IMG/VR virus record: IMGVR_UViG_3300028581_000012
DNA length: 64,000 nucleotides
Source of the DNA: a virus
Direction: 5' to 3' (one strand)
The notes beneath the pieces were generated by a model. It ran no database searches and had not been told where the DNA came from. It saw nothing but the letters and a program-made list of their open reading frames with translations. Of the stretch, positions 1 through 64,000 are shown piece after piece. Numbering within the stretch: the first letter of the stretch is position 1; each line of letters starts with the position of its first letter. The position numbers and the translations under genes were made by a program.

Positions 1-16
1 CATAAAAAATTAAAAA

Positions 17-502
17 TTAAAGTGAATAAAAATAAAAATCTTTTGTATCGTCTGTTCTATGTAGGTCATATCCGTACTTTTTATACAAGTTTTGAGCCGG
101 ATGGTTTTCTCTGTGTGTAATTAGTGTGACGTAATCTAAACCACAATCTTTGGCCGTGTTATGTGCAGTATCAAGAAGTGTTTTAGAGTGTCCCTGACCT
201 CTATAGTTATCCATTACAAACAAGTCATAAAGATAAGAAGAATTATTGTCATTAAAAAAATCTTTATCACAATTTTTAACACACCATTCATCTTTGTTAT
301 TGAGTCTTGGAATGTCATAATCTAAATCATGTCCATTAGACATGGATATTAAATGAATATATCCAATAAGGTCACCATCAGGGGTTCTAAGTTCAATTCT
401 TTTTCCAAATTGGTCGTTTATTTCGCCAAAAAAGGATATATCATTTTGAACCTGTTCATACATCAGGTTTTTGATTCTTTTGACTTGTTCGTTAAGTTTC
501 AT
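17..502 (-). CDS. GNAT-family acetyltransferase with N-terminal leader
   Basis: Motif A 'LFVMDNYRGQGHSKTLL' and motif B 'ENHPAQNLYKKYGY'. Confidence 0.85.
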   Translation of the reverse strand: MKLNEQVKRIKNLMYEQVQNDISFFGEINDQFGKRIELRTPDGDLIGYIHLISMSNGHDLDYDIPRLNNKDEWCVKNCDKDFFNDNNSSYLYDLFVMDNYRGQGHSKTLLDTAHNTAKDCGLDYVTLITHRENHPAQNLYKKYGYDLHRTDDTKDFYFYSL

Positions 503-542
503 AATAATAAATATATTGTTATGAAAATAATTTATAAATTAG

Positions 543-615
543 TAGTCCCGTCAGGATTCGAACCTGAATCAAAGAGGTAGAAGCTCCTTATGTTAATCCA
601 TTACACTACGGGACC
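543..615 (-). tRNA. tRNA-Arg (anticodon UCU), CCA not encoded
   Basis: Cloverleaf: acceptor GGTCCCG/CGGGACT, anticodon arm AGGAG-CTTCTAC-CTCTT, T-arm TCAGG-TTCGAAT-CCTGA. Confidence 0.95.
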
Positions 616-622
616 ATATTAT

Positions 623-799
623 TTAAACCTTTTTAACTTCGTATCTGTGACCTGAATCTGAGTTGGTGTTGAAGATGTTGGTCATCTCTTGTGCCTTGTC
701 TTTGTTGTCGAATTCCCAAACCTCACCTTGTGTATCTAACATAATTACAGGAAAAACTTTATCCTCATGTGTTTTAACGTGTTTAATTATTACATACAT
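623..799 (-). CDS. small hypothetical protein (58 aa, MYVIIKHVK...), not in ORF track
   Basis: Translated by hand; TATATTTG promoter element just upstream (804-811). Confidence 0.7.
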   Translation of the reverse strand: MYVIIKHVKTHEDKVFPVIMLDTQGEVWEFDNKDKAQEMTNIFNTNSDSGHRYEVKKV

Positions 800-939
800 A
801 GAACAAATATATGAAACTTATATAAAAAAACAAACCCCCCAATTAAAAAAAGGAGGGTTCAATTAAATATTATAAATTTTTATAATCCTGTCTTATATTT
901 TTGGGTTGACCCACTATAATTTATTTTAACTTTTTCATA

Positions 940-1239
940 TTACATCCCAATAATTAATCCATCCAAATCAATTCCACCCATTCCTTTCTTTCTGTCTTCC
1001 ATTTCATCATACATAAATGATTTAACTACAGATATAATGGATTGTTCAGATTGTGCAATTTTTGTTTCCATCCAATCTTCCAACTGTTCACCTTCTTCCA
1101 TCATTTCCCACATTTTGTGAGCCAAAGTTGCAATTGTGAAAAGTTGTTGTTTTGCCATATAAGAACCTCCATCATGATTTTCATGAAGAGATTGTTTGAT
1201 TTTTTCTAATTGAGATTCTGTGATTATAATTTTAGACAT
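940..1239 (-). CDS. hypothetical protein with IIITESQL leader (putative head protein)
   Basis: ORF track; leader motif shared with other genes in window. Confidence 0.7.
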   Translation of the reverse strand: MSKIIITESQLEKIKQSLHENHDGGSYMAKQQLFTIATLAHKMWEMMEEGEQLEDWMETKIAQSEQSIISVVKSFMYDEMEDRKKGMGGIDLDGLIIGM

Positions 1240-1240
1240 A

Positions 1241-1729
1241 TTAATAAGATTTTACAATTTCAATGAATCCTTCGTTTATTCCTTTCATTTGTTCAATAGC
1301 TTGTAAATAAGCATACATGGCGTTTTCTAAATTATCGAGTCTATCGGCAATATCTTGTCCTCTTCTTTTTTTATTTAACTTATTAACTCTATTTTGAAGT
1401 TTTTCTTTATTTGCCTCATCATATAATAAAGCTAAATCATTTTCTAAATCAACTAATTGTTTTTGCATATTTTTTGCTCTATTTCTAACTCTAGCATATG
1501 CAGCTTCTAAAGCCGGACTCATCATTTCACCGCCATAAAAAATTGCACCAATGTTTTGACCAAATGTTTTAAATCTACTAAAAAAACCAACAGTGTTTGC
1601 TTTTAATCTATCCCACATACCTTCATTAATAGTTGTTTGTTCAAAACGATTAAAACTTTCTTGAATAAATCTTTTTTCAACAAGTTTATTTGATTCTTGC
1701 ATTTTTCTAATTTTAGTGTAACTTTTCAT
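1241..1729 (-). CDS. hypothetical coiled-coil protein (putative internal head protein)
   Basis: ORF track; 'INEGMWDRLK' motif. Confidence 0.65.
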   Translation of the reverse strand: MKSYTKIRKMQESNKLVEKRFIQESFNRFEQTTINEGMWDRLKANTVGFFSRFKTFGQNIGAIFYGGEMMSPALEAAYARVRNRAKNMQKQLVDLENDLALLYDEANKEKLQNRVNKLNKKRRGQDIADRLDNLENAMYAYLQAIEQMKGINEGFIEIVKSY

Positions 1730-1750
1730 TTTTACATTTTTTTATTTTTA

Positions 1751-2122
1751 TTACCACGTTCTACATGCCCAATATCTTGGTTTCCATCTTGGGCCTGGGT
1801 TATCACAATTATGTCTTGCCCTAAATGAACGTCTTCTTTCCGGATTGTTCTTTTTAATAACCATTCTTTTTCCTTTTGCAGATTTACCACCAAAACCAAA
1901 ATTTACTTTAACAACCTTTCCTTTGTCGTTTTTGACATACACTTTGAACTTCTTGATGTCTCCTTGCATGATTTTACCGAGTTGAACTTTTCTTCCTTGA
2001 TACTCGGCTTCTTGTAGGTAGTTTACAGGCTCAACTGAACCATAGATGTCTTCATAAATAATATTTGACTGAATGAATTCTTCAAACAAAACTTTTTTTA
2101 TAATTGAGTTAATATTTCTCAT
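1751..2122 (-). CDS. conserved phage protein (basic C-terminal domain seen in T4-like/jumbo phages)
   Basis: 'KFKVYVKN..VVKVNFG..NPERRRSFRARHNC..RYWACRTW'; start moved to MRNINS, just downstream of TATTTAT. Confidence 0.75.
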   Translation of the reverse strand: MRNINSIIKKVLFEEFIQSNIIYEDIYGSVEPVNYLQEAEYQGRKVQLGKIMQGDIKKFKVYVKNDKGKVVKVNFGFGGKSAKGKRMVIKKNNPERRRSFRARHNCDNPGPRWKPRYWACRTW

Positions 2123-2142
2123 ACCTATAAATATCATATAAA

Positions 2143-2170
2143 CAAAAAAAGGTGAAGTCTCCTTCACCTT
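2143..2170 (-). terminator. intrinsic terminator
   Basis: AAGGTGAAG/CTTCACCTT hairpin followed by U-tract on minus strand. Confidence 0.7.
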
Positions 2171-2235
2171 AATTTTGGGTCAACACGGTTCGTGTCAACA
2201 TCTCTCCACCACTTTGTTTTTATAGAACAAAGAAA

Positions 2236-2502
2236 CTATCCCTCTAACTTGGATTTAGCAACAACAACTTCCGCCATTGATACTTCTTTATTTGTTCCCA
2301 AAATTAACGATTCTTTTAACATTGCAAACGGTATATGGATTAAAAAATCCTTGCCGTTGAAGGTCGTAAAATCTTCTTTCAAGGATAGGGACGCATGAAC
2401 CATATTCAAAAATATTTTGAACTGGATTTCATCCACAAAAGTTTCATTTAGAATTTCACCGTGTTTTGGGTGAACAAGAAGTACGTTTTTTACTGTTGCC
2501 AT
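2236..2502 (-). CDS. hypothetical protein
   Basis: ORF track; start moved to MATVKN after TACATTTG element (2510-2517). Confidence 0.7.
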   Translation of the reverse strand: MATVKNVLLVHPKHGEILNETFVDEIQFKIFLNMVHASLSLKEDFTTFNGKDFLIHIPFAMLKESLILGTNKEVSMAEVVVAKSKLEG

Positions 2503-2545
2503 ATGTTTACAAATGTAATTGTTTTTTTTTAATAAACCAAATTTT

Positions 2546-2974
2546 TTATTCAATTATCCATTTAATTTTTGATACAGTAAGGTCTTCATAAACATTCATA
2601 TATTTCAATTCATTATGAATGTAAGTGGTAATTGCATCCCTATATCTTCGGTTCATTCTTTTGACTCCATTAATAAAATCTTGTCTGATATACCAACCGG
2701 AATGTTCGTATTCTTCCATATACTGGCTATTTTTGACATCAATTTCAACATCAACTTCATAAACAAATTCTCTTTGATGCCAAGCGTAACCATTTTGGTA
2801 TTTTCTAATTGAAGTAATTTTTATGGTTGAATTTATTAAAACTCCCCATGAATCAATATACCTATAAGGATGAGGATAACCATTAGTTTTTATTTCTAAG
2901 GTTTTAACATATTTTTTTATAAACTTGATGTCTTTATCTTTAAGTGCGTATCCTGTTTTATATTTGTTTTCCAT
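2546..2974 (-). CDS. hypothetical protein
   Basis: ORF track; TATATTTG element at 2979-2986. Confidence 0.65.
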   Translation of the reverse strand: MENKYKTGYALKDKDIKFIKKYVKTLEIKTNGYPHPYRYIDSWGVLINSTIKITSIRKYQNGYAWHQREFVYEVDVEIDVKNSQYMEEYEHSGWYIRQDFINGVKRMNRRYRDAITTYIHNELKYMNVYEDLTVSKIKWIIE

Positions 2975-3005
2975 ACAACAAATATACTAAAAAAAATTAA
3001 TTGCA

Positions 3006-3036
3006 CAAAAAAATGGATAAGAAAAAACTTATCCAT
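3006..3036 (-). terminator. intrinsic terminator downstream of large ncRNA
   Basis: ATGGATAAG/CTTATCCAT 9-bp stem followed by T-run on minus strand. Confidence 0.75.
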
Positions 3037-3064
3037 CAAATTTTTTACCGGTGGCTCCATTAAA

Positions 3065-3895
3065 AAAAACGTTGAGATTACACGTTTGTTGTGAGAACCT
3101 TTAGAGTCATTATTGTTTCTACTCCTATCCACTTTCTTTTGGAAAGTATTTCTCAGTGACGGTCTTTTAGGTTTACCACTCCTTGAGGTTTGAATTACTC
3201 TCATCTTACTTGACTCTTTTTGAGGATGCCTCCCCAATTCGTCCTTGCGGGACTAAAGGTTTTTTGGATAATTACACGTCAGCTTGGGGCCTTCGTGTGC
3301 AATGAACGGCTCATTACTATGTAGTCACCTTTCATCCAAACCTGACGGACACTTTTCCTTAATTTATTTTTAATTGTTATTAATCATAATAATAAGTTTT
3401 TGTGTTGTGGATTGTCGAAGTAGTGGTCCGCCACCCGAGATGACCTATCTTTTGAACAAGTCAATACTCAACTACTCCGTGAGATATCCCTACCTCCATA
3501 TTTCAAGACTACTTCGTGATAGACCTCTTGGTAGAGGTTAATCAAGGTTAATAACGACACCACTCGTACTTTAACATACCTTTCGGTTTTAAGTATCCTT
3601 TAATATTGGAAAACGCAATAATGAAATTGGATAACTTCATGTTTTGCAAATATTCCTACGGGTTATTCCTATTGGTGTTCCCACCTCAAACAGACGACCC
3701 ACATCGCCTAATCACCTAACCACTTTCCCTACAGCGTTGCCCTCGGTACTAAAGGTTAAACGGTATCCCGCTTGTGTACTCGACCTCGATTGTCCAAAGA
3801 CAACCAAGACGCAAACCATCTAACACAAATGATTCACTTTATCCCACTTTCGTGGTTTATTTTAATGGACCATACACGGCCCATTGAACTCTTCG
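3065..3895 (-). ncRNA. large (~830 nt) structured ncRNA, GOLLD-like
   Basis: No credible ORF and raised GC; GNRA hairpins (CCAC-GAAA-GTGG 3844-3855, ACC-GAAA-GGT 3578-3587, CC-GCAA-GG 3241-3253); long-range 9-bp pairing 3416-3424/3508-3516; AGTAG motifs; AT-rich central linker; boxA upstream and terminator downstream. Ends approximate. Confidence 0.65.
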
Positions 3896-3966
3896 TTTCA
3901 TAAACTTTAAAGAAAAGGGGGTTAATCTTTTATTTCAAATTTTATATGAACAATTTGTTCGTTAGA

Positions 3967-3978
3967 ATTTCAAAGAAC
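3967..3978 (-). promoter_or_regulatory. boxA-like antitermination element (GTTCTTTGAAAT)
   Basis: Resembles rrn-leader boxA; lies between promoter and large ncRNA. Confidence 0.5.
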
Positions 3979-4172
3979 GAATTAATGATATAACTATTGC
4001 GGTAATATGTTACACTTACACTTTAAATGTGAAGGACTTCTGCTTTGTTTCATACAGTTAAATGTTTGTCCCGTAGTCACTTTCCTCACATACAACAGTA
4101 GCCCTACGGACCTAGACTGTTTTAATCATCAATATTTCAATTTTTTATTTCGGACGTTTCCGATTTGTTTTA

Positions 4173-4203
4173 CAAATTTAAGACATTTATTTCAATCTGT
4201 CAA
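4173..4203 (-). promoter_or_regulatory. strong promoter TTGACA-N17-TAAATTTG (Bacteroidota-type -7)
   Basis: Minus strand TTGACAgattgaaataaatgtctTAAATTTGtaaaacaa. Confidence 0.7.
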
Positions 4204-4220
4204 GTAATTTGTGAACTTTT

Positions 4221-4364
4221 TTAAACATTTTCTACAAAAACTTTTATAGTTCCATAGAATTTAGCTCTTACACTTGCAAAGACTTCATTTGAAGTATAAA
4301 GTTTTCTTCCTTTATCATCAAAGTAAAAAAAAATCTCTGTAGTGATGATTAAATCTTCACTCAT
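4221..4364 (-). CDS. small hypothetical protein (47 aa, MSEDLIITTEIFFYFDDKG...), not in ORF track
   Basis: Translated by hand; lies downstream of promoter at 4413-4443. Confidence 0.6.
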   Translation of the reverse strand: MSEDLIITTEIFFYFDDKGRKLYTSNEVFASVRAKFYGTIKVFVENV

Positions 4365-4412
4365 AATTTTAATTTTTCAAATTATACAAAGGGTCGTTTC
4401 CCAATTGTTTTA

Positions 4413-4443
4413 CAAATTTAAAACTAATATTCTGATTTGTCAA
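4413..4443 (-). promoter_or_regulatory. second copy of TTGACA-N17-TAAATTTG promoter
   Basis: Minus strand TTGACAaatcagaatattagtttTAAATTTGtaaaacaa; near-duplicate of 4173-4203 including downstream GGAAACG. Confidence 0.7.
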
Positions 4444-4548
4444 ACAAAACAATAAAAATTTTTTGATTTTTTTGTAATAAATATAAATATATTATACTTC
4501 ATCAAAAGTTTTATTGTTTTTAAATTTTTTTTCAAATATTTATATAAT

Positions 4549-4905
4549 GTGAAAATTTTAGTTAACGATAACGTTTTTAATTGTAAAGTTGCGGCAAACT
4601 CCGAGTCCATTCAAAAAGGTATGATGGGTAAAAAGTTTGATAGTAATTTTGATGGTATGTTGTTTATGATGCCAGATAAAAAAAATCAAACGTTTTGGAT
4701 GTACGATTGTTTAATTCCTTTAGATATTATTATGATTGATGGAAATGTAATAACAAAAATTAATCATAACTGCCCTCCTTGTAATGACCAAAAAAATTGT
4801 GAAATGTTTGAGGGATTTGGAAATATTGTTTTAGAATTGGATGGGGGTATTTGTAAAGAATTGGGAATAAAAGAAGGTGATAGAATTAAAACTTCCTTAT
4901 TTTAA
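4549..4905 (+). CDS. DUF192 family protein
   Basis: 'KGMMG..DGMLF..FWM..CLIPLDIIMID..VLELDGG..GIKEGD' pattern. Confidence 0.85.
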   Translation: MKILVNDNVFNCKVAANSESIQKGMMGKKFDSNFDGMLFMMPDKKNQTFWMYDCLIPLDIIMIDGNVITKINHNCPPCNDQKNCEMFEGFGNIVLELDGGICKELGIKEGDRIKTSLF

Positions 4906-5036
4906 TTTTTATCAATTTTTCTTTGTAGAATATCAATAAATTTATTTCTCATATCAATTACTAAATCATTTATATTTCTAATACCAGATTCTGAAATAAG
5001 AAAATTTAGTTGATTTTCTGTGATGATGATTTTCAT
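4902..5036 (-). CDS. 44-aa protein consisting mainly of IIITENQL leader (possibly a remnant)
   Basis: Translated by hand: MKIIITENQLNFLISESGIRNIN... Confidence 0.55.
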   Translation of the reverse strand: MKIIITENQLNFLISESGIRNINDLVIDMRNKFIDILQRKIDKN

Positions 5037-5117
5037 ATTAATGAATACCTTGTAAAAATAGAACTTAGTCTTTGTTTTATGTTATGTAATATATTTATCT
5101 AATAAATTGAATAATTT

Positions 5118-5723
5118 ATGAAACTTTTACTCGAAAAAGAATTGTATCTCATAAAAAAAATGATGGGTATAATATTAGAAGAAGAAGACCCAAAAACAGA
5201 AGAAGAGTGCGATAAAAAAAGAGATACCGGTACTAATTGTTATTGGGCTTACAAAAAAAATAAATGTATAACTTGCCCTGAAGGTCAACGTTTGAGTTAT
5301 CCATCGGAAGAATGTAGTTCATGTGACCCTGATGATGAGGTATTTGTACCAGGATTTGGTTGTGAAAAAATTTGTGATGATGACGAATATTTTAATAAGG
5401 ACAGTGGTGAATGTGAAAAAATACCACCAGGTAAATTTTATGATGGTAACCAATTACGTGATATTGACGAAGATATTTTAAAATTTTGGGATTTAGAAAA
5501 TGAAAAAAGAGAAAAGGAAGGTAAATCAATATTAAATCCTTACGAAAAACCTGAAAGCGAAGAAGACAGGGAGGATTGGGATGAGATTTTTAAAATGGCA
5601 AACTTTTTTGTGAATGAAGACAGGATTAACGGTAAAGAAGAGAAAATATCAATCAGAAAATGGAACAAACAGACGGAGAACTGTTTGAACAATAACACTC
5701 GCCCACCAGAGTTTCCATTATAG
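5118..5723 (+). CDS. cysteine-rich repeat protein with N-terminal leader
   Basis: C..C(P/D)xxx repeats: CITCPEGQ, CSSCDPDDE, CEKICDDDE, CEKIPPGKF. Confidence 0.65.
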   Translation: MKLLLEKELYLIKKMMGIILEEEDPKTEEECDKKRDTGTNCYWAYKKNKCITCPEGQRLSYPSEECSSCDPDDEVFVPGFGCEKICDDDEYFNKDSGECEKIPPGKFYDGNQLRDIDEDILKFWDLENEKREKEGKSILNPYEKPESEEDREDWDEIFKMANFFVNEDRINGKEEKISIRKWNKQTENCLNNNTRPPEFPL

Positions 5724-6566
5724 CTTTTCGTTTTTAATTTCTTTTATTGTTTTAAAATATTCAACTCTTGTTTTTGCAACTTCACAATAGTTTGGTGATA
5801 GTTCTATTCCTAACCATCTTCTACCTAAAACTTCAGCCGCCACCAAACTGGTACCACTTCCTGCGAAGGGGTCTAATACTATATCGTTTTTGTAGGATAA
5901 TATCTTAATCGCCTTAGTTGGTATGTCCATCGAGAACGTAGCCTTGGTGAGTGACTTAGTATCTGCAAAGTAATTCCACTGACCAAACACAAGTTCCATA
6001 AACTCTTTCTTATCTTGTTCTTCATACACCACTTTTTTCTTAAAGGTTCCGTCTTCTTGTTCAATATCAGTTGGGACTCCTGTCCATTGCGGTTGTCCTT
6101 TGGTCAATTTTTTTGGACTATTTTTATAAGCTAGTATCAAACACTCTTTCGGGTTATATATGTATGGTTGACTACAATTCATCCATGAACCCCAAGCGGT
6201 AGTCTTACTTCTATGTGGAGAATCTTCAACTAAATCCACAAGACCGAACCATTTAAATCCTATAGATTTCATTACGTTCCATATTTCAGAAACTATAAAA
6301 ACTCGGCCACCTCGGTCTTTCAAATTAATCTCGAATGGGATATTTACGCAAATTCTACCATCATCTTTTAAAACTCTAAAAGCCTGTTCTAACCATTTCT
6401 TGGAAAATTCAAGGTATTCTTCCAAATTTGTATTATCATCGTAAACATCATAATTAATGTTAACTGAATATGGCGGGCTGGTTAAAACTAAATCTATTGA
6501 ATTTTCAGGAAGTATTTTCATTACTTCAACACAATCCCCATTTATTATTTTTCCTGTTTCTATCAT
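5718..6566 (-). CDS. site-specific DNA methyltransferase (N4/N6, beta class)
   Basis: TSPPY motif IV precedes 'VLDPFAGSGTS' motif I. Confidence 0.92.
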   Translation of the reverse strand: MIETGKIINGDCVEVMKILPENSIDLVLTSPPYSVNINYDVYDDNTNLEEYLEFSKKWLEQAFRVLKDDGRICVNIPFEINLKDRGGRVFIVSEIWNVMKSIGFKWFGLVDLVEDSPHRSKTTAWGSWMNCSQPYIYNPKECLILAYKNSPKKLTKGQPQWTGVPTDIEQEDGTFKKKVVYEEQDKKEFMELVFGQWNYFADTKSLTKATFSMDIPTKAIKILSYKNDIVLDPFAGSGTSLVAAEVLGRRWLGIELSPNYCEVAKTRVEYFKTIKEIKNEKL

Positions 6567-6567
6567 T

Positions 6568-6666
6568 TTAAAATATCATTTTTACTACTTCATAAACTAA
6601 TGTCCATACCATTGTCAACCAAACTATGGTAATTGTTGTTGCTACTATTCTATATCTTGTTTTCAT
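6568..6666 (-). CDS. small membrane peptide (32 aa)
   Basis: Translated by hand: MKTRYRIVATTITIVWLTMVWTLVYEVVKMIF; abuts neighbours. Confidence 0.5.
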   Translation of the reverse strand: MKTRYRIVATTITIVWLTMVWTLVYEVVKMIF

Positions 6667-6668
6667 TT

Positions 6669-7064
6669 TTATACCATATTAACTATTATTTGTGCCAATT
6701 TATAACCTGTAAATGCTCCTGCCGCCGCTGAGCCAGGTAATACTATAAATTTACCTAATATTGTGTCATACTTTTTCCTATTTACAATATAAGAAATGAG
6801 TATGTAATAAACAATATAGTTGATTAAAACCATAAAGTCCAGTTCTTTTGCAACAAATACAACAACTGAGTTTCCTAAAACCCCCCACATAAAATTTATT
6901 AGAGTTTCTCGAAGTAATTCGTTTGGTGTTGTTATTGCATCTAAGACATTAATCTCTCGATTCAGACTTGATTTTTTGTTCGATTGTTTCGATGTGGTGT
7001 TCGAGGTACCAGAGAGCTTTTCTGAGGTCCTCAAGTTCTTTATCTTTTCTTTTTTTTCCTGCAC
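6669..7064 (-). CDS. membrane protein (3 hydrophobic segments); start uncertain
   Basis: ORF track; hydrophobic C-terminal half. Confidence 0.6.
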   Translation of the reverse strand: MQEKKEKIKNLRTSEKLSGTSNTTSKQSNKKSSLNREINVLDAITTPNELLRETLINFMWGVLGNSVVVFVAKELDFMVLINYIVYYILISYIVNRKKYDTILGKFIVLPGSAAAGAFTGYKLAQIIVNMV

Positions 7065-7184
7065 GTGATATATATTTTACTGTGTTTCCTAAACTAAATC
7101 CTAATTCCCAAGCATCAATTACTTTGATTGCTTCATATGTATTTTCTTCCCTCCGTAGTGTTCAGGGTGATTAACTTGTTCCAT
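6949..7184 (-). pseudogene. DUF3310-like protein interrupted by 1-nt frameshift
   Basis: MEQVNHPEHYG then, in -1 frame, EENTYEAIKVIDAWELGFSLGNTVKYISRAGKK..EDLRKALWYL; shift at ~7150. Confidence 0.7.
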
Positions 7185-8305
7185 TATTCCTCTTCTCTAT
7201 ATTCTTTTAATAATTCATCAGCCGGTCTTGTTCCGTATTTACCATCAATATTTTTAATATCAACTTTAGAATTCATTTTCATTGTTATTTCCATAAGTTC
7301 TTCAGCAGTATTTAAAGATTTTAAAACTTGATTAACAACTCTATAAGAATCGGCATTTGATGCTGGTCTTCTATCTTCTAAATAACCTCTCCAATTTTCA
7401 GCAGTTGTTTTAGGAATTCTAATTGATGAGCCTCTATCCCCAACACCGTATGAAAACTTATCAATATTTTGTGTTTCGTGTTTACCGGTTAATCTCATAT
7501 TATTATTTGAACCATATTCTTTTATATGGTCTTCGTGTCTTGAACCAAACGTATTAAAAATAGATTGGAAGTATTCGTACCCACCTAAACTTCTCATTCT
7601 TTCATTTGAAAAGTTTGTATGCATTCCTGAACCATTCCAATCACCAGTAATTGGTTTTGGATGTAATACAATTTCATAGTTAAAGTTTTCAGACAATCTG
7701 TACAAGAAATATCTACTCATCCATAAATCGTCCGCAGCATTTAAACTACCTTTTGAAAATATTTGATACTCCCATTGTCCAAGAGCAACTTCCGCATTTA
7801 TACCGGTAATTTCCATACCATATAACATACATAAACGCATATGTTCTTCGGCAAAACTACGACCAACAACATTGTGACCAACACCACAATAGTATTTACC
7901 TTGAGGGTCTAATCTAAAACCAGTATCGTGTCCTAAAAATTCATTTGTTTTTTGGTTTTTAATAAAGTATTCTTGTTCAAATCCAAACCAAACATCACTT
8001 TGGTCTTCTATTTTTGACCTCATATTTGATTCGTGTGGTGTCCCGTCAGGATTTACAACTTCACATAAAACATAAACTCTACTATTTTCCAAAGGAAAAC
8101 TTTTTTGTGAGTAATATTTCACAGGTTTAAGAATCCTATCTGAGTTTTCAGTGTCAGCTTGCATTGTAGATGACCCATCAAACCCCCATTCAGGAAATTT
8201 AAACTCAATGGAGTTTAAATCCATTTCTTCAACTTTAACTTTACTTCTGAGGTTAGGTTCAGGTAAATAACCATCCAACCACACATATTCTAATGTAACT
8301 TTCAT
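7184..8305 (-). CDS. glnII: glutamine synthetase type II (auxiliary metabolic gene)
   Basis: EYVWLDG, WGFDGSST, FGFEQEY, NAEVALGQWEYQ, HPKP..GDWNGSGMHTNFS, RLTGKHET, YLEDRRPASN. Confidence 0.93.
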   Translation of the reverse strand: MKVTLEYVWLDGYLPEPNLRSKVKVEEMDLNSIEFKFPEWGFDGSSTMQADTENSDRILKPVKYYSQKSFPLENSRVYVLCEVVNPDGTPHESNMRSKIEDQSDVWFGFEQEYFIKNQKTNEFLGHDTGFRLDPQGKYYCGVGHNVVGRSFAEEHMRLCMLYGMEITGINAEVALGQWEYQIFSKGSLNAADDLWMSRYFLYRLSENFNYEIVLHPKPITGDWNGSGMHTNFSNERMRSLGGYEYFQSIFNTFGSRHEDHIKEYGSNNNMRLTGKHETQNIDKFSYGVGDRGSSIRIPKTTAENWRGYLEDRRPASNADSYRVVNQVLKSLNTAEELMEITMKMNSKVDIKNIDGKYGTRPADELLKEYREEE

Positions 8306-8484
8306 TTTATTTTATTTATGTAATTTATTATTTGTTCTTTTTTTACTCCTTTTTTATACAAGTTATAGACTTGCATAGAAAAATTGTCGGTACACACAAT
8401 AGCATCCGCTTTTAAGTAGTTTTCAAGATTATGTAGATTATTAAGTATATTTTCTTTTTTTAATACTCTTTTATTAAACCCCAT
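8302..8484 (-). CDS. small hypothetical protein (MGFNKR)
   Basis: ORF track; overlaps glnII start (ATGA). Confidence 0.6.
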   Translation of the reverse strand: MGFNKRVLKKENILNNLHNLENYLKADAIVCTDNFSMQVYNLYKKGVKKEQIINYINKIK

Positions 8485-8602
8485 TTTGTTTTTTTTCTTT
8501 AATGGTTAAATATAACTTTCTAACTTGATTACCTAACTCTGTATCGTTAGGGTATTTTTTTATTAAATTTTTTATTTCTTTAACTAATTCTTTTTTTTTC
8601 AT
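8474..8602 (-). CDS. small hypothetical protein (42 aa, 'YPNDTELGNQVR')
   Basis: Translated by hand; fills gap in operon. Confidence 0.55.
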   Translation of the reverse strand: MKKKELVKEIKNLIKKYPNDTELGNQVRKLYLTIKEKKQNGV

Positions 8603-8616
8603 ATTAGAAATATAAA

Positions 8617-9369
8617 TTATTCGCGACTTTTTGTCAAACTAGGTTTACTTAATATTTTGGATTGTTGTATATAATTTAATATTTTTCTTTTTGATATTGG
8701 AAGAAGAGTTTCGTTAAATGGGAAGTTATTATCGTGATTAACTTTAAAAACAATTATATTTTTGTGGATTAACGGGTCCTGTAGATTTTTAATTAATGAT
8801 TTTCTATTTTCAAACAATTCAGGTGATAAGTTGTTATCCTTAACTTCACATATTTTTTTAACTTGACATTTTAAATCTAAAGTATTTTTTTTGATTTCTT
8901 TTATAATGAATTCATATAAAAAGTTTTTGCCATTATTTTCAATAATAAATAAACCTTCTTTTTTATCAAAACTTTTTTGATTGCTAATAACTGTAAGTGA
9001 TACGGCATCGTTAACCAATTCCCAAATTGCTTTTGCTTGGTCAAAAAATTCTTGTAATTTTTGTGATGAAAATTTACAAATCCTATAGACCTCTAAAATG
9101 TCTTCTTGGGTCATTAATGGAATGTCTTGGGCTACTAAATCTGAAATTAGTATTTCTTCATCTTTTTCTTTTATTTTTTTGGTGAGCATTAAAAACTGAC
9201 CTTTTTGAATCATCAAATTTATGTTTGCCAAATGAAGCGACAAGAATTGAAAATTTGGGTATAACTTAAAGTTGGATAGGTCTTTATCTATTTTTTGTAG
9301 ATAACTTAATAAGATGTATTGTTTGTGTTCTAAATCAATAGGTTCTTGAAACGGCCAATTTGTATCCAT
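8617..9369 (-). CDS. hypothetical protein ('PIDLEHKQYILLSYLQ')
   Basis: ORF track. Confidence 0.7.
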   Translation of the reverse strand: MDTNWPFQEPIDLEHKQYILLSYLQKIDKDLSNFKLYPNFQFLSLHLANINLMIQKGQFLMLTKKIKEKDEEILISDLVAQDIPLMTQEDILEVYRICKFSSQKLQEFFDQAKAIWELVNDAVSLTVISNQKSFDKKEGLFIIENNGKNFLYEFIIKEIKKNTLDLKCQVKKICEVKDNNLSPELFENRKSLIKNLQDPLIHKNIIVFKVNHDNNFPFNETLLPISKRKILNYIQQSKILSKPSLTKSRE

Positions 9370-9409
9370 ACTAAAAAATGTAAGAAAAAGTTTCTAACCT
9401 GTAAATAAA

Positions 9410-10609
9410 TTAGTCGTATCTAATAATAATAAAATCAAGTCCATTTACATTTAATTCGTCGTGGTCACCATCATAACTTCCAAATATATTACCCCAACTA
9501 TCATGGTTAATTATAAAATTAATAACATCTCCTTGGTCGACATAATCCAAAATATCACTCTTATCAAGACCAGTTTCTTTAAAATAAGATAAAAATTCAT
9601 CTTCATTATTATCTACCCACATTTCAATAGCCTCTTCAATTTCATTTTCGTCAAAATCACCTTTTGGATTTTCTTTGATGTCTTCAATAAGTTCTTCTAA
9701 ATCAGATATTTCTTCTTCCAAACTGTTTTCAGTCTCTTCATCCAAATCTTCGTTATCAATTCTGTATTGTAGTTTAGACATTTTTTCTTCATAGATTCTA
9801 ATATAATTTTCTTGTTCTTTTGTAAGTTTTTCTTCTAATCCAAAATCTTCAGGACTATCATACATAGGTCCTTCTATATACCATCGTAACCAGTCTCTAA
9901 CCCTTTCTGAATCAAGGTGGTCTTCCCATACCCAATTTGCAAATGCATCATAACCTAATTCATCAATTCTAGATTCAATAGCTTCTCGAGCATTTTGTTC
10001 AATTGTTCTTGAATCAAAAACTATGTATTCATTTTCCATACCTTCTTCTCCTAACCACGTAAATGATTTACCACCATAATGGTTATAATTGTTAGGATAT
10101 AAGTTATATTTGTCTTCCAAAACTATTTCACCGTCTTCTTCAATTTCTTGGGGGTAGTTATTATTTTCTAAGTATTCATATAAAGCTTCTGTTTGGTAAG
10201 ATATTAATTTTTTATTATTTATATTCCAAGCGTCTTCTTTTCTTAATTGGTCTAAATAATTGAGTCTTTTTTGTAGTTCTTTTTGTTTTCTAATAATTTC
10301 TCTTCTACTTCCATAGTCTATAATACTTTTAGCTTTATCTTTGTCAAAAACGTCAACGTTAGAATATGATATATCTAAATCACCATTTATCTTTGATATT
10401 AAATTAAGATTTTGAATGTCTTTATTGTTATTAAGATTCAAATTTCCGTCAATTATAATTTTTTTGTTTCTATATTGAGGTAATCTAAGAATATTTGCAA
10501 CATCATCATTCACATACTTCAATAGTTCTAAAAATTCGCTAGGTGAAATAATTACTTCATCTTGCTCGTTTTCTAAAATTATATTTCTGATAATATTTTT
10601 ATATGACAT
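9410..10609 (-). CDS. acidic hypothetical protein with leader and GNLNL/GDLDI short repeats
   Basis: ORF track; TATTTAT upstream. Confidence 0.75.
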   Translation of the reverse strand: MSYKNIIRNIILENEQDEVIISPSEFLELLKYVNDDVANILRLPQYRNKKIIIDGNLNLNNNKDIQNLNLISKINGDLDISYSNVDVFDKDKAKSIIDYGSRREIIRKQKELQKRLNYLDQLRKEDAWNINNKKLISYQTEALYEYLENNNYPQEIEEDGEIVLEDKYNLYPNNYNHYGGKSFTWLGEEGMENEYIVFDSRTIEQNAREAIESRIDELGYDAFANWVWEDHLDSERVRDWLRWYIEGPMYDSPEDFGLEEKLTKEQENYIRIYEEKMSKLQYRIDNEDLDEETENSLEEEISDLEELIEDIKENPKGDFDENEIEEAIEMWVDNNEDEFLSYFKETGLDKSDILDYVDQGDVINFIINHDSWGNIFGSYDGDHDELNVNGLDFIIIRYD

Positions 10610-10713
10610 ATTTTATAAATATTACAAAAAAAAGAATTGATTAATTCAAAAAATGATTTAAAGTTTTAAACAAAGATATTTATAATAAAATAAACTAATT
10701 AAAAATTATAACC

Positions 10714-10860
10714 ATGGCAGGATGCGGATGTAAAAACAATCAACAACAAACACAAACTCAAACACAAACTCAACAAACTCAAACACAAGCACAACAAACA
10801 ACACAAACTGTTAAAAGTGCCGTAACAAAAATTGTTGAAAAGTATTACAACAAAAAGTAA
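10714..10860 (+). CDS. 48-aa MAGCGCK / Gln-Thr-rich peptide, not in ORF track
   Basis: Translated by hand; TATTTAT at 10677-10683. Confidence 0.65.
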   Translation: MAGCGCKNNQQQTQTQTQTQQTQTQAQQTTQTVKSAVTKIVEKYYNKK

Positions 10861-10922
10861 TTAGTATTTAACTTAATTTTTTTTTACATAAGATTGTAAA
10901 AATAAAAAGTTAAATATTAAAA

Positions 10923-11774
10923 ATGTCACAAATAGAAATCAACAATCCATTAGATGGAAAAAGATTATGTAATGCTTTAGCGGATTTACTTGTAAAAAAA
11001 TTTGAAGAAACAACTCCTGGGTGTAAAACTGAAATAACAGTATTTAACCACAGGAGTTTTTTTATTGTGAATGGTTTTACAACCTCAACTAAAACAATAA
11101 ACATTGCAGACTTATTCAAAAATTATCTCAAAAATTTTAATGATAAGATGTATGAAACTATCAAAGTAATTGATATTATCAAATTTGTGGATGTTTTAGT
11201 TGTAAATCCACTAAACATTAATTTTAATTACAATAAAAATTATGATAGTATTCAAAAGGAACTATGTTTATTAGTGGATGAATTTTTCAATAATGGAATC
11301 AAAGTAAACTTAAAGTTAGATTTAAAAAATAAAATAATGTTTTATCAAGCAAATAATAGTGAGTCCTTATTTGTTGAAAAGTTAAATTTAAAGTATCCTG
11401 AATATAAGTTAATTAAGTATAATTTTGATAATATAGAATACAGTTCAGATAAAAAATATGGTTTATCTTTTGGAAGTGAAAAATTATATTATTTTTTAGG
11501 TGACTACATATCAAATCATTTATTTAATAAATCAATATCTAATAAATTAAAATTTTGTATGTATAGTGATGAAAATTTTAAAGATATTAATTCAGAAAAT
11601 ATTATTTTTAAAATATCAAATAATGACCATATTGTTAAAACAGAATGGTTAGAGTCTTTAGTTTTAGATGTATTCCCATTTGATTCAGGTTCATTACTTA
11701 ATACTTTCACTGAAGAAAATTTAGAAACAAAAACTAAAGAACTTAATTTAATTAATGAACTTATATTATTCTGA
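10923..11774 (+). CDS. degenerate S-adenosylmethionine synthetase (MetK)-like protein
   Basis: N-terminus and C-terminus echo MetK segment patterns, but GHPDK and GGGAFSGKD are absent. Confidence 0.5.
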   Translation: MSQIEINNPLDGKRLCNALADLLVKKFEETTPGCKTEITVFNHRSFFIVNGFTTSTKTINIADLFKNYLKNFNDKMYETIKVIDIIKFVDVLVVNPLNINFNYNKNYDSIQKELCLLVDEFFNNGIKVNLKLDLKNKIMFYQANNSESLFVEKLNLKYPEYKLIKYNFDNIEYSSDKKYGLSFGSEKLYYFLGDYISNHLFNKSISNKLKFCMYSDENFKDINSENIIFKISNNDHIVKTEWLESLVLDVFPFDSGSLLNTFTEENLETKTKELNLINELILF

Positions 11775-12056
11775 CAAATATTTACGGACCAACTCTAAAG
11801 CCTCTGTTACGCCTTCGTAGTCGTCATCAGGGGCTAAAAGTTTAACGTTTGAATAATCTTCATTATTTTCTTCCAATGTCATTAACATAAGTGCCGGAAC
11901 ATATTCATTATTTTTAGCTTCAGCAAACGCTCCATACTCCTCTTCATATTCGTAAATATCTCTATCCACATAAGGTATGTTGTGTTCATCAAACAACTCT
12001 TTAATATGAACACAATGAGGACAACTTTTCATACTAAATAAAATTACTACTTTCAT
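11766..12056 (-). CDS. glutaredoxin-like protein
   Basis: CPHC and 'YVPAL' cis-Pro motif. Confidence 0.88.
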   Translation of the reverse strand: MKVVILFSMKSCPHCVHIKELFDEHNIPYVDRDIYEYEEEYGAFAEAKNNEYVPALMLMTLEENNEDYSNVKLLAPDDDYEGVTEALELVRKYLSE

Positions 12057-12394
12057 ATACTATCTATTGTAAAATATTTATTTAAACCTAATAATAAAAT
12101 ATCTATTTTGGATACGTTATCTGTCAAGATATTTATTTTATAGGTCATTTCATTTTTATTTTTTTGGAAAAAAATTAAAATCTCATGTTTACTCCACCTA
12201 ATGGTGCCTTCAATATACTGATGTTTTGTATCATATACCGAATTAGACCAAATAAGATTTCCTTTAGTTATTAACTGATTTAAACCTTCGTTTGTTATAT
12301 TTTTTGTTCTAACACAATTTGGTCTCAAATTGTTTTCAAACAATGATTTAAAAATGTCATAAACATATTCTGGAACAAATTCTTCTTTTTCCAT
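12053..12394 (-). CDS. hypothetical protein
   Basis: ORF track. Confidence 0.65.
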   Translation of the reverse strand: MEKEEFVPEYVYDIFKSLFENNLRPNCVRTKNITNEGLNQLITKGNLIWSNSVYDTKHQYIEGTIRWSKHEILIFFQKNKNEMTYKINILTDNVSKIDILLLGLNKYFTIDSI

Positions 12395-12414
12395 AGTAAA
12401 AAATAATAAGTCAT

Positions 12415-14130
12415 TTAAGGAAGTAAATCTTCAAAAAAATTGTTGCCTTCTAATTGTAAATATTGTTCATCTAAAATTTGATGTTGCCAAGTACTAAATT
12501 CTTCTGTTTCATTTTCCCATCTTGGCATTAAAGCAACTATTCTTGTCCCTAAATGTTCAGAACTTTTGAATGTAGAAACTTGTTCAACAACTTTTCCGTT
12601 TCTATACTTTTTAACCATTTTAGGTAGTTTTAAAGTACCTAACTTATAAAGTAGGTTGATATTTGCCAATTGAATGTTTGCAACTTCTGAAAATTCTAAT
12701 GATGGTTGGTAGTTGTATTTAGCTCTTTCTTGAACATTCAATACTTCATCACTCCTGAATATATACTCAACAGTAATTCTGTCGTCCCCATCTTTAGAAT
12801 CTTTTCTAATTGAAAAAATTATGCTGTCAGCCCTTTCAACATATGTTCTTACACAATTTTTTTGATGTTGTGATTCTTTTTCGTAATCCCAAGAAGTTTT
12901 CAATAAAACTGGATAATAGGTTTCACCTTTATGTTCTATTGGTTTTTCTAAATCATCTATATTTCCGTAAAATCTTTCAATTTCCCCCGTTCTATAAGAC
13001 TGAATTAATCTACTCCATTCTTCATGTTCTACATTGAATTCGTGAATTGAGTTGAATTTCATTTTTACATTTTCTCCAAGTTTTGTTAATTTCCTTTTGA
13101 AATTAATATGCTCACATAATGTTGAATACAAATAATTGTCCATATTTTCACACAACAGAACAATCCTATCTTTTTCTTTATCCGTTAGTTCTAGACCTTC
13201 AAACAAATAATTGTCCTGATGTGGTTGTGTTAGATGATACCAATCAGATGGTGACTCTTCCTCGTTTAATTTTATTTCGTTATTTGTTTTGAAAATTTTT
13301 TCATTTAGTTTGTTAAATCTATCAATACCCAAAAGGTGGTAAAGGCATATCATTTTTTCAAAATTTAAAAGTTTAATCTCATTCAGCATTTTTTTAGCTT
13401 TATTTCCTTTAATTTTTAATGCCCCCATAAATGTGTCTACAAGGTTCATATTGTTTTTTCTTAAATCTTTAAGAGAAACAAAAGTACCTGAAAACTTAAT
13501 CCATTCATTTGGTAACTTCACTCCCTGTATAAGGTATTTTGTTAAACTATAAAATGAATAAACGTTATTTGTTTTGAAGTTTTGAGGATTTTTTAGTTCT
13601 AACTTTTCCCAAATTTTTCCTAAAAAAAAGTATATGTAACTTTGTGAGTCAACTGTTTCGTGAATTTTTAACGCATATGTTATATTAAAAATATTATTAC
13701 AAGTCGGATTTACTTTCATTGAGGTTCCGATTTTCTTTTTGTTTTTACCATTAAAGGTTCCAAGATAAAACATTTTTGTTTTAAAATTGAATGACAAAAA
13801 GTTAGTCTGTTTTCTAACAACAAAATATCTATTTGATAAAATCCTATAACGTGTATAAACTTGAGACTTTAAGGAAATTGAATCTTCACTTTCTTCAACA
13901 AATATTCTTCTTCTCTGAAAGGATAAGTCAGCCATTAAATTACCATAGTTTTTTTCATAATCTACCTCATCAAAAGATTGGTAATCATCAAAATATTTTA
14001 ATTCTTTTTTTGTGACATAATTATCAACTTTTTCTACGGGTTCTACAGGACAATAGTTTTTGAAAACTCTTGTATTATATGATTTAATTTCAAGAAATTT
14101 ATGAAATGTTTTACCTTCTACTTTTAGCAT
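12415..14130 (-). CDS. PcfJ-like domain protein
   Basis: C-terminal 'EKESQHQKNCVRTY..IFSIR..RITVEY..Q.RAKYN'; start moved to MLKVEG after TACATTTG (14136-14143). Confidence 0.75.
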   Translation of the reverse strand: MLKVEGKTFHKFLEIKSYNTRVFKNYCPVEPVEKVDNYVTKKELKYFDDYQSFDEVDYEKNYGNLMADLSFQRRRIFVEESEDSISLKSQVYTRYRILSNRYFVVRKQTNFLSFNFKTKMFYLGTFNGKNKKKIGTSMKVNPTCNNIFNITYALKIHETVDSQSYIYFFLGKIWEKLELKNPQNFKTNNVYSFYSLTKYLIQGVKLPNEWIKFSGTFVSLKDLRKNNMNLVDTFMGALKIKGNKAKKMLNEIKLLNFEKMICLYHLLGIDRFNKLNEKIFKTNNEIKLNEEESPSDWYHLTQPHQDNYLFEGLELTDKEKDRIVLLCENMDNYLYSTLCEHINFKRKLTKLGENVKMKFNSIHEFNVEHEEWSRLIQSYRTGEIERFYGNIDDLEKPIEHKGETYYPVLLKTSWDYEKESQHQKNCVRTYVERADSIIFSIRKDSKDGDDRITVEYIFRSDEVLNVQERAKYNYQPSLEFSEVANIQLANINLLYKLGTLKLPKMVKKYRNGKVVEQVSTFKSSEHLGTRIVALMPRWENETEEFSTWQHQILDEQYLQLEGNNFFEDLLP

Positions 14131-14167
14131 AATTACAAATGTATATATAATTTTAAAATAAAAAAAA

Positions 14168-14455
14168 TTAGTTAAGTGATATTTTACCCATATGGTGGTC
14201 CATAAATGTACCCACAATTTTGTCTAACTTTTTGACGGTTGCGTTTTTTTGAACTTCAAGAATAATTTCTATCATTTGTTTTCTTGTTGGTGCTAACTCC
14301 TTTTCATCCTTTTCATTTGTTTCAACAATTTTTCTTATTTTCTGAAAGAAAATATTGCTGTCATTGTCACCAATAAGTATTTTTAATTGTTCGGGATTTT
14401 TGTCAAAAAACTTGACAAGATTTGTCATATAAATTTCAATATCAACATTACTCAT
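14168..14455 (-). CDS. hypothetical protein
   Basis: ORF track; TAACTTTG element at 14460-14467. Confidence 0.7.
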   Translation of the reverse strand: MSNVDIEIYMTNLVKFFDKNPEQLKILIGDNDSNIFFQKIRKIVETNEKDEKELAPTRKQMIEIILEVQKNATVKKLDKIVGTFMDHHMGKISLN

Positions 14456-14494
14456 AAGACAAAGTTAATAAAACTCTTCTTAAATGTAAAATTT

Positions 14495-15856
14495 TTAGAA
14501 GAAAATATGTAATGGTGAATCATCACTAATGTTTTGTAAACTTTCAGGTAACGCATCTTTATTACTTCCTTTAAGATTAATAATAGAAAGTCTTGGTAAT
14601 TCTGAAATACAATCAGGTAATCTTTGTAACTCTGGGTTATCAGGTAAAGACAAGAATTGTAGTTTTTGAAGATTACAAATTGAATCCGGTAACGACACAA
14701 CACAACCAACTAAGTGGATAGCCGTAAGATTTGTTAATTCACCAATACTTTGTGGGAATTTGAATTTCAATTCTGCACCTTTAGCTATAATTTCAAGTCT
14801 TGTAATGGTTTTAGGTAAACTGTTAATAAATTCTTCAGTTCCGTATAATGCCATAAATTTGGATGCTGGGTCTCTTGGGTAATCAACAGTGGCTTTGTTT
14901 TTATCAACACCTTGCATAATATTTTCCATCATTTCAGGTTTGAAATATGTTTTCAAATCTTCATTTTTCTTTAAAAACTCAACAAGGTCAATTTGCCTGT
15001 CATCTGCGTCCATAAACTGTTTGTCTTGGAAATGGAATTGGTATCTATTTGCAGGTAAACCTGATATGTCACCTACTTCTTTACCATAGCCTTTAAATGG
15101 TGTTGGTGAATTTGGAATAACAACATAAAGTGGTCCTTTTGATAAATAAGATTTCCAATAACTAAGACCAGGTGAAGATGTACACCATCTTGTTTCACCT
15201 TTAATTGGTTCGTTGTGGGAACCACCATAAAAACAAGCGGCATCTTTACCTAAATCATCAGTTCTTGTAATTTTTACCACTGTCCAATTAGAAAGTCTTG
15301 TAACATTATCGGCACCTGGATGTGAATATGTTTGTGAGGCTTCTTTTTTCTCTTCTTTAGATGCCTTGGTTTTTTCTAAACTAAAATCTTTTACTTGGTC
15401 GTAAAGTGTCTGTGGTGTTAGTTTATTGATGTCTCTATATTCTTGTGGTAATTTGTTTTTGTTTCTTTCAAACTTCATCAAATCTTGAGTTGTTTTATAC
15501 AAATCTTCTAAAAACAAATCTTGCCATTCCTTAATTGCTTGTTTTACCGCAGGACTATTAGGGTCGGTAACTCCACTTTGAAATTCAATTTTTGGTGATA
15601 CAAAGTTTTTCAATAACCATTGGGTGTACTTACCAATTTTAACGTTCTCCATTTTTTCAGCAGTAACATTATCTTCAGTCATGCCATCAGGAATTTTTGA
15701 TGTGGGGTCTCCTGCGATAATTTTAAATAATACTTGTAAAGGCATCATTCCTTTTTGCCCTCTTTCCTTTGGTTTAACGTATTTGTCAAAAAGAACTTGA
15801 AATCTTGAACTTTCAAGAATTATATCTCTTAAAATATTGGTAAATCTAATAGCCAT
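14495..15856 (-). CDS. leucine-rich-repeat protein with jumbo-phage N-terminal domain and leader
   Basis: C-terminal LRRs (FPQSIGELTNL, LPDSICNLQKLQFLSL, LPDCISELPRL); 'AACFYGG..TRWCTS' domain. Confidence 0.82.
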   Translation of the reverse strand: MAIRFTNILRDIILESSRFQVLFDKYVKPKERGQKGMMPLQVLFKIIAGDPTSKIPDGMTEDNVTAEKMENVKIGKYTQWLLKNFVSPKIEFQSGVTDPNSPAVKQAIKEWQDLFLEDLYKTTQDLMKFERNKNKLPQEYRDINKLTPQTLYDQVKDFSLEKTKASKEEKKEASQTYSHPGADNVTRLSNWTVVKITRTDDLGKDAACFYGGSHNEPIKGETRWCTSSPGLSYWKSYLSKGPLYVVIPNSPTPFKGYGKEVGDISGLPANRYQFHFQDKQFMDADDRQIDLVEFLKKNEDLKTYFKPEMMENIMQGVDKNKATVDYPRDPASKFMALYGTEEFINSLPKTITRLEIIAKGAELKFKFPQSIGELTNLTAIHLVGCVVSLPDSICNLQKLQFLSLPDNPELQRLPDCISELPRLSIINLKGSNKDALPESLQNISDDSPLHIFF

Positions 15857-15902
15857 CTTAATTATTTTATATATAAATATTATGATTTAAAGAAAACGAT
15901 AA

Positions 15903-16751
15903 TTAATAGTTCATTATTAGTAGTTCTTCTCCCATGTTTTGTTTTTCACCTTTCTTTGCCGCTGCCGCTTTAGCAAACTCTTTTTTAACCCAAGTGTATT
16001 GGTCTTCAGGAAACCATTGGTGTAATAATTCAAAATCATAATACGATAAAGAAAACTTACCTTGAACATTATGTAATACATTAGCAAGTCTTTCGTGGTC
16101 TTGTCTATCAAAATCGTGATTTGAGTAATATTTCCCTTCACCAACGATATAATACGGCGGGTCAACATAAAAATATGTCGTAGGTGAGTCATATTTTGTG
16201 ATTACATCTCCAAAATCCATATTTTCAACATCAGTAATTTTAAGAAAATGTTCAATGTAATTACTATCCATTAATTTATTTTTAAATGATGTGAATTTTG
16301 AGTGATATTTACCTTTTAAATCAATAAATTTGGATTTTTCAGGATTTGCCCCCGAGAACACTTGACTTAAAACGTATGCATATTTTGCCGCAGTTTTATA
16401 GTCACCAGTCTCTACGTTGAAATTTTCATTGAATAATTCAGCCTGAAAGTTGATAAATTGTTCTTCACATATTGGGTTAGTTGGTGTAATCCCTTTTTGT
16501 TGAACAACTAATTTTTCACATTCTTCTAACAATCTTTTTGGGTTCCTTATGCAATAAAATAGATTGTAATTTAAAGGGTTATAGTCATTATATACAACTT
16601 TATTTAAATTAGGATAATTTTTTAAATCCATTTTAAGGAAAACCCAAAACATTCCGCTAAAACTTTCAACGTATGTTTCAATATCATTAGGAATATAAGG
16701 TATGATGAATGATGAAATTTTGGATTTACCTCCGATATAACTTAGTGCCAT
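15903..16751 (-). CDS. Dam-like (D12 class) DNA adenine methyltransferase
   Basis: YIGGKS, YVESFSG, 'FYVDPPY'. Confidence 0.9.
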   Translation of the reverse strand: MALSYIGGKSKISSFIIPYIPNDIETYVESFSGMFWVFLKMDLKNYPNLNKVVYNDYNPLNYNLFYCIRNPKRLLEECEKLVVQQKGITPTNPICEEQFINFQAELFNENFNVETGDYKTAAKYAYVLSQVFSGANPEKSKFIDLKGKYHSKFTSFKNKLMDSNYIEHFLKITDVENMDFGDVITKYDSPTTYFYVDPPYYIVGEGKYYSNHDFDRQDHERLANVLHNVQGKFSLSYYDFELLHQWFPEDQYTWVKKEFAKAAAAKKGEKQNMGEELLIMNY

Positions 16752-16886
16752 TTATTTAATTTCTTTAAACTTTGTTAATTTTCTTTCTAAAAAAGTGAAT
16801 GCATTTGAGTAAATATAATTCTTAAAATTCATAAAGTCCATTTTTTTAATATTTATTTTCAACTAACTGATAATTAAATTATAGGT

Positions 16887-17042
16887 ATGAAAAAAGAAAA
16901 AGCAACAGAAGTAGGATGTAGTGCATGTAAAAAAGGCATGTCAGGTTCACAAAAATGGATTACAGTCTTGGCGGTTTATATGTTAATTGCCGCAGTTTAC
17001 GGAACAGTTGAAATGGTTAAAAATATTATATCTTTATTTTAA
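16887..17042 (+). CDS. 51-aa CxxC + single TM peptide, not in ORF track
   Basis: Translated by hand: MKKEKATEVGCSACKKG..WITVLAVYMLIAAVYG. Confidence 0.6.
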   Translation: MKKEKATEVGCSACKKGMSGSQKWITVLAVYMLIAAVYGTVEMVKNIISLF

Positions 17043-18005
17043 GATATTTTCTATTTGTTCTTTTTGTTCGTTTGTAAGTGTTATGGTATTTGTAATACTT
17101 AACTTTACGTACAGATTACCAATCCCATTATTGAGTTTATAACCCTTACCGACCAATTTAAGAGGTTTATCTGTGTCAAAATTATCAGGTAGATTTATTT
17201 TAATATTACCGTCGGGATGTGGTATTTCTATTTCACCATTTAATAACAAGTCTTTAAAATTCAACTTTAAATAATAAACCAAGTCTGCGTTAGATTTTTC
17301 AAAATTATTATGTTTAATACAAACAACCTTTAAAATTAAATCACCTTTACCTAATCCAGGTATTTCGTCACCTATCCCCCTCATTCTCATAAAATCACCA
17401 TTATCAACATTTTTGGGAATTTGGACATTAAATTTTGTGTGGTTAGATGTCACTCCGTTTCCATAACAAAACCCACAAGCATCTATTAAGTATTCACCAA
17501 CACCTTTACAATCCGTACAAGTTGCTTGTATTTGTGTTTTGAAAAATCCTGTACCTACAGTTTGGACGGTAAACCCTCTACCTGCACATCTACTACAGAC
17601 TTTTTTAGTACCACCAGTTCCATTACAACTATTACAAGATTTATTAACATCAACTTCTATTGTTTTTTCAACACCTTTATAAGATTCTTCTGCACTAATA
17701 ACAATTTCAATAACTTTATCTGCCGGTTTTGGTTTCCTTTTGGATTGTCCCATCATTTCCTCAAAAATAGACCCAAATCCAAAATCGCCACCACCACCAA
17801 ATGGGTTCCTCCTTTTCATATCGTAGTCACCTCTTTTTTTGTCATCCCCTAAAGTGTCATACGCTTCAGAAATCTCTTTAAACTTTTCTTCACCTTCAGG
17901 GTTTACATCCGGATGGTATTGCTTACTTAATTTTTTATATGTTTTTTTTATATCTTCTTGTGTTGCGGTTTCAGAAACACCTAATATTTCATAATAGTTT
18001 TTCAT
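17034..18005 (-). CDS. dnaJ: DnaJ chaperone
   Basis: J-domain with HPD; four CxxCxGxG repeats; C-terminal domain. Confidence 0.95.
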   Translation of the reverse strand: MKNYYEILGVSETATQEDIKKTYKKLSKQYHPDVNPEGEEKFKEISEAYDTLGDDKKRGDYDMKRRNPFGGGGDFGFGSIFEEMMGQSKRKPKPADKVIEIVISAEESYKGVEKTIEVDVNKSCNSCNGTGGTKKVCSRCAGRGFTVQTVGTGFFKTQIQATCTDCKGVGEYLIDACGFCYGNGVTSNHTKFNVQIPKNVDNGDFMRMRGIGDEIPGLGKGDLILKVVCIKHNNFEKSNADLVYYLKLNFKDLLLNGEIEIPHPDGNIKINLPDNFDTDKPLKLVGKGYKLNNGIGNLYVKLSITNTITLTNEQKEQIENILK

Positions 18006-18006
18006 A

Positions 18007-18648
18007 ATGTCAAATTATATTGTCGTACTTTTTAAGAATAAGAAAAAAAGAAAAATTATCAAACGTTATTTAACAGAAAAAAACGCGATAGATTCTTTTA
18101 AAGAATTGGTTAACAAAAATCAAAAAATCTTATTTGATAAAAAAATTGAAAACGCAACTCCGGTTGATTATCATATTGGTCTTTTAACAAACCAATCCAG
18201 TGTTCAAAATACACTTTATTTTGTTGATGATTTAGGTAGAAACCACGTTGCAAATTTACAAGATAAAGATTATGTTTTTTTAAAAATAGAAAAATTTAAA
18301 ATTGAAGAAAAAATATACGACTATCAAAAAAAAGATAAAATAACTTTTGAAGATTTTATAAATTCGTATTGTAAAAGTAATGAACTCAAAAACATTTTTT
18401 CACTGAACAACAAAATTTGTATTCAGATTAATGAAGATGTTTATCTTTTTTCATTAAAAGAAATTGAAGAGTCCCATAGGTTTTTAGACATCTTGGAAAA
18501 ACATTTTTATGAAAACTCAAGAAATGATGCAATCATTGTAAGAGATGTATCAATTTCTCAAAGAAAATGGATTTATAATATTTTAGTTGAAAAGGGTTAC
18601 AATAAAAGAAACCTATATAGACAAAAAACTACTTTCTCAAAAAGGTAA
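18007..18648 (+). CDS. hypothetical protein (counter-oriented)
   Basis: ORF track, 213 aa. Confidence 0.7.
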   Translation: MSNYIVVLFKNKKKRKIIKRYLTEKNAIDSFKELVNKNQKILFDKKIENATPVDYHIGLLTNQSSVQNTLYFVDDLGRNHVANLQDKDYVFLKIEKFKIEEKIYDYQKKDKITFEDFINSYCKSNELKNIFSLNNKICIQINEDVYLFSLKEIEESHRFLDILEKHFYENSRNDAIIVRDVSISQRKWIYNILVEKGYNKRNLYRQKTTFSKR

Positions 18649-18850
18649 ATTCCAAATTAGATATTTGAATTACACATTTTTTTTCGTTTTGATTAATCAT
18701 TAGGTGTTGTAATAGATTAGAAAAGGTGCCTTCATCCAAAGACACCTTTACTTCAACTTTTTCATTTTTTATAAAAGAACTTTCAATTAAATCTGAAACC
18801 TGAGCCAGTTTTTCTAAGTCATCCCTAAAGCTTGCTTGATTCTCTCCCAT
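18629..18850 (-). CDS. hypothetical protein
   Basis: ORF track. Confidence 0.6.
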   Translation of the reverse strand: MGENQASFRDDLEKLAQVSDLIESSFIKNEKVEVKVSLDEGTFSNLLQHLMINQNEKKCVIQISNLEFTFLRK

Positions 18851-19026
18851 AAAGTTAATTTTTTTGTTTCAGATATGGTATTCTTTATTTCTGACGGTTT
18901 AAACATTTTGATTTCAGATGAAAACTTTTTTTTAAGTTCGTCATTAATCTTGTTGGACTTTTTTACTTCCTCCTTCAGCGACTCCATTTCCCTCAACAAC
19001 GGATGTAAGTTTTTGTTTGGTTCCAT
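18814..19026 (-). CDS. hypothetical protein
   Basis: ORF track; C-terminal 'LWERIKQALG'. Confidence 0.6.
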   Translation of the reverse strand: MEPNKNLHPLLREMESLKEEVKKSNKINDELKKKFSSEIKMFKPSEIKNTISETKKLTLWERIKQALGMT

Positions 19027-19408
19027 TAGTATTTAAAGTTGTTAATTCGTTAGTATCAAATTTCAAAGTTCTAAGGGTATCAATATCCCCATTTTCAAAA
19101 ATACCTTTTAATTCATTCACTTTCATCTTAAAAAGTCTTTCTTTTTCTTCTCTTTCTAAATTTGTGGATATTACAGCATCAATTGTTTTTTCTACAATAT
19201 CAATTAAGGATGTGTTATTTTCACAAACAAAAGAAGTTATTGTTCTAGATTCATTATCTTGATTTTGTAAAATCTCTAATCCTTCTGGTGCCTTTTTTAA
19301 CGTAGACCACGTTGATGGGAAAATCATATCGAATGTCACATAATTTTTTAAAATCCTTACTGACCTAAGATAACTTCCCGTTTTGTTAATAAATTCACTA
19401 TAAATCAT
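18944..19408 (-). CDS. hypothetical protein
   Basis: ORF track. Confidence 0.7.
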   Translation of the reverse strand: MIYSEFINKTGSYLRSVRILKNYVTFDMIFPSTWSTLKKAPEGLEILQNQDNESRTITSFVCENNTSLIDIVEKTIDAVISTNLEREEKERLFKMKVNELKGIFENGDIDTLRTLKFDTNELTTLNTNGTKQKLTSVVEGNGVAEGGSKKVQQD

Positions 19409-19590
19409 TACAACATAATTAAATAAGTTAATACATATGATATTGATAAACCATAATATAATTGTTCATACTTTTCAAATTCATAAGGTACTGGTGGGTT
19501 AGAAAAAACAGACCTAGAAAAATTAAATATAAAACGTAGTAGTAATAATATAGTGAAAATAAAACCAAAAAGTAATAGATAATTAATCAT
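19408..19590 (-). CDS. small membrane protein
   Basis: Two hydrophobic segments. Confidence 0.65.
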   Translation of the reverse strand: MINYLLLFGFIFTILLLLRFIFNFSRSVFSNPPVPYEFEKYEQLYYGLSISYVLTYLIML

Positions 19591-19765
19591 TTTTTTCTTC
19601 CTTATTGTTATTTAAAATTTCAGTTCTTAGTTGTTGTGATAGACTTTTTAATTGTTGGCAAGTTTTTCTGGCTCTAATACCGGCAGACTTGTTTCCATTA
19701 TAAAATTTTGTGGTGTCAACTGATAATTCTTCAACTAACGCCTTGATTTGTTCTAAAGTTTCCAT
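19583..19765 (-). CDS. histone H1-like (Hc1 family) protein
   Basis: 'KFYNGNKSAGIRARK..QQLK..LR' matches Hc1/Bacteroidota histone-like pattern. Confidence 0.8.
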   Translation of the reverse strand: METLEQIKALVEELSVDTTKFYNGNKSAGIRARKTCQQLKSLSQQLRTEILNNNKEEKND

Positions 19766-19824
19766 TTATATTTTTTTATACATTTATTTTTTTTAATTTA
19801 AATACTATTAGGTGTTTGTAAATA

Positions 19825-20319
19825 TTATTGTGTCAATTTTACAGACCTTTCTAACATCTTATACAGTTCTGTAAAAATTTCAATATCAGATTTACTTTTA
19901 GGAGTTTCTAAATCAAACATGTGGTTAAAAAACTTATCAACAGTTTTTTTTATTTTTTCATCTTTTTGATTATAAAAGGTATCAAAGAAAAAACTTTCAA
20001 AAAAAACAACGTCTTTTTGATTTAGTTGAAAATCTATATTTTCTTTTTTAAAACTTTCTATTGTTTTGTTAAGACACCAATCAAAATGTTCTTTCTTTTG
20101 TTGTTCTGTCATACCTGTTTTAGTTTCTAATGAATTGTTGTTTTCTTCACCCAAGTATGTAATTTTTATTAATCCGTAAAAAGAAAAACAAAAATCTCTA
20201 AAAAGTTCAGTATATTCAGGGATGATATTGTTAGCTAAATACCAAGCAAATATATCTTCTTTTTCCATTGGTTTAGCTAACCAATCAAAAAAATTCCCCA
20301 TGTTATTAGATAATGACAT
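19825..20319 (-). CDS. hypothetical protein
   Basis: ORF track. Confidence 0.7.
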   Translation of the reverse strand: MSLSNNMGNFFDWLAKPMEKEDIFAWYLANNIIPEYTELFRDFCFSFYGLIKITYLGEENNNSLETKTGMTEQQKKEHFDWCLNKTIESFKKENIDFQLNQKDVVFFESFFFDTFYNQKDEKIKKTVDKFFNHMFDLETPKSKSDIEIFTELYKMLERSVKLTQ

Positions 20320-20359
20320 GGGGAAAATATAATATAATTTTTATGAAAATGAATTTTAA

Positions 20360-22084
20360 TTATTGTGTTTTTCTATTATATCCAATTAAACTTTTCATTT
20401 TTTCCATTTCGTTAATTACTTCACCACCGTTAACTGACTCTAATTTCATCATAATTTTATTAGCTCCTGACTCAGAACCACTTTTGTCAGACACCACAGG
20501 TTGTGGAGATTTATTATATGCCTTTTTCTTTAACTTAGCTAAATAATTATTTTTACGTACTTTATCTCTCATATCATTTACAGGAGTTTCAACAGCATTA
20601 GCCCACTTAGGGTTATTACCTGTTTCTGATGACCCTTTAAGGTATTTAGAAACTCTCTCTTCATTTGGTTCAAAAGAATCGTAATCTAAATTTTCTAAAG
20701 CCGCTGCAGTAAAGTTTGTAATATACTCATCAACAGCCTTAGATGGTACGTAAGCCATTTTATCCATTTTAGCAAGTTCTCCATTACCTTTGGGAAATCC
20801 TTTGGGTGACATTTCGTATTTACCTTTAGAACCTGTTTTAAGATAATCTTTCATTTTTTTAACAACACTATCAATATAATCCTCTTCTTGTTTTTTTGAT
20901 TGTCCAAGTGAAGATTTTAAGTATGTATCCGCTTTAGTTAATTTTTTTCTTTTTTCTTCTAATACTATTGATTCAATCAAACTAATCATTTCACTTTCTG
21001 TAAAAATTAATCTTGATTCTTCAACTTTAGCTTTACCTTTACCTGGCCAATCTTTTTTTGCTCTTTTAGCAAAATAAAGTTGTCCCATTTTTTCTCTACT
21101 TGAACTTGGTACTTTTTTACCTAACCTTTTTAATTCAGCGTTTCTTTTCTTCAATTTTTTAATTGCGGACTCTATTTCTTCAACAGACATATCGGCATAC
21201 TCACCTGTTTGTTCTACTTCAACATCTCCTTTCCATTTTTCAGTAATGTAAGATTCTTCAACAGGATATGTTTTACCACCAACTCTAAAAGTTTTATCAC
21301 CTCTTTCACGTGCTGCGGATAATGCTCCTGAAAATGCATTACCTTCTTCAACATCTTCTTCTTCTAAATCTAATTCATATAAAGTTTCTTCAACTTCTTT
21401 TTTCATAGACCTTAGAGCTTTAAAATCTGCACCTGTAATTTTTCCGTATGGTTTAGCTTTATCAATGTTTCTTCTACCATCCGTAAAACCTTCGTAGTCA
21501 TCTTCATCTAGTTTTTCACGATACTTAGTTTTGTATGATGGCATATCATCAGGAATTCTTAAATCATCTTCATCTTCCTCATCATCACCATAGTATGGAC
21601 TATACATACTTCGGTCTTTATAATCGTCGTCATGTGATGGAGCATTAAACCTTAAATCATCTTCATCTTCCTCATCATCACCATAGTATGGACTATACAT
21701 ACTTCGGTCTTTATAATCGTCGTCATGTGATGGAGCATTAAACCTTAAATCATCTTTATCAAAATCATTACCTTTTCTATCTAAACTTAATTCAAAAGTT
21801 CTATCACCCATTAAATCGTCTTTTTCTTTTCTTGACATTCTTGATAAATTTTTATTACCAAATCTTGGGTGTCCATCTTCCATACCTCCCAATTCCATCA
21901 TTTCACCATATCCTCGGTTTCCACATTCACACATTCTTCCTTCGTACATTTTACCCCCACATTCTGAGCACATTTGTTTTTTCATATCTTTATTTTCAAA
22001 TATTTTATTTTCAATATCAAAAATTCTTTTATCTATTTCTTCGGATATTAATTTTTTTGCGATATTTTTTATGTAATCGTCCAT
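20360..22084 (-). CDS. large charged protein, putative prohead core/internal head protein
   Basis: Many xxE sites, 'EEGNAF', internal 'LIFTESEM' leader-like motif, CSECG..CECG, internal tandem duplication. Confidence 0.7.
   Translation of the reverse strand: MDDYIKNIAKKLISEEIDKRIFDIENKIFENKDMKKQMCSECGGKMYEGRMCECGNRGYGEMMELGGMEDGHPRFGNKNLSRMSRKEKDDLMGDRTFELSLDRKGNDFDKDDLRFNAPSHDDDYKDRSMYSPYYGDDEEDEDDLRFNAPSHDDDYKDRSMYSPYYGDDEEDEDDLRIPDDMPSYKTKYREKLDEDDYEGFTDGRRNIDKAKPYGKITGADFKALRSMKKEVEETLYELDLEEEDVEEGNAFSGALSAARERGDKTFRVGGKTYPVEESYITEKWKGDVEVEQTGEYADMSVEEIESAIKKLKKRNAELKRLGKKVPSSSREKMGQLYFAKRAKKDWPGKGKAKVEESRLIFTESEMISLIESIVLEEKRKKLTKADTYLKSSLGQSKKQEEDYIDSVVKKMKDYLKTGSKGKYEMSPKGFPKGNGELAKMDKMAYVPSKAVDEYITNFTAAALENLDYDSFEPNEERVSKYLKGSSETGNNPKWANAVETPVNDMRDKVRKNNYLAKLKKKAYNKSPQPVVSDKSGSESGANKIMMKLESVNGGEVINEMEKMKSLIGYNRKTQ
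21558..21756. repeat. perfect 93-bp tandem duplication (2.1 copies) inside CDS
   Basis: Units start at 21558, 21651 and 21744 (partial); encodes 31-aa repeat. Confidence 0.92.
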
Positions 22085-22116
22085 ATTAATAAATATTAGG
22101 TATGAAGAAAAAAACC

Positions 22117-22686
22117 TTAAATATTATCAATAAGAATTTTTAATATTTCTTCTTCCGTTAAACCTGTTTTATATGACACGTTTAAAATTGCCTCTTTAAG
22201 TTTTGATTTTTTCTTTTTTGGAGTTTTTTTTGTTAGTTTCATACCAAAATCACCAGTCTTACTAAAATCCAATGAATTGATATCACCTTGGTTACAATAT
22301 GGAAAAGTTTTACATTTTTCTTTTGGTTTTACAAACATACCTCCAGGTAGTTGTGTTTTTTTGGATGGACCCCAATTATTAAGGTTTTTAGCCAAAAAAG
22401 ATGCCCCTTCAAAGGAACCTGAAGATGATGCACCGGTTGCTTCAGTTGCTTCAATTTTTTGAGCTTCGTCATCCTCTTCATTAAAATTTATAGCCGGTGA
22501 AAAACTTCCAGCGGAACTTGCACCCATTCCTTCTTTTGGTTCTTTTTTAATTTTCTTATATTCTTTTTTTGCCTTCGTATCTTTAGAAAATAAACTAAAT
22601 ATAGGTCTACTTATCGTTGATGACTTTTCTTGTAGGATTTCTTTAAGTGCGTTTTCTATTAACTTTTCTGGGCTTATATTTCTCAT
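22117..22686 (-). CDS. hypothetical protein (putative head protein; E-x-x-ASS-x-GSF repeats)
   Basis: 'EGMGASSAGSF', 'EATGASSSGSF'. Confidence 0.65.
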   Translation of the reverse strand: MRNISPEKLIENALKEILQEKSSTISRPIFSLFSKDTKAKKEYKKIKKEPKEGMGASSAGSFSPAINFNEEDDEAQKIEATEATGASSSGSFEGASFLAKNLNNWGPSKKTQLPGGMFVKPKEKCKTFPYCNQGDINSLDFSKTGDFGMKLTKKTPKKKKSKLKEAILNVSYKTGLTEEEILKILIDNI

Positions 22687-22688
22687 TA

Positions 22689-22940
22689 TTATAATTTTAA
22701 GTTTTTAATTGTTCCTCCCCACATACTTCTCTGTCTATAAAGTTCAAAGTAAAATTCAGTAAAAGCCTTTGCTATGTACTCAGTTATATCCCCTCTTAAC
22801 TTTCCTTTTTTAATTTCTTTTTGGATTAAATCTATCATTTGATTTTCAAACTGTTTTAATGTACTTGAATTAAAAAAGTTTTGTATCTCTTTTTTTACTA
22901 TTCTTTCAACTTCTTTTTTATCTGTTTGTGAAAGTGCCAT
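22689..22940 (-). CDS. hypothetical protein
   Basis: ORF track. Confidence 0.65.
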   Translation of the reverse strand: MALSQTDKKEVERIVKKEIQNFFNSSTLKQFENQMIDLIQKEIKKGKLRGDITEYIAKAFTEFYFELYRQRSMWGGTIKNLKL

Positions 22941-23356
22941 TACTTCATTATGCTAAATACAGTTAATGTTGTAATAAGAACACCACTAATAATTTGTGTC
23001 ATTGTATTTTTAACTTTTAATTTTTTAACTTCCTTTCTTAAATCATCGTTTTGGTCAGAAATGATTTTAAATTTTTCTTCAGTTTTATTAACTATTTCAC
23101 TACTTAATGAATCTTTTTCTTTCCAAGTTGCAATAGTTTTATCTAAAAAATATATTTTATTATTTAATTGTTTGATTTCTTCTTTATCCAACTTAGATAG
23201 TTCTTTTAGTTTATCGTATTCATTAAGGTCTAACAACATTTTTTGTGCAACACCATAAGGAATACATAATTCTGACGTATCCACTGGTTTTATTTTTTGA
23301 GTTAGTCCAACAAAACTAAATAACAATATTATGGTGAGTAAAATAATTTTTTTCAT
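22940..23356 (-). CDS. secreted/membrane coiled-coil protein (spanin-like candidate)
   Basis: Signal peptide, coiled coil, C-terminal hydrophobic tail. Confidence 0.55.
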   Translation of the reverse strand: MKKIILLTIILLFSFVGLTQKIKPVDTSELCIPYGVAQKMLLDLNEYDKLKELSKLDKEEIKQLNNKIYFLDKTIATWKEKDSLSSEIVNKTEEKFKIISDQNDDLRKEVKKLKVKNTMTQIISGVLITTLTVFSIMK

Positions 23357-23359
23357 AAT

Positions 23360-23710
23360 TTAAAAGTTATATCTTTTTCTTAACAGACTATCTATTTGTT
23401 TTTTGTCTGCATTTTTTATTTCTTCTTTTTTCTGAGTGTAATAATTATTTACCTCTTTTTTCTCAACTTTAATGTTAGATATTTTGTCATCAATTTTATC
23501 TATTTTTTGTTGATATACATTAAGTGAGTCATTCAAACTTTTTTGAAGGTTTTTTAATTCTTCAATTTTTTTATTTAATTGGTCTATTTTATACTTGTCA
23601 AGTTCTGACATTTGAGGTTTTGGTGTTGCCAAATAAACTATTAGATATAAAATTAAAATTGAAGCTATAATCCCAACAATCCATTTCCAATATTTTTTTA
23701 TATATTCCAT
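23360..23710 (-). CDS. N-terminal TM + coiled-coil protein (i-spanin-like candidate)
   Basis: Start moved to MEYIKKYWKW; TM then coiled coil. Confidence 0.55.
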   Translation of the reverse strand: MEYIKKYWKWIVGIIASILILYLIVYLATPKPQMSELDKYKIDQLNKKIEELKNLQKSLNDSLNVYQQKIDKIDDKISNIKVEKKEVNNYYTQKKEEIKNADKKQIDSLLRKRYNF

Positions 23711-23711
23711 A

Positions 23712-24245
23712 TTACTCCTCTTCTGTAAATTTAGTTTTCTTTCTTGTTGAAATAATTTTAGCCCATTTGCTTTTAAACTTTTCAAAAAATGATTTTAATT
23801 TATTTGTCAATTCAACTAGTTGTTCGTCAAGTTGTATCATATCTCCATTTATATAAACACCGTTGTTTTCTCCAATTGAATAGAAAAACTCAATGTCGGC
23901 ATCTACAATTTTACCACTCCACTGAACAGAGTTACTATATACATTTAAAACTCCAAAGTCAGAAAGGTCTGAAACTTCATTAACAAACTCTTCCATAGTT
24001 TCTTGGTACGACTGTTTTTCATCACTTGTCAATTCCAAATCTTTTTTGTCTTTTCCGTGAAGAGTTAAAAGTCCACCTGAAATTCTGTAAGTTTTACTTT
24101 TATCTTTTTTGACTTTATCAACATCAATTTCTTGGTCTTGTTCAATATTGTCTTCAATACTTTTTGCCAAATTAACAGGCCCTGTTTGTTCTTGCAAAAG
24201 TCTAGACTTTTTCAACAACATTTTTATTTCATCATATTGGTTCAT
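23712..24245 (-). CDS. hypothetical protein with leader
   Basis: ORF track. Confidence 0.7.
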   Translation of the reverse strand: MNQYDEIKMLLKKSRLLQEQTGPVNLAKSIEDNIEQDQEIDVDKVKKDKSKTYRISGGLLTLHGKDKKDLELTSDEKQSYQETMEEFVNEVSDLSDFGVLNVYSNSVQWSGKIVDADIEFFYSIGENNGVYINGDMIQLDEQLVELTNKLKSFFEKFKSKWAKIISTRKKTKFTEEE

Positions 24246-24840
24246 ATTCGTTTAATAATTTTTCAAATTTTTTAAAATCAAAAGAAGGGTTTATATCCTT
24301 ACAGTTTGATATGTGATTACTTTTAGTTGTAATTCCATTAAAGTTTTCAACACCAGGTATTTTAACATTTGTACCCGTTGTTTGTTTTTTAATGTTAAAA
24401 TCATCACATAACACATGTGTTAATAAAACCAAACTTTCAATTTGTTTTTGACTATAGCTGTCCCAAAAAAATTGTTCCCTCCATTTTTTTTCAAAAACTT
24501 TCTCTTTATAAATATCACCTATCCAGTTTAAGTGGTGTTGTTCTATTGGTATTTTTTTTAACCAAGTAAGATTCTCCAATACAATTACTATTGAGTTCTT
24601 ATCCAAACTTTCATCCCTCATATATTTTGAGTATTTGTTAGGTTCTGAAACCATAAAAATTTCACCATTTTTGTTAATAACATAGTTTGGTAGATATGGA
24701 TTTTTTTTATTATATCTATTAATAAGCGATTGTATATAATTTTTGTAAGGCCTTTTGGTATCGGCCAATATAATTTGACTTTTTTTGTCGTTTTTGGACA
24801 GGTCTTTATATTCTATTAATTTTGAAATTTCCTGTATCAT
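24232..24840 (-). CDS. N-acetylmuramoyl-L-alanine amidase (Amidase_2)-like, degenerate active site
   Basis: 'PNYVINKNGEI', 'QIESLVLL..LCDDFNI', 'KDINPSFDF'; expected HxT motif reads ADT. Confidence 0.6.
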   Translation of the reverse strand: MIQEISKLIEYKDLSKNDKKSQIILADTKRPYKNYIQSLINRYNKKNPYLPNYVINKNGEIFMVSEPNKYSKYMRDESLDKNSIVIVLENLTWLKKIPIEQHHLNWIGDIYKEKVFEKKWREQFFWDSYSQKQIESLVLLTHVLCDDFNIKKQTTGTNVKIPGVENFNGITTKSNHISNCKDINPSFDFKKFEKLLNEYEPI

Positions 24841-26017
24841 TTTTTGTGTATGAAAGTCTTCTGTTAATTACAGGTTCTATTGGTTGTATAACTTCTTGTA
24901 TGGTTTCAGTTTCAACATCTTTTTTGGGTTGTTCAATAACTTCTTCAACTATAATTTTATTTTCAACGGTATCTGGTTCATATTCATCAACAATACCATA
25001 AATGTCATCTTCATTAATGATTTCATCATTTTCTATTGATTCTTCATTTGTTTCGTAAACATTTTCATATAAATAATCAATATTTTCATCGTAGTCATCT
25101 TCGTAGATGTCTTCGTCCATAAAGTCTATGTGTTCTTCAAAAGGGTCATTTATATCCTCTTGAACTTGATGTGTTTCTTCTTTAACTTGGGGGGTAACTT
25201 GGGGGGTATCCTCTTCTTTTCTTTTTGCTTTAAACGCTTGATTTGTTGCAATTACTAACGTTATTGCCAATGGGTCAAACACAAAGATTAAAATTAGAAT
25301 GAACAGATTTGCCGTTTTTTTAATATCCCAATCTAATAACTCACTCATATATTTAATTGTTCCAAGTTCGTTACCTGATATTTCTTCAGATTCTAAATTT
25401 AACACATCTATATCCAACTTTGTAATACTGTCATTTAATGATTCTATTTTCTTTGACAATATGTCCCTATTTTGTTGGGCAACTTTTAATTGGTCCTCAA
25501 ACGCTCTTCTATTACCTGTGTTAGCGCTTGTAATAACTTGTCCTGATGTTCTATCAATAGATTGGGTGGTTGTGTTTGTTGATAGTGCGTTTCTTAAATT
25601 TGTAATGTCTTTATCTAATACTGACTTTTCGGTTTGGTGTTCTTTTTTTATTTCTTCAAACCTTTCTTTTTTTACCTCAATGTTTTTAATCTTTTTATTA
25701 TTGATTTCTAATTTTGCAATGTTTGAAGAAAACCCCGTACTTAAAAGTCCATAAATTCCTAAAGATGTGATAATTGATAAGGTTATAAGAGCTATTGTCA
25801 TATATATTTTTAAACCCCCATAAGTTTCTTTCCAATTGTCGTGAAGATAAGTGGCAATTGCAATTTTAGATAATTCCAAAAATGACCCCATAATAATCAC
25901 AGGAATGGCAACACCAATAAAAACAACTGATAACCCAACAACACTATAATACGCAGCGGTCCCTGATAATCCAATAGCACAAAATAGTAAAAACCAAGGT
26001 AACATTTTATCTTTCAT
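24806..26017 (-). CDS. multi-TM coiled-coil membrane protein with acidic tail
   Basis: Three N-terminal TMs, coiled coil, 'LIFVFDPLAITL' TM. Confidence 0.75.
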   Translation of the reverse strand: MKDKMLPWFLLFCAIGLSGTAAYYSVVGLSVVFIGVAIPVIIMGSFLELSKIAIATYLHDNWKETYGGLKIYMTIALITLSIITSLGIYGLLSTGFSSNIAKLEINNKKIKNIEVKKERFEEIKKEHQTEKSVLDKDITNLRNALSTNTTTQSIDRTSGQVITSANTGNRRAFEDQLKVAQQNRDILSKKIESLNDSITKLDIDVLNLESEEISGNELGTIKYMSELLDWDIKKTANLFILILIFVFDPLAITLVIATNQAFKAKRKEEDTPQVTPQVKEETHQVQEDINDPFEEHIDFMDEDIYEDDYDENIDYLYENVYETNEESIENDEIINEDDIYGIVDEYEPDTVENKIIVEEVIEQPKKDVETETIQEVIQPIEPVINRRLSYTKNDTGNFKINRI

Positions 26018-26051
26018 AACATCAACTATAATAGATAAATACTAAAGATAA

Positions 26052-26182
26052 ATAAAAACCCCCATTGGTACCGTGGGAGTAGTGTGGTTTCATTCTATCA
26101 TTTATGTAGAATTGAGGATTTTCACCCAAGGAGCTTCGTGTCCCATTCCGCCGAGTTGTGTGGGTAATCTCGGTTCAACCCA
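26052..26182 (-). ncRNA. putative structured RNA with H-type pseudoknot, ending in terminator-like hairpin
   Basis: GC-rich; GGGT/ACCC crossed with CCGAG/CTCGG; ends ...CCCA..TGGGGG-TTTTT. Confidence 0.4.
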
Positions 26183-26186
26183 TATT

Positions 26187-26723
26187 TTAGATATGTATCA
26201 CAATATAATTATCAATACTTTTTTGTTCAACTCTCACTCTTTCTGCATTATCTTCTTGTCTTTTAGTTTTCAAAAATTGACCATCTTTAGAAAAGGCTGA
26301 AGTGATGATATTAAAAAAATTACCATCTTTATGTAATAAAACTTCAATATAATCAAAGTTTTCTTCATCTTCATTGTTTTTTCTTTTGTGAACAAAAATG
26401 ATTTTGTTATTTTTTGGTTGTTCGTTCTCAAATGCTCCATATATTTTGTCAACATTATCACTGAAAAAATTTTTAATCATTGTATCAGGAACCGCAAATC
26501 TTGGTGGTTGTCTAAACTTCGATTTATTGGTATATAAAAAATCGTTGTATTTATCAACTATGTCTTTATATGTTTCATTTCCATGTCTTTCATTTCTTTG
26601 ATGATAAGTCGATTTCAACTGTATAAGCCTATCGTTTGAAATTGTAGAAAATATTGTAGTACCTCTAGGTTTATTATTTTCCTCGTTTAAAATAATATTC
26701 TTTAATGTAAGTAATAGTTTCAT
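26187..26723 (-). CDS. hypothetical protein with leader; possible BECR/RelE-like RNase fold
   Basis: 'STYHQRNERH' and terminal 'IITSAF' strand; start moved to MKLLL after TATTTAT. Confidence 0.55.
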   Translation of the reverse strand: MKLLLTLKNIILNEENNKPRGTTIFSTISNDRLIQLKSTYHQRNERHGNETYKDIVDKYNDFLYTNKSKFRQPPRFAVPDTMIKNFFSDNVDKIYGAFENEQPKNNKIIFVHKRKNNEDEENFDYIEVLLHKDGNFFNIITSAFSKDGQFLKTKRQEDNAERVRVEQKSIDNYIVIHI

Positions 26724-26736
26724 ACTATATAAATAC

Positions 26737-26763
26737 AAAAAGGGTGAGAAAAAACTCACCCTT
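26737..26763 (-). terminator. intrinsic terminator
   Basis: AAAGGGTGAG/CTCACCCTTT stem with U-tract. Confidence 0.75.
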
Positions 26764-26764
26764 T

Positions 26765-26882
26765 AATTTTTCAGTACGACTTGAGGATTTTAAACCCGAC
26801 ACACTAACCGCGGTGTCCCGACGACTTACGACCCCAGAAGTAAGCTTCCCGACAAACTTGAGGATATATCTCGTCGTTTGTG
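26765..26882 (-). ncRNA. putative small RNA with own promoter and terminator
   Basis: TATCTTTG -7 element at 26886-26893; GC-rich hairpins each followed by GTCGGG; terminator downstream. Confidence 0.5.
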
Positions 26883-26924
26883 ATACAAAGATAATATAAA
26901 AGTTGACATCTGCCAAACTTTTTA

Positions 26925-27740
26925 TCATAAATATTCAAATAAATCTGAACATTCATTTCTAAGTTTACGAAGAGCTTTTTCTTTGATTTGTCTAACTCTT
27001 TCTTTTGTTAGATTAAAATCCGAGCCAATATCTTCCAAAGTTCTTGGTGTTCCTGAAATACCGTAATAATCTTCAACAATTACCTTTTCTCTTGAATCCA
27101 AAACTGACATTATTTCATTCATTTTTTGTTTCAAGGTATCTTGTGTTGAAAATACTTCATCAGGTAATGACGCTCCATCATTTTTAATTACATCAATCAA
27201 AGTATCACCATCTTCGTTAATATGCATGTCCAAATCAACAATCTTTGGAAGGGATGCAAATTTAGCAGATAATTCACCATTTGTTTTTTCCAATTCTTTT
27301 TTCTCTTTGTGCATATCCTGAACAACATTGACCGGGAGTCTAATTGTTCTTGAGTTATCATTTAAAGATTGTAGAATTGATTGTTTAATCCACCAAACCG
27401 CATATGAAATGAAACGGTTATTTTTGGTCCAATCAAAATTCTTGATTGCCTTTAATAGCCCATAATTACCTTCAGCAATCAAATCAGATAAATCAATTCC
27501 TTGATTTTGATATTGTTTTGCAACGGTAATAACAAAACGTAAATTACCTTCCAAAAGTTCTTTATAGATAAGTTCTTTTTCTCTTTCTGTACAATCCCCA
27601 TCTGTAATTTTTTTTGAAAGTATCTTTTCCCTTTCAGGTGTCATTACTTTTAATTTTCGGATGTCTTTTAAGTACAGTTGAATTTCGTCTTGGTTAATTG
27701 GGTTTGTTGATTTAATTTCCTCGGTCTTCTCTTTTTCCAT
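26925..27740 (-). CDS. RNA polymerase sigma-70 family factor (RpoD/RpoS-like)
   Basis: 'NLRFVITVAKQY', 'DLIAEGNYGL', 'RFISYAVWWI', 'RTIRLP', 'TKERVRQIKEKAL'. Confidence 0.95.
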   Translation of the reverse strand: MEKEKTEEIKSTNPINQDEIQLYLKDIRKLKVMTPEREKILSKKITDGDCTEREKELIYKELLEGNLRFVITVAKQYQNQGIDLSDLIAEGNYGLLKAIKNFDWTKNNRFISYAVWWIKQSILQSLNDNSRTIRLPVNVVQDMHKEKKELEKTNGELSAKFASLPKIVDLDMHINEDGDTLIDVIKNDGASLPDEVFSTQDTLKQKMNEIMSVLDSREKVIVEDYYGISGTPRTLEDIGSDFNLTKERVRQIKEKALRKLRNECSDLFEYL

Positions 27741-28302
27741 AATTGTCTAATATTTGTTTTTCTTCCTCTGTTAATGACTCTATCCCTTCTTCTGATATTT
27801 TATCCAAAATTTGGTCCACAGTCGGTTTCTCTTTTTTTTCTTCTCTGTTAAATGGGAATTTAATTTCACCTTCTGTTAATGGAAAAATAAATTCCATCAT
27901 CCCACTTATTCTTTTCTTTTTTTCTTCTGTTAAATCATCTTTACTTACTCCTTTAGTTTTTGTTGGTTTTTTTACTCCGTCTATATTTAAAAAATCTCTC
28001 TTCAATTTTTGTTCCATTTTAATGTCAATGTTTGATGTCACTTCCATTAAAAAATATTGCTCAACAATTTCATTCATACACATATCAACATACTCTTTCA
28101 AATCTTGAAATGTTTCTTTGGTTCTAAAGTTAATAACCATACCAAACTCACCATAGTTGAACTTCATAAATTTGGAGCTCACAACGGTAATTAATTGATA
28201 TGATACGTCATTTACGAAGGTTTCGTTGTCTGCAAAATCACCAAACATAAATAACATATATTGTTTTCCTTCTGACTCCATTTCTGTTTTCTTCTTTCTC
28301 AT
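27712..28302 (-). CDS. hypothetical protein with C-terminal 'DQILDKI..G..SLT..EK' motif
   Basis: ORF track; C-terminus resembles DUF6576-type tail. Confidence 0.7.
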   Translation of the reverse strand: MRKKKTEMESEGKQYMLFMFGDFADNETFVNDVSYQLITVVSSKFMKFNYGEFGMVINFRTKETFQDLKEYVDMCMNEIVEQYFLMEVTSNIDIKMEQKLKRDFLNIDGVKKPTKTKGVSKDDLTEEKKKRISGMMEFIFPLTEGEIKFPFNREEKKEKPTVDQILDKISEEGIESLTEEEKQILDNYGKREDRGN

Positions 28303-28359
28303 AAATATCTTTTGGTGTGGTTTCTAATTGTTCTACAAACTTAATTAAACTAAGTCCAT

Positions 28360-30732
28360 TTACAAAACTTTTGACACATTATTTTCTTTTTTTATTTTCA
28401 CAACACTATCATTCCATTGATTCACGAGCGGATTGTGACTTATAACGAAGATTTTATCAAAGTATTCTTTAATCTTAATGAAGAACTCAGCAACCATTTC
28501 CAAGTTGTCATTACTGATTTTACCGAATACCTCATCAAACACAATTACGTTGGGTTTGGGTAAACTACATATCTTACTTAACACTGAACGAAGAGCAAGG
28601 GCCGCAATTGTTCTTTCAAATCCTGAACCAGAAACCATTAGTTTTTCAATTCCTGTTCCATTATCAATCATCATAAACTCTACCTCATTTTTGTCTGAAA
28701 TTCTAATTTCAAGTTTAAAGTATGAACTATCTTCCATTAATCTTTGAAGTTCTGAGTTGATGAGTGGCATCATAGTTTTCATTATCATTTTAGAAATGCC
28801 ATTTTTACCAAATAGTTCCAAATATATTTTGTATATTTTTTCTTTTTCTTCCTCTTCTTTAATCCTTATTATCAACTTTTTGTTGTTTTCTATTTTTTCG
28901 TCAATAGTGGTGATACTAAACTTATTGTTGGATATTGTGTTATTAATATTACTTTTTTGAATTTCAAGTTCATCTAATCTTAAATCGGCTTTTATTAACA
29001 TAGATTCAATTTTTTGATTTTCTTGAATTTTATCTTGAATTTCTTCCCAACTTTTGATTTTTTGTTTTAGGTTTTCAATTTTTAAATCACAAGACTCAAC
29101 ACTTACTTCATACTTTTCTTTTATAAGTTTGTTTTTTTCATATTCATCAAACTCTTTTTTTAACTGAACAAAACTTTGTTCTTTGCGGGATAAATCCTGC
29201 ATAAGTGTCGTTTTTGTGGTTTTGTGCACGATAAGTCCATCTAACTCTGCAATTTTAGCATTTGTAATTGCGGCATTCATTAATTCAATTCCACAATGTT
29301 CACACTTGATGCCTCCTTCTACTTCAGACTTCAACTTGTTAATTGATGCAATTTCTGTATCAATATGAACTACTTCTTTATAAACCTCGTTGTATTGTTC
29401 TTTAACCTCATCGTGTTTATCCTCGTGATAAAACTCACTTGGTTCAACAACTTTAAGTTCGTTGATTTTAGAAATATAACCCTTCTTTTCAAAATCAATT
29501 GCATTGATTTCTTCTTGAGTTTTTGTTGGATTTAAAAGTAATAGTTCTTTATCAATATTAGAATGTTTTTTCTTTAACATGTCGTCACGATAAGTTTTAC
29601 CTTTTACAATCGCGTCTTCAACATTTTGTAGTTCTGAAACTTTTTCTTCAATTTGAGTTTTGATTTCTTTAATTTTTTCTTCACTTAATAAAATATCATC
29701 TTTTAATTGTTGTGAAGAATAAACGTTTGACATTTTTGATTTAGAAAAATCCCCGTAAACTTCTTTTGCAACTTCTTCTTTTTTCTTTAGAAATTCTAAT
29801 CCCATAAATCTTGAAAGGACCTGACCTCTCGCCGTTGGTTTTGCTTCCAATAATTCCTCAAGGTTTGATGCTGTTGTAAGAATGGTCATTAAGAAGTCTT
29901 CTTTTGTCCCAATAGAAGATTTGATGAACGCTTCAGTTTCTCTTCTTTGTTCTCCTGTAAAGTTTTGTAAACTCCCATCTGAAAGTTTTTTAAAGAAATC
30001 TAACTCAGTTTTTACATTCCATTCACCTTTCTTAGACATTTTACGTTCAATGTTCCTAACTATAACGTAATCCTCACCATCTATTGAAACTTCACCTTTA
30101 ACGTGTACTTTATCTTTTGTTGTAAACCTGTTAAATATTTCTTCAGCCTTTGTTGTTTTTGTTGTTTCATTAAAGAACAAAAACATTAAAAGGTCCACAG
30201 ATAAAACGGTTTTCCCGCCAAAGTTAGGTGGGTCTGACTCAACAACTACAATACCATTAAGTTTTTCAAAATCTAATTTTTGATTTTCTCCGTAAGATAA
30301 AAAGTTTGAAAACTCAATGTTTTTAATATACCACTTTTTGAATTGTGTGGTCTCTTCTTGTTTTTCTATTATTTTGTTTTCAACTATTCTATTAATTGTT
30401 AATACATCATCTAAATTAGAAAAAAGACCTCTGTTTTCCAAGAATTGTTTAATCAAACCAAGTTGGTAGTTTGTATCAGTTATGTTTACCGACACATCAA
30501 CACTTTGAGTTTCCTCCGTATTTGTTGTTTTTGCTTTAGTTAAGACATTAACATTAGTGGTGTTATACTTTTTAGAAAAGTAATGTTTAACCGACTTTAT
30601 TTTATCTTGCGTAAAGTTTTCTGGTAAATCTTCCCAAACAACTTGAATAGTTGGATTTATAAACTTTGAAAAATCAAGGTCCTTAATCATAATTTTATAG
30701 TTGAAATGTTTTGGTGGATTAAATAAATCCAT
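28360..30732 (-). CDS. sbcC: SbcC/Rad50/gp46-like SMC ATPase
   Basis: Walker A 'NFGGKT', zinc hook CEHC, signature 'SGFE', Walker B 'IVFDE', 'VISH'. Confidence 0.92.
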   Translation of the reverse strand: MDLFNPPKHFNYKIMIKDLDFSKFINPTIQVVWEDLPENFTQDKIKSVKHYFSKKYNTTNVNVLTKAKTTNTEETQSVDVSVNITDTNYQLGLIKQFLENRGLFSNLDDVLTINRIVENKIIEKQEETTQFKKWYIKNIEFSNFLSYGENQKLDFEKLNGIVVVESDPPNFGGKTVLSVDLLMFLFFNETTKTTKAEEIFNRFTTKDKVHVKGEVSIDGEDYVIVRNIERKMSKKGEWNVKTELDFFKKLSDGSLQNFTGEQRRETEAFIKSSIGTKEDFLMTILTTASNLEELLEAKPTARGQVLSRFMGLEFLKKKEEVAKEVYGDFSKSKMSNVYSSQQLKDDILLSEEKIKEIKTQIEEKVSELQNVEDAIVKGKTYRDDMLKKKHSNIDKELLLLNPTKTQEEINAIDFEKKGYISKINELKVVEPSEFYHEDKHDEVKEQYNEVYKEVVHIDTEIASINKLKSEVEGGIKCEHCGIELMNAAITNAKIAELDGLIVHKTTKTTLMQDLSRKEQSFVQLKKEFDEYEKNKLIKEKYEVSVESCDLKIENLKQKIKSWEEIQDKIQENQKIESMLIKADLRLDELEIQKSNINNTISNNKFSITTIDEKIENNKKLIIRIKEEEEKEKIYKIYLELFGKNGISKMIMKTMMPLINSELQRLMEDSSYFKLEIRISDKNEVEFMMIDNGTGIEKLMVSGSGFERTIAALALRSVLSKICSLPKPNVIVFDEVFGKISNDNLEMVAEFFIKIKEYFDKIFVISHNPLVNQWNDSVVKIKKENNVSKVL

Positions 30733-30739
30733 TTTTTAT

Positions 30740-30991
30740 TTAGTCGTTTTCGGTTACATTGTGAAATCCAGCAACTTCAATTTTTGAACCATCAGGTAGT
30801 GTAGTATCTAAATCTTCATTTAAATCATTTGATTCAGTATCTCCGCTAATTTCGGAAAAACTTTCTTTTAATTCCTCCATCTTTTTTTCAAACATTTCAT
30901 TCCATTTTTTCTTTAAAATGTTTTCTTCGTGTTTTACTCTGTTGTTTCTTTTTTGAACTTTTGCTTTATGTGCTTTTGCCGCTTTTCCCAT
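30740..30991 (-). CDS. hypothetical protein (basic N-terminus, acidic C-terminus)
   Basis: ORF track. Confidence 0.65.
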   Translation of the reverse strand: MGKAAKAHKAKVQKRNNRVKHEENILKKKWNEMFEKKMEELKESFSEISGDTESNDLNEDLDTTLPDGSKIEVAGFHNVTEND

Positions 30992-31011
30992 TTTTATATT
31001 ATTTAATTATT

Positions 31012-31359
31012 TTATTGATTACTAGGTCTGTTTTGTTCATACCACTCAACAATTGCATTGATTGCCCAAACGGCCCCTGATGATAGTATTCCGTCAAAAA
31101 ACCAAGAACACCATAAGGGTGTGTTAAACATAACATTTGTTGGTGAATAAATCAACAGGGATAATACAAACCCTCCCCAAGTTGAAAAACACATAGGGCA
31201 AGATAATATTCCTGAAATAAATTCACCTAAAGAACTTAAAGGTGTATATTTGTTTTCACCCCATTTATGGAAAAAATTCCTTAATCCTTGAAAGATTGAA
31301 CCATAAACCATTATGTTCATCAAACCATAACTTAAAATAAACCAAACTACAATACTCAT
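31012..31359 (-). CDS. membrane protein, DUF1360-like (CPxC)
   Basis: 'ILSCPMCFSTW' within hydrophobic segments. Confidence 0.65.
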   Translation of the reverse strand: MSIVVWFILSYGLMNIMVYGSIFQGLRNFFHKWGENKYTPLSSLGEFISGILSCPMCFSTWGGFVLSLLIYSPTNVMFNTPLWCSWFFDGILSSGAVWAINAIVEWYEQNRPSNQ

Positions 31360-31371
31360 ATTTTTTATTTT

Positions 31372-32016
31372 TTAACTGTTTAGATTAGAACTACCATGAA
31401 ATCTAGCATTTATAAAACTATTATTCTTTGATTGTTCTGATAACTTTTTTTCTAATTCTTTATTTTTATTTTTTAATTCTCTTATCTCTTCATTCAATTT
31501 TTGAATTGTTTGTTGAAAAAGAGCAACTTTATCATCCCCCACATTTTGTTTAGAAATGTCTAAACTTTGTCTAAGTTTGTCTAATTCTTCATTTTTTTTA
31601 GACATTTCGTTTTCCAACTGTTGTATTTTTAACAACAGTTCATTTTCACCACTTTTGTCACTTATATATTCAATTTTTGTGACAACTTTTTCTACTGGAA
31701 CTTCAACAATCTTTTCAACTTCTTTAATGACCTCAACAATTTTCTCCACCTCTTTTATCACTTCAACAGGAATTTCCACTCGTTTTTCAACAATTAACTC
31801 CTTTATTACCTGTTTTTCTTCAATACTACTCGTTTTTAAGTCTTTTTCACTATCATTAAGTGTTTTTCCCAAAAGTCCATATCTTTTAATATCGAACCCT
31901 TGTTTAAAACATAGATACATGAAGTTGTCAATATCTTTTATATTTTCATCTTCACAAAATGCAAAAACCGTCTGAAATATTTCCTTACTAAATATTTTGG
32001 AGTTTTTCTGTTCCAT
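31372..32016 (-). CDS. coiled-coil protein with EVIKEVEKIV repeats
   Basis: ORF track; start at MEQKNS. Confidence 0.7.
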   Translation of the reverse strand: MEQKNSKIFSKEIFQTVFAFCEDENIKDIDNFMYLCFKQGFDIKRYGLLGKTLNDSEKDLKTSSIEEKQVIKELIVEKRVEIPVEVIKEVEKIVEVIKEVEKIVEVPVEKVVTKIEYISDKSGENELLLKIQQLENEMSKKNEELDKLRQSLDISKQNVGDDKVALFQQTIQKLNEEIRELKNKNKELEKKLSEQSKNNSFINARFHGSSNLNS

Positions 32017-32018
32017 TT

Positions 32019-32645
32019 TCAATATCTTTTTTCTAAATTTTCAAACCACCATAAAGGTTGTAAATTCGTATAATGACATAAGTCATATATTTCATCTTGT
32101 GTTTTACCACTTATGAGTGGAATAATATGGTCAATGTGCCACCCATTTAGACCATAGTTTTCCCAACTCATCCCTTCTTTGAATTGTTTTTCAAGGTGTT
32201 CTTTTAATTTAATTGGTTCACACCCAACTATGTCAAATGTTGAGTTACTTTTTGTTATGTTTTTACTTTTTAAAAAATTCTTAATCCTACTTCTAACATT
32301 ACACCTTATTTTAAAAACATCGTCATATTTTTTTCTCTCTTTAGCGTAATTATTAATTTTTTCTTTATTATTTTCTCGATATTTTTTAGCTCGTATTTTT
32401 TGTTCGTCTTTAGTTTTTTCTCTGTATTTTTTCTTAGTCTCTTTGTGTTTTTTAAGATTTCTGAAATACGTTTCTTTGTTCCAATTGTTAATTTTTTCTT
32501 TATTTATTTTTCTGTAAGAATTAATTCTAATTCTTGTGCAAATTTTACATTCATTTCTTACACCATCTTTTGAGTCTTTTCTTAAATGAAAATCATTTAA
32601 GGTTTTTTCAATATTACAAATGTTACAAATCTTTGTATTTTTCAT
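32019..32645 (-). CDS. HNH homing-type endonuclease
   Basis: CxxC..CxxC N-terminus; 'WHIDHIIPL..CHYTNLQPLW..ENLEK'. Confidence 0.85.
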   Translation of the reverse strand: MKNTKICNICNIEKTLNDFHLRKDSKDGVRNECKICTRIRINSYRKINKEKINNWNKETYFRNLKKHKETKKKYREKTKDEQKIRAKKYRENNKEKINNYAKERKKYDDVFKIRCNVRSRIKNFLKSKNITKSNSTFDIVGCEPIKLKEHLEKQFKEGMSWENYGLNGWHIDHIIPLISGKTQDEIYDLCHYTNLQPLWWFENLEKRY

Positions 32646-32784
32646 TTTTATAATCTTTAAGAAGTTTATTTACTAATGAAGACAAGTTAATGTGTAAAGA
32701 ACGATAAAATTTTAATAATTCAGGTTCAAGCGCAACCGATACTTTTGTTTTTTTATCTTCATCTTTTATTTTCAATCTTCCCAT
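32623..32784 (-). CDS. 53-aa ribbon-helix-helix-like protein, not in ORF track
   Basis: Translated by hand: MGRLKIKDEDKKTKVSVALEPELL..INLSSLVNKLL. Confidence 0.65.
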   Translation of the reverse strand: MGRLKIKDEDKKTKVSVALEPELLKFYRSLHINLSSLVNKLLKDYKNEKYKDL

Positions 32785-32829
32785 ATAATATAAATATCTT
32801 AATAAATTAAAAAGTGTGAATATTATTAA

Positions 32830-33609
32830 TTAAATATTTAATAATTTTTCAGTTCCATTTTCAATATCTTCAAATGAATTAATTGAAAATTTTAAAAAAG
32901 GTTTAGGGTTTGGTAAATCGACATAAGAATATTCTTTTGTGTTAACATCATAAATTCCATAACCATGTCTTCCAATACTTTCTCCAATGTTCTGTTGAAT
33001 TGGTGAACCGACCATATATCCTTTTCCTGTTTTGAATTTGAACTCTTGTCTTTTGTGAATATCTCCACATAAGACAACTTCAAGACCATCAAACTTTTCA
33101 ACATCGTATGCTTCTTCACCAAAGTCAAACCCTAAATCAGTTTTCATTCCTTGTATTGGTCCGTGAAATAAACCAATTCTCACACCTTTAGCATCTGTAA
33201 TATCTGGTGGAATGTTTCCTTGAAATTGCGAATATACGCACCAACTAATATTGTCGTCCTCATAAACACCTCTATCTTTATAATAAACAATATTCTTACT
33301 ATTCAAGGAATTGATAATTGGTGATAACGCATCCAATCTATCTAAATTATTTAAAATTGCATCATGGTTTCCAGGTATAATAATTGTTTTACAAATAAAC
33401 GAACATTCAGTTAAAACCCATCTAACCATTTCAATAAGTTCAGGTGTCATTTGATTTTTAGAATGAACAAGGTCACCGGTAAAAATAATTCTATCGGGCC
33501 CCAATTCTTTCCATTGTTCAATTGCGTTTTCCAAAATTGACCTATACAAATCGTGGTCTTTGAAAAGACGAATATGTAAATCTGAAAAGTGAACTAGTTT
33601 TTTAATCAT
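32830..33609 (-). CDS. sbcD: SbcD/Mre11/gp47-like metallophosphoesterase nuclease
   Basis: SDLH, TGDLVH, PGNHD, FHG, GDIH, 'GSPIQQNIGE'. Confidence 0.9.
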   Translation of the reverse strand: MIKKLVHFSDLHIRLFKDHDLYRSILENAIEQWKELGPDRIIFTGDLVHSKNQMTPELIEMVRWVLTECSFICKTIIIPGNHDAILNNLDRLDALSPIINSLNSKNIVYYKDRGVYEDDNISWCVYSQFQGNIPPDITDAKGVRIGLFHGPIQGMKTDLGFDFGEEAYDVEKFDGLEVVLCGDIHKRQEFKFKTGKGYMVGSPIQQNIGESIGRHGYGIYDVNTKEYSYVDLPNPKPFLKFSINSFEDIENGTEKLLNI

Positions 33610-33844
33610 TTAATTGTGTTTTATCTCCGCAGTATATTTCGTATGGTGGTTTGAATGGGTCATCATTTTTTGGAAAAGGGTTAATTGGTATTGGTACGCG
33701 GTATGGTTCAGTTATTCCAATCTTTGGTTCATCTTTTACTTCCCCCATTTTTTCCACAATAGGTGTGATATCTATGTGTTTGTTTTCAAGTTTACCGGTT
33801 AAATACCCTTCTAACCAAATATAAAATTCTTTATAACTTAACAT
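33602..33844 (-). CDS. hypothetical protein ('FYIWLEGY')
   Basis: ORF track. Confidence 0.65.
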   Translation of the reverse strand: MLSYKEFYIWLEGYLTGKLENKHIDITPIVEKMGEVKDEPKIGITEPYRVPIPINPFPKNDDPFKPPYEIYCGDKTQLND

Positions 33845-33987
33845 AATTCTCTACAATAAAGGTTTGCCAATACAATTCTTGCGAACTTAAATTCTTTTGC
33901 TCTGTTTAATTTTAATCCATAAGCAAGTGCCACAGTTTTAAGGTGAGGATATGCTTGTGATACTGTCATTTTTCCTATTTCTATCAT
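33838..33987 (-). CDS. small hypothetical protein (49 aa), not in ORF track
   Basis: Translated by hand; overlaps both neighbours as in an operon. Confidence 0.55.
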   Translation of the reverse strand: MIEIGKMTVSQAYPHLKTVALAYGLKLNRAKEFKFARIVLANLYCRELC

Positions 33988-34202
33988 TTTTCAAATAATT
34001 GTAAGTCTTTGTTAACGTGACCACAATCATTACACATATATGTTGGAAATGGTACAATCGTATCTTCGTGACTACCTGTTAGTAATTTTGAAACTTTTTT
34101 TAATAAAGTAATTTCTTTAAAGTATGTTGATTCACACTTTTCACACTTGACGGTTTCTTGCTGTCGTAAGTCTATTTTGGGTCTAATAATTTCTTCACTC
34201 AT
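33984..34202 (-). CDS. zinc-ribbon protein
   Basis: CEKC...CNDCGH. Confidence 0.75.
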   Translation of the reverse strand: MSEEIIRPKIDLRQQETVKCEKCESTYFKEITLLKKVSKLLTGSHEDTIVPFPTYMCNDCGHVNKDLQLFEK

Positions 34203-34205
34203 AAT

Positions 34206-34454
34206 TTAATAATTTACAATTTCTTCTTCCTCGTTGGAGTATTTTTGTTTTATCATTTCAGTATTGAATGTAAATTCATCCACTAAATTAGACTCAGAAC
34301 CACCTTCAATGGTTTCTTCATACATTATTTGATTGAAATGTTCAAGAATTTCTTCTTCACTTTTTCCTTGTAAGTTTGGATAATCCTCCAAATTAATTTC
34401 AATCGGCCCATAGGATTCAAAAACCGAATAAGTTTTGGTCATATAAATTTTCAT
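34206..34454 (-). CDS. hypothetical acidic protein
   Basis: ORF track. Confidence 0.65.
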   Translation of the reverse strand: MKIYMTKTYSVFESYGPIEINLEDYPNLQGKSEEEILEHFNQIMYEETIEGGSESNLVDEFTFNTEMIKQKYSNEEEEIVNY

Positions 34455-34559
34455 TTGATTATATAATTAACGTTTATTTTAAATTTTATTAAATGGTCCC
34501 AACTTGTTGTTGTGTACCATAGTGGTGTAATATTTTTTTCCATACTAAAAGATAATTTA

Positions 34560-35426
34560 TTAATTTATTTTTGTCAAATACTTTGTCATATCCATTTTTA
34601 AAATAATATCAACAACTTCTTTTGGAATGCGGTATTCTTTAAACTCAGTATCTTCTTTTAAATGCACAATTACCCCTCCAAGTAATGGTGTATTTTCATA
34701 TTTACTACCTTCTAACATTTTCAAAAGTAATTTACCATAAAAAGGTAATTGTGTGTTGTAATGTCCAAGAGCATTATTTGGAAGGTTTTCAAATGGTTTT
34801 TTCATAGGTTTTGTAAAATTATTAATCTCCATATTTTTTTCCTTATTTGTTTTCCAATCTGTAATCACAAACCCAAAACCGGTTTTTTGTTTATTAAACA
34901 TAATCCAAACCTTATCAGGTTGACCGGTATAACCAAGTTCGGGATGACCTAAAACAATTTCCGTATCAAGTAATACAGCACCTCTTTCTTCCATAAGTGA
35001 TAAAAACTTTTTACCACCCTTAATCATTTTATCCCCTTTCATAACAAGTTCCAAATCACATTCAAAAAGTGGTTGTCTAACTTCCTTATCAATTTTGAAT
35101 CTGTTTATTGTTTCCAATTCCAACTCATAGTGAACTCTACTTCCCATATTAGTTGATATTAAACCACTTTGTTTCCATTCTTCTAAATAGGTATGAGTCA
35201 AATATGGGTCACCTTTTGCCATTCTTCTTGCAACTTCCTCTGATGGAAATTCATCATAAAACAATTTCATAACTTTTGATACAGATGGAAAGTCGTCTCT
35301 TACTTCACCATTAATATCCAACATAGTATATCTATGTTTATCTTCTTCAAAAGTTAATTGAAACTCACTTTGTTTTTGAGTTATTATTTCTCTTATTTCT
35401 TTTGCTATTTTTTTTAAATCTATCAT
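34560..35426 (-). CDS. PD-(D/E)XK exonuclease (RecB/Cas4-like family)
   Basis: 'GSRVH', 'TGQPD', 'TDWKT', 'QLPFY'. Confidence 0.85.
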   Translation of the reverse strand: MIDLKKIAKEIREIITQKQSEFQLTFEEDKHRYTMLDINGEVRDDFPSVSKVMKLFYDEFPSEEVARRMAKGDPYLTHTYLEEWKQSGLISTNMGSRVHYELELETINRFKIDKEVRQPLFECDLELVMKGDKMIKGGKKFLSLMEERGAVLLDTEIVLGHPELGYTGQPDKVWIMFNKQKTGFGFVITDWKTNKEKNMEINNFTKPMKKPFENLPNNALGHYNTQLPFYGKLLLKMLEGSKYENTPLLGGVIVHLKEDTEFKEYRIPKEVVDIILKMDMTKYLTKIN

Positions 35427-36340
35427 TTGAATTCTACGTAATATTTTTCAATGTCACCTCTAAGGTCACATACATCTTTATCTTTTGGTAGTTTTACTAA
35501 CTTTACTCTATTGTAAAGTGCACCACCATTTAATTTATCATATAAGTTTTTTGCGTCAGTGTAAGCATCACCATCCAAACAAACTATTATATTCTTTTTT
35601 GCTTTGGTATATAATTTTTCCCAAAGATTGTCATTTAAAAACTTTCCTAATAAACAAATAGAATTATCTAAAAAGAAACTATCAAACACCCCCTCAACCA
35701 AGTATATGTCTTTTTTCCAATCAATTAAACTTTCATTAAAAATTAGAAAATCCTTTGATGCTTCGGGGTTTTTGTATTTTAATTTACTTCGTGGGTTCCA
35801 AGACCTTGATACAAAAAAGTTGAGTTCTCCTTTTTTATCAAACGAGGGGACTACTATTCTTCCTGCATATTCACCTTCCAAACAGAAACCAATTTGATAT
35901 TTTTCAATTATATAATCGGAAATTCCCCGTTTATGTAGGTAATTTATGGCTTCTTTTCTTGGAATATGGAGTGGGTGGACCTCATCAAACTTTTTGTATT
36001 CTTTTGGTAGTTCAAGTTTTTTATAAACCTTTTCTTTTTTTTCAAACTCATCGGGTCTGATTAACTTATAGATTTTTTTATCTTTTTTTGAACCAAACTT
36101 ATCAATAAGTTTTCCTAAATGTCCGTGAGTACCGTGTGTTTCAGAACAACCCCAGCATTTATAAACGTGTTGTTGATAATTGATTTCAAGATTACCTTTT
36201 CCATCTGTCTTATCCATTCCTTTTATCTCGTGTGAACATACAGGACAATCTACCGAAATTTGTCCTCTAATTTCATTTACCATCTTTGGTTCTCCAAAAA
36301 TGTTTGTTATAAGGTCTATGATTAATTCTTCAGCTTCCAC
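35423..36340 (-). CDS. DNA primase (DnaG-type)
   Basis: Zn finger CPVC..CWGC; TOPRIM 'LVEGVFD', 'CLDGDA', 'KDVCD'. Confidence 0.88.
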   Translation of the reverse strand: MEAEELIIDLITNIFGEPKMVNEIRGQISVDCPVCSHEIKGMDKTDGKGNLEINYQQHVYKCWGCSETHGTHGHLGKLIDKFGSKKDKKIYKLIRPDEFEKKEKVYKKLELPKEYKKFDEVHPLHIPRKEAINYLHKRGISDYIIEKYQIGFCLEGEYAGRIVVPSFDKKGELNFFVSRSWNPRSKLKYKNPEASKDFLIFNESLIDWKKDIYLVEGVFDSFFLDNSICLLGKFLNDNLWEKLYTKAKKNIIVCLDGDAYTDAKNLYDKLNGGALYNRVKLVKLPKDKDVCDLRGDIEKYYVEFK

Positions 36341-36379
36341 CCTTTAAAGATAAGAATTATAGGGTAAATGTCAATTAAC

Positions 36380-36407
36380 AAAAAAACCCACCTTTGAGGG
36401 GTGGGTT
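36380..36407 (-). terminator. intrinsic terminator
   Basis: AACCCACC/GGTGGGTT stem with U-tract on minus strand. Confidence 0.7.
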
Positions 36408-36425
36408 ACTCTAATTTTATTTTAT

Positions 36426-36899
36426 TTACCTATTTCCATCAAAAAAAATCAATTCTTGTCTACAAAATAATTGATAATTTTTTTTCTTACCGTCAGTTTT
36501 AACCATTATTCTTTGTTCATAATCAACCCTACCATTCACGTCCATATTTTCTGTTGCAGTTCCCCCTTTTACTAATTTTTGTGTCGCCGTAAAACCAAAA
36601 GTTTGACCTGGTTGTACTACAAAAGGTAATTGTTTGTCAGGTCTAATTCTCATATTATCGTTCATAGGTTGAATATCGTATATTGTGATAGGTAATGACC
36701 CAGCATTTTTAACTCCTGTAAACTTAAAATCAATTGTGTCTCCAAATTCAACAAGAGTTTTACGTGGATTTATAACTTGCAATTGTCCCGTTAATGGTCC
36801 CGCATTTCCTCCCATCATTCCAGGATTAGATTGTTCTAAAACAATTCTTCTAACAATTCTTGTTAAATCTGATTCTGTTAATCTTACTATTCTTTTCAT
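36426..36899 (-). CDS. leader-bearing protein with Ig-like (DUF1573/ASPM-like) beta domain
   Basis: MKRIVRLTESDL leader; 'KNAGSLPITI..VVQPGQT..VKTD'. Confidence 0.65.
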   Translation of the reverse strand: MKRIVRLTESDLTRIVRRIVLEQSNPGMMGGNAGPLTGQLQVINPRKTLVEFGDTIDFKFTGVKNAGSLPITIYDIQPMNDNMRIRPDKQLPFVVQPGQTFGFTATQKLVKGGTATENMDVNGRVDYEQRIMVKTDGKKKNYQLFCRQELIFFDGNR

Positions 36900-37326
36900 A
36901 CTAAAATATTTTTAATAATTCATTCCCCCTCTATCAGGTCGAATTTTATCTGCAATATATTGAAAGTTTTTAATAAATAAAGTAGCTAAAGTTGCAAAAG
37001 TAACAAGACCACCAACAGCAGCAATTTTGTCTGACTTTTTTGTTCTTCTTACTTCTCTTCTGATTTTTCTTCCCGTTCTTCTAAACCATTGAACTAATTT
37101 TTTTAACCATTTTGGTTTTCTTCTTGATAACTCCATTATGTAGTTTTCAGCTTCTTCTTCTGTCATATCTGCAAATAAATTATCTACACATCTTTCCATT
37201 GCCATATCATTGTTTTCGTCACAATTTTCTATAGCAACTTCAGCTTGCATATTTGTATTTTCGTTAACAATTCTTCTAACAATTCTTGTTAAATCTGATT
37301 CTGTTAATCTTACTATTCTTTTCATA
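36840..37326. repeat. 61-bp identical direct repeat (36840-36900 and 37266-37326) encoding shared N-terminal leader
   Basis: Compared base by base. Confidence 0.9.
36912..37325 (-). CDS. leader-bearing protein with C-terminal TM helix
   Basis: MKRIVRLTESDL leader; 'IAAVGGLVTFATLATLFI'. Confidence 0.7.
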   Translation of the reverse strand: MKRIVRLTESDLTRIVRRIVNENTNMQAEVAIENCDENNDMAMERCVDNLFADMTEEEAENYIMELSRRKPKWLKKLVQWFRRTGRKIRREVRRTKKSDKIAAVGGLVTFATLATLFIKNFQYIADKIRPDRGGMNY

Positions 37327-37385
37327 ATTATTTTTTTTTAGTTATTTTACTATAAATACTTTACAAATACAAAAAAAACCAATCT

Positions 37386-37991
37386 TTACCAAATTTTTTT
37401 TTCTTTCATATAACCAAGAACACAAGTGTAAGAATCCGCCATATCAAAACATTCTTTTTTCAAAGTGTTATTCTTTGTGTAATGCCAAGTGATTTGAGGT
37501 TCTTTATCTGAAACTTTTTTCCAAATAATTTCTTTTTTATCTGCATCTTTTGGTAATCCACCAAACAATACAAATTTATCTTTGTCATTTTTTTGTATTA
37601 AATCAGGCCAAGCATATTTTCTTGAATTGTATGTTGAAATGTAGTTTGGAACAATACCCAAAATATCATAAATTGATTTTGTAATCATTGAATTATATCT
37701 TAAAAGTATCCCAACTGTCCATACATTGTTTGAATTTAATAATGGTTCCTCAATTACTACTTTAGTAATACCAAGGTTTCTGTAATTTTGAAGTTTTTCT
37801 TCAAATGAAACGACCTTTAATAATAACTCTTGGATTTTATCTTCAGGTTTAGGTTTTATCACTGGTGAAAAATGTGTTAATTCTAATAACTCTTTTGATT
37901 GAATGTCAAATAAAGACCACCCGATTGTTCGAGTTGATATGTCTAAGCCAAGAACTTTTGGTGAGTTCTTCAAATCTGATTTTGTCCCCAT
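37386..37991 (-). CDS. RuvC-like Holliday junction resolvase / RNase H-fold nuclease
   Basis: 'LGLDIST', 'VVIEEP', 'DMADS'. Confidence 0.75.
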   Translation of the reverse strand: MGTKSDLKNSPKVLGLDISTRTIGWSLFDIQSKELLELTHFSPVIKPKPEDKIQELLLKVVSFEEKLQNYRNLGITKVVIEEPLLNSNNVWTVGILLRYNSMITKSIYDILGIVPNYISTYNSRKYAWPDLIQKNDKDKFVLFGGLPKDADKKEIIWKKVSDKEPQITWHYTKNNTLKKECFDMADSYTCVLGYMKEKKIW

Positions 37992-37997
37992 ATAAAA

Positions 37998-40211
37998 TTA
38001 AAAATCGTACTTAATAGGATACTGTTGGACACCTTGTCTTTTTTCAGGTGATTGTATCTTAGAAATAACCATAAGTTCTTTGTCTGCATTGTAAAGTGCA
38101 ACTTCAGTAACATAAGGTGGTGTCGTACCATCCCAAGTTGGATTTGAAGAATCAAAGAATTGTGTTTGACCTAAATTACATAAGAAGTTCATAACATATA
38201 TAGTTGCTTGAATATCTGTTTCAATTGTACCAAAAAAGAAGAATTCACCACCAAAGTTTAATGTAACCCCCGTTTGATTTAATACAGGTAATGTTATATA
38301 ATCATTAAGGTCATATATTGGTGCAGTGTCATACATATTTTTTGTCAACTGTAAAGTTGTTCCAGTTAAACCTGTTACAGTTAGATAACCACCAACCGTT
38401 GTTGCTGATAACTGTGATGTGACATCAATTTCTCTCCATTGCGTTACATCAGGTCTTGTTGTTGCTGTTGTAACTTTTTGAGCCAATAACTTTATATCAT
38501 TTGCCGTAAATCCTGATGGTAATCCAACTGAAGGTACTTGTAAAAATGGGAACTCATTACCAAACCTAACAAGGATGTCAGAAGCGCCCGGTAATAAACT
38601 TTGGTCGTTTCCTGTGATTGTTTGGTAGTAATTACAATGAAGTGAATTTGTAAATGCTGAGTTATTAAATCTATATGTTAAAAACAAAGTTTCAGTATTT
38701 CCTGTTAACAATCCTTGAGTTCCACCTAAAACGCCACTAAATGTATTTGGTGTTACTAAACCTAATTTAGGTGCCGGTAAAGTCCAACTTCTATTTGATT
38801 TGTAATTTAATGCTGCAACTATTTCATCATCATCAAAAACAATAATTTTTAAATCAGGAAAAACCTTACCAACTCTATTTGGGATACCATTTGAATTTGC
38901 GTGAGTGTCCCAAAGATGATAATATCTTAAACCAGGAGCATTAAAGTTTATACTTTTTCTTGACTCAATATAATGTGGAGTAAATAAATTTAAACTAGTA
39001 AAACCTGATGGGTCTGTATATAATACTTCACCAGTTGTACCACTTGGATTTTTATGCCACATTAACCACGGAATTGAAAGTTTGAAGTTTATTGCTTGAC
39101 CTGTATTTCCCGGATTGTTTGCGTCAAAATCTTGCATTGCAAACTTTTCACCATAATAATTGTCTATTGCTTGATTTGTGTAATGTACAATCGCAATGGC
39201 CTTTTGTTCGGATGGTTTTAGAGTTATTTTTTCAGAAAATGAATTATAAAAATAAACTGAGTCAGTATCTGTTTGACCACTATCGGAATAGTAACCCAAA
39301 TATTCTTTAGAACCCGTATATCCTGTTGATGCGAATTGATTAAAGTCTTGGTTTACCGTATCAAAAATACCAGCCGGTGATTCTGTCCACGGAATGTTCA
39401 TATTCCAAACTTTAACATCATTTTGTGAAACATCACAATTAGTTTCAAAATTAAATACATTCGGATGCCAATAAGGTTCAGGTGTAAAAGAATCATAAAT
39501 AACAGTCATACCTGATGGGTAAAAAACAACTCTTGAGTCACCAGTATAACCCATTCCACTAAAGTTTGGTAGTTGTCTATCAACTTGTATATTTACGGTT
39601 GTCGCAGTAGATGTGTCACCTGTTACTCCAACCACAACATAACTAAATATCGGCGCCGCTCCTGTAAATGGTTGTATGTTATCCGTTCCAAATAAAAATA
39701 AAAACATTCCATTTGTAACTGTACCTGATACCGTTGGGTCAATACTTGAATATGTTAATGTTAATACATCTCCCGAGGTTACCGCCGAATTTGAAACAAT
39801 AAAATTTGGATTAATTGTATAGGCTGTTGAGGTGTATGCACTAAAAACAACGGGTGAGCCAGTTGACCCTGTGAAAAAACCACGAGGAGCTGCACTATTA
39901 AAAACATTATCTATGTAAGACGCATCAAATGGAACACCTAAAGTACTTCCTGATGTTGAGTCCACAAATAACGGGTATTTAACTTGCATTCTATTTTTTT
40001 CAGGAATTGGAGCTAAATTTTGTGCGTTGTATTGAGGCATTAAAACATTAAGTTGTACATAATCTGTATTACTTGTACAGTTATAACAAACTTCACTATC
40101 TCCTACCTCAAAATAAGAAATATCAAATTTACCTTGCGATATCTTTTTTCTTGCTGCGTCAGTGATTATGGTGTTAATTAACGCTGAGGTATTTTTGATT
40201 ATATATGACAT
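37998..40211 (-). CDS. virion structural protein (tail/baseplate)
   Basis: N-terminal 'ITDAARKKI..FEVGDSE' and C-terminal 'YVTEVALYN..ELMVISK' resemble tail-collar-fibre type proteins. Confidence 0.7.
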   Translation of the reverse strand: MSYIIKNTSALINTIITDAARKKISQGKFDISYFEVGDSEVCYNCTSNTDYVQLNVLMPQYNAQNLAPIPEKNRMQVKYPLFVDSTSGSTLGVPFDASYIDNVFNSAAPRGFFTGSTGSPVVFSAYTSTAYTINPNFIVSNSAVTSGDVLTLTYSSIDPTVSGTVTNGMFLFLFGTDNIQPFTGAAPIFSYVVVGVTGDTSTATTVNIQVDRQLPNFSGMGYTGDSRVVFYPSGMTVIYDSFTPEPYWHPNVFNFETNCDVSQNDVKVWNMNIPWTESPAGIFDTVNQDFNQFASTGYTGSKEYLGYYSDSGQTDTDSVYFYNSFSEKITLKPSEQKAIAIVHYTNQAIDNYYGEKFAMQDFDANNPGNTGQAINFKLSIPWLMWHKNPSGTTGEVLYTDPSGFTSLNLFTPHYIESRKSINFNAPGLRYYHLWDTHANSNGIPNRVGKVFPDLKIIVFDDDEIVAALNYKSNRSWTLPAPKLGLVTPNTFSGVLGGTQGLLTGNTETLFLTYRFNNSAFTNSLHCNYYQTITGNDQSLLPGASDILVRFGNEFPFLQVPSVGLPSGFTANDIKLLAQKVTTATTRPDVTQWREIDVTSQLSATTVGGYLTVTGLTGTTLQLTKNMYDTAPIYDLNDYITLPVLNQTGVTLNFGGEFFFFGTIETDIQATIYVMNFLCNLGQTQFFDSSNPTWDGTTPPYVTEVALYNADKELMVISKIQSPEKRQGVQQYPIKYDF

Positions 40212-40243
40212 ATTTTATAAATATATTTTTTTATAAATTTATT

Positions 40244-41818
40244 TTAAGAAAAACCTATTTTTTGTAAAGGCATAGTTTTAGGTGAACCGTTAACACTTAT
40301 ACCACTACAGGTTGATGGTGTTATAGTAACATTTGTAATTGAAACTGAATCCAATATATACCCTTCTAATTGACATCCTCTAAATTCTATAGTTGGTGTG
40401 TTAATAAATTGGGTAATTGTTCCGTTTATAAGTCCACCTGAAGATATTGTCGCAGTATAAGTATTTGTGTAAGAACTAAAGTTTATATAAGATGAAGCAC
40501 AAGAAGGTCTACTTAATCCTGTTGATGTGACAATTGAATTAACAGGTGAACTAAGTGTTGCACTACCAACAGTTGTTGCGGTTATTGAATTTGTAATTAC
40601 AGGAACGTTTGATGCGAATGTTTTACCTGTAAATCCAACGGCAGTATTAATTGTAAAGTTTACAGTTTTACCAGCAGGTAATGTAGGACTTACATTAATT
40701 TGATAGTACCAAGTTTTTGTTACGGTAGTCCCAACATTCACTTGATTAGCTAAAGGTGTCAAACTTAAATTTAAAACATAATTAGTAAATGCACTTTGTG
40801 GTGTTAGAGTTACTGATTGTGTTGTAACAGTATTATTGGTATCTTTAATATGAACTGTATAATTTCCAGCAACTAAACCTAAAAAGACATTTGACGCTTG
40901 GTAATTAACCCCATTTATTGAATAAGTGTAAGAAGGGACCCCACCATATCCTGTCACATTTAACACTCCATTACTTGTATTTGAGCAAGTTGGTTGGGTT
41001 GTTACAACAGATAATGTAAGTGGTGGTGTTGTGCAAACTCCTGTACTAACTAATACGGTTCCTTGATAAGTCCCTAACAATGACCAATTTCCTGTTGGTG
41101 GTGTTGTTGGTTGAAGTAGTGCGGGTACACCAGGATTAGTCCATCCACTTATTTCCCATCTTGTATTTCCTGTGTTGTAGTACATTGTTGTTGTTGAACT
41201 TGTCCAAGATGGGTATCCATTAATTGTTGAACCGCTTGTGTATGTGGTTAGATATGTGTTGTTTAATGAAGGAGTATATTCAAAACATAAATTTTGTGGG
41301 TAAACCGGTGTAGGTACTGGTGGTGGTAAACAATCTGAACAAGTATCAAATGGCCCTGTAGAAATTACTGCAAAATTATTTACATAGGATTGTCCCGTAT
41401 AAAGTGTTTGACCACTATGTGTCCAACAACCCGTTTGTGTTGTTAAACTATAAACTTTACCATCAACAAACTTAGATGGTAAATCGGCAACATAATAAAC
41501 AAAGTTTCCTGAATTTTGACAATCCTCAAATTGTTCCAAATAAAAACTATCATAGTCAACACTACAAGTTGTTCTTCCTGTAAAATCACCATAATAATCA
41601 ATAACCGTTGCGGTATAATCACCAGGTAGTAAGTTTGTTATTAAAGAACCTTGAGCTCCGTTGCTCCAAGAAATATTATATGGTGGTGTTCCTCCTGTAA
41701 CATAAAGAGTTATAAGACCATTTGTAGAATCAGGTGTTGACGCATTAATACTATCACAATCTAACCCCAATGGTAGAAGTGTTATTATATTACAACTATT
41801 TCCACTTAAAAGTCCCAT
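40244..41818 (-). CDS. SprB-repeat-containing virion/fibre protein
   Basis: 'TGGTPPYNISWSNG..NLLPGDYT', 'GGVPSYTYSING..GLVAGNYTVHIKD'. Confidence 0.75.
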   Translation of the reverse strand: MGLLSGNSCNIITLLPLGLDCDSINASTPDSTNGLITLYVTGGTPPYNISWSNGAQGSLITNLLPGDYTATVIDYYGDFTGRTTCSVDYDSFYLEQFEDCQNSGNFVYYVADLPSKFVDGKVYSLTTQTGCWTHSGQTLYTGQSYVNNFAVISTGPFDTCSDCLPPPVPTPVYPQNLCFEYTPSLNNTYLTTYTSGSTINGYPSWTSSTTTMYYNTGNTRWEISGWTNPGVPALLQPTTPPTGNWSLLGTYQGTVLVSTGVCTTPPLTLSVVTTQPTCSNTSNGVLNVTGYGGVPSYTYSINGVNYQASNVFLGLVAGNYTVHIKDTNNTVTTQSVTLTPQSAFTNYVLNLSLTPLANQVNVGTTVTKTWYYQINVSPTLPAGKTVNFTINTAVGFTGKTFASNVPVITNSITATTVGSATLSSPVNSIVTSTGLSRPSCASSYINFSSYTNTYTATISSGGLINGTITQFINTPTIEFRGCQLEGYILDSVSITNVTITPSTCSGISVNGSPKTMPLQKIGFS

Positions 41819-41819
41819 A

Positions 41820-43394
41820 TTACCAAGTTGCTCCGCTTATTCTTTTCCAACCTGTGTTGTCTTTATAGTAAAAATAACTATTGTCCCATCGTAAAGAACC
41901 GGGTTCTCCTAATGTGTCTAAACTACTTGTTGGTGTACCTGAATAAGCCAAAACAATGTTTGGAACATATACTGTATTTGATAATGTTGCAGTAATACCA
42001 GTCCCTCCTAAAATAACTGAACGAAATGTATTTACCGTATTTCCTGAACCACCAATAATTGCAGAATCATAAACTGGAGCTGAAGGTCCAGAACCCGTGA
42101 TGGTATTATATTTTCCTCCTAAAATTGTTGAGTTATCCGTATCACCACTCTGAATTAAATTAGAAATACCTCCTAATATCGCACCTTGTGAATTATTAAT
42201 TGTAGATTGTTTACTATAAACAAAAGATAATTCCCCGTTATTTATGTTGTCATTTCCCCCCGCAAAAGCTTTGTCTGAGTTAATTTGATTTGCTACCCCA
42301 ATAATAAATGAATTATTCCCTTCTATTTTGTTAGAGTCCCCAAAAGAAACTGAACTTGTTCCGACCACATAATTATTATTATTAAAAACACAAGAATTGA
42401 TGCCAAATACGGTGTTGGATTTTCCTTGTGCAAAAGTAGATTTACTTAATGCGTTATTAGTTTCATTTATAGCCATTGAAAAATCTCCCAAGGCTGCAGC
42501 ACTGCTACCTTTAGCGTTAGAAATGAATCCACCAACGTTTTGGTTACCATTCCAAGTAGAAACAGGCGCAGTATTTCCAACAACCGCAAATGAACTAGTA
42601 CTTGTTGAAATATCGTACAAATAAATTATTGTTTGACTTCCGTTAAAAGTTGCTCCTGATACTTTTCTATAGGTTTCAGTTAAAGTATTTGCATATGACA
42701 CATCATTTATATACACATAATCATCTGAAGTATATTCTGTTGTGATGTCACCATAAGAACTTGAAAGGTAAATAACTCCAGCAGTCAATCCTGTTGCTAA
42801 ATATCCTTTGTTTGTACCGGCCAAAGTTCTATAACCTTCAGCGTGTGAATAAGTACCTATTGCAATTGTAGTCTTACCTTCAGCGTGAGATGCATTTCCA
42901 AATGCAAGTGTGTTTTCACCTTCAGCGTGTGAAGTAATTCCTGACGCGATTGTACCTGAACCTTCAGCGTGTGTGTAATTACTTAACGCTTGTGTATTAT
43001 TACCAAACGCAAAAGATAAAGTCCCTTGAGCATCAGAACCTGTGGATTGAACTCTATTATGTACTGTTATTTCGTTTGAACAAGCATGAATATTTTCAGT
43101 GTAAAAACTTGTAATACAATTTCCCGAACCACCTGTAAATGGTGTTGTAAGACCTGAAACGGTAAAAGTTCCGCCAGTACTATTGGTAAAAGTTAATGTA
43201 CCTCCTGAAGAAACTGCAGTTCCACCTGTTAAATATACATCAGGTGAACCCCCAAATAAAGGTACCAACTGACTTAGTGATGCTTTATATGATGAACCAC
43301 TAGCACTTTGTGATGTATCACCTGTTATTACAATATGTATAAGGTCATTAAGTGAAGCCCCTGTGGCGAATGTCCTTGATGTTAAAGTTGCCAT
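41820..43394 (-). CDS. tail fibre/adhesin with YadA-like beta-roll repeats
   Basis: Repeated (S/T)HAEG; 'ILGGxxN' repeats; C-terminal 'GWKR'. Confidence 0.75.
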   Translation of the reverse strand: MATLTSRTFATGASLNDLIHIVITGDTSQSASGSSYKASLSQLVPLFGGSPDVYLTGGTAVSSGGTLTFTNSTGGTFTVSGLTTPFTGGSGNCITSFYTENIHACSNEITVHNRVQSTGSDAQGTLSFAFGNNTQALSNYTHAEGSGTIASGITSHAEGENTLAFGNASHAEGKTTIAIGTYSHAEGYRTLAGTNKGYLATGLTAGVIYLSSSYGDITTEYTSDDYVYINDVSYANTLTETYRKVSGATFNGSQTIIYLYDISTSTSSFAVVGNTAPVSTWNGNQNVGGFISNAKGSSAAALGDFSMAINETNNALSKSTFAQGKSNTVFGINSCVFNNNNYVVGTSSVSFGDSNKIEGNNSFIIGVANQINSDKAFAGGNDNINNGELSFVYSKQSTINNSQGAILGGISNLIQSGDTDNSTILGGKYNTITGSGPSAPVYDSAIIGGSGNTVNTFRSVILGGTGITATLSNTVYVPNIVLAYSGTPTSSLDTLGEPGSLRWDNSYFYYKDNTGWKRISGATW

Positions 43395-43418
43395 TTTTTA
43401 TTTTATATATATCATAGT

Positions 43419-43709
43419 TTATTGAAAGTCGTATGGTATTCCGTCTTGGAATTCAAAACATATTAAATTTTCAAATTGTTTATATGTGCAAAAACTATCT
43501 GAACAGAATTCACATCCATTTGCATCTATTATTTTAATAACATAACTGTTCATTGATTCAAAGGAAACAGGTAAGGTAAATGAATATGGTACGGTAGTAA
43601 TTGTTGCAATATATTGACAAGTACCATATATACCACATTCATCGCAAACCCACACGTCGTATGGACTTGTTCCTGATATAATTGTGTTAAGTGTTACTAT
43701 TGTTGCCAT
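43419..43709 (-). CDS. small structural protein, paralog family A
   Basis: 'SGTSPYDVWVCD..C.YI..IKIIDANGC'. Confidence 0.7.
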   Translation of the reverse strand: MATIVTLNTIISGTSPYDVWVCDECGIYGTCQYIATITTVPYSFTLPVSFESMNSYVIKIIDANGCEFCSDSFCTYKQFENLICFEFQDGIPYDFQ

Positions 43710-43711
43710 TT

Positions 43712-45322
43712 TTAACAAACTCCATTAACTGTGCAGAACTCAGTGATTACACCACTATTATCAACACTATAAATTTTATTTCCGTATCTTATATAATCAA
43801 TCGTCAAAGGATATAATAATGATGAATTACTATAAACTGTAACACCTGTTTGTATTTGATTAATTGAAGGGTGGGTATAGAATATTGTTTGAACTCCAAA
43901 GTTTGTTAATTGACATCCTGGACAATTAACTGAATATGCACCATTACCTATCCAAGTATTAAATGTACCAACGAGTGGTTCAACTTGTAAACATTCTGTG
44001 CAGTCAACATATGTTGTTGCTGTTGTCGCCGTAAATCTATCTTCATTTACCACAATATAACCTGAAGGTGGAACATAATTTATAAAGTATCCTACATAAC
44101 TATAACAATTTCCGGAATAATCCCTAATTACTTCTCCTGGGTCTAGATTTGTTGGTGGATATGCTGTTTGTGTAATCATAGATGTTGTCGTACAAGATGT
44201 GAACACAAAGTAAGTACCAGGGGCATATGTTGGTGTAGGTGTCGGCGTAGGTGTAGGTGTCGGAGTTGGTGTCGGAGTTGGTGTAGGTGTCGGAGTTGGC
44301 GCTGGACAAACAGTACATCCTGTGTACGCTGAAACAACAAGTTTAACTGTCGCGTTTGGACTAGCAGTTGTATCTTGTATGTAAGTTGCACATTTTAATT
44401 GGTCGTTAATGACACCCAAGAACGTCTGACCTGTTGTTATTGGTGTTCCTGATATATCTAAAGAACCTGAAACATAATAAGTGACGTTTTCATTACAATC
44501 TCTTAACTCTTTAACTCTAAAACATACAAAGTTTCCATCATCAATTGTAAATGTTACAGTTTCACCCGTTAAATTAATTGTTGGTGTCGGTGTTGGAGTT
44601 GGTGTAGGAGTTGGAGTTGGTGTAGGAGTTGTTCCACTAACTGTAATATCAACGGTAAACCCTGAACATATATCGGGTGTTGGTGATGGTGTCGGAGTTG
44701 GTGTGGGTGTTGGAGTTGGTGTGGGTGTTGGAGTTGGGGTTGGTGATACACATAACACATCAACTTCAAAATCAAATATATCACAAACAGGTGTTGGTGT
44801 TGGCGTTGGAGTAACACAAGAACCTGCGTAAAATAAATCCGTATATAAATTTGGACAAGTTGATAATGTTGGGTCTTGTCCAAAGAAATAACAACCTGTT
44901 CCAGGTGCTGTACCTAAACACCATTTTGTAGGTCCTTTATAAATGTATCCCGGTTGTGTTCCACCTGTAAAAAACGGTAAAGTATTATAACTTCCCGCCA
45001 CAACATAACTACCACTATATGCTGAAAAATTTACATCGTTAATTTGAACACAATACACATTTGAACAACATTCTCCCGTTGCGCAAAATGATGATGAGCA
45101 ACCTGATAGTTGTTGGGTGTATATTCCGTTAGGTACAATACTTGTTGCAGTGAATCCTGAAGTGAATGCAGATACTATAGTATAACATCCATTAACAACA
45201 ACACTATCATAAGTGACACTAAAAACTGTTGTAACAGCCGATGTTGCACCGGTCCAATTTGATTGGTCCGTATAATATTGTAATCCGGGATAACAACAAC
45301 TTTGTAAGAGTATATTCGCCAT
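43712..45322 (-). CDS. Cys-rich virion protein with mucin-like Pro-Thr tracts
   Basis: Four (PT)n runs separating Cys-rich domains. Confidence 0.8.
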
Positions 45323-45367
45323 TAAAAAATTAACTTTATAATATAAATAAGCTTATGTTTATTTTAT

Positions 45368-46165
45368 TTACAACTCAAGGTCCGTTTCTTCAGGAAGATA
45401 GTTATAAAAGTGTTTATATGCGTGAATAAAAGCAACATCGGGCTGTTCTTCCATAGGTATTGACCAACCACTTTTATCCCACCAATTTCCTTTATTTTTT
45501 GAATCGTATTCTGCCCAATCATTCCAAACACCACTTGTATAACCAAAAAATTGAAAAAGAAATGAAAGTGTCGCATCACACCACTCGATTGGTCTTGAAT
45601 CCAACTGATATATTTCACCCCAAGGAACCTCGTTTAAATTATTATATATTTCAATAAATTTTTTACGATTGAATATTGCCCCTCCACACGCACCATAACC
45701 TTCTAATGAGCCAATCTCACTCCAATAATGTCGTGATTCGTCTGTTATATTGAATTTGTTTTTCAAATATTTGTAAAGTTCAGGAGTATACATAGGTCCG
45801 TTTGCTCCCGCAATATCAAAAGTCGGTGGTTTTGTTATTTCACATTTACACCAAACATCATCTTCATAATGTATTACCCAATCAACGTCTTTTAATGTTG
45901 TCACACAAGCATCATAAATTCTTTTTAACCAATCCAAAGGTCCATTTTCACCTAAAAAAACCCTACCCGAATGAGGATTATTAATTCCTTGTTGTTCAAT
46001 CCAAGTATAGTCACAATTAAATTTTTTTGCAACAGGCTCTAATAATTTAGAACCATCTTCATATAACGCAACTGGAATGTTTGGGTAAATTTTTCTTAAC
46101 TGTTCTAGCGCTTTATAACAAGCAACAAGTTTATGCCCTGATTGATAAAATGCACCTATTTTCAT
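45368..46165 (-). CDS. GT-A fold glycosyltransferase
   Basis: 'ALYEDG', 'VIHYEDDVW' DxD-like motif, 'ACGGAIF', C-terminal 'FIHAYK'. Confidence 0.7.
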   Translation of the reverse strand: MKIGAFYQSGHKLVACYKALEQLRKIYPNIPVALYEDGSKLLEPVAKKFNCDYTWIEQQGINNPHSGRVFLGENGPLDWLKRIYDACVTTLKDVDWVIHYEDDVWCKCEITKPPTFDIAGANGPMYTPELYKYLKNKFNITDESRHYWSEIGSLEGYGACGGAIFNRKKFIEIYNNLNEVPWGEIYQLDSRPIEWCDATLSFLFQFFGYTSGVWNDWAEYDSKNKGNWWDKSGWSIPMEEQPDVAFIHAYKHFYNYLPEETDLEL

Positions 46166-47403
46166 ATTTCACCTGTTATTTGTTTTATCCACCCATTTTC
46201 TTTATGGTGTAACCATATTGACCACGATTTAGCAGAATCATCAACCATAAAGGTTCTCTTAATTTGGACGTAGTCACTTTTAACACTATAACAAGTTTTT
46301 AATTCGTCTTCAGAGGCATCTTCTCTAAATATTTCACCACCAAATTCATCTAAAAATGAAACGGCCCAAAAATCATAATTATCTTCAGGTGCTTCAATTC
46401 TTGGAACAACTATATTGTATGTGAATTTATTTAGTTTTGTTTCAAACCAATTTGAGTCGTCGTTAATTGGCGGGTCAGTCCCTTTTAATGTTTCGGGGTG
46501 TAATCTTCTTTTTTTAAAATCAATACCAGCATATAACTCATAATCCCTATGAGACCTTACATCACCTAAACCAAATTCCCCTAAATCAATATTATTATCT
46601 TCTTCTTGTAACATATGTCTTAATCTAACCAACCCTTCTGAATTGATTACATGCCATTCTTTTTCAATTAGACCACTTTTTACATTTTCTTCATTAAAAT
46701 CATCCCAATGTTTAGTTCTACCTATTCTTGTATATTCATGCCAAACAACTGTCTTATGGGGGTGGAATAAATCATAACCCAAAGTATAAGACCTAATAGA
46801 TAGACTTATTTCATCACCTGCAAAATATATATTTGGGTCGTACTTGTACTCATCACAATGTTTACCTAATGTAAAAAAGAAATGACCGCTTACAAATCTT
46901 GCAGGTATAGGTTTTTCTAATTTTTGCCAATTTGGTATTTGTTCAGGATAAAAGAAAATTGTTCCATACTCTGAAAACTTTCTTGCAACACACTTGTATG
47001 GTTCTTCGTTTAATAACTTATTAGTTTTTGGTTCATACATACCTGCGTATGCGGTAATTATTGGTTTTTCAACACCAGTTAATTTCATCATTTCAATTAA
47101 TTCTACATCCCAATCTTGTAAAAAACGGTGATGTGAGTCTAATTGCATTGTGTATTCTTCACCCTTCCATAGTTTTTGAATAAGACTTCTAGCCCAACAT
47201 AAACCTTTACTTTTGGTCCAGTGATAGTCCAAAATTGTGAACCTTTCGTCTTTTTGAAACTCTTCTAAGGATTCATTTTCGTCTCTTTGCCAACAAAGAC
47301 CGAATGTTAGATTTTCAGGATATTTTGCTTTATTAATACAATCTCTAATTGTTGGTAAGAGTTCGGGGTCGCGATAAGATGCGATTTGAACAAATATTTT
47401 CAT
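46162..47403 (-). CDS. GT60-like alpha-GlcNAc transferase (Skp1 hydroxyproline/mucin GlcNAc-T family)
   Basis: 'IFVQIASYRDPEL', 'SKGLCWAR', 'QLDSHHRF..WD', 'YFAGDEISLSIRSYTLGYDLF', 'WHEY'. Confidence 0.85.
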   Translation of the reverse strand: MKIFVQIASYRDPELLPTIRDCINKAKYPENLTFGLCWQRDENESLEEFQKDERFTILDYHWTKSKGLCWARSLIQKLWKGEEYTMQLDSHHRFLQDWDVELIEMMKLTGVEKPIITAYAGMYEPKTNKLLNEEPYKCVARKFSEYGTIFFYPEQIPNWQKLEKPIPARFVSGHFFFTLGKHCDEYKYDPNIYFAGDEISLSIRSYTLGYDLFHPHKTVVWHEYTRIGRTKHWDDFNEENVKSGLIEKEWHVINSEGLVRLRHMLQEEDNNIDLGEFGLGDVRSHRDYELYAGIDFKKRRLHPETLKGTDPPINDDSNWFETKLNKFTYNIVVPRIEAPEDNYDFWAVSFLDEFGGEIFREDASEDELKTCYSVKSDYVQIKRTFMVDDSAKSWSIWLHHKENGWIKQITGEI

Positions 47404-47451
47404 AAAGAAAAATTATCAAATAAAGTATACAAATAAACATTTTTTTAAAAA

Positions 47452-48258
47452 TTAATTCCACACTTGGATATAACCTAAATAAGATGTAAATGAGTTAGTT
47501 GTTCCTCCACTCATTATTAATTGAAAATCTCCTCCCGTAAAACCAGAAACCGTTACGGGGGTCGACGCATCTGAAAGTGCATATCTTTTAAAATCACCAT
47601 TATTGTCACACCATCCAATAGAATAACAACCGATTGCTGTACCACCACTAAAAACAATTTCACCAAATATTTCGGATGGATGGTTATTTGCTTGGGCGGT
47701 AGACGCACCAAGGATAGTATAACTAATTAATGTGTCTGAACCAAATTTTGTAACCATTTCAATAGTAGGTGAGTTGTCCAAAGACCCCCATATACCCGTT
47801 ACCCTAAAATGTATAATTTTTGAAATATAATTAACACTATCAGTAAAAAATTGAGTTGTAAAATTTTTTGAGCCAAAATTTGTTGCCCCACTAAATAAAT
47901 CAGCACTTGACCCAACTCCATATGTAATAACATTATTTCTAGTATAAATAGTTCTCATTGCAACTCCACCCAAAATATCTGTATTCCCACTTATTGAGTT
48001 TAGTGATGGTGAAGTACCTGATGTTCCGTTTGTGCCGCTAGTTCCGTTTGTACCTGAAGTACCATTCGTACCACTTGACCCTGAGGAACCACTAGTCCCA
48101 CTACTACCTGAAGTTCCAGCAATTGATGCTGTTATCGCACTAAAAGGTACCGCCTCAGTTCTACCACTTGTAATTGGTGTGTAATTAACAATAACTAATA
48201 ATGAATTGGCGTATCCTGTGGTTGCTGCCGGTAAGGAGGATATTGGTAAATCTGGCAT
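47452..48258 (-). CDS. fibre-like protein with G-T/S-S/N collagen-like triplets
   Basis: 'PISSLPAAT' N-terminus; GTSGSSGTSGSSGSSGTNGTSGTN... Confidence 0.75.
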   Translation of the reverse strand: MPDLPISSLPAATTGYANSLLVIVNYTPITSGRTEAVPFSAITASIAGTSGSSGTSGSSGSSGTNGTSGTNGTSGTNGTSGTSPSLNSISGNTDILGGVAMRTIYTRNNVITYGVGSSADLFSGATNFGSKNFTTQFFTDSVNYISKIIHFRVTGIWGSLDNSPTIEMVTKFGSDTLISYTILGASTAQANNHPSEIFGEIVFSGGTAIGCYSIGWCDNNGDFKRYALSDASTPVTVSGFTGGDFQLIMSGGTTNSFTSYLGYIQVWN

Positions 48259-48281
48259 AGGTTTTTATAAATAAATATTTG

Positions 48282-48569
48282 TTATGTTATTTTGATTCTA
48301 AATCCATCTTCTTGTAATATATAAAAACCATCTTCTTGTAATAAATAACTTCCACAATCAATTTGTATTTCTCTTATACACCCATCCGCAGTTATAACTT
48401 TAATATAAACAATGTCTTCATTTGGAAAAAAAACTGATGAATCTATTACGACATTTGGTGGGATAGAAGTGACCCCTGATACATAAAAACAAGATACGTT
48501 TGTTGGGTCACATATATAAACATCATATGGACTTGTGCCACTTGTTACTCCAGTAATTTCTATTATCAT
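48282..48569 (-). CDS. small structural protein, paralog family A with LLQEDG repeats
   Basis: 'SGTSPYDVYICD..IKVITADGC..YLLQEDGFYILQEDG'. Confidence 0.7.
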   Translation of the reverse strand: MIIEITGVTSGTSPYDVYICDPTNVSCFYVSGVTSIPPNVVIDSSVFFPNEDIVYIKVITADGCIREIQIDCGSYLLQEDGFYILQEDGFRIKIT

Positions 48570-48572
48570 AAT

Positions 48573-48782
48573 TTAACAATTTACTTCTTGAAATGTTTCA
48601 CAACCGTTATCATCAATAGCCTTTATAACTAATGAACTCGCACCACTGTAATATGCACTTAAAACATAAGTACCAAGTGAAGTACCAAGAAGTGAGCAGT
48701 TGTTACCATTTTGGTCACAAACATAATAATCAATTGGAGGCGTTCCTCCTGTTAAACCCGTTATGTCTATAGAATAAGGCAT
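48573..48782 (-). CDS. small structural protein, paralog family A
   Basis: 'GGTPPIDYYVCD..IKAIDDNGC'. Confidence 0.7.
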   Translation of the reverse strand: MPYSIDITGLTGGTPPIDYYVCDQNGNNCSLLGTSLGTYVLSAYYSGASSLVIKAIDDNGCETFQEVNC

Positions 48783-51089
48783 CTACGTGTTACAGGTTAC
48801 ATCATACTCTATTGTTAATTCCAATGTAAAATTGGCATCTGATAATGGGTCAAAATCACCTTCACAATTTGATTCAATATGTATTGTATTATCAGTTAAA
48901 CTTATTGTGTAAAGACTAATATCTGTAATACCACTTAAGACACCCTCTATTGTTGATTGCCATAATGTGTCTTGTGGAACGTCGTTTAATGTTGTGGCAG
49001 TATAGAATGGTTGTGTGAAACCTGAACCATTTATATCTAACTCAAGTATGAATTCTGCAGTATTTAAACTACAACCCGTATATCCACTTGTAACGTCAAT
49101 ATAACCTTCATTTAACATTTCTAAAAAGCCTCTTTTTGCGCCAACTGTTGTTGTAAACACATCATTACATAATGAAACGACAGAATAAGTTGTCACGTTA
49201 TTTCCTGAACACGTAATTGTAAAATTGTGAGTTTGTGAACAACCACTACTATCCACAACTTCAACTGAGTAAGTGCCGGCAGTTAATCCTGAAATTGTGG
49301 AACCTGTTTGTCCTGATGGTATGTTGTCAGACCAATCATAAGTAAATGTTGGTTCGCCATCGTAAATTAAAACTTCGGCAGTGCCATTTTGACCATTATA
49401 ACATTGTGTTGTAGAAATTGCTGAAATTAAACTACCTCCTGTTGAAATGGTTATTGATTCTCTTATTTCGCAACCTTCTCCATCGACTATTGTTAATATA
49501 TAACTTCCAGCCGTTAAGTTATTAAATGTATATGCCGTTGCAGATGTATCAATCACTGACTGACCATCACTTAAGATGTAATCTAATGGTAAAGTATAAC
49601 CTGTACTAACTTCAATATATAGTACACCATCAGTTTGCGAACAAGTTGAACCAGTTGTTAATGTTGTTGCACTAAACTTATCCGTTGAAGAAACTGTAAA
49701 TGTTGTTGTATACTCACAATTAGTTCCTGTTGCCGATATTGTTAAGTCATAAGTATCGTTAGTCAAACCTGAAAATGAACTTGTTAAACTTTGTGTTGTA
49801 TTTGTATAAACTTGCCCATTGGTTTGTCCTGATAAACTGTAAGTATAAAAGTTGTTTGACCCTTGTAATGAAATTGAAACTGAACCTAGTTGTTGACTAC
49901 AATTCGAATTTGATACTTGTGTATCAACAACAAAAAATGAGTTAGTAGCATTTATAAATGCACTTATAGTTTCCTTACAAAAATTACCATCAGTAATTTC
50001 TAAATTGTAATTACCGCTTGATAAACCTGAAAGTGTTAGTGTATTACTAAGTGTATATCCAACTTGTGAAGTACTTGCCGAATAGTAATATGGAACACTA
50101 CCACCTGTAATTGTGAAAGTTATACTCCCATCTGATGAAAAACAACTTGGATTGTTTGATGTGACAATACCTAAACCTAATGGTTCGGCTTGACCTATGG
50201 TTTCACTTTTAGTGGTACTACACCCATTTGAGTCTGTAACGGTACAACTATATGTGCCTATTGTTAGACCAGTAATTGTTTGACCGGTTTCACCATTACT
50301 CCAAAGATATGTATATGGTGCGGTTCCTGTTACGCCAGTGACTGAAAGTTTGCCTTGATTTATCACACAAGTCGACGCATCTACTTTCCAAAATCCAAAG
50401 TCTAATGCAGTACTTGCAGAAATAATAGCATTCGCAGTTGTGGCGGTTGACAACCCGTAATCAACAACTTCAACAAAATAAGTATCCGCAGATAAATTTG
50501 TGAACGTATAGGGAAAAAGTGTAGTATTTTGTGATTGTATTGTACCACCACTTGTCTTTAAAAACAAAACATAAGGTGATGATTGTGAATTTGCACTTAC
50601 AGTTAAAGTACCATCGTTTGAGCCACAAAAAGTTCCTGTGACTTCAATAATATCTGTGTAGAAACAACCAGTGATTATTACATTAACATATAATTCATTA
50701 TTTTCATACCCCAATGAATCATTTAATCTAAATACATAAGTGTCCGCAGTTAACCCTGTAAAGGTTATTGGACTTGAGGATGTTTGAGCGGTAATCCCTC
50801 CTGGTATGACATTATCAATAGTGTATGGTGGTATTCCTCCAAAGGGTGAAAATGTAACCGAACCTGTTGGGTCTGAACAAGTTCCTGTTACCGAAAATGA
50901 TAATCCAATTGGTTGTTCTTCGCAAGTTGGGTCGCAAGAACTATCCTCATCAATATATATACCATATGACGACCCAGAGTATACGCCATCTACACAAATA
51001 CTTTCACCTAAAGATGCCCCTGTTCTGGTGACACCACAACAGTCAATATAATAATATACACCATCCGTTAATCCTGTATAACAAGCCAT
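48783..51089 (-). CDS. multi-SprB-repeat virion/adhesin protein
   Basis: ~8 repeats of C...G...GG.PY.Y.W....L.AGTY...VTD.NGC. Confidence 0.8.
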   Translation of the reverse strand: MACYTGLTDGVYYYIDCCGVTRTGASLGESICVDGVYSGSSYGIYIDEDSSCDPTCEEQPIGLSFSVTGTCSDPTGSVTFSPFGGIPPYTIDNVIPGGITAQTSSSPITFTGLTADTYVFRLNDSLGYENNELYVNVIITGCFYTDIIEVTGTFCGSNDGTLTVSANSQSSPYVLFLKTSGGTIQSQNTTLFPYTFTNLSADTYFVEVVDYGLSTATTANAIISASTALDFGFWKVDASTCVINQGKLSVTGVTGTAPYTYLWSNGETGQTITGLTIGTYSCTVTDSNGCSTTKSETIGQAEPLGLGIVTSNNPSCFSSDGSITFTITGGSVPYYYSASTSQVGYTLSNTLTLSGLSSGNYNLEITDGNFCKETISAFINATNSFFVVDTQVSNSNCSQQLGSVSISLQGSNNFYTYSLSGQTNGQVYTNTTQSLTSSFSGLTNDTYDLTISATGTNCEYTTTFTVSSTDKFSATTLTTGSTCSQTDGVLYIEVSTGYTLPLDYILSDGQSVIDTSATAYTFNNLTAGSYILTIVDGEGCEIRESITISTGGSLISAISTTQCYNGQNGTAEVLIYDGEPTFTYDWSDNIPSGQTGSTISGLTAGTYSVEVVDSSGCSQTHNFTITCSGNNVTTYSVVSLCNDVFTTTVGAKRGFLEMLNEGYIDVTSGYTGCSLNTAEFILELDINGSGFTQPFYTATTLNDVPQDTLWQSTIEGVLSGITDISLYTISLTDNTIHIESNCEGDFDPLSDANFTLELTIEYDVTCNT

Positions 51090-54037
51090 TAATTACAATT
51101 TATACTAGCGTTTATACCTATATTTAAGTAGAGTTTTTTGTTTGTGAAGTCATCATAACAAGTTGAGTTACTAATTATTAAAGTTTTACCTGCAAAATAG
51201 TAGTTCAAACCTTGGTTATACAACCCTACTAATTTGTTATCGATTTCCGTTATAATTTGAGCAACTGTAGGAACGTCATAGAACCCATACCCCGTATAGA
51301 ATTGTTCTTGTACTAATATTGTATTATCCAATCTACAATCAACAAACCATTCCGAAACTATACTAGTTAAATCACAATTCGCCTGTGTATATCCACTTTG
51401 AGCGACAACTGCACTCAACACTTGAGTTAAATATGTTTGAGGGCTTTGGAAATTCAATTCACAAGATAGGGTTTGGTCAATACAATCATAACCAAATAAC
51501 TGACCGTCGAATGTACAAGGTACACATTCAACTTGAATAAATTGGCATCCTCTTTGTCTTCTCCATACAAACTTTTGTCTATGGAAAATTGAATTCTCCA
51601 TTTTTTGACCCGTTAACCAAAGAGTTGTTGCTGGAACCAATTGTTCCAATAATCTTTGCCAATAATCACCAATACCTAAAGTATAATCAATCATTTTTTG
51701 ATATGTGAATTGATTAGAAGGTATACCTACGGTTTGTTGTGACTGAAGATATTTCCAATATATTGATTGGAGTGTTGGATATCCCCCTGTTTTACCATCA
51801 AAAATAGTTTGTCTATTACGAACATTAATCATATTCATAAAGAATGATTGTGCAAACTCAAAGAAAGTTTTTTGTTTTGGTTTTGGATTAACAAATGTCC
51901 AATCAATTGCACCAGGATATGGGTAAGGTGATGTAAGACCTGAGTTTGGAATTGGGTAGTCATATTTAACACACATATCCCAAACGTCATAAACTAACCC
52001 TTGACCCATATTAATGTTTAGTTCAATATTTTTAGAGTTAATAATTTGCTTATCACTCGTTACTGTATAATCAACTCCATTAAAATTTGAGTCGTTTTTT
52101 CTATTACCAATATCATCAACTGACCAAGACTTTTGATTATCAAATATTTTTGTAATAGTATAACCTTCATTTAGATATGGAAACTTTGTAAATCGGTTTA
52201 AGTATTCTTGACCGTATGAAGGTGCTTGTAACTTTGTTAGAACACTAGGAACATTTTGATTAAGTTGTGAATTTTCTAAATCAACAACTTGAGGTGCCCT
52301 ATGTTTAGGACTTGACTCAAACCAACCTGAACCTTTTTGATAAAAATAATCATCAGTTTGTTGAGGAGCTTTTGGGTATCCGTCGTCAGATATGCCGTAG
52401 TCATTTAAAGTTGTTGTTACCGTTTCGACTCTTCCATCAGTAGTAAAACCTGTATAAGTAACACCATGCACCGAAAAAGTATTTGTTGGGTCTAATGCCG
52501 GTCTTTCAACATATACTGTCCCACCACTAATTTTAGCATAGTTTTCTTTAAATTGCTCAACATTAATTTTAGAATCCACTAAATAAACAACCTCGTTAAA
52601 TTCTGTAATTGCTTCAGGTGCCCCAATAAGTCTCATTATGTATTCTAAAGAATTTCTTGTACCTTTAGATTTGAACATATAGGCAGAATTTAAAATTACG
52701 TTTCTATAATATTGATAATTTAACTCTGATGGTGTTTGGTCTTGAGCCTGACCTGTATAAATTTGTTCAGAACTTGTACTAAATACTGCCTCTAATAATT
52801 GGTCATTATTAATCGGTGATATGTTGGTATTTACTCCGAGTGTTTGCGCTAAATTGACCAAAAGTTGTGATGGTATATCATTTCCAACTTTATAATTAAC
52901 GGAGTTCATATTAGCCAATGCGTCAATAAACTTTTTAACCTCATCAAAACTTCTACCGTAAATTTGTAGAATTTTTTCCATTTTTTGGTCTTGGGTGTCA
53001 AAGTCTTTAAATGCCCCTGTTGTTAAAAATCTAGATATTAAATTTGTTTTATATTCATCTAAATTTAATGATATATTACTTAACTTATCTAAGTAATTGT
53101 CAAAATTTGATGATACTATATCTAAATTCCAAGTCCCATCTAAAAACCAAGTAACACTTTCAATTTTTAAAGTAAAATCACCATTAGAGTCATAGTAAGG
53201 ATACTGAAAAGTTGATGTATATTTAGGTTGACTATTTCTATTTAAAATAAAATCCTCAACTTCATCAAATTCATCTTGAAATATTTCTGCCGTTTTTTGT
53301 GTATTGGGTTTTATAATTAAATTATCAGTTGATGCGGTTACCCCTGAAAAAGGGTCTCCAATTACTGTCATCGTGATGGTACCTGCAGTTAAAGTTGTTG
53401 AGGGTATAAAATCAACTAAAGGATATTCTGTAGTAACACTTGAAAAGTATAAACTAAAATCTTGATAATTGTTTGTTATATCTCGGTATTTAGAAACTTT
53501 GATTGGTCTAACTTGTAAGTTTCTTCTTGCATTTGTAGAAAAATCAATGTCAAATGGATTTGTAATCCACGGAACATTAACATCAAAAGTTGTTAAATTT
53601 TCTATTGGGTCAAAAGTAATGTTAATAGCCGTATAACCCGTTGTTAATGACAATGTTTGGTTTCTTACATCAAGAGCCGCTGGATAATAACTAATTATTT
53701 TTGTTACAGATGCCGATAATCTTTTTTGTAGTGAACCATACAAGGTAAAACTTGTGACTTGTGAAATATCAAAATTTGGATAAACTGAAAAATTCTTTTG
53801 TATTATTTTTTTGGTTTGCTCAATATCTTCAATATTAAGATTTTCCAAATTATAAAGTTGTGAAAATACACCTAAATCAAAATTTCTGTTTACCTTTTCA
53901 TAAATGGCAGTTGTAAATTCAAAATTTCCTTGTGTTAAACCACCACCAGTAACCAACTGAAATCCAACAATATTGTTAAAAGCAGTAGAACTACCTACAG
54001 GGGGAGCCGGTGGATATCTAAAAATTTGTTTTGCCAT
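51089..54037 (-). CDS. large baseplate/tail structural protein
   Basis: 'YMFKSKGTRNSLEYIMRLIG' resembles baseplate/tail protein I-type motif; structural context. Confidence 0.65.
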   Translation of the reverse strand: MAKQIFRYPPAPPVGSSTAFNNIVGFQLVTGGGLTQGNFEFTTAIYEKVNRNFDLGVFSQLYNLENLNIEDIEQTKKIIQKNFSVYPNFDISQVTSFTLYGSLQKRLSASVTKIISYYPAALDVRNQTLSLTTGYTAINITFDPIENLTTFDVNVPWITNPFDIDFSTNARRNLQVRPIKVSKYRDITNNYQDFSLYFSSVTTEYPLVDFIPSTTLTAGTITMTVIGDPFSGVTASTDNLIIKPNTQKTAEIFQDEFDEVEDFILNRNSQPKYTSTFQYPYYDSNGDFTLKIESVTWFLDGTWNLDIVSSNFDNYLDKLSNISLNLDEYKTNLISRFLTTGAFKDFDTQDQKMEKILQIYGRSFDEVKKFIDALANMNSVNYKVGNDIPSQLLVNLAQTLGVNTNISPINNDQLLEAVFSTSSEQIYTGQAQDQTPSELNYQYYRNVILNSAYMFKSKGTRNSLEYIMRLIGAPEAITEFNEVVYLVDSKINVEQFKENYAKISGGTVYVERPALDPTNTFSVHGVTYTGFTTDGRVETVTTTLNDYGISDDGYPKAPQQTDDYFYQKGSGWFESSPKHRAPQVVDLENSQLNQNVPSVLTKLQAPSYGQEYLNRFTKFPYLNEGYTITKIFDNQKSWSVDDIGNRKNDSNFNGVDYTVTSDKQIINSKNIELNINMGQGLVYDVWDMCVKYDYPIPNSGLTSPYPYPGAIDWTFVNPKPKQKTFFEFAQSFFMNMINVRNRQTIFDGKTGGYPTLQSIYWKYLQSQQTVGIPSNQFTYQKMIDYTLGIGDYWQRLLEQLVPATTLWLTGQKMENSIFHRQKFVWRRQRGCQFIQVECVPCTFDGQLFGYDCIDQTLSCELNFQSPQTYLTQVLSAVVAQSGYTQANCDLTSIVSEWFVDCRLDNTILVQEQFYTGYGFYDVPTVAQIITEIDNKLVGLYNQGLNYYFAGKTLIISNSTCYDDFTNKKLYLNIGINASINCN

Positions 54038-54945
54038 TATTCAACTATGTTCGTAAAGTTTTTACTATAATCAATGTTATTATTTCTATCTTGTCTAACT
54101 TCATAAAGAAGCTCATTGAATGTATCTCTAATTTCAAACAAGTTGTATTGTTTGTAGATGTTGCCAGCACTATCGTAAAGAGTGTAAATACCATCTTCAA
54201 TACTTTTAGTTTGGTTCCCATAAAGAGCAATTGCCAACGTATCAATATCGTATTCAGCCATTTGAATATCGATAGTTATCGGATTGAAAAATGTATTAGT
54301 TATTATAATGTTTTGATTTGGTTGTCCAATAAATGGTATTGCGTTTGGTTTATTAGACGGTGATGAAGACGGTGAAACAGTACAAAAAATTAAATCTGTT
54401 GGGTTATCAACATATCTATATCTTATGGCCTTTTGTGATGTATTAACTTGTTCTGTCACCACGGGTTCACAATAAAATGATGAGGTTACTATTCTATAAA
54501 AATTTGGGATTTTGGTGCCGTCAGAATTTAAATACTCAATTCTAAACCCAACGAGTCCTTGGTTAACAAACTTGTTTCTATACTGTGAAGGAACACTGTT
54601 AATATCAATAATGATACCTTTAACGTTTGGTAGTGCAGATAGAACACCACAATCGGTAATTGTTGTTCTAATTTCTGCAGGTCTTATCATTAAAGTATAT
54701 ATTCCTAATCTACTAAACTCTGTTGCCGGTAGTTTAAGATTGTATAATCCTCCTAATATTTCTACATTATTGTTTCCACCAGTGTCGGAATTATGGAAGT
54801 ATGGTGTTAAAATATTTGCAGCATTTAATTTTTTCAATAAAAAATTATCTGTCACATCTCGTGAAGGTGTATAGTGAAGAATGATTTCAACATCTTCAGG
54901 TGATACGTCAGCGGGTCTAGTTATGCCGTATGTGCCAAGTGCCAT
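54037..54945 (-). CDS. conserved virion structural protein
   Basis: ORF track; TATTTAT upstream. Confidence 0.7.
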   Translation of the reverse strand: MALGTYGITRPADVSPEDVEIILHYTPSRDVTDNFLLKKLNAANILTPYFHNSDTGGNNNVEILGGLYNLKLPATEFSRLGIYTLMIRPAEIRTTITDCGVLSALPNVKGIIIDINSVPSQYRNKFVNQGLVGFRIEYLNSDGTKIPNFYRIVTSSFYCEPVVTEQVNTSQKAIRYRYVDNPTDLIFCTVSPSSSPSNKPNAIPFIGQPNQNIIITNTFFNPITIDIQMAEYDIDTLAIALYGNQTKSIEDGIYTLYDSAGNIYKQYNLFEIRDTFNELLYEVRQDRNNNIDYSKNFTNIVE

Positions 54946-54977
54946 TTTTTTATTTTATAAATAGTTTATGTAATTTT

Positions 54978-56066
54978 TTATGTTTGATTAATTTTATAAT
55001 ATCCGTATCCATACCTAACCATATCACCTATATTATCAACTTCATTTAATCTTTGTAAAGGTTCAAAGGCACTATACTTACCTCTTTCAATGTAAACATC
55101 ACTTTGAACTTCGGGGTCCATAACAAAGTCTAATAGATATTCATTTTTTGTTATTGCCGAAAATAAAAGGTCGTTTTGGGTAAATCCTGAACTTTGAAGT
55201 AGGTATAATGTTTGCCCATTTGGAAAATCGTAATACGTAATGTCATTAATTGTGTATGAGGTATACCCTGAAGTTATTGAATTTATTTGACCGTATGGGA
55301 CTCCATTTTTTATAAAAGTATATCCAACAGTATATGGGTTAGGTCCCCATCTTTTTACGTCAGTTAATTTAGATTTAGTGAACCCCGATACAGGAAAAGG
55401 TACTGTCGTATAAGAACTTGATATTTGTGACGCTACGTTGTTTTGTGAATCACCTGTTGCAATAAAATCATAACTAACAGGTATTCCTGACCAAATACCA
55501 CCTTGTGGTGTAAAAGTAAAATTACCTTGTAAATTGGAAATGGTCACACCCGTCAAAGGGACAGTAATTGGTTTTTGAATAACCGTCATTCCAAATGTGT
55601 TTTGACCTGAAAAGGTTATAGTATAATCACCAGGTGTTGTCGGATATAAATGATTTAGTGGTTGGTTTGAAACTTGTTGTGTTGGGCTACCGTCCCCCCA
55701 ATCAACAAAGTAATTTGAAAGACTTATAAAAGATATTTCAATATCCCCCGATGTGTTATAGAAATATACATCATACGGACTTAAAGTATTTGCAGAAAAA
55801 ACAAAGTTTGCTAATACATCTTTTTGTAATAATAATCCGTCAAATTCACTATAAAATCCAATGTCATTCATTGTTTGGGTTAACATTATAGGAATTGTTA
55901 ACCCTGTAAGTAAAGAAGTTCCACCTGTACCACCACTTAAAATATAAGACATACCAGAATAGACACCAAACGTTTCAAGTCCTGTGTCACCACTATAAGT
56001 TTCTGTAAAAATATCTGATAAGATATTTTCAGGAGAAACAACTATTGAATATTTTTCAGCCTCCAT
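54978..56066 (-). CDS. structural protein with PKD-like domain
   Basis: 'VDWGDGS..HLYPTTPGDYTIT'. Confidence 0.7.
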   Translation of the reverse strand: MEAEKYSIVVSPENILSDIFTETYSGDTGLETFGVYSGMSYILSGGTGGTSLLTGLTIPIMLTQTMNDIGFYSEFDGLLLQKDVLANFVFSANTLSPYDVYFYNTSGDIEISFISLSNYFVDWGDGSPTQQVSNQPLNHLYPTTPGDYTITFSGQNTFGMTVIQKPITVPLTGVTISNLQGNFTFTPQGGIWSGIPVSYDFIATGDSQNNVASQISSSYTTVPFPVSGFTKSKLTDVKRWGPNPYTVGYTFIKNGVPYGQINSITSGYTSYTINDITYYDFPNGQTLYLLQSSGFTQNDLLFSAITKNEYLLDFVMDPEVQSDVYIERGKYSAFEPLQRLNEVDNIGDMVRYGYGYYKINQT

Positions 56067-56917
56067 TATGGGTTTCCGTATTCATACCATTTTATGACAT
56101 TAGTCGTATCACCAACTCTTAATAATGTTGGTGCTTGGTTTTGTTGTGGAATTTCTTTATAAACTTGGTATTCATAATTTGTAAAATCTAACTCCACTTT
56201 GTAGTAAAAGTATTGGGATTTATTAAAGTTAAATTCATTTCCTGCAGAAAATGTAGATTGTGGTTCATTCATAAATCTAACAAACTGACCGGTTTTTGCG
56301 TTAAAAAACTTTGCAGTCATATAAAATTCTGTAATATTAATAAAATCTCTTTCTTTTAACCAATAGATAAAAAACCCCTCTTTATCAGCCCCTGTGTAAT
56401 CTAACTTAAACTTTGGTTTTTTAACATTTACTTGGGTTTGATTATTTAAAGGACCTAAAAACCCAACTCTTGTTTGTCCTTGTTGTGTTGGAATTACAAC
56501 ACTAAAATATGCTTTTTGATTTTCATTTGTTTTTGTATCATAAAAATCTAATTTGAAAAAACTACCTTTAAAAGAGTTTACAAAATAATATAATTCAGGG
56601 TCTGTAAATGTTGCATTTGCATAATCAACGGACCAATCACTTGAAGTTGCTGAGGTAACTTGTACGGTTGAATCTAAAAAATAAAACTCATAGTTTATAT
56701 CAGTTTTATCGGGTGTTTGTAAGTAAGATGTATTTGCAAATCTTGTAGTTTCAAAATCATCAATACCATTTATCAAATCTTGTAATATATCTTTTTCAAA
56801 TTCAACTATACCATCATTTCTTCCTGCCATATCAAAACTTATTTCAACAGGAATATTAAAAAATGTGTCTTCCGGTGTTACACTAAATCTATAGTAGTTA
56901 TTATTCACAATCGTCAT
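56066..56917 (-). CDS. putative structural protein
   Basis: ORF track; operon context. Confidence 0.7.
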   Translation of the reverse strand: MTIVNNNYYRFSVTPEDTFFNIPVEISFDMAGRNDGIVEFEKDILQDLINGIDDFETTRFANTSYLQTPDKTDINYEFYFLDSTVQVTSATSSDWSVDYANATFTDPELYYFVNSFKGSFFKLDFYDTKTNENQKAYFSVVIPTQQGQTRVGFLGPLNNQTQVNVKKPKFKLDYTGADKEGFFIYWLKERDFINITEFYMTAKFFNAKTGQFVRFMNEPQSTFSAGNEFNFNKSQYFYYKVELDFTNYEYQVYKEIPQQNQAPTLLRVGDTTNVIKWYEYGNP

Positions 56918-58616
56918 TTATTATCTGTTGATATTCATTAGAGAATGTATTGTTGTTTCTTAGTATTGGGTACTGTAAAAATATGCAGTTTAAAAATGGG
57001 TAATGGGAACCATTTATAAATGGATTATTAACACCAATACCATCACTATCAATAAACCCATAGGTGTATAAATCCCTCCAAAACCATTTATTATTGTATT
57101 GACTAAACCAAGAATATCCAGGTATTCCTACTACAGATTTTTTATCACCATTTTCAATATAATCACTAAACGCTCTAATTGGTATAGAATAGTGTGGATT
57201 ATACAAGTAACCATCAGGATAGTTTTGATTACCTGTTGTTAAAAACAATATGTCATTAAATGAGTACTTATGAACCATTCTTGATAAAACATATTCTTTT
57301 TGTTCTATATAGTTGTACTCACAAAAATCCCCTGAAATAACATCACCCTGATTTAATATATCGTTATAATAAAAAGTTTGACCGTTATATAAATAAGAAG
57401 AAGTGGGAATGTTATCTTTATTCAAACTACTACTGTGATTCCACCACGTATCTATTGAGTTTTCTAAAAAGTTAAAGTTCCAACCAATATCAATACCACT
57501 TGGTATACTATTTTGATTTGGGAATGGTTTATTAAACCACCCCATATAACCTCGGTTAATAATGGTAAAAAACAATTCGGTGATTGGTTTTCCATTATTG
57601 TCAATATACCCCCCAATTTTAACATCCTTATCAAATGTGAATGAAAAACTTTGTGAATTATTTTTTACCGAAACTCTTTGTACTTGGTTTGGTGTAAGTG
57701 CTGAGTATTCTAATTTTTTATCAATTGCAAAAGGGTTATTTTCAAATCCAACTTTACCTACATTGCATTGCTCACTATTTTTTATTATTTTATGTAATCT
57801 TACATAATATATTGATTTTGTTTCCGCAGAGTTTGCAGGTTCAGTTATTCTTTTTAGGTTTCCGTAAATACCTGTCTGAACATCAATGGTAGGGTATTTT
57901 AAATCATAAATTGTAAAAACTTTTTCTTCTGAATTAATAGTACCATCACCCAAAGAATAAACTTGAAATACTGTTTTGTTATTTATTGGTGTTGATAGTT
58001 CAACGTATTGACCCACTTGTAAGTTATGAATTGTACCACAATAAAAATATACAAGTTGTTTTCCATTAAATTTACCTGTTGTTAATACATAAGGTATTCC
58101 ATCACCCGCCAAAAAACCACTATTAGTAACACCAAACTTTTCATCAGTATATGACATAGTTTGAGCCGTTGTACTTGAAAATGCATAACTCATATAAAAC
58201 GACCAATTATATGATGATGCACTTTTAGTGACAAACGGAATATGTCCAGTAATCCCACTAACTCTTACCATAGAAAACTCATCAAATTGAGGATTTCCTT
58301 CCCAAAAGTTTGCGTTATTTGTTGCATTTGCAATAGCATTTGTATAATACAAATAATTTTTAAATGGGGTATATGAAGTTTTACCTGTTACTGTATTATC
58401 AAACACATTTGTGATTTTACCTGCAACTCTAAACTTATCACTTGATTGTCTTTCTTGGTCAAAAATATTTTGTTGGTTTACAAGAATACTTCTATCCCCT
58501 TCAATTAACTCCCTTCTATCCCCAATTAAAGGTGGTTGTATCCAAACATCTCTGTCAACACTTCCGGCACTTCTTTCAGACCCAAGTACAATTCTTATTT
58601 CACTTTCGTTAGACAT
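56901..58616 (-). CDS. putative structural protein
   Basis: ORF track; operon context. Confidence 0.7.
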   Translation of the reverse strand: MSNESEIRIVLGSERSAGSVDRDVWIQPPLIGDRRELIEGDRSILVNQQNIFDQERQSSDKFRVAGKITNVFDNTVTGKTSYTPFKNYLYYTNAIANATNNANFWEGNPQFDEFSMVRVSGITGHIPFVTKSASSYNWSFYMSYAFSSTTAQTMSYTDEKFGVTNSGFLAGDGIPYVLTTGKFNGKQLVYFYCGTIHNLQVGQYVELSTPINNKTVFQVYSLGDGTINSEEKVFTIYDLKYPTIDVQTGIYGNLKRITEPANSAETKSIYYVRLHKIIKNSEQCNVGKVGFENNPFAIDKKLEYSALTPNQVQRVSVKNNSQSFSFTFDKDVKIGGYIDNNGKPITELFFTIINRGYMGWFNKPFPNQNSIPSGIDIGWNFNFLENSIDTWWNHSSSLNKDNIPTSSYLYNGQTFYYNDILNQGDVISGDFCEYNYIEQKEYVLSRMVHKYSFNDILFLTTGNQNYPDGYLYNPHYSIPIRAFSDYIENGDKKSVVGIPGYSWFSQYNNKWFWRDLYTYGFIDSDGIGVNNPFINGSHYPFLNCIFLQYPILRNNNTFSNEYQQIINDDCE

Positions 58617-61600
58617 CTTGGTTTAATATATACGCTTTAATGTATCTGTTAATGGCACTTTTACCTTTATTCAAACCAAAATAAAAATGGTTTGGTCCCC
58701 CAACAATAAATGACTGTTGTGTACCTGCCGGCCAGTTTGGATTTGCCAATCCTTGTGGTGTTTGATTGTAAATATAACCTCGTCTTCCTGTTGTTGATGG
58801 ATTAAAGTATGGTGTTGTTGGGGGGTTAAAACTAAAGTTTTGGTATAGTTGTGAGTAAAACCCACCATTAGATAAAACATTAGTATTCCAATCATTTGTA
58901 TCTGAACCAAATATTGATGATGTTGTGGTTGATGACCATTGATATGTTGGTACTAGTTGGGTATTTGGATACCCAAAATAATTTGTAAGTGTTGGTGTAA
59001 ATGTTTGAATACCAGGACTCAATGTTAATCTATTAACGGTATTTGAACTAAAGAATATACCCATTAAAGCATCACCTGTACCAAGGTATAATTCATTATC
59101 TGAATAATTATCTTCATCAAATTCTTCAATCCCATATTCAGAATTTATTGAAAACATTTGTGCAACATCCCCATCAATTCTGTCTTCACTTCTTGAAAAC
59201 ATTCTGTTTATTGATGCATCACCTAAACCTAAAACTTGTCCCCAAAAGTTTGAATTTATCAATCTTGAAATAATGAATAACTGTAAAATTTCAGAAGTGT
59301 CATTATACGATGTACTTTTTATTGACTCAATTAAATAACCTTCAAAGTTAGGGTTAGTACAAATTTCTTTTGTAAATTCATCTCTTGGTCCTAAATCCAT
59401 TATGGTTGTAGGGAAAAATAAATTACGAACATTCATTCCCTTAAAGTTTGCATCTTGCAAAGTTGGGCTTGCAAATGTTCCTTGTCTTGGTTTTTGACCA
59501 ATAAATTTAGTTCCATCGTAAATCGCACTTCTATAAAAAAGTGAATTCGTTGTTCCACGAGTATAAAATATTGGTCCTTGATATGGTCTTAATGTACTAT
59601 CAGGTGTTCCACAAAACTTATACTTTTTTGGTTGTCCTGTAATATTGAAAATTGTTTGTTTTTTTAACGAAAACATATATAGTGAACCATTCACCCAATT
59701 GTTTTGAAACACTTGTGAAAATATACCTCTACACGCAGCAAACACCATTCTAAATCTTGTCTTCCATTCAAAGAAGTAAGTAATGTCTTTTGGTATTGAA
59801 ACAATAAGTGGGTTATCAACAAACTTATAACATCCCCCCGACATTCTTTTGCCGTTAGGGTTTTCACTACAAGGATTTTGAACAGAAAATGAGGTTCCTC
59901 CCCCTTGATAACATTTAAGTACTGTCATATTTTCACAACTTAATGAAGCCAAGACTGTACTTGAAACTTGACTTGGAGTATCTCCTGTCAAATCTTGAGC
60001 ATTGTTTGTGGTATCACCGGGCCCATTTGTTGTTGGCGCCAACGCCGTTCCACCTTCTTCATCAACAGCATAAACTGAAAAGTTGTCATTTAAAAATAAA
60101 CTAAATGAACTATTACCACTTACTTCTGTTATATCTGAAGTTGGTAATCTATCAGACCTAAATACAATGTTTAATGAGTTAGATACTGATATATTAGAAA
60201 CCGCTGTTGTGTGGTAAGCCGGGGAATAAACTCTTGTTGTTGTAGTTGCAACATTTATTGGGGAACCTGGAGTTGCATTTGAAGCAATTAATGAACCACC
60301 TTCAATATTACCTTGAGGACTTAATACCCCATTTGTCCATTGGAACGCCAACTTATTGTTACCAACACTTGGTTGAATATTAGAGTACACACCAGGTGTT
60401 GATGTAAAATACCCTAAATTAACAACGTCACTGTTATAAGACTTAAATGAACTTTGTGATTTATCGGTTGAGTTGTAGTAATATGGTGCATTGTTTGTAA
60501 ATGCAGTAAATAATGTACTATCAGGTGTAAAACCAAAAGGTGGGTGATAAAGAGTCGCATTATTGTTATTTGATACTGAATGTGATTCAGGGGTTTTATA
60601 GTCATTAAACCATGCACCACTTCCTGAGTTTTGTTGTATTGGGACGTTCAAGTAATAACTTCCTTCAACAAAAGGACCTGTACCTAAGTTAAAACCAAAA
60701 ATTTTAGATAAGTCGTATTTAATATTTTGTTTTTCGGTGTATGGGTCAGTACCTCTTGTCAAAAATATTACTTCATAATTTGCAAAATCATCAATGAACT
60801 TAATTGGGAATACATAATCACATTGTTGTGGTAAAATTCCATAACAGAACCTTTGTGTTTTTTTGAATAGGTATTTGTTTAATAAACCACCAGTTGTATT
60901 TGTAAGTCCTGAAAACTGTGTTACAGTCCCCCCTGTAATTACTTGGAAATATTCAACACCGGCAGGGAATTTGTAATCTTTACCATCTTCAGATATTTTC
61001 AACTTTAAGTTTACGGTTTGCTGTGTACCTCCTTGTGTTATATAATTAACAGGGACTGTAACTAAACTTGAGGCATTGTAAGGTGTTGTACCTGTAATAC
61101 TATTAGTATTAAATTGATTTGAATTTGTAATTCCCGTTAAGTTAGGGTCATTGATTGAATCAGTGTCTTGGAATGTTAAAAGTTGTCCAGGTGGTAACCC
61201 ATTGAATGTTCCACTATCAACAAATAACATCATAATACTATCTGTAAACGGCTGTGACGCATCTACTGTTGTCGTGTTAGGTATTGTGTTTCTAACTGTT
61301 GTTTGAATTAAGTTATCCCCATCAAAATACCTTTGTCTTATATTTGCCAAGTTTAACGATTGGGATAATGTAACATCGTTTGCTAAAAATTTTATCCCTC
61401 CTTGAGCAGGAAACTCAGATATTGGAGTTTTTACTAATTTATCATTATCATTTCCAAGATTTTGATATTGATATCCAGCCATAGCTTGAGCAATACCATT
61501 GTTAAATGCCGCTGGGTCGTTTGATGTGGACGATAAAATAGAATTGTACGTACTATAACTTACTGTTGAATTAGTATCACCCAAAGGACTATTATTTTCT

Positions 61601-63462
61601 GATGATATTGATACATTAGCACTTTGTGCAAATCCACTTTGTGTATCATCTTCAGGTAAAGTTTCATCGGTACAAGGACACGCCTCACAATCAGGATATG
61701 ATAACATTGGTAAAGATATTCTTTTAAAAATATTTTCTTTACCTAACTTTTTTATCGCTTCTTTTTTACATCCACCTTGTGGTCTAGCACCAAAAGTTAT
61801 TGCTCTTATGGCTAAACAAATACCATAGATAACAACGTTTATTACCCATATTAATAAATTTATGATGATTCTTAATATTGGGTAGATAAACGCCAATACG
61901 TGTAAAAGTATTATAAGAATTATAAAAGTAGGGGTTATAATTATTGTTAATAAACTAAATAAAAAGAATATAAAATCAAAATTTCTAACACCGTCATTAA
62001 CAGGGAATCTATTTGTTGTTGTTGTACACCTTCTATCTGTTATTTCTTTTATCCCTAAATGACGACTTCTATTGAACCCCCATTTCCATCTATCTATAAA
62101 ATTTGCAACAGTATAAACTTTATTAAAATTAAATTCATAGAATTTATCATCACAATTAACGGCCTCTTGAATCATTTGTTGACCAATAGTTGTGTTTACA
62201 TCACCGTAGTCATCCCAATCAAGACTAAACGCATATGAATTTAACTGAGCTGTTAGGTCAGTAGGTGCATTCACATTTGCCGTTGTCCATCCCCATTCTT
62301 TTACATTAGGAACAAGATAATCGGCGCGTAATATACTGGCGTTCATACCATCTTCATTTTGGTATTGAATTCTAAATCTATATTTACCTTTTGTTGGTAT
62401 ACCCACGTTTGGGTCTGTTGAAAGTACTTGTTCTCCAAATTCATTTGTGGTTACGTAGTCTAAATTCATTGGCACGTTTGCCAACCAAGTACCATTATCG
62501 TCAATTATTTTTCCGCCTTCAGGTAAAGAGTACTGTTCTAAAGCGGGTCTACCGTTAATGTCGTAATTAATTGTTTGTCTGATTGCTAAAATTCTACCTT
62601 GACCTGTTACTAAATCACATAAATTACCTGAATCTTTTTTTGGTTTACAGTTTGATTTTAAAAAGTCTTCTTCACTTGTTGAAAATAAAGAACCCATAAA
62701 AACGGCCTGTGGTGTGATTTCTATACCTAAATCTCTTAAATCAAAATCAACTCTTGTAATACCAACATTACAAATGTTTTCTTCACCCCAAAAAGATGCA
62801 ACATCAATATCTTTTTTCTGACCAACTATTTGTGGTAATGAGTCCAAATCTGTTGATGCTTTAAGTTGGTCCCCATCAAATTGTTCAGAAGTCCCACGAC
62901 CCAATCTAATTAAGTCTGCAGGTCTTAGTGAAAAACACCCAATATTAGAAAGGTCTAAATCTAAAACCGCTGTTTGAATTCCTAACGGAACCCCTACAAT
63001 CATAAAGTCACCACTTTCATTTGTTTTGACAGTGTACTTATAATACTTTTCATAAACTTCTAATACTTCTTTTCGTTTCAGAACATCTTCAACATCAGGA
63101 AATGTACCTGTTGGGGTGTGACCTCCGTATTCTTTAACGTATGGAAGTAAATTATATCTAAACCCATCTTCATTTTTTTGGTCAGGTCTTTTGTATGGAT
63201 ATAATGTAGACACTATAGGGTCATTTTCATCAACAGCGTCTAAAGGTACGAATATTGAAACATTCGCATTTGGTACTCCGTAACCACCATTAACAATAAC
63301 TCGGCCAGCAACAACACCATAATCGGCACAGAATCTTGTGTACACATCTTCTTGTCTTAATTTTAGGGAAAGTATTTCCAAAAAATCGAAGTCTTGTGTG
63401 ACGTTGATTCTTAGATTTTGGTCTTTTAGTGGTTGAGCCTTTAGTCTGTACGTCTTGGTCAT
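58609..63462 (-). CDS. very large structural protein (N-terminal carboxypeptidase-regulatory-like beta domain, internal TM hairpin)
   Basis: 'GRV..GVPNANVSI..KTNESGDF..GVPLG'; ~60-aa hydrophobic segment. Confidence 0.72.
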   Translation of the reverse strand: MTKTYRLKAQPLKDQNLRINVTQDFDFLEILSLKLRQEDVYTRFCADYGVVAGRVIVNGGYGVPNANVSIFVPLDAVDENDPIVSTLYPYKRPDQKNEDGFRYNLLPYVKEYGGHTPTGTFPDVEDVLKRKEVLEVYEKYYKYTVKTNESGDFMIVGVPLGIQTAVLDLDLSNIGCFSLRPADLIRLGRGTSEQFDGDQLKASTDLDSLPQIVGQKKDIDVASFWGEENICNVGITRVDFDLRDLGIEITPQAVFMGSLFSTSEEDFLKSNCKPKKDSGNLCDLVTGQGRILAIRQTINYDINGRPALEQYSLPEGGKIIDDNGTWLANVPMNLDYVTTNEFGEQVLSTDPNVGIPTKGKYRFRIQYQNEDGMNASILRADYLVPNVKEWGWTTANVNAPTDLTAQLNSYAFSLDWDDYGDVNTTIGQQMIQEAVNCDDKFYEFNFNKVYTVANFIDRWKWGFNRSRHLGIKEITDRRCTTTTNRFPVNDGVRNFDFIFFLFSLLTIIITPTFIILIILLHVLAFIYPILRIIINLLIWVINVVIYGICLAIRAITFGARPQGGCKKEAIKKLGKENIFKRISLPMLSYPDCEACPCTDETLPEDDTQSGFAQSANVSISSENNSPLGDTNSTVSYSTYNSILSSTSNDPAAFNNGIAQAMAGYQYQNLGNDNDKLVKTPISEFPAQGGIKFLANDVTLSQSLNLANIRQRYFDGDNLIQTTVRNTIPNTTTVDASQPFTDSIMMLFVDSGTFNGLPPGQLLTFQDTDSINDPNLTGITNSNQFNTNSITGTTPYNASSLVTVPVNYITQGGTQQTVNLKLKISEDGKDYKFPAGVEYFQVITGGTVTQFSGLTNTTGGLLNKYLFKKTQRFCYGILPQQCDYVFPIKFIDDFANYEVIFLTRGTDPYTEKQNIKYDLSKIFGFNLGTGPFVEGSYYLNVPIQQNSGSGAWFNDYKTPESHSVSNNNNATLYHPPFGFTPDSTLFTAFTNNAPYYYNSTDKSQSSFKSYNSDVVNLGYFTSTPGVYSNIQPSVGNNKLAFQWTNGVLSPQGNIEGGSLIASNATPGSPINVATTTTRVYSPAYHTTAVSNISVSNSLNIVFRSDRLPTSDITEVSGNSSFSLFLNDNFSVYAVDEEGGTALAPTTNGPGDTTNNAQDLTGDTPSQVSSTVLASLSCENMTVLKCYQGGGTSFSVQNPCSENPNGKRMSGGCYKFVDNPLIVSIPKDITYFFEWKTRFRMVFAACRGIFSQVFQNNWVNGSLYMFSLKKQTIFNITGQPKKYKFCGTPDSTLRPYQGPIFYTRGTTNSLFYRSAIYDGTKFIGQKPRQGTFASPTLQDANFKGMNVRNLFFPTTIMDLGPRDEFTKEICTNPNFEGYLIESIKSTSYNDTSEILQLFIISRLINSNFWGQVLGLGDASINRMFSRSEDRIDGDVAQMFSINSEYGIEEFDEDNYSDNELYLGTGDALMGIFFSSNTVNRLTLSPGIQTFTPTLTNYFGYPNTQLVPTYQWSSTTTSSIFGSDTNDWNTNVLSNGGFYSQLYQNFSFNPPTTPYFNPSTTGRRGYIYNQTPQGLANPNWPAGTQQSFIVGGPNHFYFGLNKGKSAINRYIKAYILNQDV

Positions 63463-63536
63463 TTATCGTTTTAAAATAAATAGATAATTTAGGTTTTTTA
63501 TTAAAAACTAATAACCTTAAAAATAAAATAAAGGAT

Positions 63537-64000
63537 TTAGTAGAAGTCTACAGTTCTTAGTTGTTTTACTCGAACATTAATATCTCTTGAATCAAACCTA
63601 ATTTGATAAATTTGGTCCGGTTCTGCAAAGATAGTGTCGTCAATTAAAAGTATCTCTTTTGTATCTTTATTAGAATATCTTTGTGAAGTTTCAGATGAAG
63701 AATATTGACCACCAACTCTATTATAAATTTTAAGTTCGGTTAATGTACTAACCCCTGCAGTATTTTGTATTATCCTTCTTATATCAGACACATTCACATT
63801 TTGACCTAAGTCTCTATTTTGTGGGTTCATATATGTTGACACTTGGTCAATAATTTGTGTAATAATTTGACTTTGAGCTGTGTTATTTTCTATAACTACC
63901 GAAATTTCAAACTCTAAATCAATTACTTTAGCAACATCGATTGATATGTAGTCATTAATCATTCTGTATTTAGAAAGATAGGTTGCTAAATTTGTTTTCA
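63537..64000 (-). CDS. baseplate wedge (T4 gp6-like) protein, C-terminal part, truncated by window edge
   Basis: Frame open to window end (..KTNLATYLSKYRMINDY..); 'GQNVNVSDI..AGV'. Confidence 0.65.
   Translation of the reverse strand, partial: KTNLATYLSKYRMINDYISIDVAKVIDLEFEISVVIENNTAQSQIITQIIDQVSTYMNPQNRDLGQNVNVSDIRRIIQNTAGVSTLTELKIYNRVGGQYSSSETSQRYSNKDTKEILLIDDTIFAEPDQIYQIRFDSRDINVRVKQLRTVDFY

Follow-up and report, generated by a model that had tools for sequence, protein, structure and literature searches.

Leader-bearing genes in the window

The window, a 64,000-nucleotide stretch of viral DNA (IMG/VR record IMGVR_UViG_3300028581_000012), comes from a large T4-related phage of a lake and encodes at least eleven otherwise unrelated proteins that carry the same short N-terminal tags, hereafter referred to as leaders. 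All eleven N-termini cited in the first-pass annotation were found at the gene ends given there. The leaders belong to three interchangeable subtypes (A, B and C), each closing in h-h-x-E (h, hydrophobic), and a further subtype, D, which contains RILEMH, occurs in relatives only. Subtype A has the 22-residue form MKRIVRLTESDL-x-RIVRRVI-x-E, together with short IIITESQL forms; subtype B reads NLQENI-x-RIK-x-MMG-h-h-x-E; subtype C comprises 12-16 residues with endings such as NIILE. The leader family of the first-pass annotation is real, with distinct subtypes in place of the single loose consensus envisaged there, and its extent exceeds that description. The eleven genes and three possible extra members are as follows.

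36912-37325, minus strand: subtype A cargo gene; canonical 22-residue leader at 37260-37325; profile score 55.6 bits; TATTTAT at 37352-37358
36426-36899, minus strand: subtype A cargo gene; leader at 36834-36899; 52.6 bits
940-1239, minus strand: short subtype A cargo gene (IIITESQL form, ending SLHE); leader at 1180-1239; 9.0 bits
4902-5036, minus strand: 44-residue remnant; short subtype A leader at 4989-5036, ending FLISE; 5.3 bits
1751-2122, minus strand: subtype C cargo gene (basic protein, phrog_7595); leader at 2081-2122, ending KVLFE; 12.3 bits; TATTTAT at 2127-2133
9410-10609, minus strand: subtype C cargo gene (399 residues, very acidic, pI 4.2); leader at 10571-10609, ending NIILE; TATTTAT at 10615-10621
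14495-15856, minus strand: subtype C cargo gene; leader at 15812-15856, ending DIILE; 2.0 bits; TATTTAT at 15873-15879
20360-22084, minus strand: subtype C cargo gene; leader at 22040-22084, ending KLISE; 4.3 bits; TATTTAT at 22089-22095
26187-26723, minus strand: subtype C cargo gene; leader at 26682-26723, ending IILNE; profile score near zero; TATTTAT at 26729-26735
17-502, minus strand: subtype B-like cargo gene; leader at 455-502, ending NLMYE; TATTTAT at 507-513
5118-5723, plus strand: subtype B cargo gene (acidic, ten Cys); leader at 5118-5180, IKKMMG then IILE; TATTTAT at 5092-5098
1241-1729, minus strand: possible extra member, weak; N-terminus ending RFIQE at residue 24, regex match only
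22117-22686, minus strand: possible extra member, weak; EILQE at residue 20, found by eye and by a looser h-h-x-E regex
23712-24245, minus strand: possible extra member, weak; RLLQE at residue 19, looser regex only

The product of 36912-37325 runs from an acidic through a basic to a hydrophobic C-terminal segment and has 44 homologues, several of which resemble it in the leader only. In 36426-36899, a Gly/Pro-rich linker separates the leader from an all-beta sandwich domain; in its AlphaFold model, residues 1-33 have pLDDT values of 31-44 and the eight-strand domain (36-151) values of up to 92, so that the leader is predicted to lie outside the cargo fold, and Foldseek matched the domain to generic PapD/Ig-like sandwiches only. 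The cargo of 17-502 is a GNAT acetyltransferase (Acetyltransf_1, 47.6 bits, residues 42-145) and that of 14495-15856 ends in a leucine-rich repeat (LRR_14 and LRR_8 matches, both under the Pfam cut-offs). The latter gene, whose leader is retained in the L061 orthologue, was assigned to the family by form and context because its profile score is only 2.0 bits. Membership of 26187-26723, judged from sequence alone, is weak; its orthologue in G003, a 291-kb near-complete phage with which the window is collinear (59 of 77 proteins match), has a similar leader ending IIIE. The leader of 5118-5723 matches the subtype B leaders of a G003 gene cluster at 172-176 kb, and a homologue search with its cargo found none. 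The atlas clusters of 9410-10609 are exclusively viral. Gene 940-1239, the leader of which is kept in five orthologues, forms a single run with 1241-1729 and 1751-2122; no orthologue of 1241-1729 was found. The G003 orthologue of 22117-22686 aligns only from residue 30, and that of 23712-24245 begins with a similar helix that lacks the Glu.

Two of the cited examples need qualification. Gene 4902-5036 does carry a leader, but is a remnant of a tagged gene of about 500 residues: its relatives (460-503 residues) carry on from the same ESGIR segment and all the long ones lead into a DHH-like phosphoesterase, those in L060 and L067 (499-503 residues) having the same leader at the start and that in G003 (125032-126414) a different start. 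Gene 20360-22084 has, besides its N-terminal leader, an internal A-like copy (residues 359-377, encoded at 20954-21010), which is conserved in position in the G003 orthologue; relatives of the gene's acidic repeat bear the canonical leader.

Enrichment of the leaders at N-termini

An (I/L)-x-E ending had been proposed as the mark of tagged proteins. The bare motif is not discriminating, being enriched only 1.5-fold at N-termini with 218 internal occurrences in the window, whereas longer patterns are clearly N-terminal. The regex [KR][KRNDG][ILVF][ILVMF].E, which was fitted to the window (all regexes were picked after inspection of the data), has eight matches within the first 25 residues of the 77 window proteins, compared with four over some 18,000 internal residues; in G003, an independent relative, it gives 24 N-terminal and 39 internal matches, a 5.4-fold difference in rate. 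The profile model of N-termini proposed in the first-pass annotation bears out the enrichment, as the long-leader profile reaches at least 4 bits in 6.4% of 455 N-termini, compared with 0.65% of internal windows and 0.62% of shuffled N-termini. None of the other Pfam-annotated enzymes of the window (methylases, DnaJ, sigma factor, glutamine synthetase, phosphoesterase and a PcfJ-like protein) bears a leader. The cargo shows no depletion of h-h-x-E: an apparent one (observed/expected 0.63) was not replicated in 113 non-redundant proteins (1.21).

Conservation, spread and exchange of leaders

The 22-residue subtype A leader is almost exclusively N-terminal. In 77 IMG/VR loci, 138 of the 139 matches to the leader regex begin 2-4 residues after a Met, and these loci hold 98 distinct leader-bearing proteins with unrelated downstream parts. 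In metagenomes, 8,320 protein clusters begin with the leader (cluster representatives at 50% identity, matched by the leader profile at E<=1e-3), and a search of 185,579 prokaryote species genomes gave no copy. Among the best 150 metagenome proteins, all single-copy matches start at or near the annotated N-terminus and about 12 proteins carry two or three copies, some of them internal; copies also occur near the C-terminal end of some proteins, and multi-copy genes are sometimes polyprotein-like. Some of the cargo has hydrophobic, membrane-like segments.

Selection on the leader acts at the peptide level, with a conserved peptide, variable codons and a sharp boundary after Glu22. Over 86 distinct leader contexts Met1, Leu7, Thr8, Glu9 and Glu22 are invariant, and Leu7, Ser10, Leu12, Arg14 and Arg18 are each encoded by 3-5 synonymous codons; identity is 100% at residue 22 but only 38% at residue 23, and about 15% beyond.

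The subtypes are equivalent on orthologous cargo, being exchanged at the same join point in three genes. Orthologues of 36426-36899 carry subtype A, C or D leaders; those of 1751-2122 (84-96% identity) have three leader forms, one of them A-like; and close orthologues of 9410-10609 have subtype C leaders and distant ones in G003 and L033 A-like leaders on the same cargo. The GNAT gene 17-502 bears a leader in all five orthologues, which range from the B-like form of the window to a clear B form (RMK-x-MM...IFE). The proposal of a modular leader ahead of unrelated domains is upheld.

The upstream TATTTAT motif

TATTTAT lies within 60 nt upstream of eight of the eleven genes, in agreement with the earlier remark that most follow this motif. 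The other three do not: 940-1239 and 36426-36899 each lie immediately downstream of a gene that is tagged or has the motif, and the region upstream of 4902-5036 has no sense-strand TATTTAT. The motif precedes 67 of the 86 canonical leader contexts. In G003, it stands before 13 of the 22 genes with a positive profile score, compared with 73 of the remaining 356 (odds ratio 5.6, p=1.6e-4). It is common to tagged genes and head and tail genes, since it also precedes the terminase, protease, scaffold, capsid and tail genes of G003. With only 4-6 or 13-15 nt between it and the ATG, TATTTAT may act as a signal for translation instead of as a late promoter.

Head genes and putative cleavage sites

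The link of the leaders to a protease and a capsid protein is drawn from the head genes of relatives. A search for a gp21-type prohead protease, suggested by the first-pass annotation, was successful in every one of the four near-complete relatives in which the head module is retained (G003, G004, G005 and G014), each encoding a protease of the Peptidase_S77 family (80-88 bits) together with a capsid protein of the gp23 family (about 213 bits); G003 combines this T4-type head with about 45 tagged genes. Across 42 leader-bearing viral records, the gp23 family was found in 11 and the HK97 Phage_capsid family in none, and the leader is restricted to viruses with T4-type head genes.

The T4 record reads FLTE|AEIGG at the gp23 cut after Glu65, and the relatives' capsid proteins align FLINE|A or HLINE|A to this FLTE|A; their predicted maturation site ends like the leaders. 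The capsid gene is followed by a gene whose subtype C leader ends in h-h-x-E|AT, and the N-terminus of the relatives' protease, GIL-h-E, resembles LIE-9 of T4 gp21 (PMC9026906).

Probable function of the leaders

The leaders are probably (about 0.65) propeptides that target proteins to the capsid of a distant T4-superfamily jumbo phage and are then removed by its prohead protease, like those of the T4 internal proteins. All the computational checks suggested in the first-pass annotation turned out favourably: the S77 protease, the ending of the capsid site, the modularity, the shared motif and the lack of leaders on the other Pfam-annotated enzymes speak for this reading, which is supported in part. 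A tagged protein would be made alongside the head and tail proteins; its amphipathic N-terminal helix would dock on the scaffolding core while the prohead grows, so that the protein is enclosed; the gp21-family (S77) protease would cut after the Glu of the closing h-h-x-E, freeing the mature cargo inside the head, from which it could exit together with the DNA when the next cell is infected. The tags may also serve as recombination handles for the capture of new cargo. Our inference covers docking, cleavage, packaging and ejection, and any role of the cargo as effectors. Against this reading are the lack of similarity to the T4 tag beyond the h-h-x-E ending, the undepleted h-h-x-E of the cargo and the short distance of TATTTAT from the ATG. 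Internal or repeated copies, transmembrane cargo and a near-invariant 22-residue tag are not what a simple T4-like tag would predict.

These features agree with an unlikely alternative, in which the leader is an uncleaved docking or oligomerisation helix for another shared partner or destination, such as the tail or baseplate lumen, the cell membrane, a phage chaperone or neighbouring exported proteins. Hydrophobic residues at positions 4/5, 7, 12, 15/16 and 19/20 suggest a heptad-like, amphipathic basic helix, its conservation far exceeds that of the substitution-tolerant T4 tag (PMC9026906), and the tagged genes of G003 face signal-peptide genes. However, such a helix leaves unexplained the h-h-x-E with its invariant Glu in all four subtypes, the abrupt end of conservation at this Glu and the same ending at the capsid maturation site and protease N-terminus, and polyprotein processing fits the repeated copies equally well.

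That the short leaders outside the canonical 22-residue class are compositional by-products, i.e. Lys/Ile/Asn/Glu-rich N-terminal helices of an AT-rich genome separate from the system, is improbable. The low enrichment of the bare motif, the post hoc choice of regexes and the scores of 14495-15856, 26187-26723, 17-502 and 5118-5723 (at most 2 bits on the canonical profile) would agree with it, but the window regex holds in G003, the shuffled and internal controls are about tenfold lower, canonical and short leaders are exchanged on orthologous cargo and subtype B is an independent conserved family with a tandem cluster. It is highly improbable that the conserved block of 5' coding sequence works as an RNA or DNA element with an incidental peptide, be it a translation-initiation or regulatory signal of late messages (possibly connected with bS21) or a recombination cassette. 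The A-rich stretch before the ATG, the phasing of TATTTAT to the start codon and the presence in these phages of bS21, proposed to favour late phage messages (PMC9723584), are compatible with such an element, as are the 61 nt over the leader that are identical, synonymous sites included, between 36426-36899 and 36912-37325; this pair most plausibly reflects a recent duplication or conversion, synonymous sites vary freely over the 86 contexts around fixed residues, and subtypes of unrelated nucleotide sequence are exchanged on the same cargo.

Comparison with known systems

If the capsid-targeting reading is true, tagging occurs here as in T4, but on a far larger scale. In T4, the only part that the unrelated internal proteins have in common is an N-terminal tag of 10-19 residues, which gp21 removes at L/I-x-E and which suffices for loading foreign proteins (PMC9026906, PMC3012670, PMC12373910). 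As in T4 IpI, IpII, IpIII and Alt (the N-termini of IpII and IpIII were read directly from the T4 record), unrelated proteins here have a short tag alone in common, closing in hydrophobic-x-Glu, in phages whose head genes include a protease of the gp21 family and a capsid protein of the gp23 family, the latter with a predicted maturation site of the same form; the genes are likewise accessory, variable and probably expressed alongside the head genes, with which they here share an upstream motif. Unlike in T4, the main tag has 22 residues, without detectable similarity to the T4 tag MKTYQEFIAE beyond the h-h-x-E ending; there are at least four subtypes, an expanded set of about 45 tagged genes per genome (T4 has 3-4), and occasional repeated, internal tags. 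The probable hosts are freshwater Bacteroidota.

In the polymorphic T-even internal-protein loci, as the account of Repoila et al. (1994) is relayed in PMC3012670 and PMC12373910, a conserved leader is likewise the sole shared part of diverse, fast-turnover cargo genes; the T4 cargo comprises anti-restriction proteins, and in the T-evens about ten such genes are known, against 8,320 cluster representatives for one subtype here. In contrast to those loci, leader subtypes are here exchanged on the same cargo, which includes GNAT and LRR proteins and beta-sandwich domains. Encapsulin cargo-loading peptides, short terminal peptides that send unrelated cargo into an HK97-fold shell, offer an analogy only, as they are usually C-terminal, uncleaved, of cellular nanocompartments and unrelated in sequence to the leaders.

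The jumbo phages phiKZ, 201phi2-1 and SPN3US also pack many proteins in the head, and in phiKZ-like phages a diverged gp21-like protease cuts ejection and inner-body proteins after Glu (PMC9026906, PMC5694885). Unlike here, phiKZ-like cargo has no common near-invariant N-terminal tag, and the sites in phiKZ and 201phi2-1 are S/A-x-E, with a small residue two before the Glu, where the present leaders have Ile, Val or Leu, as in T4.

Leader subtypes and the genes carrying them

The N-terminal leaders of the window were examined individually and in the relatives of the phage. All eleven N-termini quoted in the first-pass annotation are present, although the single loose consensus under which they had been united does not describe them. 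The leaders are distinct subtypes with a common ending, h-h-x-E (h, hydrophobic), which closes every leader in the window:

36912-37325 and 36426-36899, subtype A, the canonical form of 22 residues, MKRIVRLTESDL-x-RIVRRVI-x-E
940-1239 and 4902-5036, short forms of subtype A, starting IIITESQL
5118-5723, subtype B, with RIK-x-MMG ahead of the ending
17-502, GNAT gene, a weaker form of subtype B
9410-10609, 14495-15856, 1751-2122, 20360-22084 and 26187-26723, subtype C, 12-16 residues, with endings such as NIILE, DIILE, KVLFE, KLISE and IILNE
Subtype D, with RILEMH, found in relatives

Glu22 of subtype A is invariant and positions 19-20 are Val or Ile in about 80% of the cases. The (I/L)-x-E site stressed in the first-pass annotation is enriched only 1.5-fold at N-termini; as the bare triplet is frequent elsewhere, this form of ending is necessary and not sufficient. 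In G003, a near-complete relative in IMG/VR, at least five genes with subtype B leaders stand in tandem at 172-176 kb. The GNAT is the sole leader-bearing protein among the Pfam-annotated enzymes of the window, and the following genes carry no leader:

7184-8305 (-), glutamine-synthetase-like protein
12415-14217 (-), PcfJ-like protein
17034-18005 (-), full DnaJ
26925-27740 (-), sigma-70 family factor (regions 1.2, 2 and 4)

The two canonical leaders of the window share the same 61 nt, synonymous sites included (36840-36900 and 37266-37326), in genes that are unrelated beyond them; this points to duplication or conversion in the recent past, in which the leader served as a putative recombination handle. 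The frame at 4902-5036 (-) has 44 residues, comprising the leader and the beginning of a protein that is 460-503 residues long in the relatives (loci L060 and L067; G003 125032-126414) and has a DHH-type phosphoesterase motif; judged by this comparison, the window copy is a decayed cargo gene.

Statistical support for the leader family

A regular expression drawn from the window gave 8 N-terminal matches as against 4 internal ones in about 18,000 residues, and was replicated in G003 at a 5.4-fold rate. Modelling of the N-termini, as the first-pass annotation had proposed, yielded an approximately tenfold enrichment: the subtype A profile scored at least 4 bits in 6.4% of 455 N-termini, compared with 0.65% of internal windows supplied with a Met and 0.62% of shuffled N-termini. 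Chance or composition is rejected as the source of the family on the internal-window and shuffle controls together with the replication in G003. Positives for any of the tags in G003 amount to 52 of 378 N-termini against a background of 1.9% of internal windows, from which each genome would have roughly 45 tagged genes and the window 11-14 of them. A profile search begun with the canonical leader and iterated converged at 108 matches, none of them a short subtype; the short subtypes were linked to it instead via orthologous cargo, the cargo being the part of the protein that follows the leader.

Conservation and modularity of the leader peptide

In 77 IMG/VR loci, 138 of the 139 matches to the regular expression lie 2-4 residues after a Met; 98 distinct proteins carry the leader in these loci, frequently as tandem arrays with up to nine genes. 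Identity falls from 100% to about 15% past residue 22, and conservation breaks off directly behind the invariant Glu22. Over 86 distinct contexts, fixed leader residues go with varying synonymous codons; because of this variation, an RNA or DNA element is rejected for the family as a whole. A Sec, Tat or lipoprotein signal peptide is likewise rejected: nine of the 22 leader residues are charged and the leader has no hydrophobic stretch, whereas such a signal needs a core of 10 or more hydrophobic residues. True signal peptides of the window, such as that of 22940-23356, differ in appearance from the leader. Genes with clear signal peptides stand head-to-head or tail-to-tail with canonical-leader genes in G003 (192694-193245, 241265-241816 and 165144-165620).

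Comparison of orthologues reveals that one cargo may carry different subtypes at an identical junction point. In close relatives the acidic protein 9410-10609 starts with a subtype C leader and in distant relatives with an A-like one. Leaders of subtypes A, C and D all occur on the beta-sandwich cargo of 36426-36899, and the leaders of the GNAT orthologues range from the B-like form of the window to a clear B form. These swaps link the short leaders with the canonical leader more firmly than does any score of a motif. AlphaFold models residues 1-33 of 36426-36899, which comprise the leader and linker, with low confidence and places them outside an eight-strand sandwich, for which Foldseek returned generic beta-sandwich matches only; an Atlas search with 9410-10609 gave viral clusters with no function attached.

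The leader profile, searched against 1.84 billion cluster representatives, matched 8,320 of them at E<=1e-3 (1,002 at 1e-10), and 185,579 prokaryote species genomes yielded no copy. Neither Pfam nor PHROGs holds a model for these leaders, and the peptide strings were in no paper of the literature searched. As far as sequence comparison can define it, the leader is a modular viral peptide.

The phage group and its head genes

The window has a G+C content of 30%, and nearly all of its genes are on the minus strand. Fifty-nine of its 77 proteins match, in order, the 61-128 kb region of G003 (290,887 bp, 99% complete in IMG/VR). Among the GenBank phages, a 12-kb DNA search found no near match to the window and a 25-residue leader search found nothing, so that no cultured leader-bearing relative is present there. 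G003 has a T4-type head module with terminase, portal, a gp21-family protease (Peptidase_S77; 257574-258290), a scaffold protein (258639-260396), a capsid protein of the gp23 family, and a bS21 gene on the opposite strand; this layout is that of the bS21 phages of freshwater Bacteroidetes (Chen et al., PMC9723584). Its capsid protein matched 1,475 T4-superfamily records of GenBank phages, every one below 60% identity, and the best matches (a Microcystis phage and Flavobacterium phage immuto) reach about 43% across part of the protein, a distant relationship within the T4 superfamily only. The window thus comes from a branch of jumbo phages in this superfamily that is distant and uncultured.

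A gp21-type prohead protease, which the first-pass annotation had suggested seeking elsewhere in the genome, is present in the near-complete relatives G003, G004, G005 and G014 and in 10 fragments. Both this protease and a gp23-family capsid protein occur in all four near-complete leader-bearing records that still hold the head module. The T4-type capsid family was detected in 11 of 42 leader-bearing records and the HK97 family in none of the 42; in the relatives, the match to the gp23 family (PF07068) scores 213 bits.

The T4 tag and the N-termini of gp23 and gp24 were taken from the T4 record for comparison. When the capsid proteins of G003, G004 and G005 are aligned with T4 gp23, its FLTE/A (the slash marks the cut) corresponds to FLINE/A or HLINE/A. 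By homology with gp23, the capsid protein of the relatives would be cut at -INE/A, and this -INE ending is that of the commonest subtype A leader. The N-terminus of the protease in the relatives, GIL-h-E, resembles the LIE-9 site of gp21. In addition, a conserved gene directly after the capsid gene (G003 262696-263652, +; the G005 counterpart lies in locus L097) has a subtype C leader ending h-h-x-E/AT, and the residues past this ending resemble the predicted mature N-terminus of the capsid protein. It may encode a vertex protein; its similarity to T4 gp24 is not significant (BLAST E=0.56).

The TATTTAT motif

The TATTTAT motif was analysed at 20 sites in the window and genome-wide in G003. 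In G003 it precedes the head and tail genes, and it also precedes 67 of the 86 canonical leader contexts; its association with profile-positive genes has an odds ratio of 5.6 (p=1.6e-4). Most leader genes had been said to follow this motif, which is borne out by 8 of the 11 named genes in the window, where it is otherwise found upstream of five tail-module genes and only five others. Its density in the 60 nt before genes is 7.6 times the genome-wide value, and the distance between its 3' end and the ATG has a bimodal distribution, with 30 of 104 genes at 4-6 nt and 30 at 13-15 nt. Being phased to the ATG, the motif may be a late promoter whose messages have no leader or a very short one, or else an element that works in the initiation of translation. 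The common use of the motif by head genes and tagged genes holds under either alternative. These phages encode bS21. A 48-residue Gln/Thr-rich protein with an M-x-GCGCK-like start (10714-10860, +) has TATTTAT upstream and is retained in G003 (118755-118907).

Probable function of the leaders

In T4, unrelated internal proteins share just a 10-19-residue N-terminal tag that binds the prohead core and is removed by gp21 at L/I-x-E, and the tag alone suffices to load foreign proteins (PMC9026906, PMC3012670, PMC12373910). Replacement of the Glu by Asp in T4 prevents processing and leaves targeting intact (PMC9026906). The proteins injected from the T4 head are a first-line counter-defence, all three internal proteins inhibiting type IV restriction enzymes (PMC12373910). 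The present family resembles this system in having a short N-terminal peptide common to otherwise unrelated proteins, in the closure of the leader in the gp21 site form L/I-x-E and, in the relatives, in a gp23-family capsid protein with a predicted maturation site of the same form as the leader ending. It departs from the T4 system in leader length, number of subtypes, scale, repeated copies and host group. T4 IpII and IpIII start MKTYQEFIAE, and no subtype is similar to this beyond the h-h-x-E end; the leaders would thus work like the T4 system without being homologues of the T4 tag. They differ from phiKZ-type processing sites, in which S/A lies two before the Glu, in having Ile, Val or Leu at this position. 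By analogy, the family is probably a functional equivalent of T4 capsid targeting. The packaging and delivery of effectors proposed in the first-pass annotation is supported in part, every sequence-level prediction being upheld, and we consider the leaders to be head-loading propeptides with a probability of roughly 0.65.

Some features sit awkwardly with a simple N-terminal tag. In certain proteins the leader occurs two or three times, in the order leader-cargo-leader-cargo, and 20360-22084 has an internal A-like leader at residues 359-377 (window 20954-21010, -) that is retained in its G003 orthologue. The proteins with such copies may be polyproteins that the protease cuts; the copies would also be explained if the leader were a docking helix for another partner, a reading favoured as well by membrane-like segments in some cargo and by a conservation of the leader far above what the T4 tag needs. 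Avoidance of h-h-x-E within the cargo gave no support: a first set had a ratio of 0.63 as against 1.12 in other proteins, with an undepleted Asp control, and this was not replicated in 113 non-redundant representatives (1.21).

A wider proposition, which we hold tentatively and at somewhat short of even odds, is that more than one-tenth of the genes in these freshwater jumbo phages constitute a head-delivered arsenal, addressed through a compact code of exchangeable N-terminal tags that a single T4-type prohead protease reads, that the genes with repeated tags encode polyproteins cut into several cargo inside the head, and that the tag serves as a recombination handle for the capture of cargo. 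If the tags are head-loading signals, a simple 22-residue profile flags thousands of candidate injected, probably anti-defence, proteins, which are otherwise hard to recognise, in abundant uncultured Bacteroidota phages of lakes, opening their host-takeover repertoire to systematic study. The T4 loading principle would then be ancient and expandable to dozens of cargo per genome, and a ready-made tag would be available for putting foreign proteins into such phages.

Other features of the window and related proteins

The metagenome proteins P0045, P0046, P0048, P0058, P0062, P0114 and P0127 have two or three leader copies between unrelated modules. The internal copy in 20360-22084 is preceded by two acidic repeats; in other phages such repeats follow a canonical N-terminal leader.

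Two RNA genes and three small proteins with a common module were also identified in the window:

542-615 (-), tRNA-Arg(TCT)
3069-3479 (-), GOLLD RNA (Rfam RF02032), matched full length with 313 bits and E 8e-89
43419-43718, 48282-48569 and 48573-48782 (-), small proteins opening with the Cys-containing module TSPYDVY-x-CD

The GOLLD match is surrounded by an ORF-poor stretch at about 2900-4500, which the gene probably fills, since GOLLD is a large RNA that the Rfam model covers only in part. The TSPYDVY-x-CD module was found again at G003 15430-15900, within the tail-fibre region.

Follow-up and report, generated by a model that had tools for sequence, protein, structure and literature searches.

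A miniaturised MetK homolog stripped of its catalytic residues in uncultured jumbo phages of aquatic environments

MetK forms a tight dimer (and a tetramer), with its active sites at the interface of two subunits. Archaeal MAT, at about 400 aa, is an active enzyme whose active site is conserved. The SAM that these synthetases make is central to the conflict between phages and their hosts, with type I R-M, BREX and phage DNA methylation as the points of contact. One phage protein that acts here is the SAM lyase of phage T3 (SAMase; PDB 8bb1), which binds and inhibits MetK so that the phage escapes BREX (bioRxiv 10.1101/2023.02.27.530186). Catalytically dead relatives of active enzymes are found in the trypanosomatids, where the prozymes are paralogs of AdoMetDC and deoxyhypusine synthase (PMC5201418, PMC3663545). 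These dead SAM/polyamine-pathway paralogs are under selection and oligomerise with the active enzyme.

Here we describe a viral gene whose product resembles each of these systems in part. The gene lies in a 64,000-nucleotide stretch of DNA (IMG/VR record IMGVR_UViG_3300028581_000012), which was analysed as a whole and is called the window below (Table 1). Its protein family shares the three-repeat fold of bacterial and eukaryotic MetK/MAT (PF00438, PF02772, PF02773; TIGR01034; PDB 1xra, 4le5, 6fwb) over the full length, but it is about 100 aa shorter, has lost loops along with catalytic and ligand residues, is found only in viruses and scores far below the MetK cut-offs. Archaeal MAT (PDB 7p82) is also a very divergent branch of the MetK fold, but its conserved active site sets it apart from the phage family. 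T3 SAMase provides a functional precedent for a phage protein that acts on the host SAM supply through contact with MetK; however, it is an unrelated small beta-barrel that also cleaves SAM, and it binds the exterior of the MetK tetramer, 25 Å from the active site. Further, T3 SAMase is encoded by an early anti-restriction gene. As a concept, a regulatory pseudo-MetK has its precedent in the prozymes, with the difference that they activate a partner encoded in the same genome, while for the phage protein the active enzyme would be that of the host.

Table 1. Coordinates of the MetK-like gene and of associated features in the window.
Feature	Coordinates	Strand	Description
N6_N4 DNA methyltransferase	5718..6566	-	SAM consumer; Pfam PF01555, E 7e-37; same syntenic block
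TATTTATA box	10677..10684	+	37 nt upstream of micro-ORF start
Micro-ORF	10714..10860	+	48 aa; usual upstream partner of MetK-like gene
Intergenic spacer	10861..10922	+	Block order conserved between micro-ORF and MetK-like gene
MetK-like gene	10923..11774	+	283 aa, ATG start; product a miniaturised, very probably non-catalytic MetK (SAM synthetase) homolog
D12-class (Dam-like) N6-adenine DNA methyltransferase	15903..16751	-	SAM consumer; Pfam PF02086, E 2e-22

The MetK-like ORF is under purifying selection (dN/dS 0.08-0.27), which confirms that it is a real gene. Homologs numbered 110 in one search and about 72 clusters in an exhaustive one, which returned no fused or full-length forms and no member above 295 aa. 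Among the genomes of 185,579 species, the one non-viral match was a 6-kb contig in an Aquiluna MAG that is probably a mis-binned phage fragment. The family is confined to viruses, namely a clade of uncultured jumbo phages of up to 292 kb from aquatic (lake) environments. The nearest cultured phage is a Microcystis phage with a gp46-like protein that is only 26% identical, which lends no support to the Flavobacterium host assumed in the preliminary description. GenBank phages contained no match to the MetK-like protein, the ESM Atlas gave no usable one, and BFVD returned a single uncharacterised 208-aa protein of an uncultured phage. No PADLOC or PHROG anti-defence family matched. The JGI label 'frataxin-like iron-binding protein CyaY' carried by one family member was unsupported by every search made, and in the literature we came across no account of a truncated or dead phage MetK or of this family.

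Members of the family consist of three beta-alpha-beta-beta-alpha-beta repeats and share the motifs (L)xGKN, TEIxVxN..FFIVxGxTS, VIDxIxY, SDxxYGxS...EKxY and WLESLxLDVFPF. Five columns are invariant in the broad family alignment (N17, G51, G180, S245 and D249), of which D249 alone is charged; K13, E186 and others are not constant among distant members.

Single-sequence searches with the window protein against Pfam, PHROGs and PDB sequences gave no MetK match, and a narrow profile run against PDB sequences gave weak SmcR/DUSP16 noise only. The MetK homology emerged only with a broader profile and with member-by-member scans. Our scans of 41 family members revealed matches to PF02773 (S-AdoMet_synt_C) in 17 (best E 1.9e-4) and to PF00438 in 7, and no other Pfam family was matched by more than 2. 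TIGR01034 was the top match in four of five members scanned (best E 1.4e-5), and 13 of the 17 matches of the family profile among PDB sequences were MetK chains. All of these scores lie far below the curated MetK thresholds: the window protein reaches 11.5 bits and no scanned member more than 24.2 bits against the TIGR01034 cut-off of 309, and by the Pfam gathering scores the window protein has no match at all. Alignment of the family profile to a MetK alignment with hhalign gave a probability of 91.7% (E 7.9e-7; query 11-288, MetK 17-377). It is collinear, starting just after GHPDK and ending at the C-terminal PW..D motif, with 4 of the 65 aligned MetK-conserved columns kept. Phage K13/R14 pair with MetK D16/K17 at the end of GHPDK, P32 with the proline of 'DP', and G51 with the invariant G54 of GGE; SEKLYY...NHLF aligns to MetK DRSAAY...KNIV, which places E186/K187 on D271/R272, and WLESLVLDVFPF aligns to the helix ahead of FDLRP. 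The remnants of MetK in the family are G54, D249, G264 and the charge of D271/R272. The preliminary description had drawn three motif parallels with MetK from the letters of the sequence, and HMMER and hhalign recovered all three in the same register. The profile comparison thus upholds the homology, and the protein is confirmed as a full-length, very remote homolog of MetK.

Structure comparison led to the same fold. A Foldseek search of the PDB gave at least 167 matches at E ≤ 0.001, of which all among the matches listed were MetK/MAT (best E 1.8e-9). The PDB 8bb1 match is chain A, which is MetK itself and not SAMase, so the phage protein does not have the SAM lyase fold. With VIA-align, 247 of the 283 residues of the window protein were superposed on MetK (Z 14.7, rmsd 4.3 Å). 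In an unbiased search of 48,161 chains, only three reached Z ≥ 8, all of them SAM synthetases of bacterial or archaeal origin, and the next match stood at Z 6.5. A second AlphaFold model, made for a family member with 24% identity, matched SAM synthetases at Z 16.0, 14.2 and 9.5 before dropping to 5.8. These two independent models are of moderate confidence (pLDDT 78-79, with 66-72 in the C-terminal third of the first and a disordered middle repeat in the second), and both match MetK/MAT only, at Z 13.7-16.0, with the next fold at 5.8-6.5. Archaeal MAT (e.g. that of M. jannaschii, PDB 7p82) scored Z 12.5 and 9.5 against the two models. The three intertwined beta-alpha-beta-beta-alpha-beta domains of a SAM synthetase are therefore present, and no virion protein showed structural similarity above Z 5.1.

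None of the catalytic machinery has survived in this fold. Each of the 16 catalytic or ligand residues that we checked, all invariant or nearly so in MetK, is deleted or substituted, and four active-site loops have disappeared: gating, GAGDQG, GDCGLTGRK and, for the most part, HGGGAFSGKD. GHPDK, with the acid catalyst His14, the Mg2+ ligand Asp16 and Lys17, is not preserved: His14 and Pro15 are unaligned, D16 is replaced by K13 and K17 by R/N14. In the methionine/adenosine site, where MetK uses Glu55, Gln98 (together with the gating loop), Asp118 of GAGDQG, Phe230 and Asp238, nothing is kept either: deletions remove MetK segments 94-108 and 111-121 as well as D238, and E55 (at F52) and F230 align to variable columns. 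The triphosphate and metal site around GGGAFSGKD (Glu42, Lys165, Arg244, Lys245, Lys265, Lys269, Asp271) has been lost through deletion of MetK segments 234-248 and 252-262 and through the replacements E42 to T39, K165 to G125, K265 to L181 and K269 to S185. Only D271 persists in part: its counterpart, E186, is a Glu in 25 of 41 members. The preliminary description had reported that GHPDK and GGGAFSGKD were missing and that the protein was some 100 aa shorter than MetK; the alignment agrees on the motifs, and the shortfall against E. coli MetK (384 aa) is 101 aa. Its view of a MetK-like, catalytically dead protein likewise stands on the fold, the profile homology and the residue map. Because the loops and all residues that bind ATP, methionine, Mg2+ and K+ are lost, the protein is a pseudoenzyme as to SAM synthesis: a homolog of an active enzyme, without its catalytic residues, kept under purifying selection. 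Judged by its sequence, it cannot produce SAM in the way that MetK does, and we are confident that it is a non-catalytic MetK homolog.

The gene belongs to a syntenic block kept in most of 73 loci and is a syntenic core gene of the jumbo-phage clade rather than a variable accessory gene. The two SAM-dependent methyltransferases previously proposed for the window were both verified by their Pfam matches (Table 1); homologs of the N6_N4 enzyme flank 56 of the 73 loci and homologs of the D12-class enzyme 31. In five large carrier contigs, two of them at least 96% complete, we found one or two N6_N4 DNA methylases each and no canonical metK. These methylases, together with the Dam-like enzyme of the window, mean that the phages need SAM, and with no metK of their own the carriers depend on the SAM of the host. 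No radical-SAM enzymes were found in the carriers. We also considered in-situ degeneration of a phage metK and rejected it. Five large contigs with a canonical metK yielded neither the MetK-like family nor a homolog of the neighbouring gene at 9410-10609, in searches that both lacked a positive control, so there is no syntenic link.

Immediately upstream, the carriers usually encode a micro-protein of 41-51 aa with the pattern MGCGCK...KIVEKYYNKK. An invariant N-terminal M(x)GCGCK is joined by a variable Q/T/N-rich linker to a conserved C-terminal VK.AV.KIVEKYY(N/K/S)KK. Of 72 MetK-like loci, 63 have an ortholog of this micro-ORF in the same orientation, 58-81 nt ahead of the MetK-like gene. 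Seen from the micro-ORF, 70 loci offer enough room downstream; in 67 of them the MetK-like gene comes directly next, and in the other three a different gene does. The nine loci that lack the micro-ORF include at least four of the most distant subgroup (L059, L063, L068, L069). The pairing is thus tight but not obligatory, and the adjacency may reflect a mere shared promoter region. The micro-protein resembles the N-terminal high-affinity metal site of HypB (CxxCGC) in having Cys-Gly-Cys at its extreme N-terminus, but it has two cysteines only and no GTPase domain. Its match to the corresponding profile, NCBIfam NF053668 (HypB N-terminal metal-site prefix), is weak (E 0.023; 15 bits against a cut-off of 35); metal binding is a guess.

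The spacer between the two genes reads, in order, stop codon, (C)TATTTAAC, a T-run, ACATAAGATTGT, AAAATAAA, about 20 nt and ATG, an order that we judged by eye to hold in most of the 40 different upstream sequences compared from orthologous loci. The spacer is likely to contain signals for expression. Ahead of the micro-ORF, 30 of the 44 different regions from orthologous loci have the TATTTATA box (median position -38), and the same octamer is found, in coding orientation, 12-33 nt upstream of several structural genes in the window. Many orthologs have a TTTACA-like element about 18 nt upstream. We compared TAAGATTG with the Bacteroidota -7 box TAnnTTTG; the two are similar but do not match.

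Given these results, what might a MetK without catalysis do? We suggest that the protein acts by binding. Its conserved polar residues (G12-K13-N14, G51-x-T53-S54, D84, S175-D176-xx-Y179-G180-x-S182, E186-K187-x-Y189, S245 and D249) fall, on alignment to MetK, in loops that are the sequence counterparts of the catalytic loops, and there they may form a remodelled binding site. Five invariant columns are few for a specific ligand site, which counts against this view. The most plausible ligand of the putative site would be the co-encoded micro-protein, with its two conserved ends on a flexible linker. Together, the two could act as an adaptor or a regulator, perhaps on the supply or use of SAM; the target might be host MetK, reached through a surface that is not the dimer face, or the phage DNA methylases. 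Taken as a whole, the findings are on balance probably best explained by a binding module without catalytic activity, one that cooperates with the micro-protein and may bear on SAM supply. The parts of this explanation differ in strength: the two proteins may well work together, a point on which we stop just short of calling it probable, and an action on SAM metabolism is possible but rather unlikely. The most specific version, in which the pseudo-MetK and the CGC micro-protein bind host MetK or phage DNA methylases and so control host SAM supply, either to phage DNA methylation or away from SAM-dependent defences, is somewhat less likely again.

The same conserved loops could instead belong to a repurposed enzyme, in which D84, S175, D176, Y179, S182, K187, Y189 and D249 make up a new active site for some other reaction, with the CGC micro-peptide, a nucleotide or a metabolite as a possible substrate. 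E186/K187 preserve the charge of MetK D271/R272, and the close association with the gene of a small peptide recalls peptide-plus-modifier pairs. We nevertheless regard this as unlikely: D249 is the one charged residue among only five invariant columns, distant members differ at K13, E186 and elsewhere, no likeness to other enzyme families appeared in sequence or structure searches, and the micro-peptide is conserved at both ends, unlike the leader/core pattern of modified peptides.

Less likely still is the role put forward in the preliminary description, that of a subunit which joins host MetK oligomers and poisons or redirects SAM supply. As a poison subunit, the phage protein would heterodimerise with host MetK through a conserved flat beta-sheet face and leave each mixed active site short of half its residues; SAM would fall, and type I R-M and BREX would be disabled. 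In favour are the MetK homology without catalytic residues, the active sites shared between two MetK subunits, the T3 precedent of MetK inhibition by protein binding and the carriers' lack of a metK of their own. However, the outward strand positions of repeats 2 and 3, which in MetK form the nearly invariant dimer and active-site face, are polar or charged and highly variable in the family (about 3 bits of entropy), which is unexpected for docking on a nearly invariant host interface. The phages themselves need SAM, and the gene is a core one, not part of a variable accessory set; preformed, tight MetK dimers would presumably be slow to poison. We found no evidence of an early promoter, the upstream box being common to structural genes, and the absence of PADLOC and PHROG anti-defence matches also speaks against an anti-restriction role. 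The poison-subunit and anti-restriction idea is therefore somewhat disfavoured.

A late structural or assembly factor without a role in SAM metabolism, for which the MetK scaffold was co-opted, e.g. as a chaperone or virion-associated protein, seems improbable. It would account for the TATTTATA box ahead of the two-gene unit, as ahead of structural genes, for the gene's place in the core set of the clade and for the loss of all MetK ligand residues, but the promoter class is ambiguous given the TTTACA-like element, and the models resembled nothing virion-like above Z 5.1. That the protein is a still-active, very divergent SAM synthetase, as the MetK fold and homology and the carriers' lack of a canonical metK might suggest, can practically be dismissed, with all 16 catalytic or ligand residues and four active-site loops gone, TIGR01034 scores of 11-24 bits against 309, and an archaeal MAT that is structurally about as distant and yet retains its active site.

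In the structure searches made, the MetK fold was otherwise found only in active SAM synthetases, i.e. bacterial/eukaryotic MetK and archaeal MAT. With the phage family, a fold known so far only from SAM synthetases gains a new and very probably non-enzymatic branch, and the micro-protein as partner of the MetK-like gene is also new here. A MetK that is conserved, miniaturised and stripped of catalysis would add to the superfamily and offer a clean natural experiment in pseudoenzyme evolution. Given the T3 precedent of targeting MetK by protein binding, a phage look-alike of MetK is a candidate for a new manipulation of SAM supply. If the reading of the pair as a control on SAM is true, the SAM-synthetase superfamily would have here its first branch without catalysis, and the pair would amount to a new kind of device for phage takeover or counter-defence, made from a dead copy of its target enzyme. 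Even without a role in SAM metabolism, the pairing with the CGC micro-protein and the core-gene status provide concrete handles on a large clade of lake jumbo phages whose genes are mostly unannotated.

The MetK-like ORF, found at 10923-11774 just as the preliminary description placed it, has an ATG start and 283 aa and lies on the + strand among neighbours that are nearly all on the - strand. Searched alone against Pfam, PHROGs and PDB sequences, its protein had no MetK among its matches, so the parallel to SAM synthetase (MetK) that had been drawn by eye required testing. Among 5.8 billion proteins, a search by word index found 110 homologs of 168-295 aa, mostly 283-295 aa, all of them metagenomic and some on contigs of 160-390 kb. 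An exhaustive HMMER search of 1.84 billion cluster representatives found 72 clusters, none longer than 295 aa, and thus no fused or full-length MetK-sized forms of the family. IMG/VR holds 73 family loci on viral contigs of up to 292 kb, and GenBank phage genomes hold none. Across 185,579 prokaryote species, with one genome each, the family was matched on a single 6-kb MAG contig and is therefore essentially virus-only. Public sources annotate its members as 'hypothetical protein'; the JGI name of one member (P0021), 'frataxin-like iron-binding protein CyaY', was supported by none of our searches. Pairwise dN/dS values of 0.08-0.27 among five orthologs indicate that the protein is made and constrained.

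Three independent lines of evidence, from structure, member-wise scans and profile searches, agree that this protein is a MetK homolog. An AlphaFold2 model of the window protein made without templates (pLDDT 78.9, pTM 0.69) consists of three beta-alpha-beta-beta-alpha-beta repeats, and Foldseek against the PDB returned at least 167 matches at E ≤ 0.001 (best E 1.8e-9), every listed one of which was a SAM synthetase. VIA-align placed the model (1-283) on MAT2A (19-365) with Z 14.7 and an rmsd of 4.3 A over 247 of 283 residues. In a Foldseek-independent search of 48,161 representative chains, only three reached Z ≥ 8, a bacterial MetK (13.7), a thermostable MAT (13.0) and an archaeal MAT (12.5), with the next-best fold at 6.5; the model of a 24% identical member, P0179 (pLDDT 78.1, pTM 0.78), matched the same three chains with Z 16.0, 14.2 and 9.5, followed by 5.8. 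Among 41 diverse members, 17 matched Pfam S-AdoMet_synt_C (best E 1.9e-4) and seven S-AdoMet_synt_N, any further Pfam family being matched by at most two, and NCBIfam TIGR01034 (metK) was the top match in four of five members scanned, down to E 1.4e-5. When a 41-sequence family profile was compared with PDB sequences, 13 of 17 matches were MetK chains (best E 0.006), in two collinear stretches, N-terminal and C-terminal. Hhalign against 30 MetK sequences (E. coli and viral-contig MetKs) aligned query positions 11-288 with MetK 17-377 (probability 91.7%, E 7.9e-7); its register, and that of the HMMER profile alignments, is the one proposed in the preliminary description. Near the C-terminus the family consensus has Trp at the MetK FPWE motif, where the window protein's residues are gapped.

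The catalytic motifs, described as missing from the outset, are indeed lost. We mapped 16 E. coli MetK residues that we take to bind ATP, methionine, Mg2+ or K+, 14 of which are invariant in 30/30 MetKs (E42 in 29 and F230 in 28). His14, Pro15, Gln98, Asp118, Asp238, Arg244 and Lys245 are unaligned or deleted in the family; others are replaced (D16 by K13, K17 by R/N14, E42 by T39, K165 by G125, K265 by L181, K269 by S185) or fall in variable columns (E55, F230). The one acidic counterpart left is that of D271, namely E186; 25 of 41 members have Glu there. The absent MetK segments include 94-108 (the gating loop), 111-121 (GAGDQG), 234-248 (GGPMGDCGLTGRKII) and 252-262 (YGGMARHGGGA), and just four of 65 aligned, ≥90% conserved MetK columns are retained (G54, D249, G264, L346). 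The SDxxYGxS motif of the family resembles a remnant of VDTYGG...FSGKD whose two parts have fused. Family members score 11-24 bits with TIGR01034 against a curated threshold of 309, and, judged by its sequence, the MetK-like protein is not a SAM synthetase.

What the family itself conserves is sparse, with N17, G51, G180, S245 and D249 the only invariant columns of the broad alignment. Conservation is highest in the N-terminal and C-terminal thirds (mean column entropy 2.07 and 2.10 bits) and lowest in the middle repeat (2.84 bits), which is also disordered in the P0179 model. In MetK the exposed sheet face is the nearly invariant dimer and active-site face. In the family this face lacks conservation, since along the strands of the second and third repeats conserved hydrophobic positions strictly alternate with polar or charged ones of about 3 bits. 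Conserved polar residues lie in loops aligned to the MetK catalytic loops (G12-K13-N14, G51-x-T53-S54, S175-D176-xx-Y179-G180-x-S182, E186-K187-x-Y189) and at D84, S245 and D249, and, judged by the alignment, they may form one surface patch.

The MetK-like gene sits in a syntenic block and is core to its clade rather than a variable accessory.

Features of the MetK-like locus, with the number of the 73 family loci that have a homolog of the window gene inside the flank
Feature	Position	Strand	Loci
N6_N4 methylase	5718-6566		56/73
Glutamine-synthetase-like	7184-8305	-	51/73
Uncharacterised gene	8617-9369		63/73
Uncharacterised gene	9410-10609		64/73
Micro-ORF	10714-10860	+	
MetK-like	10923-11774	+	72/73
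Glutaredoxin	11766-12056		64/73
Uncharacterised gene	12053-12394		59/73
PcfJ-like	12415-14217	-	59/73
Leucine-rich-repeat protein	14495-15856	-	
TATTTATA copies	15872-15879, 10614-10621, 10677-10684, others within 37325-54963		
Non-MetK-like gene after micro-ORF	L179:2714-3844, L206:2711-3691, L225:2704-3807		

The glutamine-synthetase-like product (373 aa, Gln-synt_N and a partial Gln-synt_C match) belongs to nitrogen metabolism and is unusual in a phage. The PcfJ-like protein (600 aa) and the 453-aa leucine-rich-repeat protein, both encoded immediately downstream of glutaredoxin, are kept in many related loci. A weak PADLOC DrmD match of gene 9410-10609 (E 0.0078) is probably noise. PHROG matches in the window are few, and no close cultured relative of the phage was found, the closest having 26% identity in a gp46-like protein.

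Five large carrier contigs, including two of 281-292 kb with 96-99% completeness, contained no canonical MetK (C domain searched in four, N domain in five); the sole weak MetK-domain match was the MetK-like gene itself. Each encodes one or two N6_N4 methylases, and none a radical-SAM enzyme. Elsewhere on viral contigs, full-length canonical metK is common: at least 126 stretches were confirmed (L075-L154; 46-84% identity to E. coli MetK), among them some on contigs of 245 and 330 kb, and a part of these stretches may be host sequence carried with proviruses. Five large canonical-metK contigs gave neither a MetK-like family member nor a homolog of gene 9410-10609 in searches run without a positive control. 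The two genes thus did not co-occur in this small sample, and syntenic evidence for in-place decay of a phage metK was not found in the five plus five large contigs.

Directly upstream lies a 48-aa micro-ORF, whose orthologs precede the MetK-like gene by 58-81 nt in 63 of 72 loci, with conserved block order in the spacer. The orthologs all begin with M(x)GCGCK, vary in a Q/T/N-rich middle and share a conserved C-terminal end, VK.AV.KIVEKYY(N/K/S)KK. A search from the micro-protein found 197 relatives on viral contigs, and among 70 fetched loci that extend far enough, 67 have the MetK-like gene directly 3' on the same strand. In three loci an unrelated 326-376 aa gene (MATLNNFIEWF...) follows instead, so either other partners are possible for the micro-protein, or different genes can occupy the slot. 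The micro-ORF is absent upstream in four inspected loci from the most remote subgroup of the family (L059, L063, L068, L069; 28-29% identity, 288 aa, at about 7830-8870), where the MetK-like gene is divergent from a gene for a 1249-1325 aa protein (MAK(D/N)..IVP(Q/K)PTGTT...) and a T4-type TATAAATA lies about 110 nt upstream of the MetK-like start. The CGC start of the micro-protein matched the HypB N-terminal metal-site model weakly and below threshold (E 0.023), and a HypB-type metal site is only a lead.

Of 44 distinct upstream regions of micro-ORF orthologs, 30 have a TATTTATA box some 38 nt before the start. In many orthologs a TTTACA element is also present, about 18 nt further upstream. 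In coding orientation this octamer lies 12-37 nt before several window gene starts, among them structural genes (40211, 45322, 48258, 54945), genes starting at 10609, 15856 and 37325, a + strand ORF at 4549 and the micro-ORF. It may be the clade's late-promoter box, in the opposite sense to the TATAAATA of T4.

The MetK-like protein has a scaffold derived from MetK but lacks the MetK active site; its gene is under selection, belongs to the core of the clade, is virus-only and is usually paired with a micro-gene. We infer that the protein would act by binding. We tentatively favour, at somewhat under even odds, a module of two components in which the micro-protein would be held by the cluster of conserved loops. 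Pseudoenzymes are frequent regulators of their ancestral pathway, so the protein may also act in SAM supply or use, though this is less probable. Trypanosomatid prozymes are examples of such regulation (PMC5201418, PMC3663545). That the scaffold is a repurposed enzyme seems unlikely. Rather less likely still is the poison subunit of the preliminary description, which would join host MetK oligomers and poison or redirect SAM supply: the MetK-type interface is not conserved in the family, the phage's own methylases need SAM, the gene is core rather than accessory, and the T3 precedent operates by other means. The T3 protein is small and unrelated, and it contacts the MetK tetramer on its outer surface, 25 A away from the active site (bioRxiv 10.1101/2023.02.27.530186). 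A structural or assembly role unrelated to SAM is improbable, and residual SAM-synthetase activity hardly credible.

No family of this kind was found described in the literature, Pfam, NCBIfam, PHROGs, PADLOC, BFVD or the ESM Atlas, BFVD holding one uncharacterised look-alike of 208 aa. SAM synthetase itself is already known; what is new here, and solid as a structural and evolutionary claim, is a MetK-derived, non-catalytic and miniaturised branch of the SAM-synthetase superfamily.

Follow-up and report, generated by a model that had tools for sequence, protein, structure and literature searches.

A pair of glycosyltransferase (GT) genes in the virion module of a jumbo phage, uncultured and of freshwater (lake) origin, appears, on balance, to encode a system that glycosylates the Pro-Thr (PT) linkers of neighbouring fibre proteins, whereas the motif [ST][GA]xT, in which these proteins abound, would be a separate trait and not the sequon of its GT60 enzyme. 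The genes lie in a stretch of 64,000 nt (IMG/VR record IMGVR_UViG_3300028581_000012; hereafter, the window) that covers part of this module. Relatives of the phage measure 282-295 kb, with a GC content of ~30%, and the presence of DnaJ, glutamine synthetase and SprB repeats fits a 'moraphage'-type phage with a predicted Bacteroidota host.

As the first-pass annotation had noted, two GT genes (46162-47403 and 45368-46165, both on the minus strand) interrupt the structural operon. They overlap by 4 nt, are co-directional with the fibre/baseplate block that contains them, and are separated from the flanking fibre genes by gaps of only 45-48 nt. No terminator was predicted around the cassette, and a promoter/terminator scan gave nothing above shuffles. 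The neighbours described earlier were also found: a 536-aa Cys-rich modular protein with four PT tracts on one side (43712-45322, minus strand) and, directly upstream of the GT60 gene, a 268-aa fibre protein (47452-48258, minus strand) with a collagen-like (G-T/S-S)n run of GTS/GSS repeats at residues ~46-85, which matches a collagen Pfam family and a tail-fibre PHROG. Most proteins encoded in 37998-63462 are labelled structural by position, few being recognised by PHROGs or Pfam.

The 413-aa product of 46162-47403 is a GT60-family enzyme, as had been proposed, matching PF11397 (GlcNAc; E 6e-64, 217 bits against a cut-off of 21) and phrog_24687 (E 2e-104). It lacks an N-terminal signal peptide or membrane segment, and an ASYRD-type nucleotide-binding motif stands right at its start. 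All of the 49 phage homologues compared, those of XacN1 and RAS14 among them, share residues A8, Y10, R11, D12, D89, S90, H91, F194, G196 and E198; we take the family signature to consist of the ASYRD-type N-terminal motif, D-x-H and F-x-G-D-E. No PDB chain was detectable by sequence search. Matches at E<=1e-10 fell into 6656 database clusters, chiefly from freshwater metagenomes, and members of PF11397 also occur in the relatives: every sufficiently complete genome of the clade has a GT60, and those without a local copy carry one elsewhere, which leaves no clear GT60-free relative as a negative control.

No paper that dealt with GT60 in phages came up in full-text searches, and we know of no bacterial or phage GT60 that has been characterised, so that its donor, acceptor and linkage are deduced from the protist enzymes. 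By this analogy, the enzyme would move a sugar, probably alpha-GlcNAc, from UDP-GlcNAc to Thr/Ser or hydroxyproline of proteins. A hydroxyproline route was rejected, because the prolyl hydroxylase family PF13640 was found only in the distant G001 and is missing from G007 and G006, both close relatives, which favours direct Thr/Ser acceptors and sets the phage system apart from Skp1/Gnt1 of Dictyostelium. The protist enzymes (Trypanosoma cruzi TcOGNT-2, Dictyostelium Gnt2 and the Skp1 hydroxyproline GlcNAc-transferase Gnt1) belong to the same PF11397 family, although they have only ~250 residues of catalytic core in common with the phage enzyme. GT60 enzymes act on protein Thr in Thr/Pro-rich mucins, the T. 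cruzi enzyme having been assayed on KPPTTTTTTTTKPP (PMC3769586). The protist acceptor, Thr in Pro/Thr-rich mucin-like tracts, matches the context proposed here for the phage, and the initiating sugar is extended by strain-variable transferases, as we likewise propose. Cytoplasmic Gnt1 and the phage GT60 both lack a membrane anchor. Unlike the protist enzymes, the phage one is virally encoded and would act in the bacterial cytoplasm on virion proteins.

The second gene (45368-46165) encodes a 265-aa protein with no match in Pfam or PHROG, not assignable to a Pfam/CAZy family by sequence, and each of its 131 homologues is labelled 'hypothetical'. A profile search of PDB sequences found no GT either. 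Its AlphaFold (AF2) model (pLDDT 90), however, matched GT-A enzymes of GT6/GT31 in Foldseek (among them B3GalT5; E 4e-9, probability 1.0, TM ~0.49), and both a DxD-type metal site (E101-D102-D103) and H248 are invariant in 42 homologues. Judged by its predicted structure, the protein is thus a new GT-A-fold glycosyltransferase. Membership of GT6 was rejected, given the lack of a Pfam match and identities of 11-16% in the structural matches; the likeness is one of fold only. The slot of this partner enzyme is hypervariable, since relatives hold HtrL_YibB, GT34 or GT29 genes in place of the novel GT-A, and non-clade phages hold GT8, GT2 or GT11. In the loci L021/L026, with flanks 96-100% identical to the window, the GT60 is only 52% identical and the second gene has been replaced.

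The tracts of the 536-aa protein span residues 171-178, 193-216, 231-248 and 342-365 (window 44789-44812, 44675-44746, 44579-44632 and 44228-44299, respectively, all on the minus strand). Its gene, the only one in the window for a PT-tract protein, directly follows the GT cassette, as does its homologue in those relatives whose gene order was mapped. Among 22 longer GT60 loci, 21 have a PT-tract ORF one or two ORFs from the GT60 gene, and in G007 (292 kb, 99% complete, 324 ORFs) two of the three PT-tract ORFs flank the cassette (chance ~5e-4). Even where the GT60 gene lies up to 170 kb from the fibre module, in G001, G003 and G005, it adjoins PT-tract proteins. The association extends beyond the clade: G015 has tracts of up to 46 aa in ORFs just upstream of its GT60, L015 contains 128 PTP against 7.3 expected, G016 encodes a double-GT60 fusion with PT tracts in both neighbours, and in the cultured phages XacN1 and RAS14 PT-tract proteins lie 9-14 kb from the GT60. 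In Xanthomonas phage XacN1, the GT60 (ORF334, 37% identical to that of the window) is clustered with carbamoyltransferase and GT9 genes near the giant ORF325, within 9-14 kb of the PT-tract ORF350, ORF325 and a baseplate wedge gene. This phage differs in its gammaproteobacterial host, in its partner enzymes, in having been cultured and in its motif count (14 versus 15.9 expected). T4 has no PT-tract proteins. There are, however, exceptions to the pairing: L017 has a GT60 without a PT protein within 10 genes, and L039 and L048, contigs only ~10% complete, combine PT proteins and motif-rich fibres with a GT29-like gene instead of GT60. Across the contexts examined, then, Pro-Thr or Ser/Thr-Pro tracts go with GT60, and [ST][GA]xT does not. 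PT tracts are nevertheless common flexible linkers, and their adjacency to the GT genes could merely reflect joint membership of the fibre module.

The cassette might instead act on host envelope glycans, for example in blocking superinfection, or on phage DNA, leaving the PT tracts as plain linkers. To our knowledge, all characterised GT60 enzymes act on proteins; moreover, the phage enzymes have neither signal peptides nor membrane anchors, their genes lie within late fibre genes, and GT60 and PT tracts are neighbours in no fewer than six independent genomic contexts, which together make a non-virion target improbable. On its side, the best-known roles of phage glycosyltransferases are DNA glucosylation and serotype conversion (PMC12619734), and the partners HtrL/YibB, GT34 and GT29 are enzymes that typically belong to polysaccharide pathways; the T. 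cruzi GT60, in contrast, is a case of action on protein (PMC3769586).

As far as gene content and sequence go, the cassette is most economically read as a virion O-glycosylation system that the phage itself encodes. The cytoplasmic GT60 would put the first sugar, probably alpha-GlcNAc if it behaves as its family does, on Thr in the disordered PT tracts of newly made fibre proteins, the 536-aa protein being the first candidate, and the adjoining GT-A enzyme would extend it. Swapping of the partner slot between close relatives, while the initiating enzyme stays, would make the glycan strain-specific, and the outcome would be mucin-like, glycosylated linkers on tail appendages. The earlier claim that the phage glycosylates its own virion thus survives in part: the enzymes, their placement, the mucin-like tracts and the motif excess are in its favour, whereas the role given to the motif as the GT60 sequon is not borne out. 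Should fibre linkers indeed receive mucin-type glycans from GT60, a large proportion of aquatic jumbo phages would wear strain-variable sugar coats, with consequences for host recognition, particle stability, grazing and adhesion, and a protist-type pathway would operate in the bacterial cytoplasm.

We know of virion glycosylation by phage-encoded enzymes only in mycobacteriophages. There, according to the summary of Freeman et al. 2023 in PMC12619734, phage GTs go with experimentally shown O-glycans on virion proteins, which are proposed to shield the particle, and the GT genes lie beside structural genes, as in the window. The mycobacteriophage glycans are at the C-termini of capsid and tail-tube subunits, whereas those of the window phage would be on putative internal PT linkers of fibres; the GT families also differ, the proposed initiator in the window being a GT60.

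The motif [ST][GA]xT was counted in each protein against 1000 composition-preserving shuffles. Ten putative outer virion proteins, all encoded on the minus strand, contain 113 copies against 21.1 expected (z 20.7), a roughly fivefold excess. The 737-aa virion protein (37998-40211) is the richest in the motif, and the ~20 copies counted by eye were exact (20 versus 1.9 expected, z 13). The others are a 524-aa SprB-repeat protein (40244-41818; 9 versus 2.9); a 524-aa protein with YadA-head-like repeats (41820-43394; 12 versus 3.5), whose fibre gene varies most among relatives; the 536-aa PT-tract protein (14 versus 2.9); the 268-aa fibre protein (7 versus 2.0); a 95-aa protein (48282-48569; 2 versus 0.1), the G007 homologue of which carries a fused PT tract; a 768-aa SprB-repeat protein (48783-51089; 26 versus 5.0); and proteins of 982 aa (51089-54037; 8 versus 1.3), 362 aa (54978-56066; 10 versus 1.0) and 571 aa (56901-58616; 5 versus 0.5). 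Conversely, the 49 non-structural ORFs at 17-37991 have seven copies together, about what their composition predicts. The suspected excess over S/T/G composition, and its restriction to structural proteins, are therefore real, and composition alone is ruled out as its cause. The 790-aa protein called 'SbcC' is motif-free, as had been said, although its label lacks Pfam support. That nearly every structural protein is motif-rich was an overstatement: it holds for these ten, whereas the products of 43419-43718, 54037-54945 (302 aa, minus strand, same gene block) and 56066-56917 have no copy, and the 1617-aa ORF at 58609-63462 has 6 versus 3.0, which is not significant. The motif-free and barely enriched ORFs provide an internal contrast within the gene block.

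The excess requires all three fixed positions and their spacing. Ser and Thr serve about equally at position 0, whereas Thr is clearly preferred at the last position (5.3-fold, versus 1.9-fold for Ser) and this final Thr is the best kept; Ala replaces Gly in 32 of 111 copies, a hydrophobic residue precedes 64 of the 113 (9.5-fold), and the flanks hold almost no information. Codon usage at the motif residues does not differ from that in these proteins at large, which rules out a DNA-level cause; from these data, the motif is selected at the protein level. A single shared repeat domain was mostly rejected: hhalign links the SprB pair at 40244-41818 and 48783-51089 (97.7%), a C-terminal domain of ~110 aa common to 51089-54037 and 48783-51089 (90%) and, weakly, the 524-aa SprB protein to the 536-aa PT protein, while the motif-rich families are otherwise mostly unrelated in profile-profile comparison (probability <4%). 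Short sequons of surface proteins are known, including D-(S/T)-(A/I/L/V/M/T) of the presumed host phylum Bacteroidota and N-x-S/T; unlike the phage enzymes as proposed, they act outside the cytoplasm, and neither D[ST][AILVMT] (0.67-fold) nor N-x-S/T (0.88-fold) is enriched here.

Beyond the window, eight of 12 further groups of fibre-module proteins of the clade, lacking BLAST matches to the window proteins, show a 3-7.5-fold motif excess. In the G007 sheath and major capsid protein the motif is confined to non-core regions, with none in the cores. A repetitive fibre has 79 copies in 1530 aa, spaced at 5, 10 and 14-15 residues. Sequence comparisons thus indicate that the excess, a strong and clean statistical signal, is real, clade-specific and a property of outward-facing virion domains.

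These properties would suit a dedicated sequon of the GT60/GT-A cassette that covers nearly the whole outer virion surface, as the first-pass annotation had it: the fixed positions and spacing, the final Thr, the occurrence in profile-unrelated families and the non-core location in G007 would all be expected, as would the GT60 in every sufficiently complete clade genome and the likewise motif-rich proteins that adjoin the relocated GT60 of G001 and G003. The motif, however, does not follow GT60 between phages. The GT60 of the non-clade contig G015 is 60% identical to that of the window, closer than several in-clade GT60s (41-52%), and yet its 80 ORFs (52 kb) contain 26 motifs against 28 expected; G016 has 57 against 49.5, and there is no excess in L015, in L024/G016 or in the neighbourhood of the XacN1 GT60. 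In a quick IQ-TREE phylogeny, in which XacN1, RAS14 and L024 sit on long branches, the GT60s of motif-poor, non-clade phages branch from within each of the two deep GT60 types that the motif-rich clade carries. Furthermore, the motif sites in the 96-100% identical structural proteins of L021/L026 are unchanged despite the replacement of GT60 and its partner, and the PT-rich giant proteins beside the GT60 of G005 are depleted in the motif (6 versus 15.5). The co-occurrence of motif and GT genes suggested earlier is therefore contradicted by G015, L015, G016 and XacN1, and we regard the GT60-sequon proposal as highly doubtful. Since Thr is preferred at the last position, as a Thr-specific transferase would give, and the PT-tract protein has 14 motifs, GT60 may nevertheless have some role at the motif.

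Keeping the motif apart from the GT60-PT system, we lean towards its being mainly a lineage-specific strand-cap/turn signature of beta-rich domains. In the strict form of this explanation, to which we give somewhat less than an even chance, no modification ever takes place: the pattern of hydrophobic residue, capping Ser/Thr, small residue and strand-starting Thr would have spread via short beta-hairpin and fibre repeats and been kept by fold constraints. The 737-aa protein, which has no Pfam, PHROG or PDB fold match and only viral hypotheticals as Atlas look-alikes, has 328 IMG/VR relatives, with a motif excess in all 80 loci fetched (z 5-15). Its AF2 model is mostly beta, and motifs fall at strand/loop junctions, at strand ends and starts, as read from the secondary structure of a model of pLDDT 65. 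In this family new sites are rare, about as frequent as expected by chance, most copies being at inherited positions; motif residues are marginally better kept than other Thr (71% versus 58%, p 0.04), in columns of average or above-average variability. The frequent preceding hydrophobic residue and the ~90-aa repeat unit that includes the motif in L052 point the same way. On the other hand, a generic trait of beta-rich phage structural proteins was rejected, because the motif is not in excess in comparable proteins of T4 (baseplate, sheath, capsid, Hoc and fibres; 29 versus 28), of the XacN1 region, or of G015 and G016. The mostly profile-unrelated families, the use of Ala, unusual for a turn requiring Gly, the nearly information-free flanks and the motif in the disordered context of the (PTPTGTT)7 linker of G007 likewise argue against a purely structural signature.

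A second modification system that reads the motif is the live alternative. The best candidate is a TibC-type autotransporter heptosyltransferase (BAHT), fused to GT4 and methyltransferase domains, that would hyperglycosylate beta-rich loops, an assignment of the motif to another phage enzyme that we judge unlikely. A 1497-aa ORF of G007 matches TibC (PDB 4RAP; E 1.4e-70, residues 722-1061) and has GT4 and methyltransferase domains; homologues occur in the three clade genomes at least 96% complete (3/3) and in G009, and are absent from the non-clade contigs G015 and G016. At the mapped TibC sites the modified Ser precedes small residues (NSGGA, TSAAV); these sites lie in beta-helix loops, many per substrate (PMC4358343), and so resemble [ST][GA] at strand/loop junctions; the 5-, 10- and 14-15-residue spacing in the repetitive fibre and the excess in the eight BLAST-unrelated groups would fit a trans-acting reader. 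More generally, TibC and AAH, which act on TibA and AIDA-I, are cytoplasmic and place many sugars on Ser-(Gly/Ala) loops of beta-rich repetitive adhesins, an analogy from which the link to the phage motif is put forward as a hypothesis. TibC, however, modified Ser and not Thr (PMC4358343), whereas the motif takes Ser and Thr alike at position 0 and keeps its final Thr best; the BAHT substrates are beta-helical autotransporters, and Thr at +3 is not required. The gene also lies ~100 kb from the virion module, beside a giant GTS-repeat fibre depleted in the motif (18 versus 87), the neighbours at 80 BAHT loci surveyed show no clear motif excess, and XacN1 carries a GT9 gene with no excess nearby.

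In its broader form, a tentative proposal that we hold to be unlikely, hydrophobic-[ST]-[GA]-x-T would be a new O-glycosylation sequon read by a phage enzyme throughout a widespread clade of freshwater jumbo phages and, with the GT60-PT linkers, would yield a two-system glycan coat. Such a sequon would be a simple predictor of outward-facing virion surfaces, marking exposed loops on fibres, the baseplate periphery and the decoration domains of sheath and capsid; as its reader, the TibC-type heptosyltransferase-GT4-methyltransferase fusion would be the most plausible enzyme and GT60 a less likely one.

The window has a GC content of about 30% and carries nearly all its genes on the minus strand. 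Its left 37 kb encode two DNA methyltransferases (N6/N4 type, 5718-6566; D12 N6-adenine type, 15903-16751), a glutamine synthetase (7184-8305), a full-length DnaJ (17034-18005), a sigma-70 factor (26925-27740) and a primase-like protein, a gene set that appears to fit the published lineage of freshwater 'moraphages', with genomes of 200-307 kb and predicted Bacteroidota hosts (PMC12619734); near-complete genomes related to the window span 282-295 kb. A 790-aa ORF in this part (28360-30732), called SbcC in the first-pass annotation, had no Pfam match; the presence of a calcineurin-like phosphoesterase, which may be SbcD/Mre11-like, at a distance of 2 kb (32830-33609) makes the label plausible. 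From 37998 to 63462 runs a co-directional, tightly packed block of large Ser/Thr-rich proteins, few of them recognised by PHROGs or Pfam (SprB repeats, YadA-head repeats and a collagen-like stretch), with a PHROGs/Pfam baseplate-wedge match just beyond it (63537-63962). The 737-aa protein at 37998-40211 (minus strand) has 328 relatives in IMG/VR, and the adjacent large proteins at 48783-51089 and 51089-54037 share their C-terminal domain, which is about 110 aa long (hhalign probability 90%).

The first-pass annotation had noticed glycosyltransferase genes, their repeat-bearing neighbours and an excess of the motif [ST][GA]xT (Ser/Thr-Gly/Ala-any-Thr) in this block, and our analysis confirmed this observation. 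Searches against PF11397 showed that 46162-47403 encodes, as claimed, a clear GT60 protein, whose ASYRD, D-S-H and F-x-G-D-E positions do not vary among 49 phage homologues. The second gene of the cassette, 45368-46165, had no family match and 131 database homologues, every one unnamed, with an invariant E-D-D triplet; its AlphaFold model (pLDDT 90) has the anticipated GT-A fold, nearest to GT6 and GT31 enzymes. The downstream neighbour of the cassette bears four Pro-Thr tracts and the upstream one a collagen-like (G-T/S-S)n stretch.

The gene adjoining GT60 is a hypervariable glycosyltransferase slot, occupied by the novel GT-A enzyme, HtrL/YibB, GT34 or GT29 among the motif-rich relatives of the window (hereafter, the clade), and by GT8, GT2 or GT11 outside it. 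The arrangement matches that of a system whose initiating enzyme is conserved and whose extension steps diversify. In one relative, L021/L026 (IMGVR_UViG_3300020161_002856), the structural genes flanking the equivalent of 45368-47403 are 96-100% identical to those of the window; GT60 identity is only 52%, and an unrelated HtrL_YibB-family gene takes the place of the second one, a clean swap indicating recombination at the slot.

Across genomes, GT60 is accompanied by Pro-Thr tracts. The window's single ORF with such tracts is the gene next after the cassette, and in the 99% complete relative G007 (IMGVR_UViG_3300034117_001582) they occur in three of 324 ORFs, two of which flank the two-gene cassette. 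The relocated GT60 of G001, G003 and G005 still abuts proteins with Pro-Thr tracts. Outside the clade, proteins just upstream of GT60 in contig G015 have tracts of up to 46 residues; PTP occurs 128 times in L015 versus 7.3 expected; G016 (IMGVR_UViG_3300033066_001396, 7210-10419) encodes a protein of about 1070 aa in which one GT60 domain directly follows another, with proteins carrying Pro-Thr tracts or SVTP-type repeats on both sides; and in phages XacN1 and RAS14 tract-bearing proteins lie 9-14 kb from GT60. This association agrees with what is known of the family, which favours Thr in mucins rich in Pro and Thr as its acceptor (PMC3769586); no prolyl hydroxylase was found in close relatives. 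From gene content and context, the best reading of the cassette is an O-glycosylation system, initiated by GT60 and varying between strains, that would act on Pro-Thr linkers of fibre proteins. In G001 (IMGVR_UViG_3300027621_000003, 60000-78700), about 22 ORFs that are co-directional and poor in Ser/Thr come after the relocated GT60 and may form a large island for glycan synthesis.

The motif behaves differently: its excess is real, clade-specific and not tied to GT60. The earlier by-eye counts, 20 in the 737-aa protein and none in the 790-aa ORF, were exact. Compared with composition-preserving shuffles, ten block proteins are enriched, with 113 pooled copies versus 21.1 expected (z 20.7); the claim that nearly every structural protein is studded with the motif is an overstatement, as three small or medium-sized proteins have none and the 1617-aa protein (58609-63462, minus strand) is not significantly enriched. 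The 49 ORFs left of the block together contain seven copies, the chance level, and in G007 only about 20 of the 324 ORFs are enriched. Of 12 additional fibre-module protein groups in relatives, none of them similar to any window protein, 8 also showed a 3-7.5-fold excess, and profile-profile comparison indicated that the enriched families are mostly unrelated. The 1530-aa fibre of L052 (1-4593) carries 79 copies arranged in repeats, each about 90 aa long, with TGGT, SAGT, TGLT and SATT at 5-, 10- or 14-15-residue spacing. There was no excess in the baseplate, sheath, head, Hoc and fibres of T4 (29 versus 28).

The first-pass annotation had proposed [ST][GA]xT as the dedicated sequon of the cassette. 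In relatives without GT60 beside their fibre genes, the gene is located elsewhere, at distances of up to 170 kb, and it is absent altogether only from fragmentary contigs. GT60 is a poor candidate for the motif reader, because GT60 occurs without a motif excess outside the clade, these outside GT60s are nested among those of the clade in the tree and the motif sites survive the L021/L026 swap. Phages outside the clade carry GT60 genes 56-63% identical to that of the window; G015 has 26 motifs across its whole 52-kb contig versus 28 expected, and L015, the 124-kb G016 and the XacN1 region (14 versus 15.9) have GT60 and no excess. In a tree obtained with a quick method, the clade has two deeply separated GT60 types, with the outsiders nested in both. 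The motif sites of the structural proteins flanking the L021/L026 cassette are unchanged despite the swapped GT60 and partner.

The motif may instead be a lineage-specific structural signature or a tag for another modification system. In an unbiased tripeptide-pattern scan, SG.T, TG.T, SA.T and TA.T ranked highest, with PT repeats alone ahead. The excess needs all three fixed positions and their spacing: a final Ser reduces it to 1.9-fold, and shifted spacings or other second residues show none. Of the 113 copies, 64 come directly after a hydrophobic residue; Pro never occupies the free position, charged residues seldom do, and the flanks are almost information-free. Codon usage equals background, indicating selection at the protein level. 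In G007, nine of ten copies in the tail sheath lie at residues 124-345, none within the conserved core, and all five in the major capsid protein fall outside the HK97-fold match; in a moderate-confidence model of the 737-aa protein, copies lie at strand/loop junctions. Within this family a few sites occur universally and many only patchily among subclades, rare sites arise at about the chance rate, and the final Thr is retained only marginally better than other Thr. A 282-aa protein of G007 (169964-170812), which begins with a leader-like segment and ends in a helical domain, has the motif in a disordered context, a (PTPTGTT)x7 mucin-like linker.

Clade genomes encode additional glycosyltransferases, among them a 1497-aa fusion in G007 (174918-179411) of GT4, a TibC-type heptosyltransferase (E 1.4e-70 to PDB 4RAP) and a methyltransferase. 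Homologues of the fusion occur in each of the three clade genomes whose completeness is at least 96%, as well as in a 75% complete one, and in neither of two non-clade contigs (G015, G016). TibC decorates a beta-helix with many heptoses at Ser-Gly-Gly and Ser-Ala-Ala loops (PMC4358343), which resemble the first half of [ST][GA]xT; however, it left Thr unmodified (PMC4358343). In a survey of 80 loci around TibC-type enzymes, motif excess in neighbours was not clear-cut, and the fusion as motif reader is a lead rather than a result. Near it, a 2919-aa GTS-repeat fibre (181308-190067) is strongly motif-depleted (18 versus 87), and a separate 308-aa GT9-like gene and a PA14/GLEYA-domain protein adjoin this region. 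At the genome end opposite GT60, G001 (287400-293200) carries two 2OG-Fe(II) oxygenase (PF13640) genes near a GT2 gene and two TibC-like genes.
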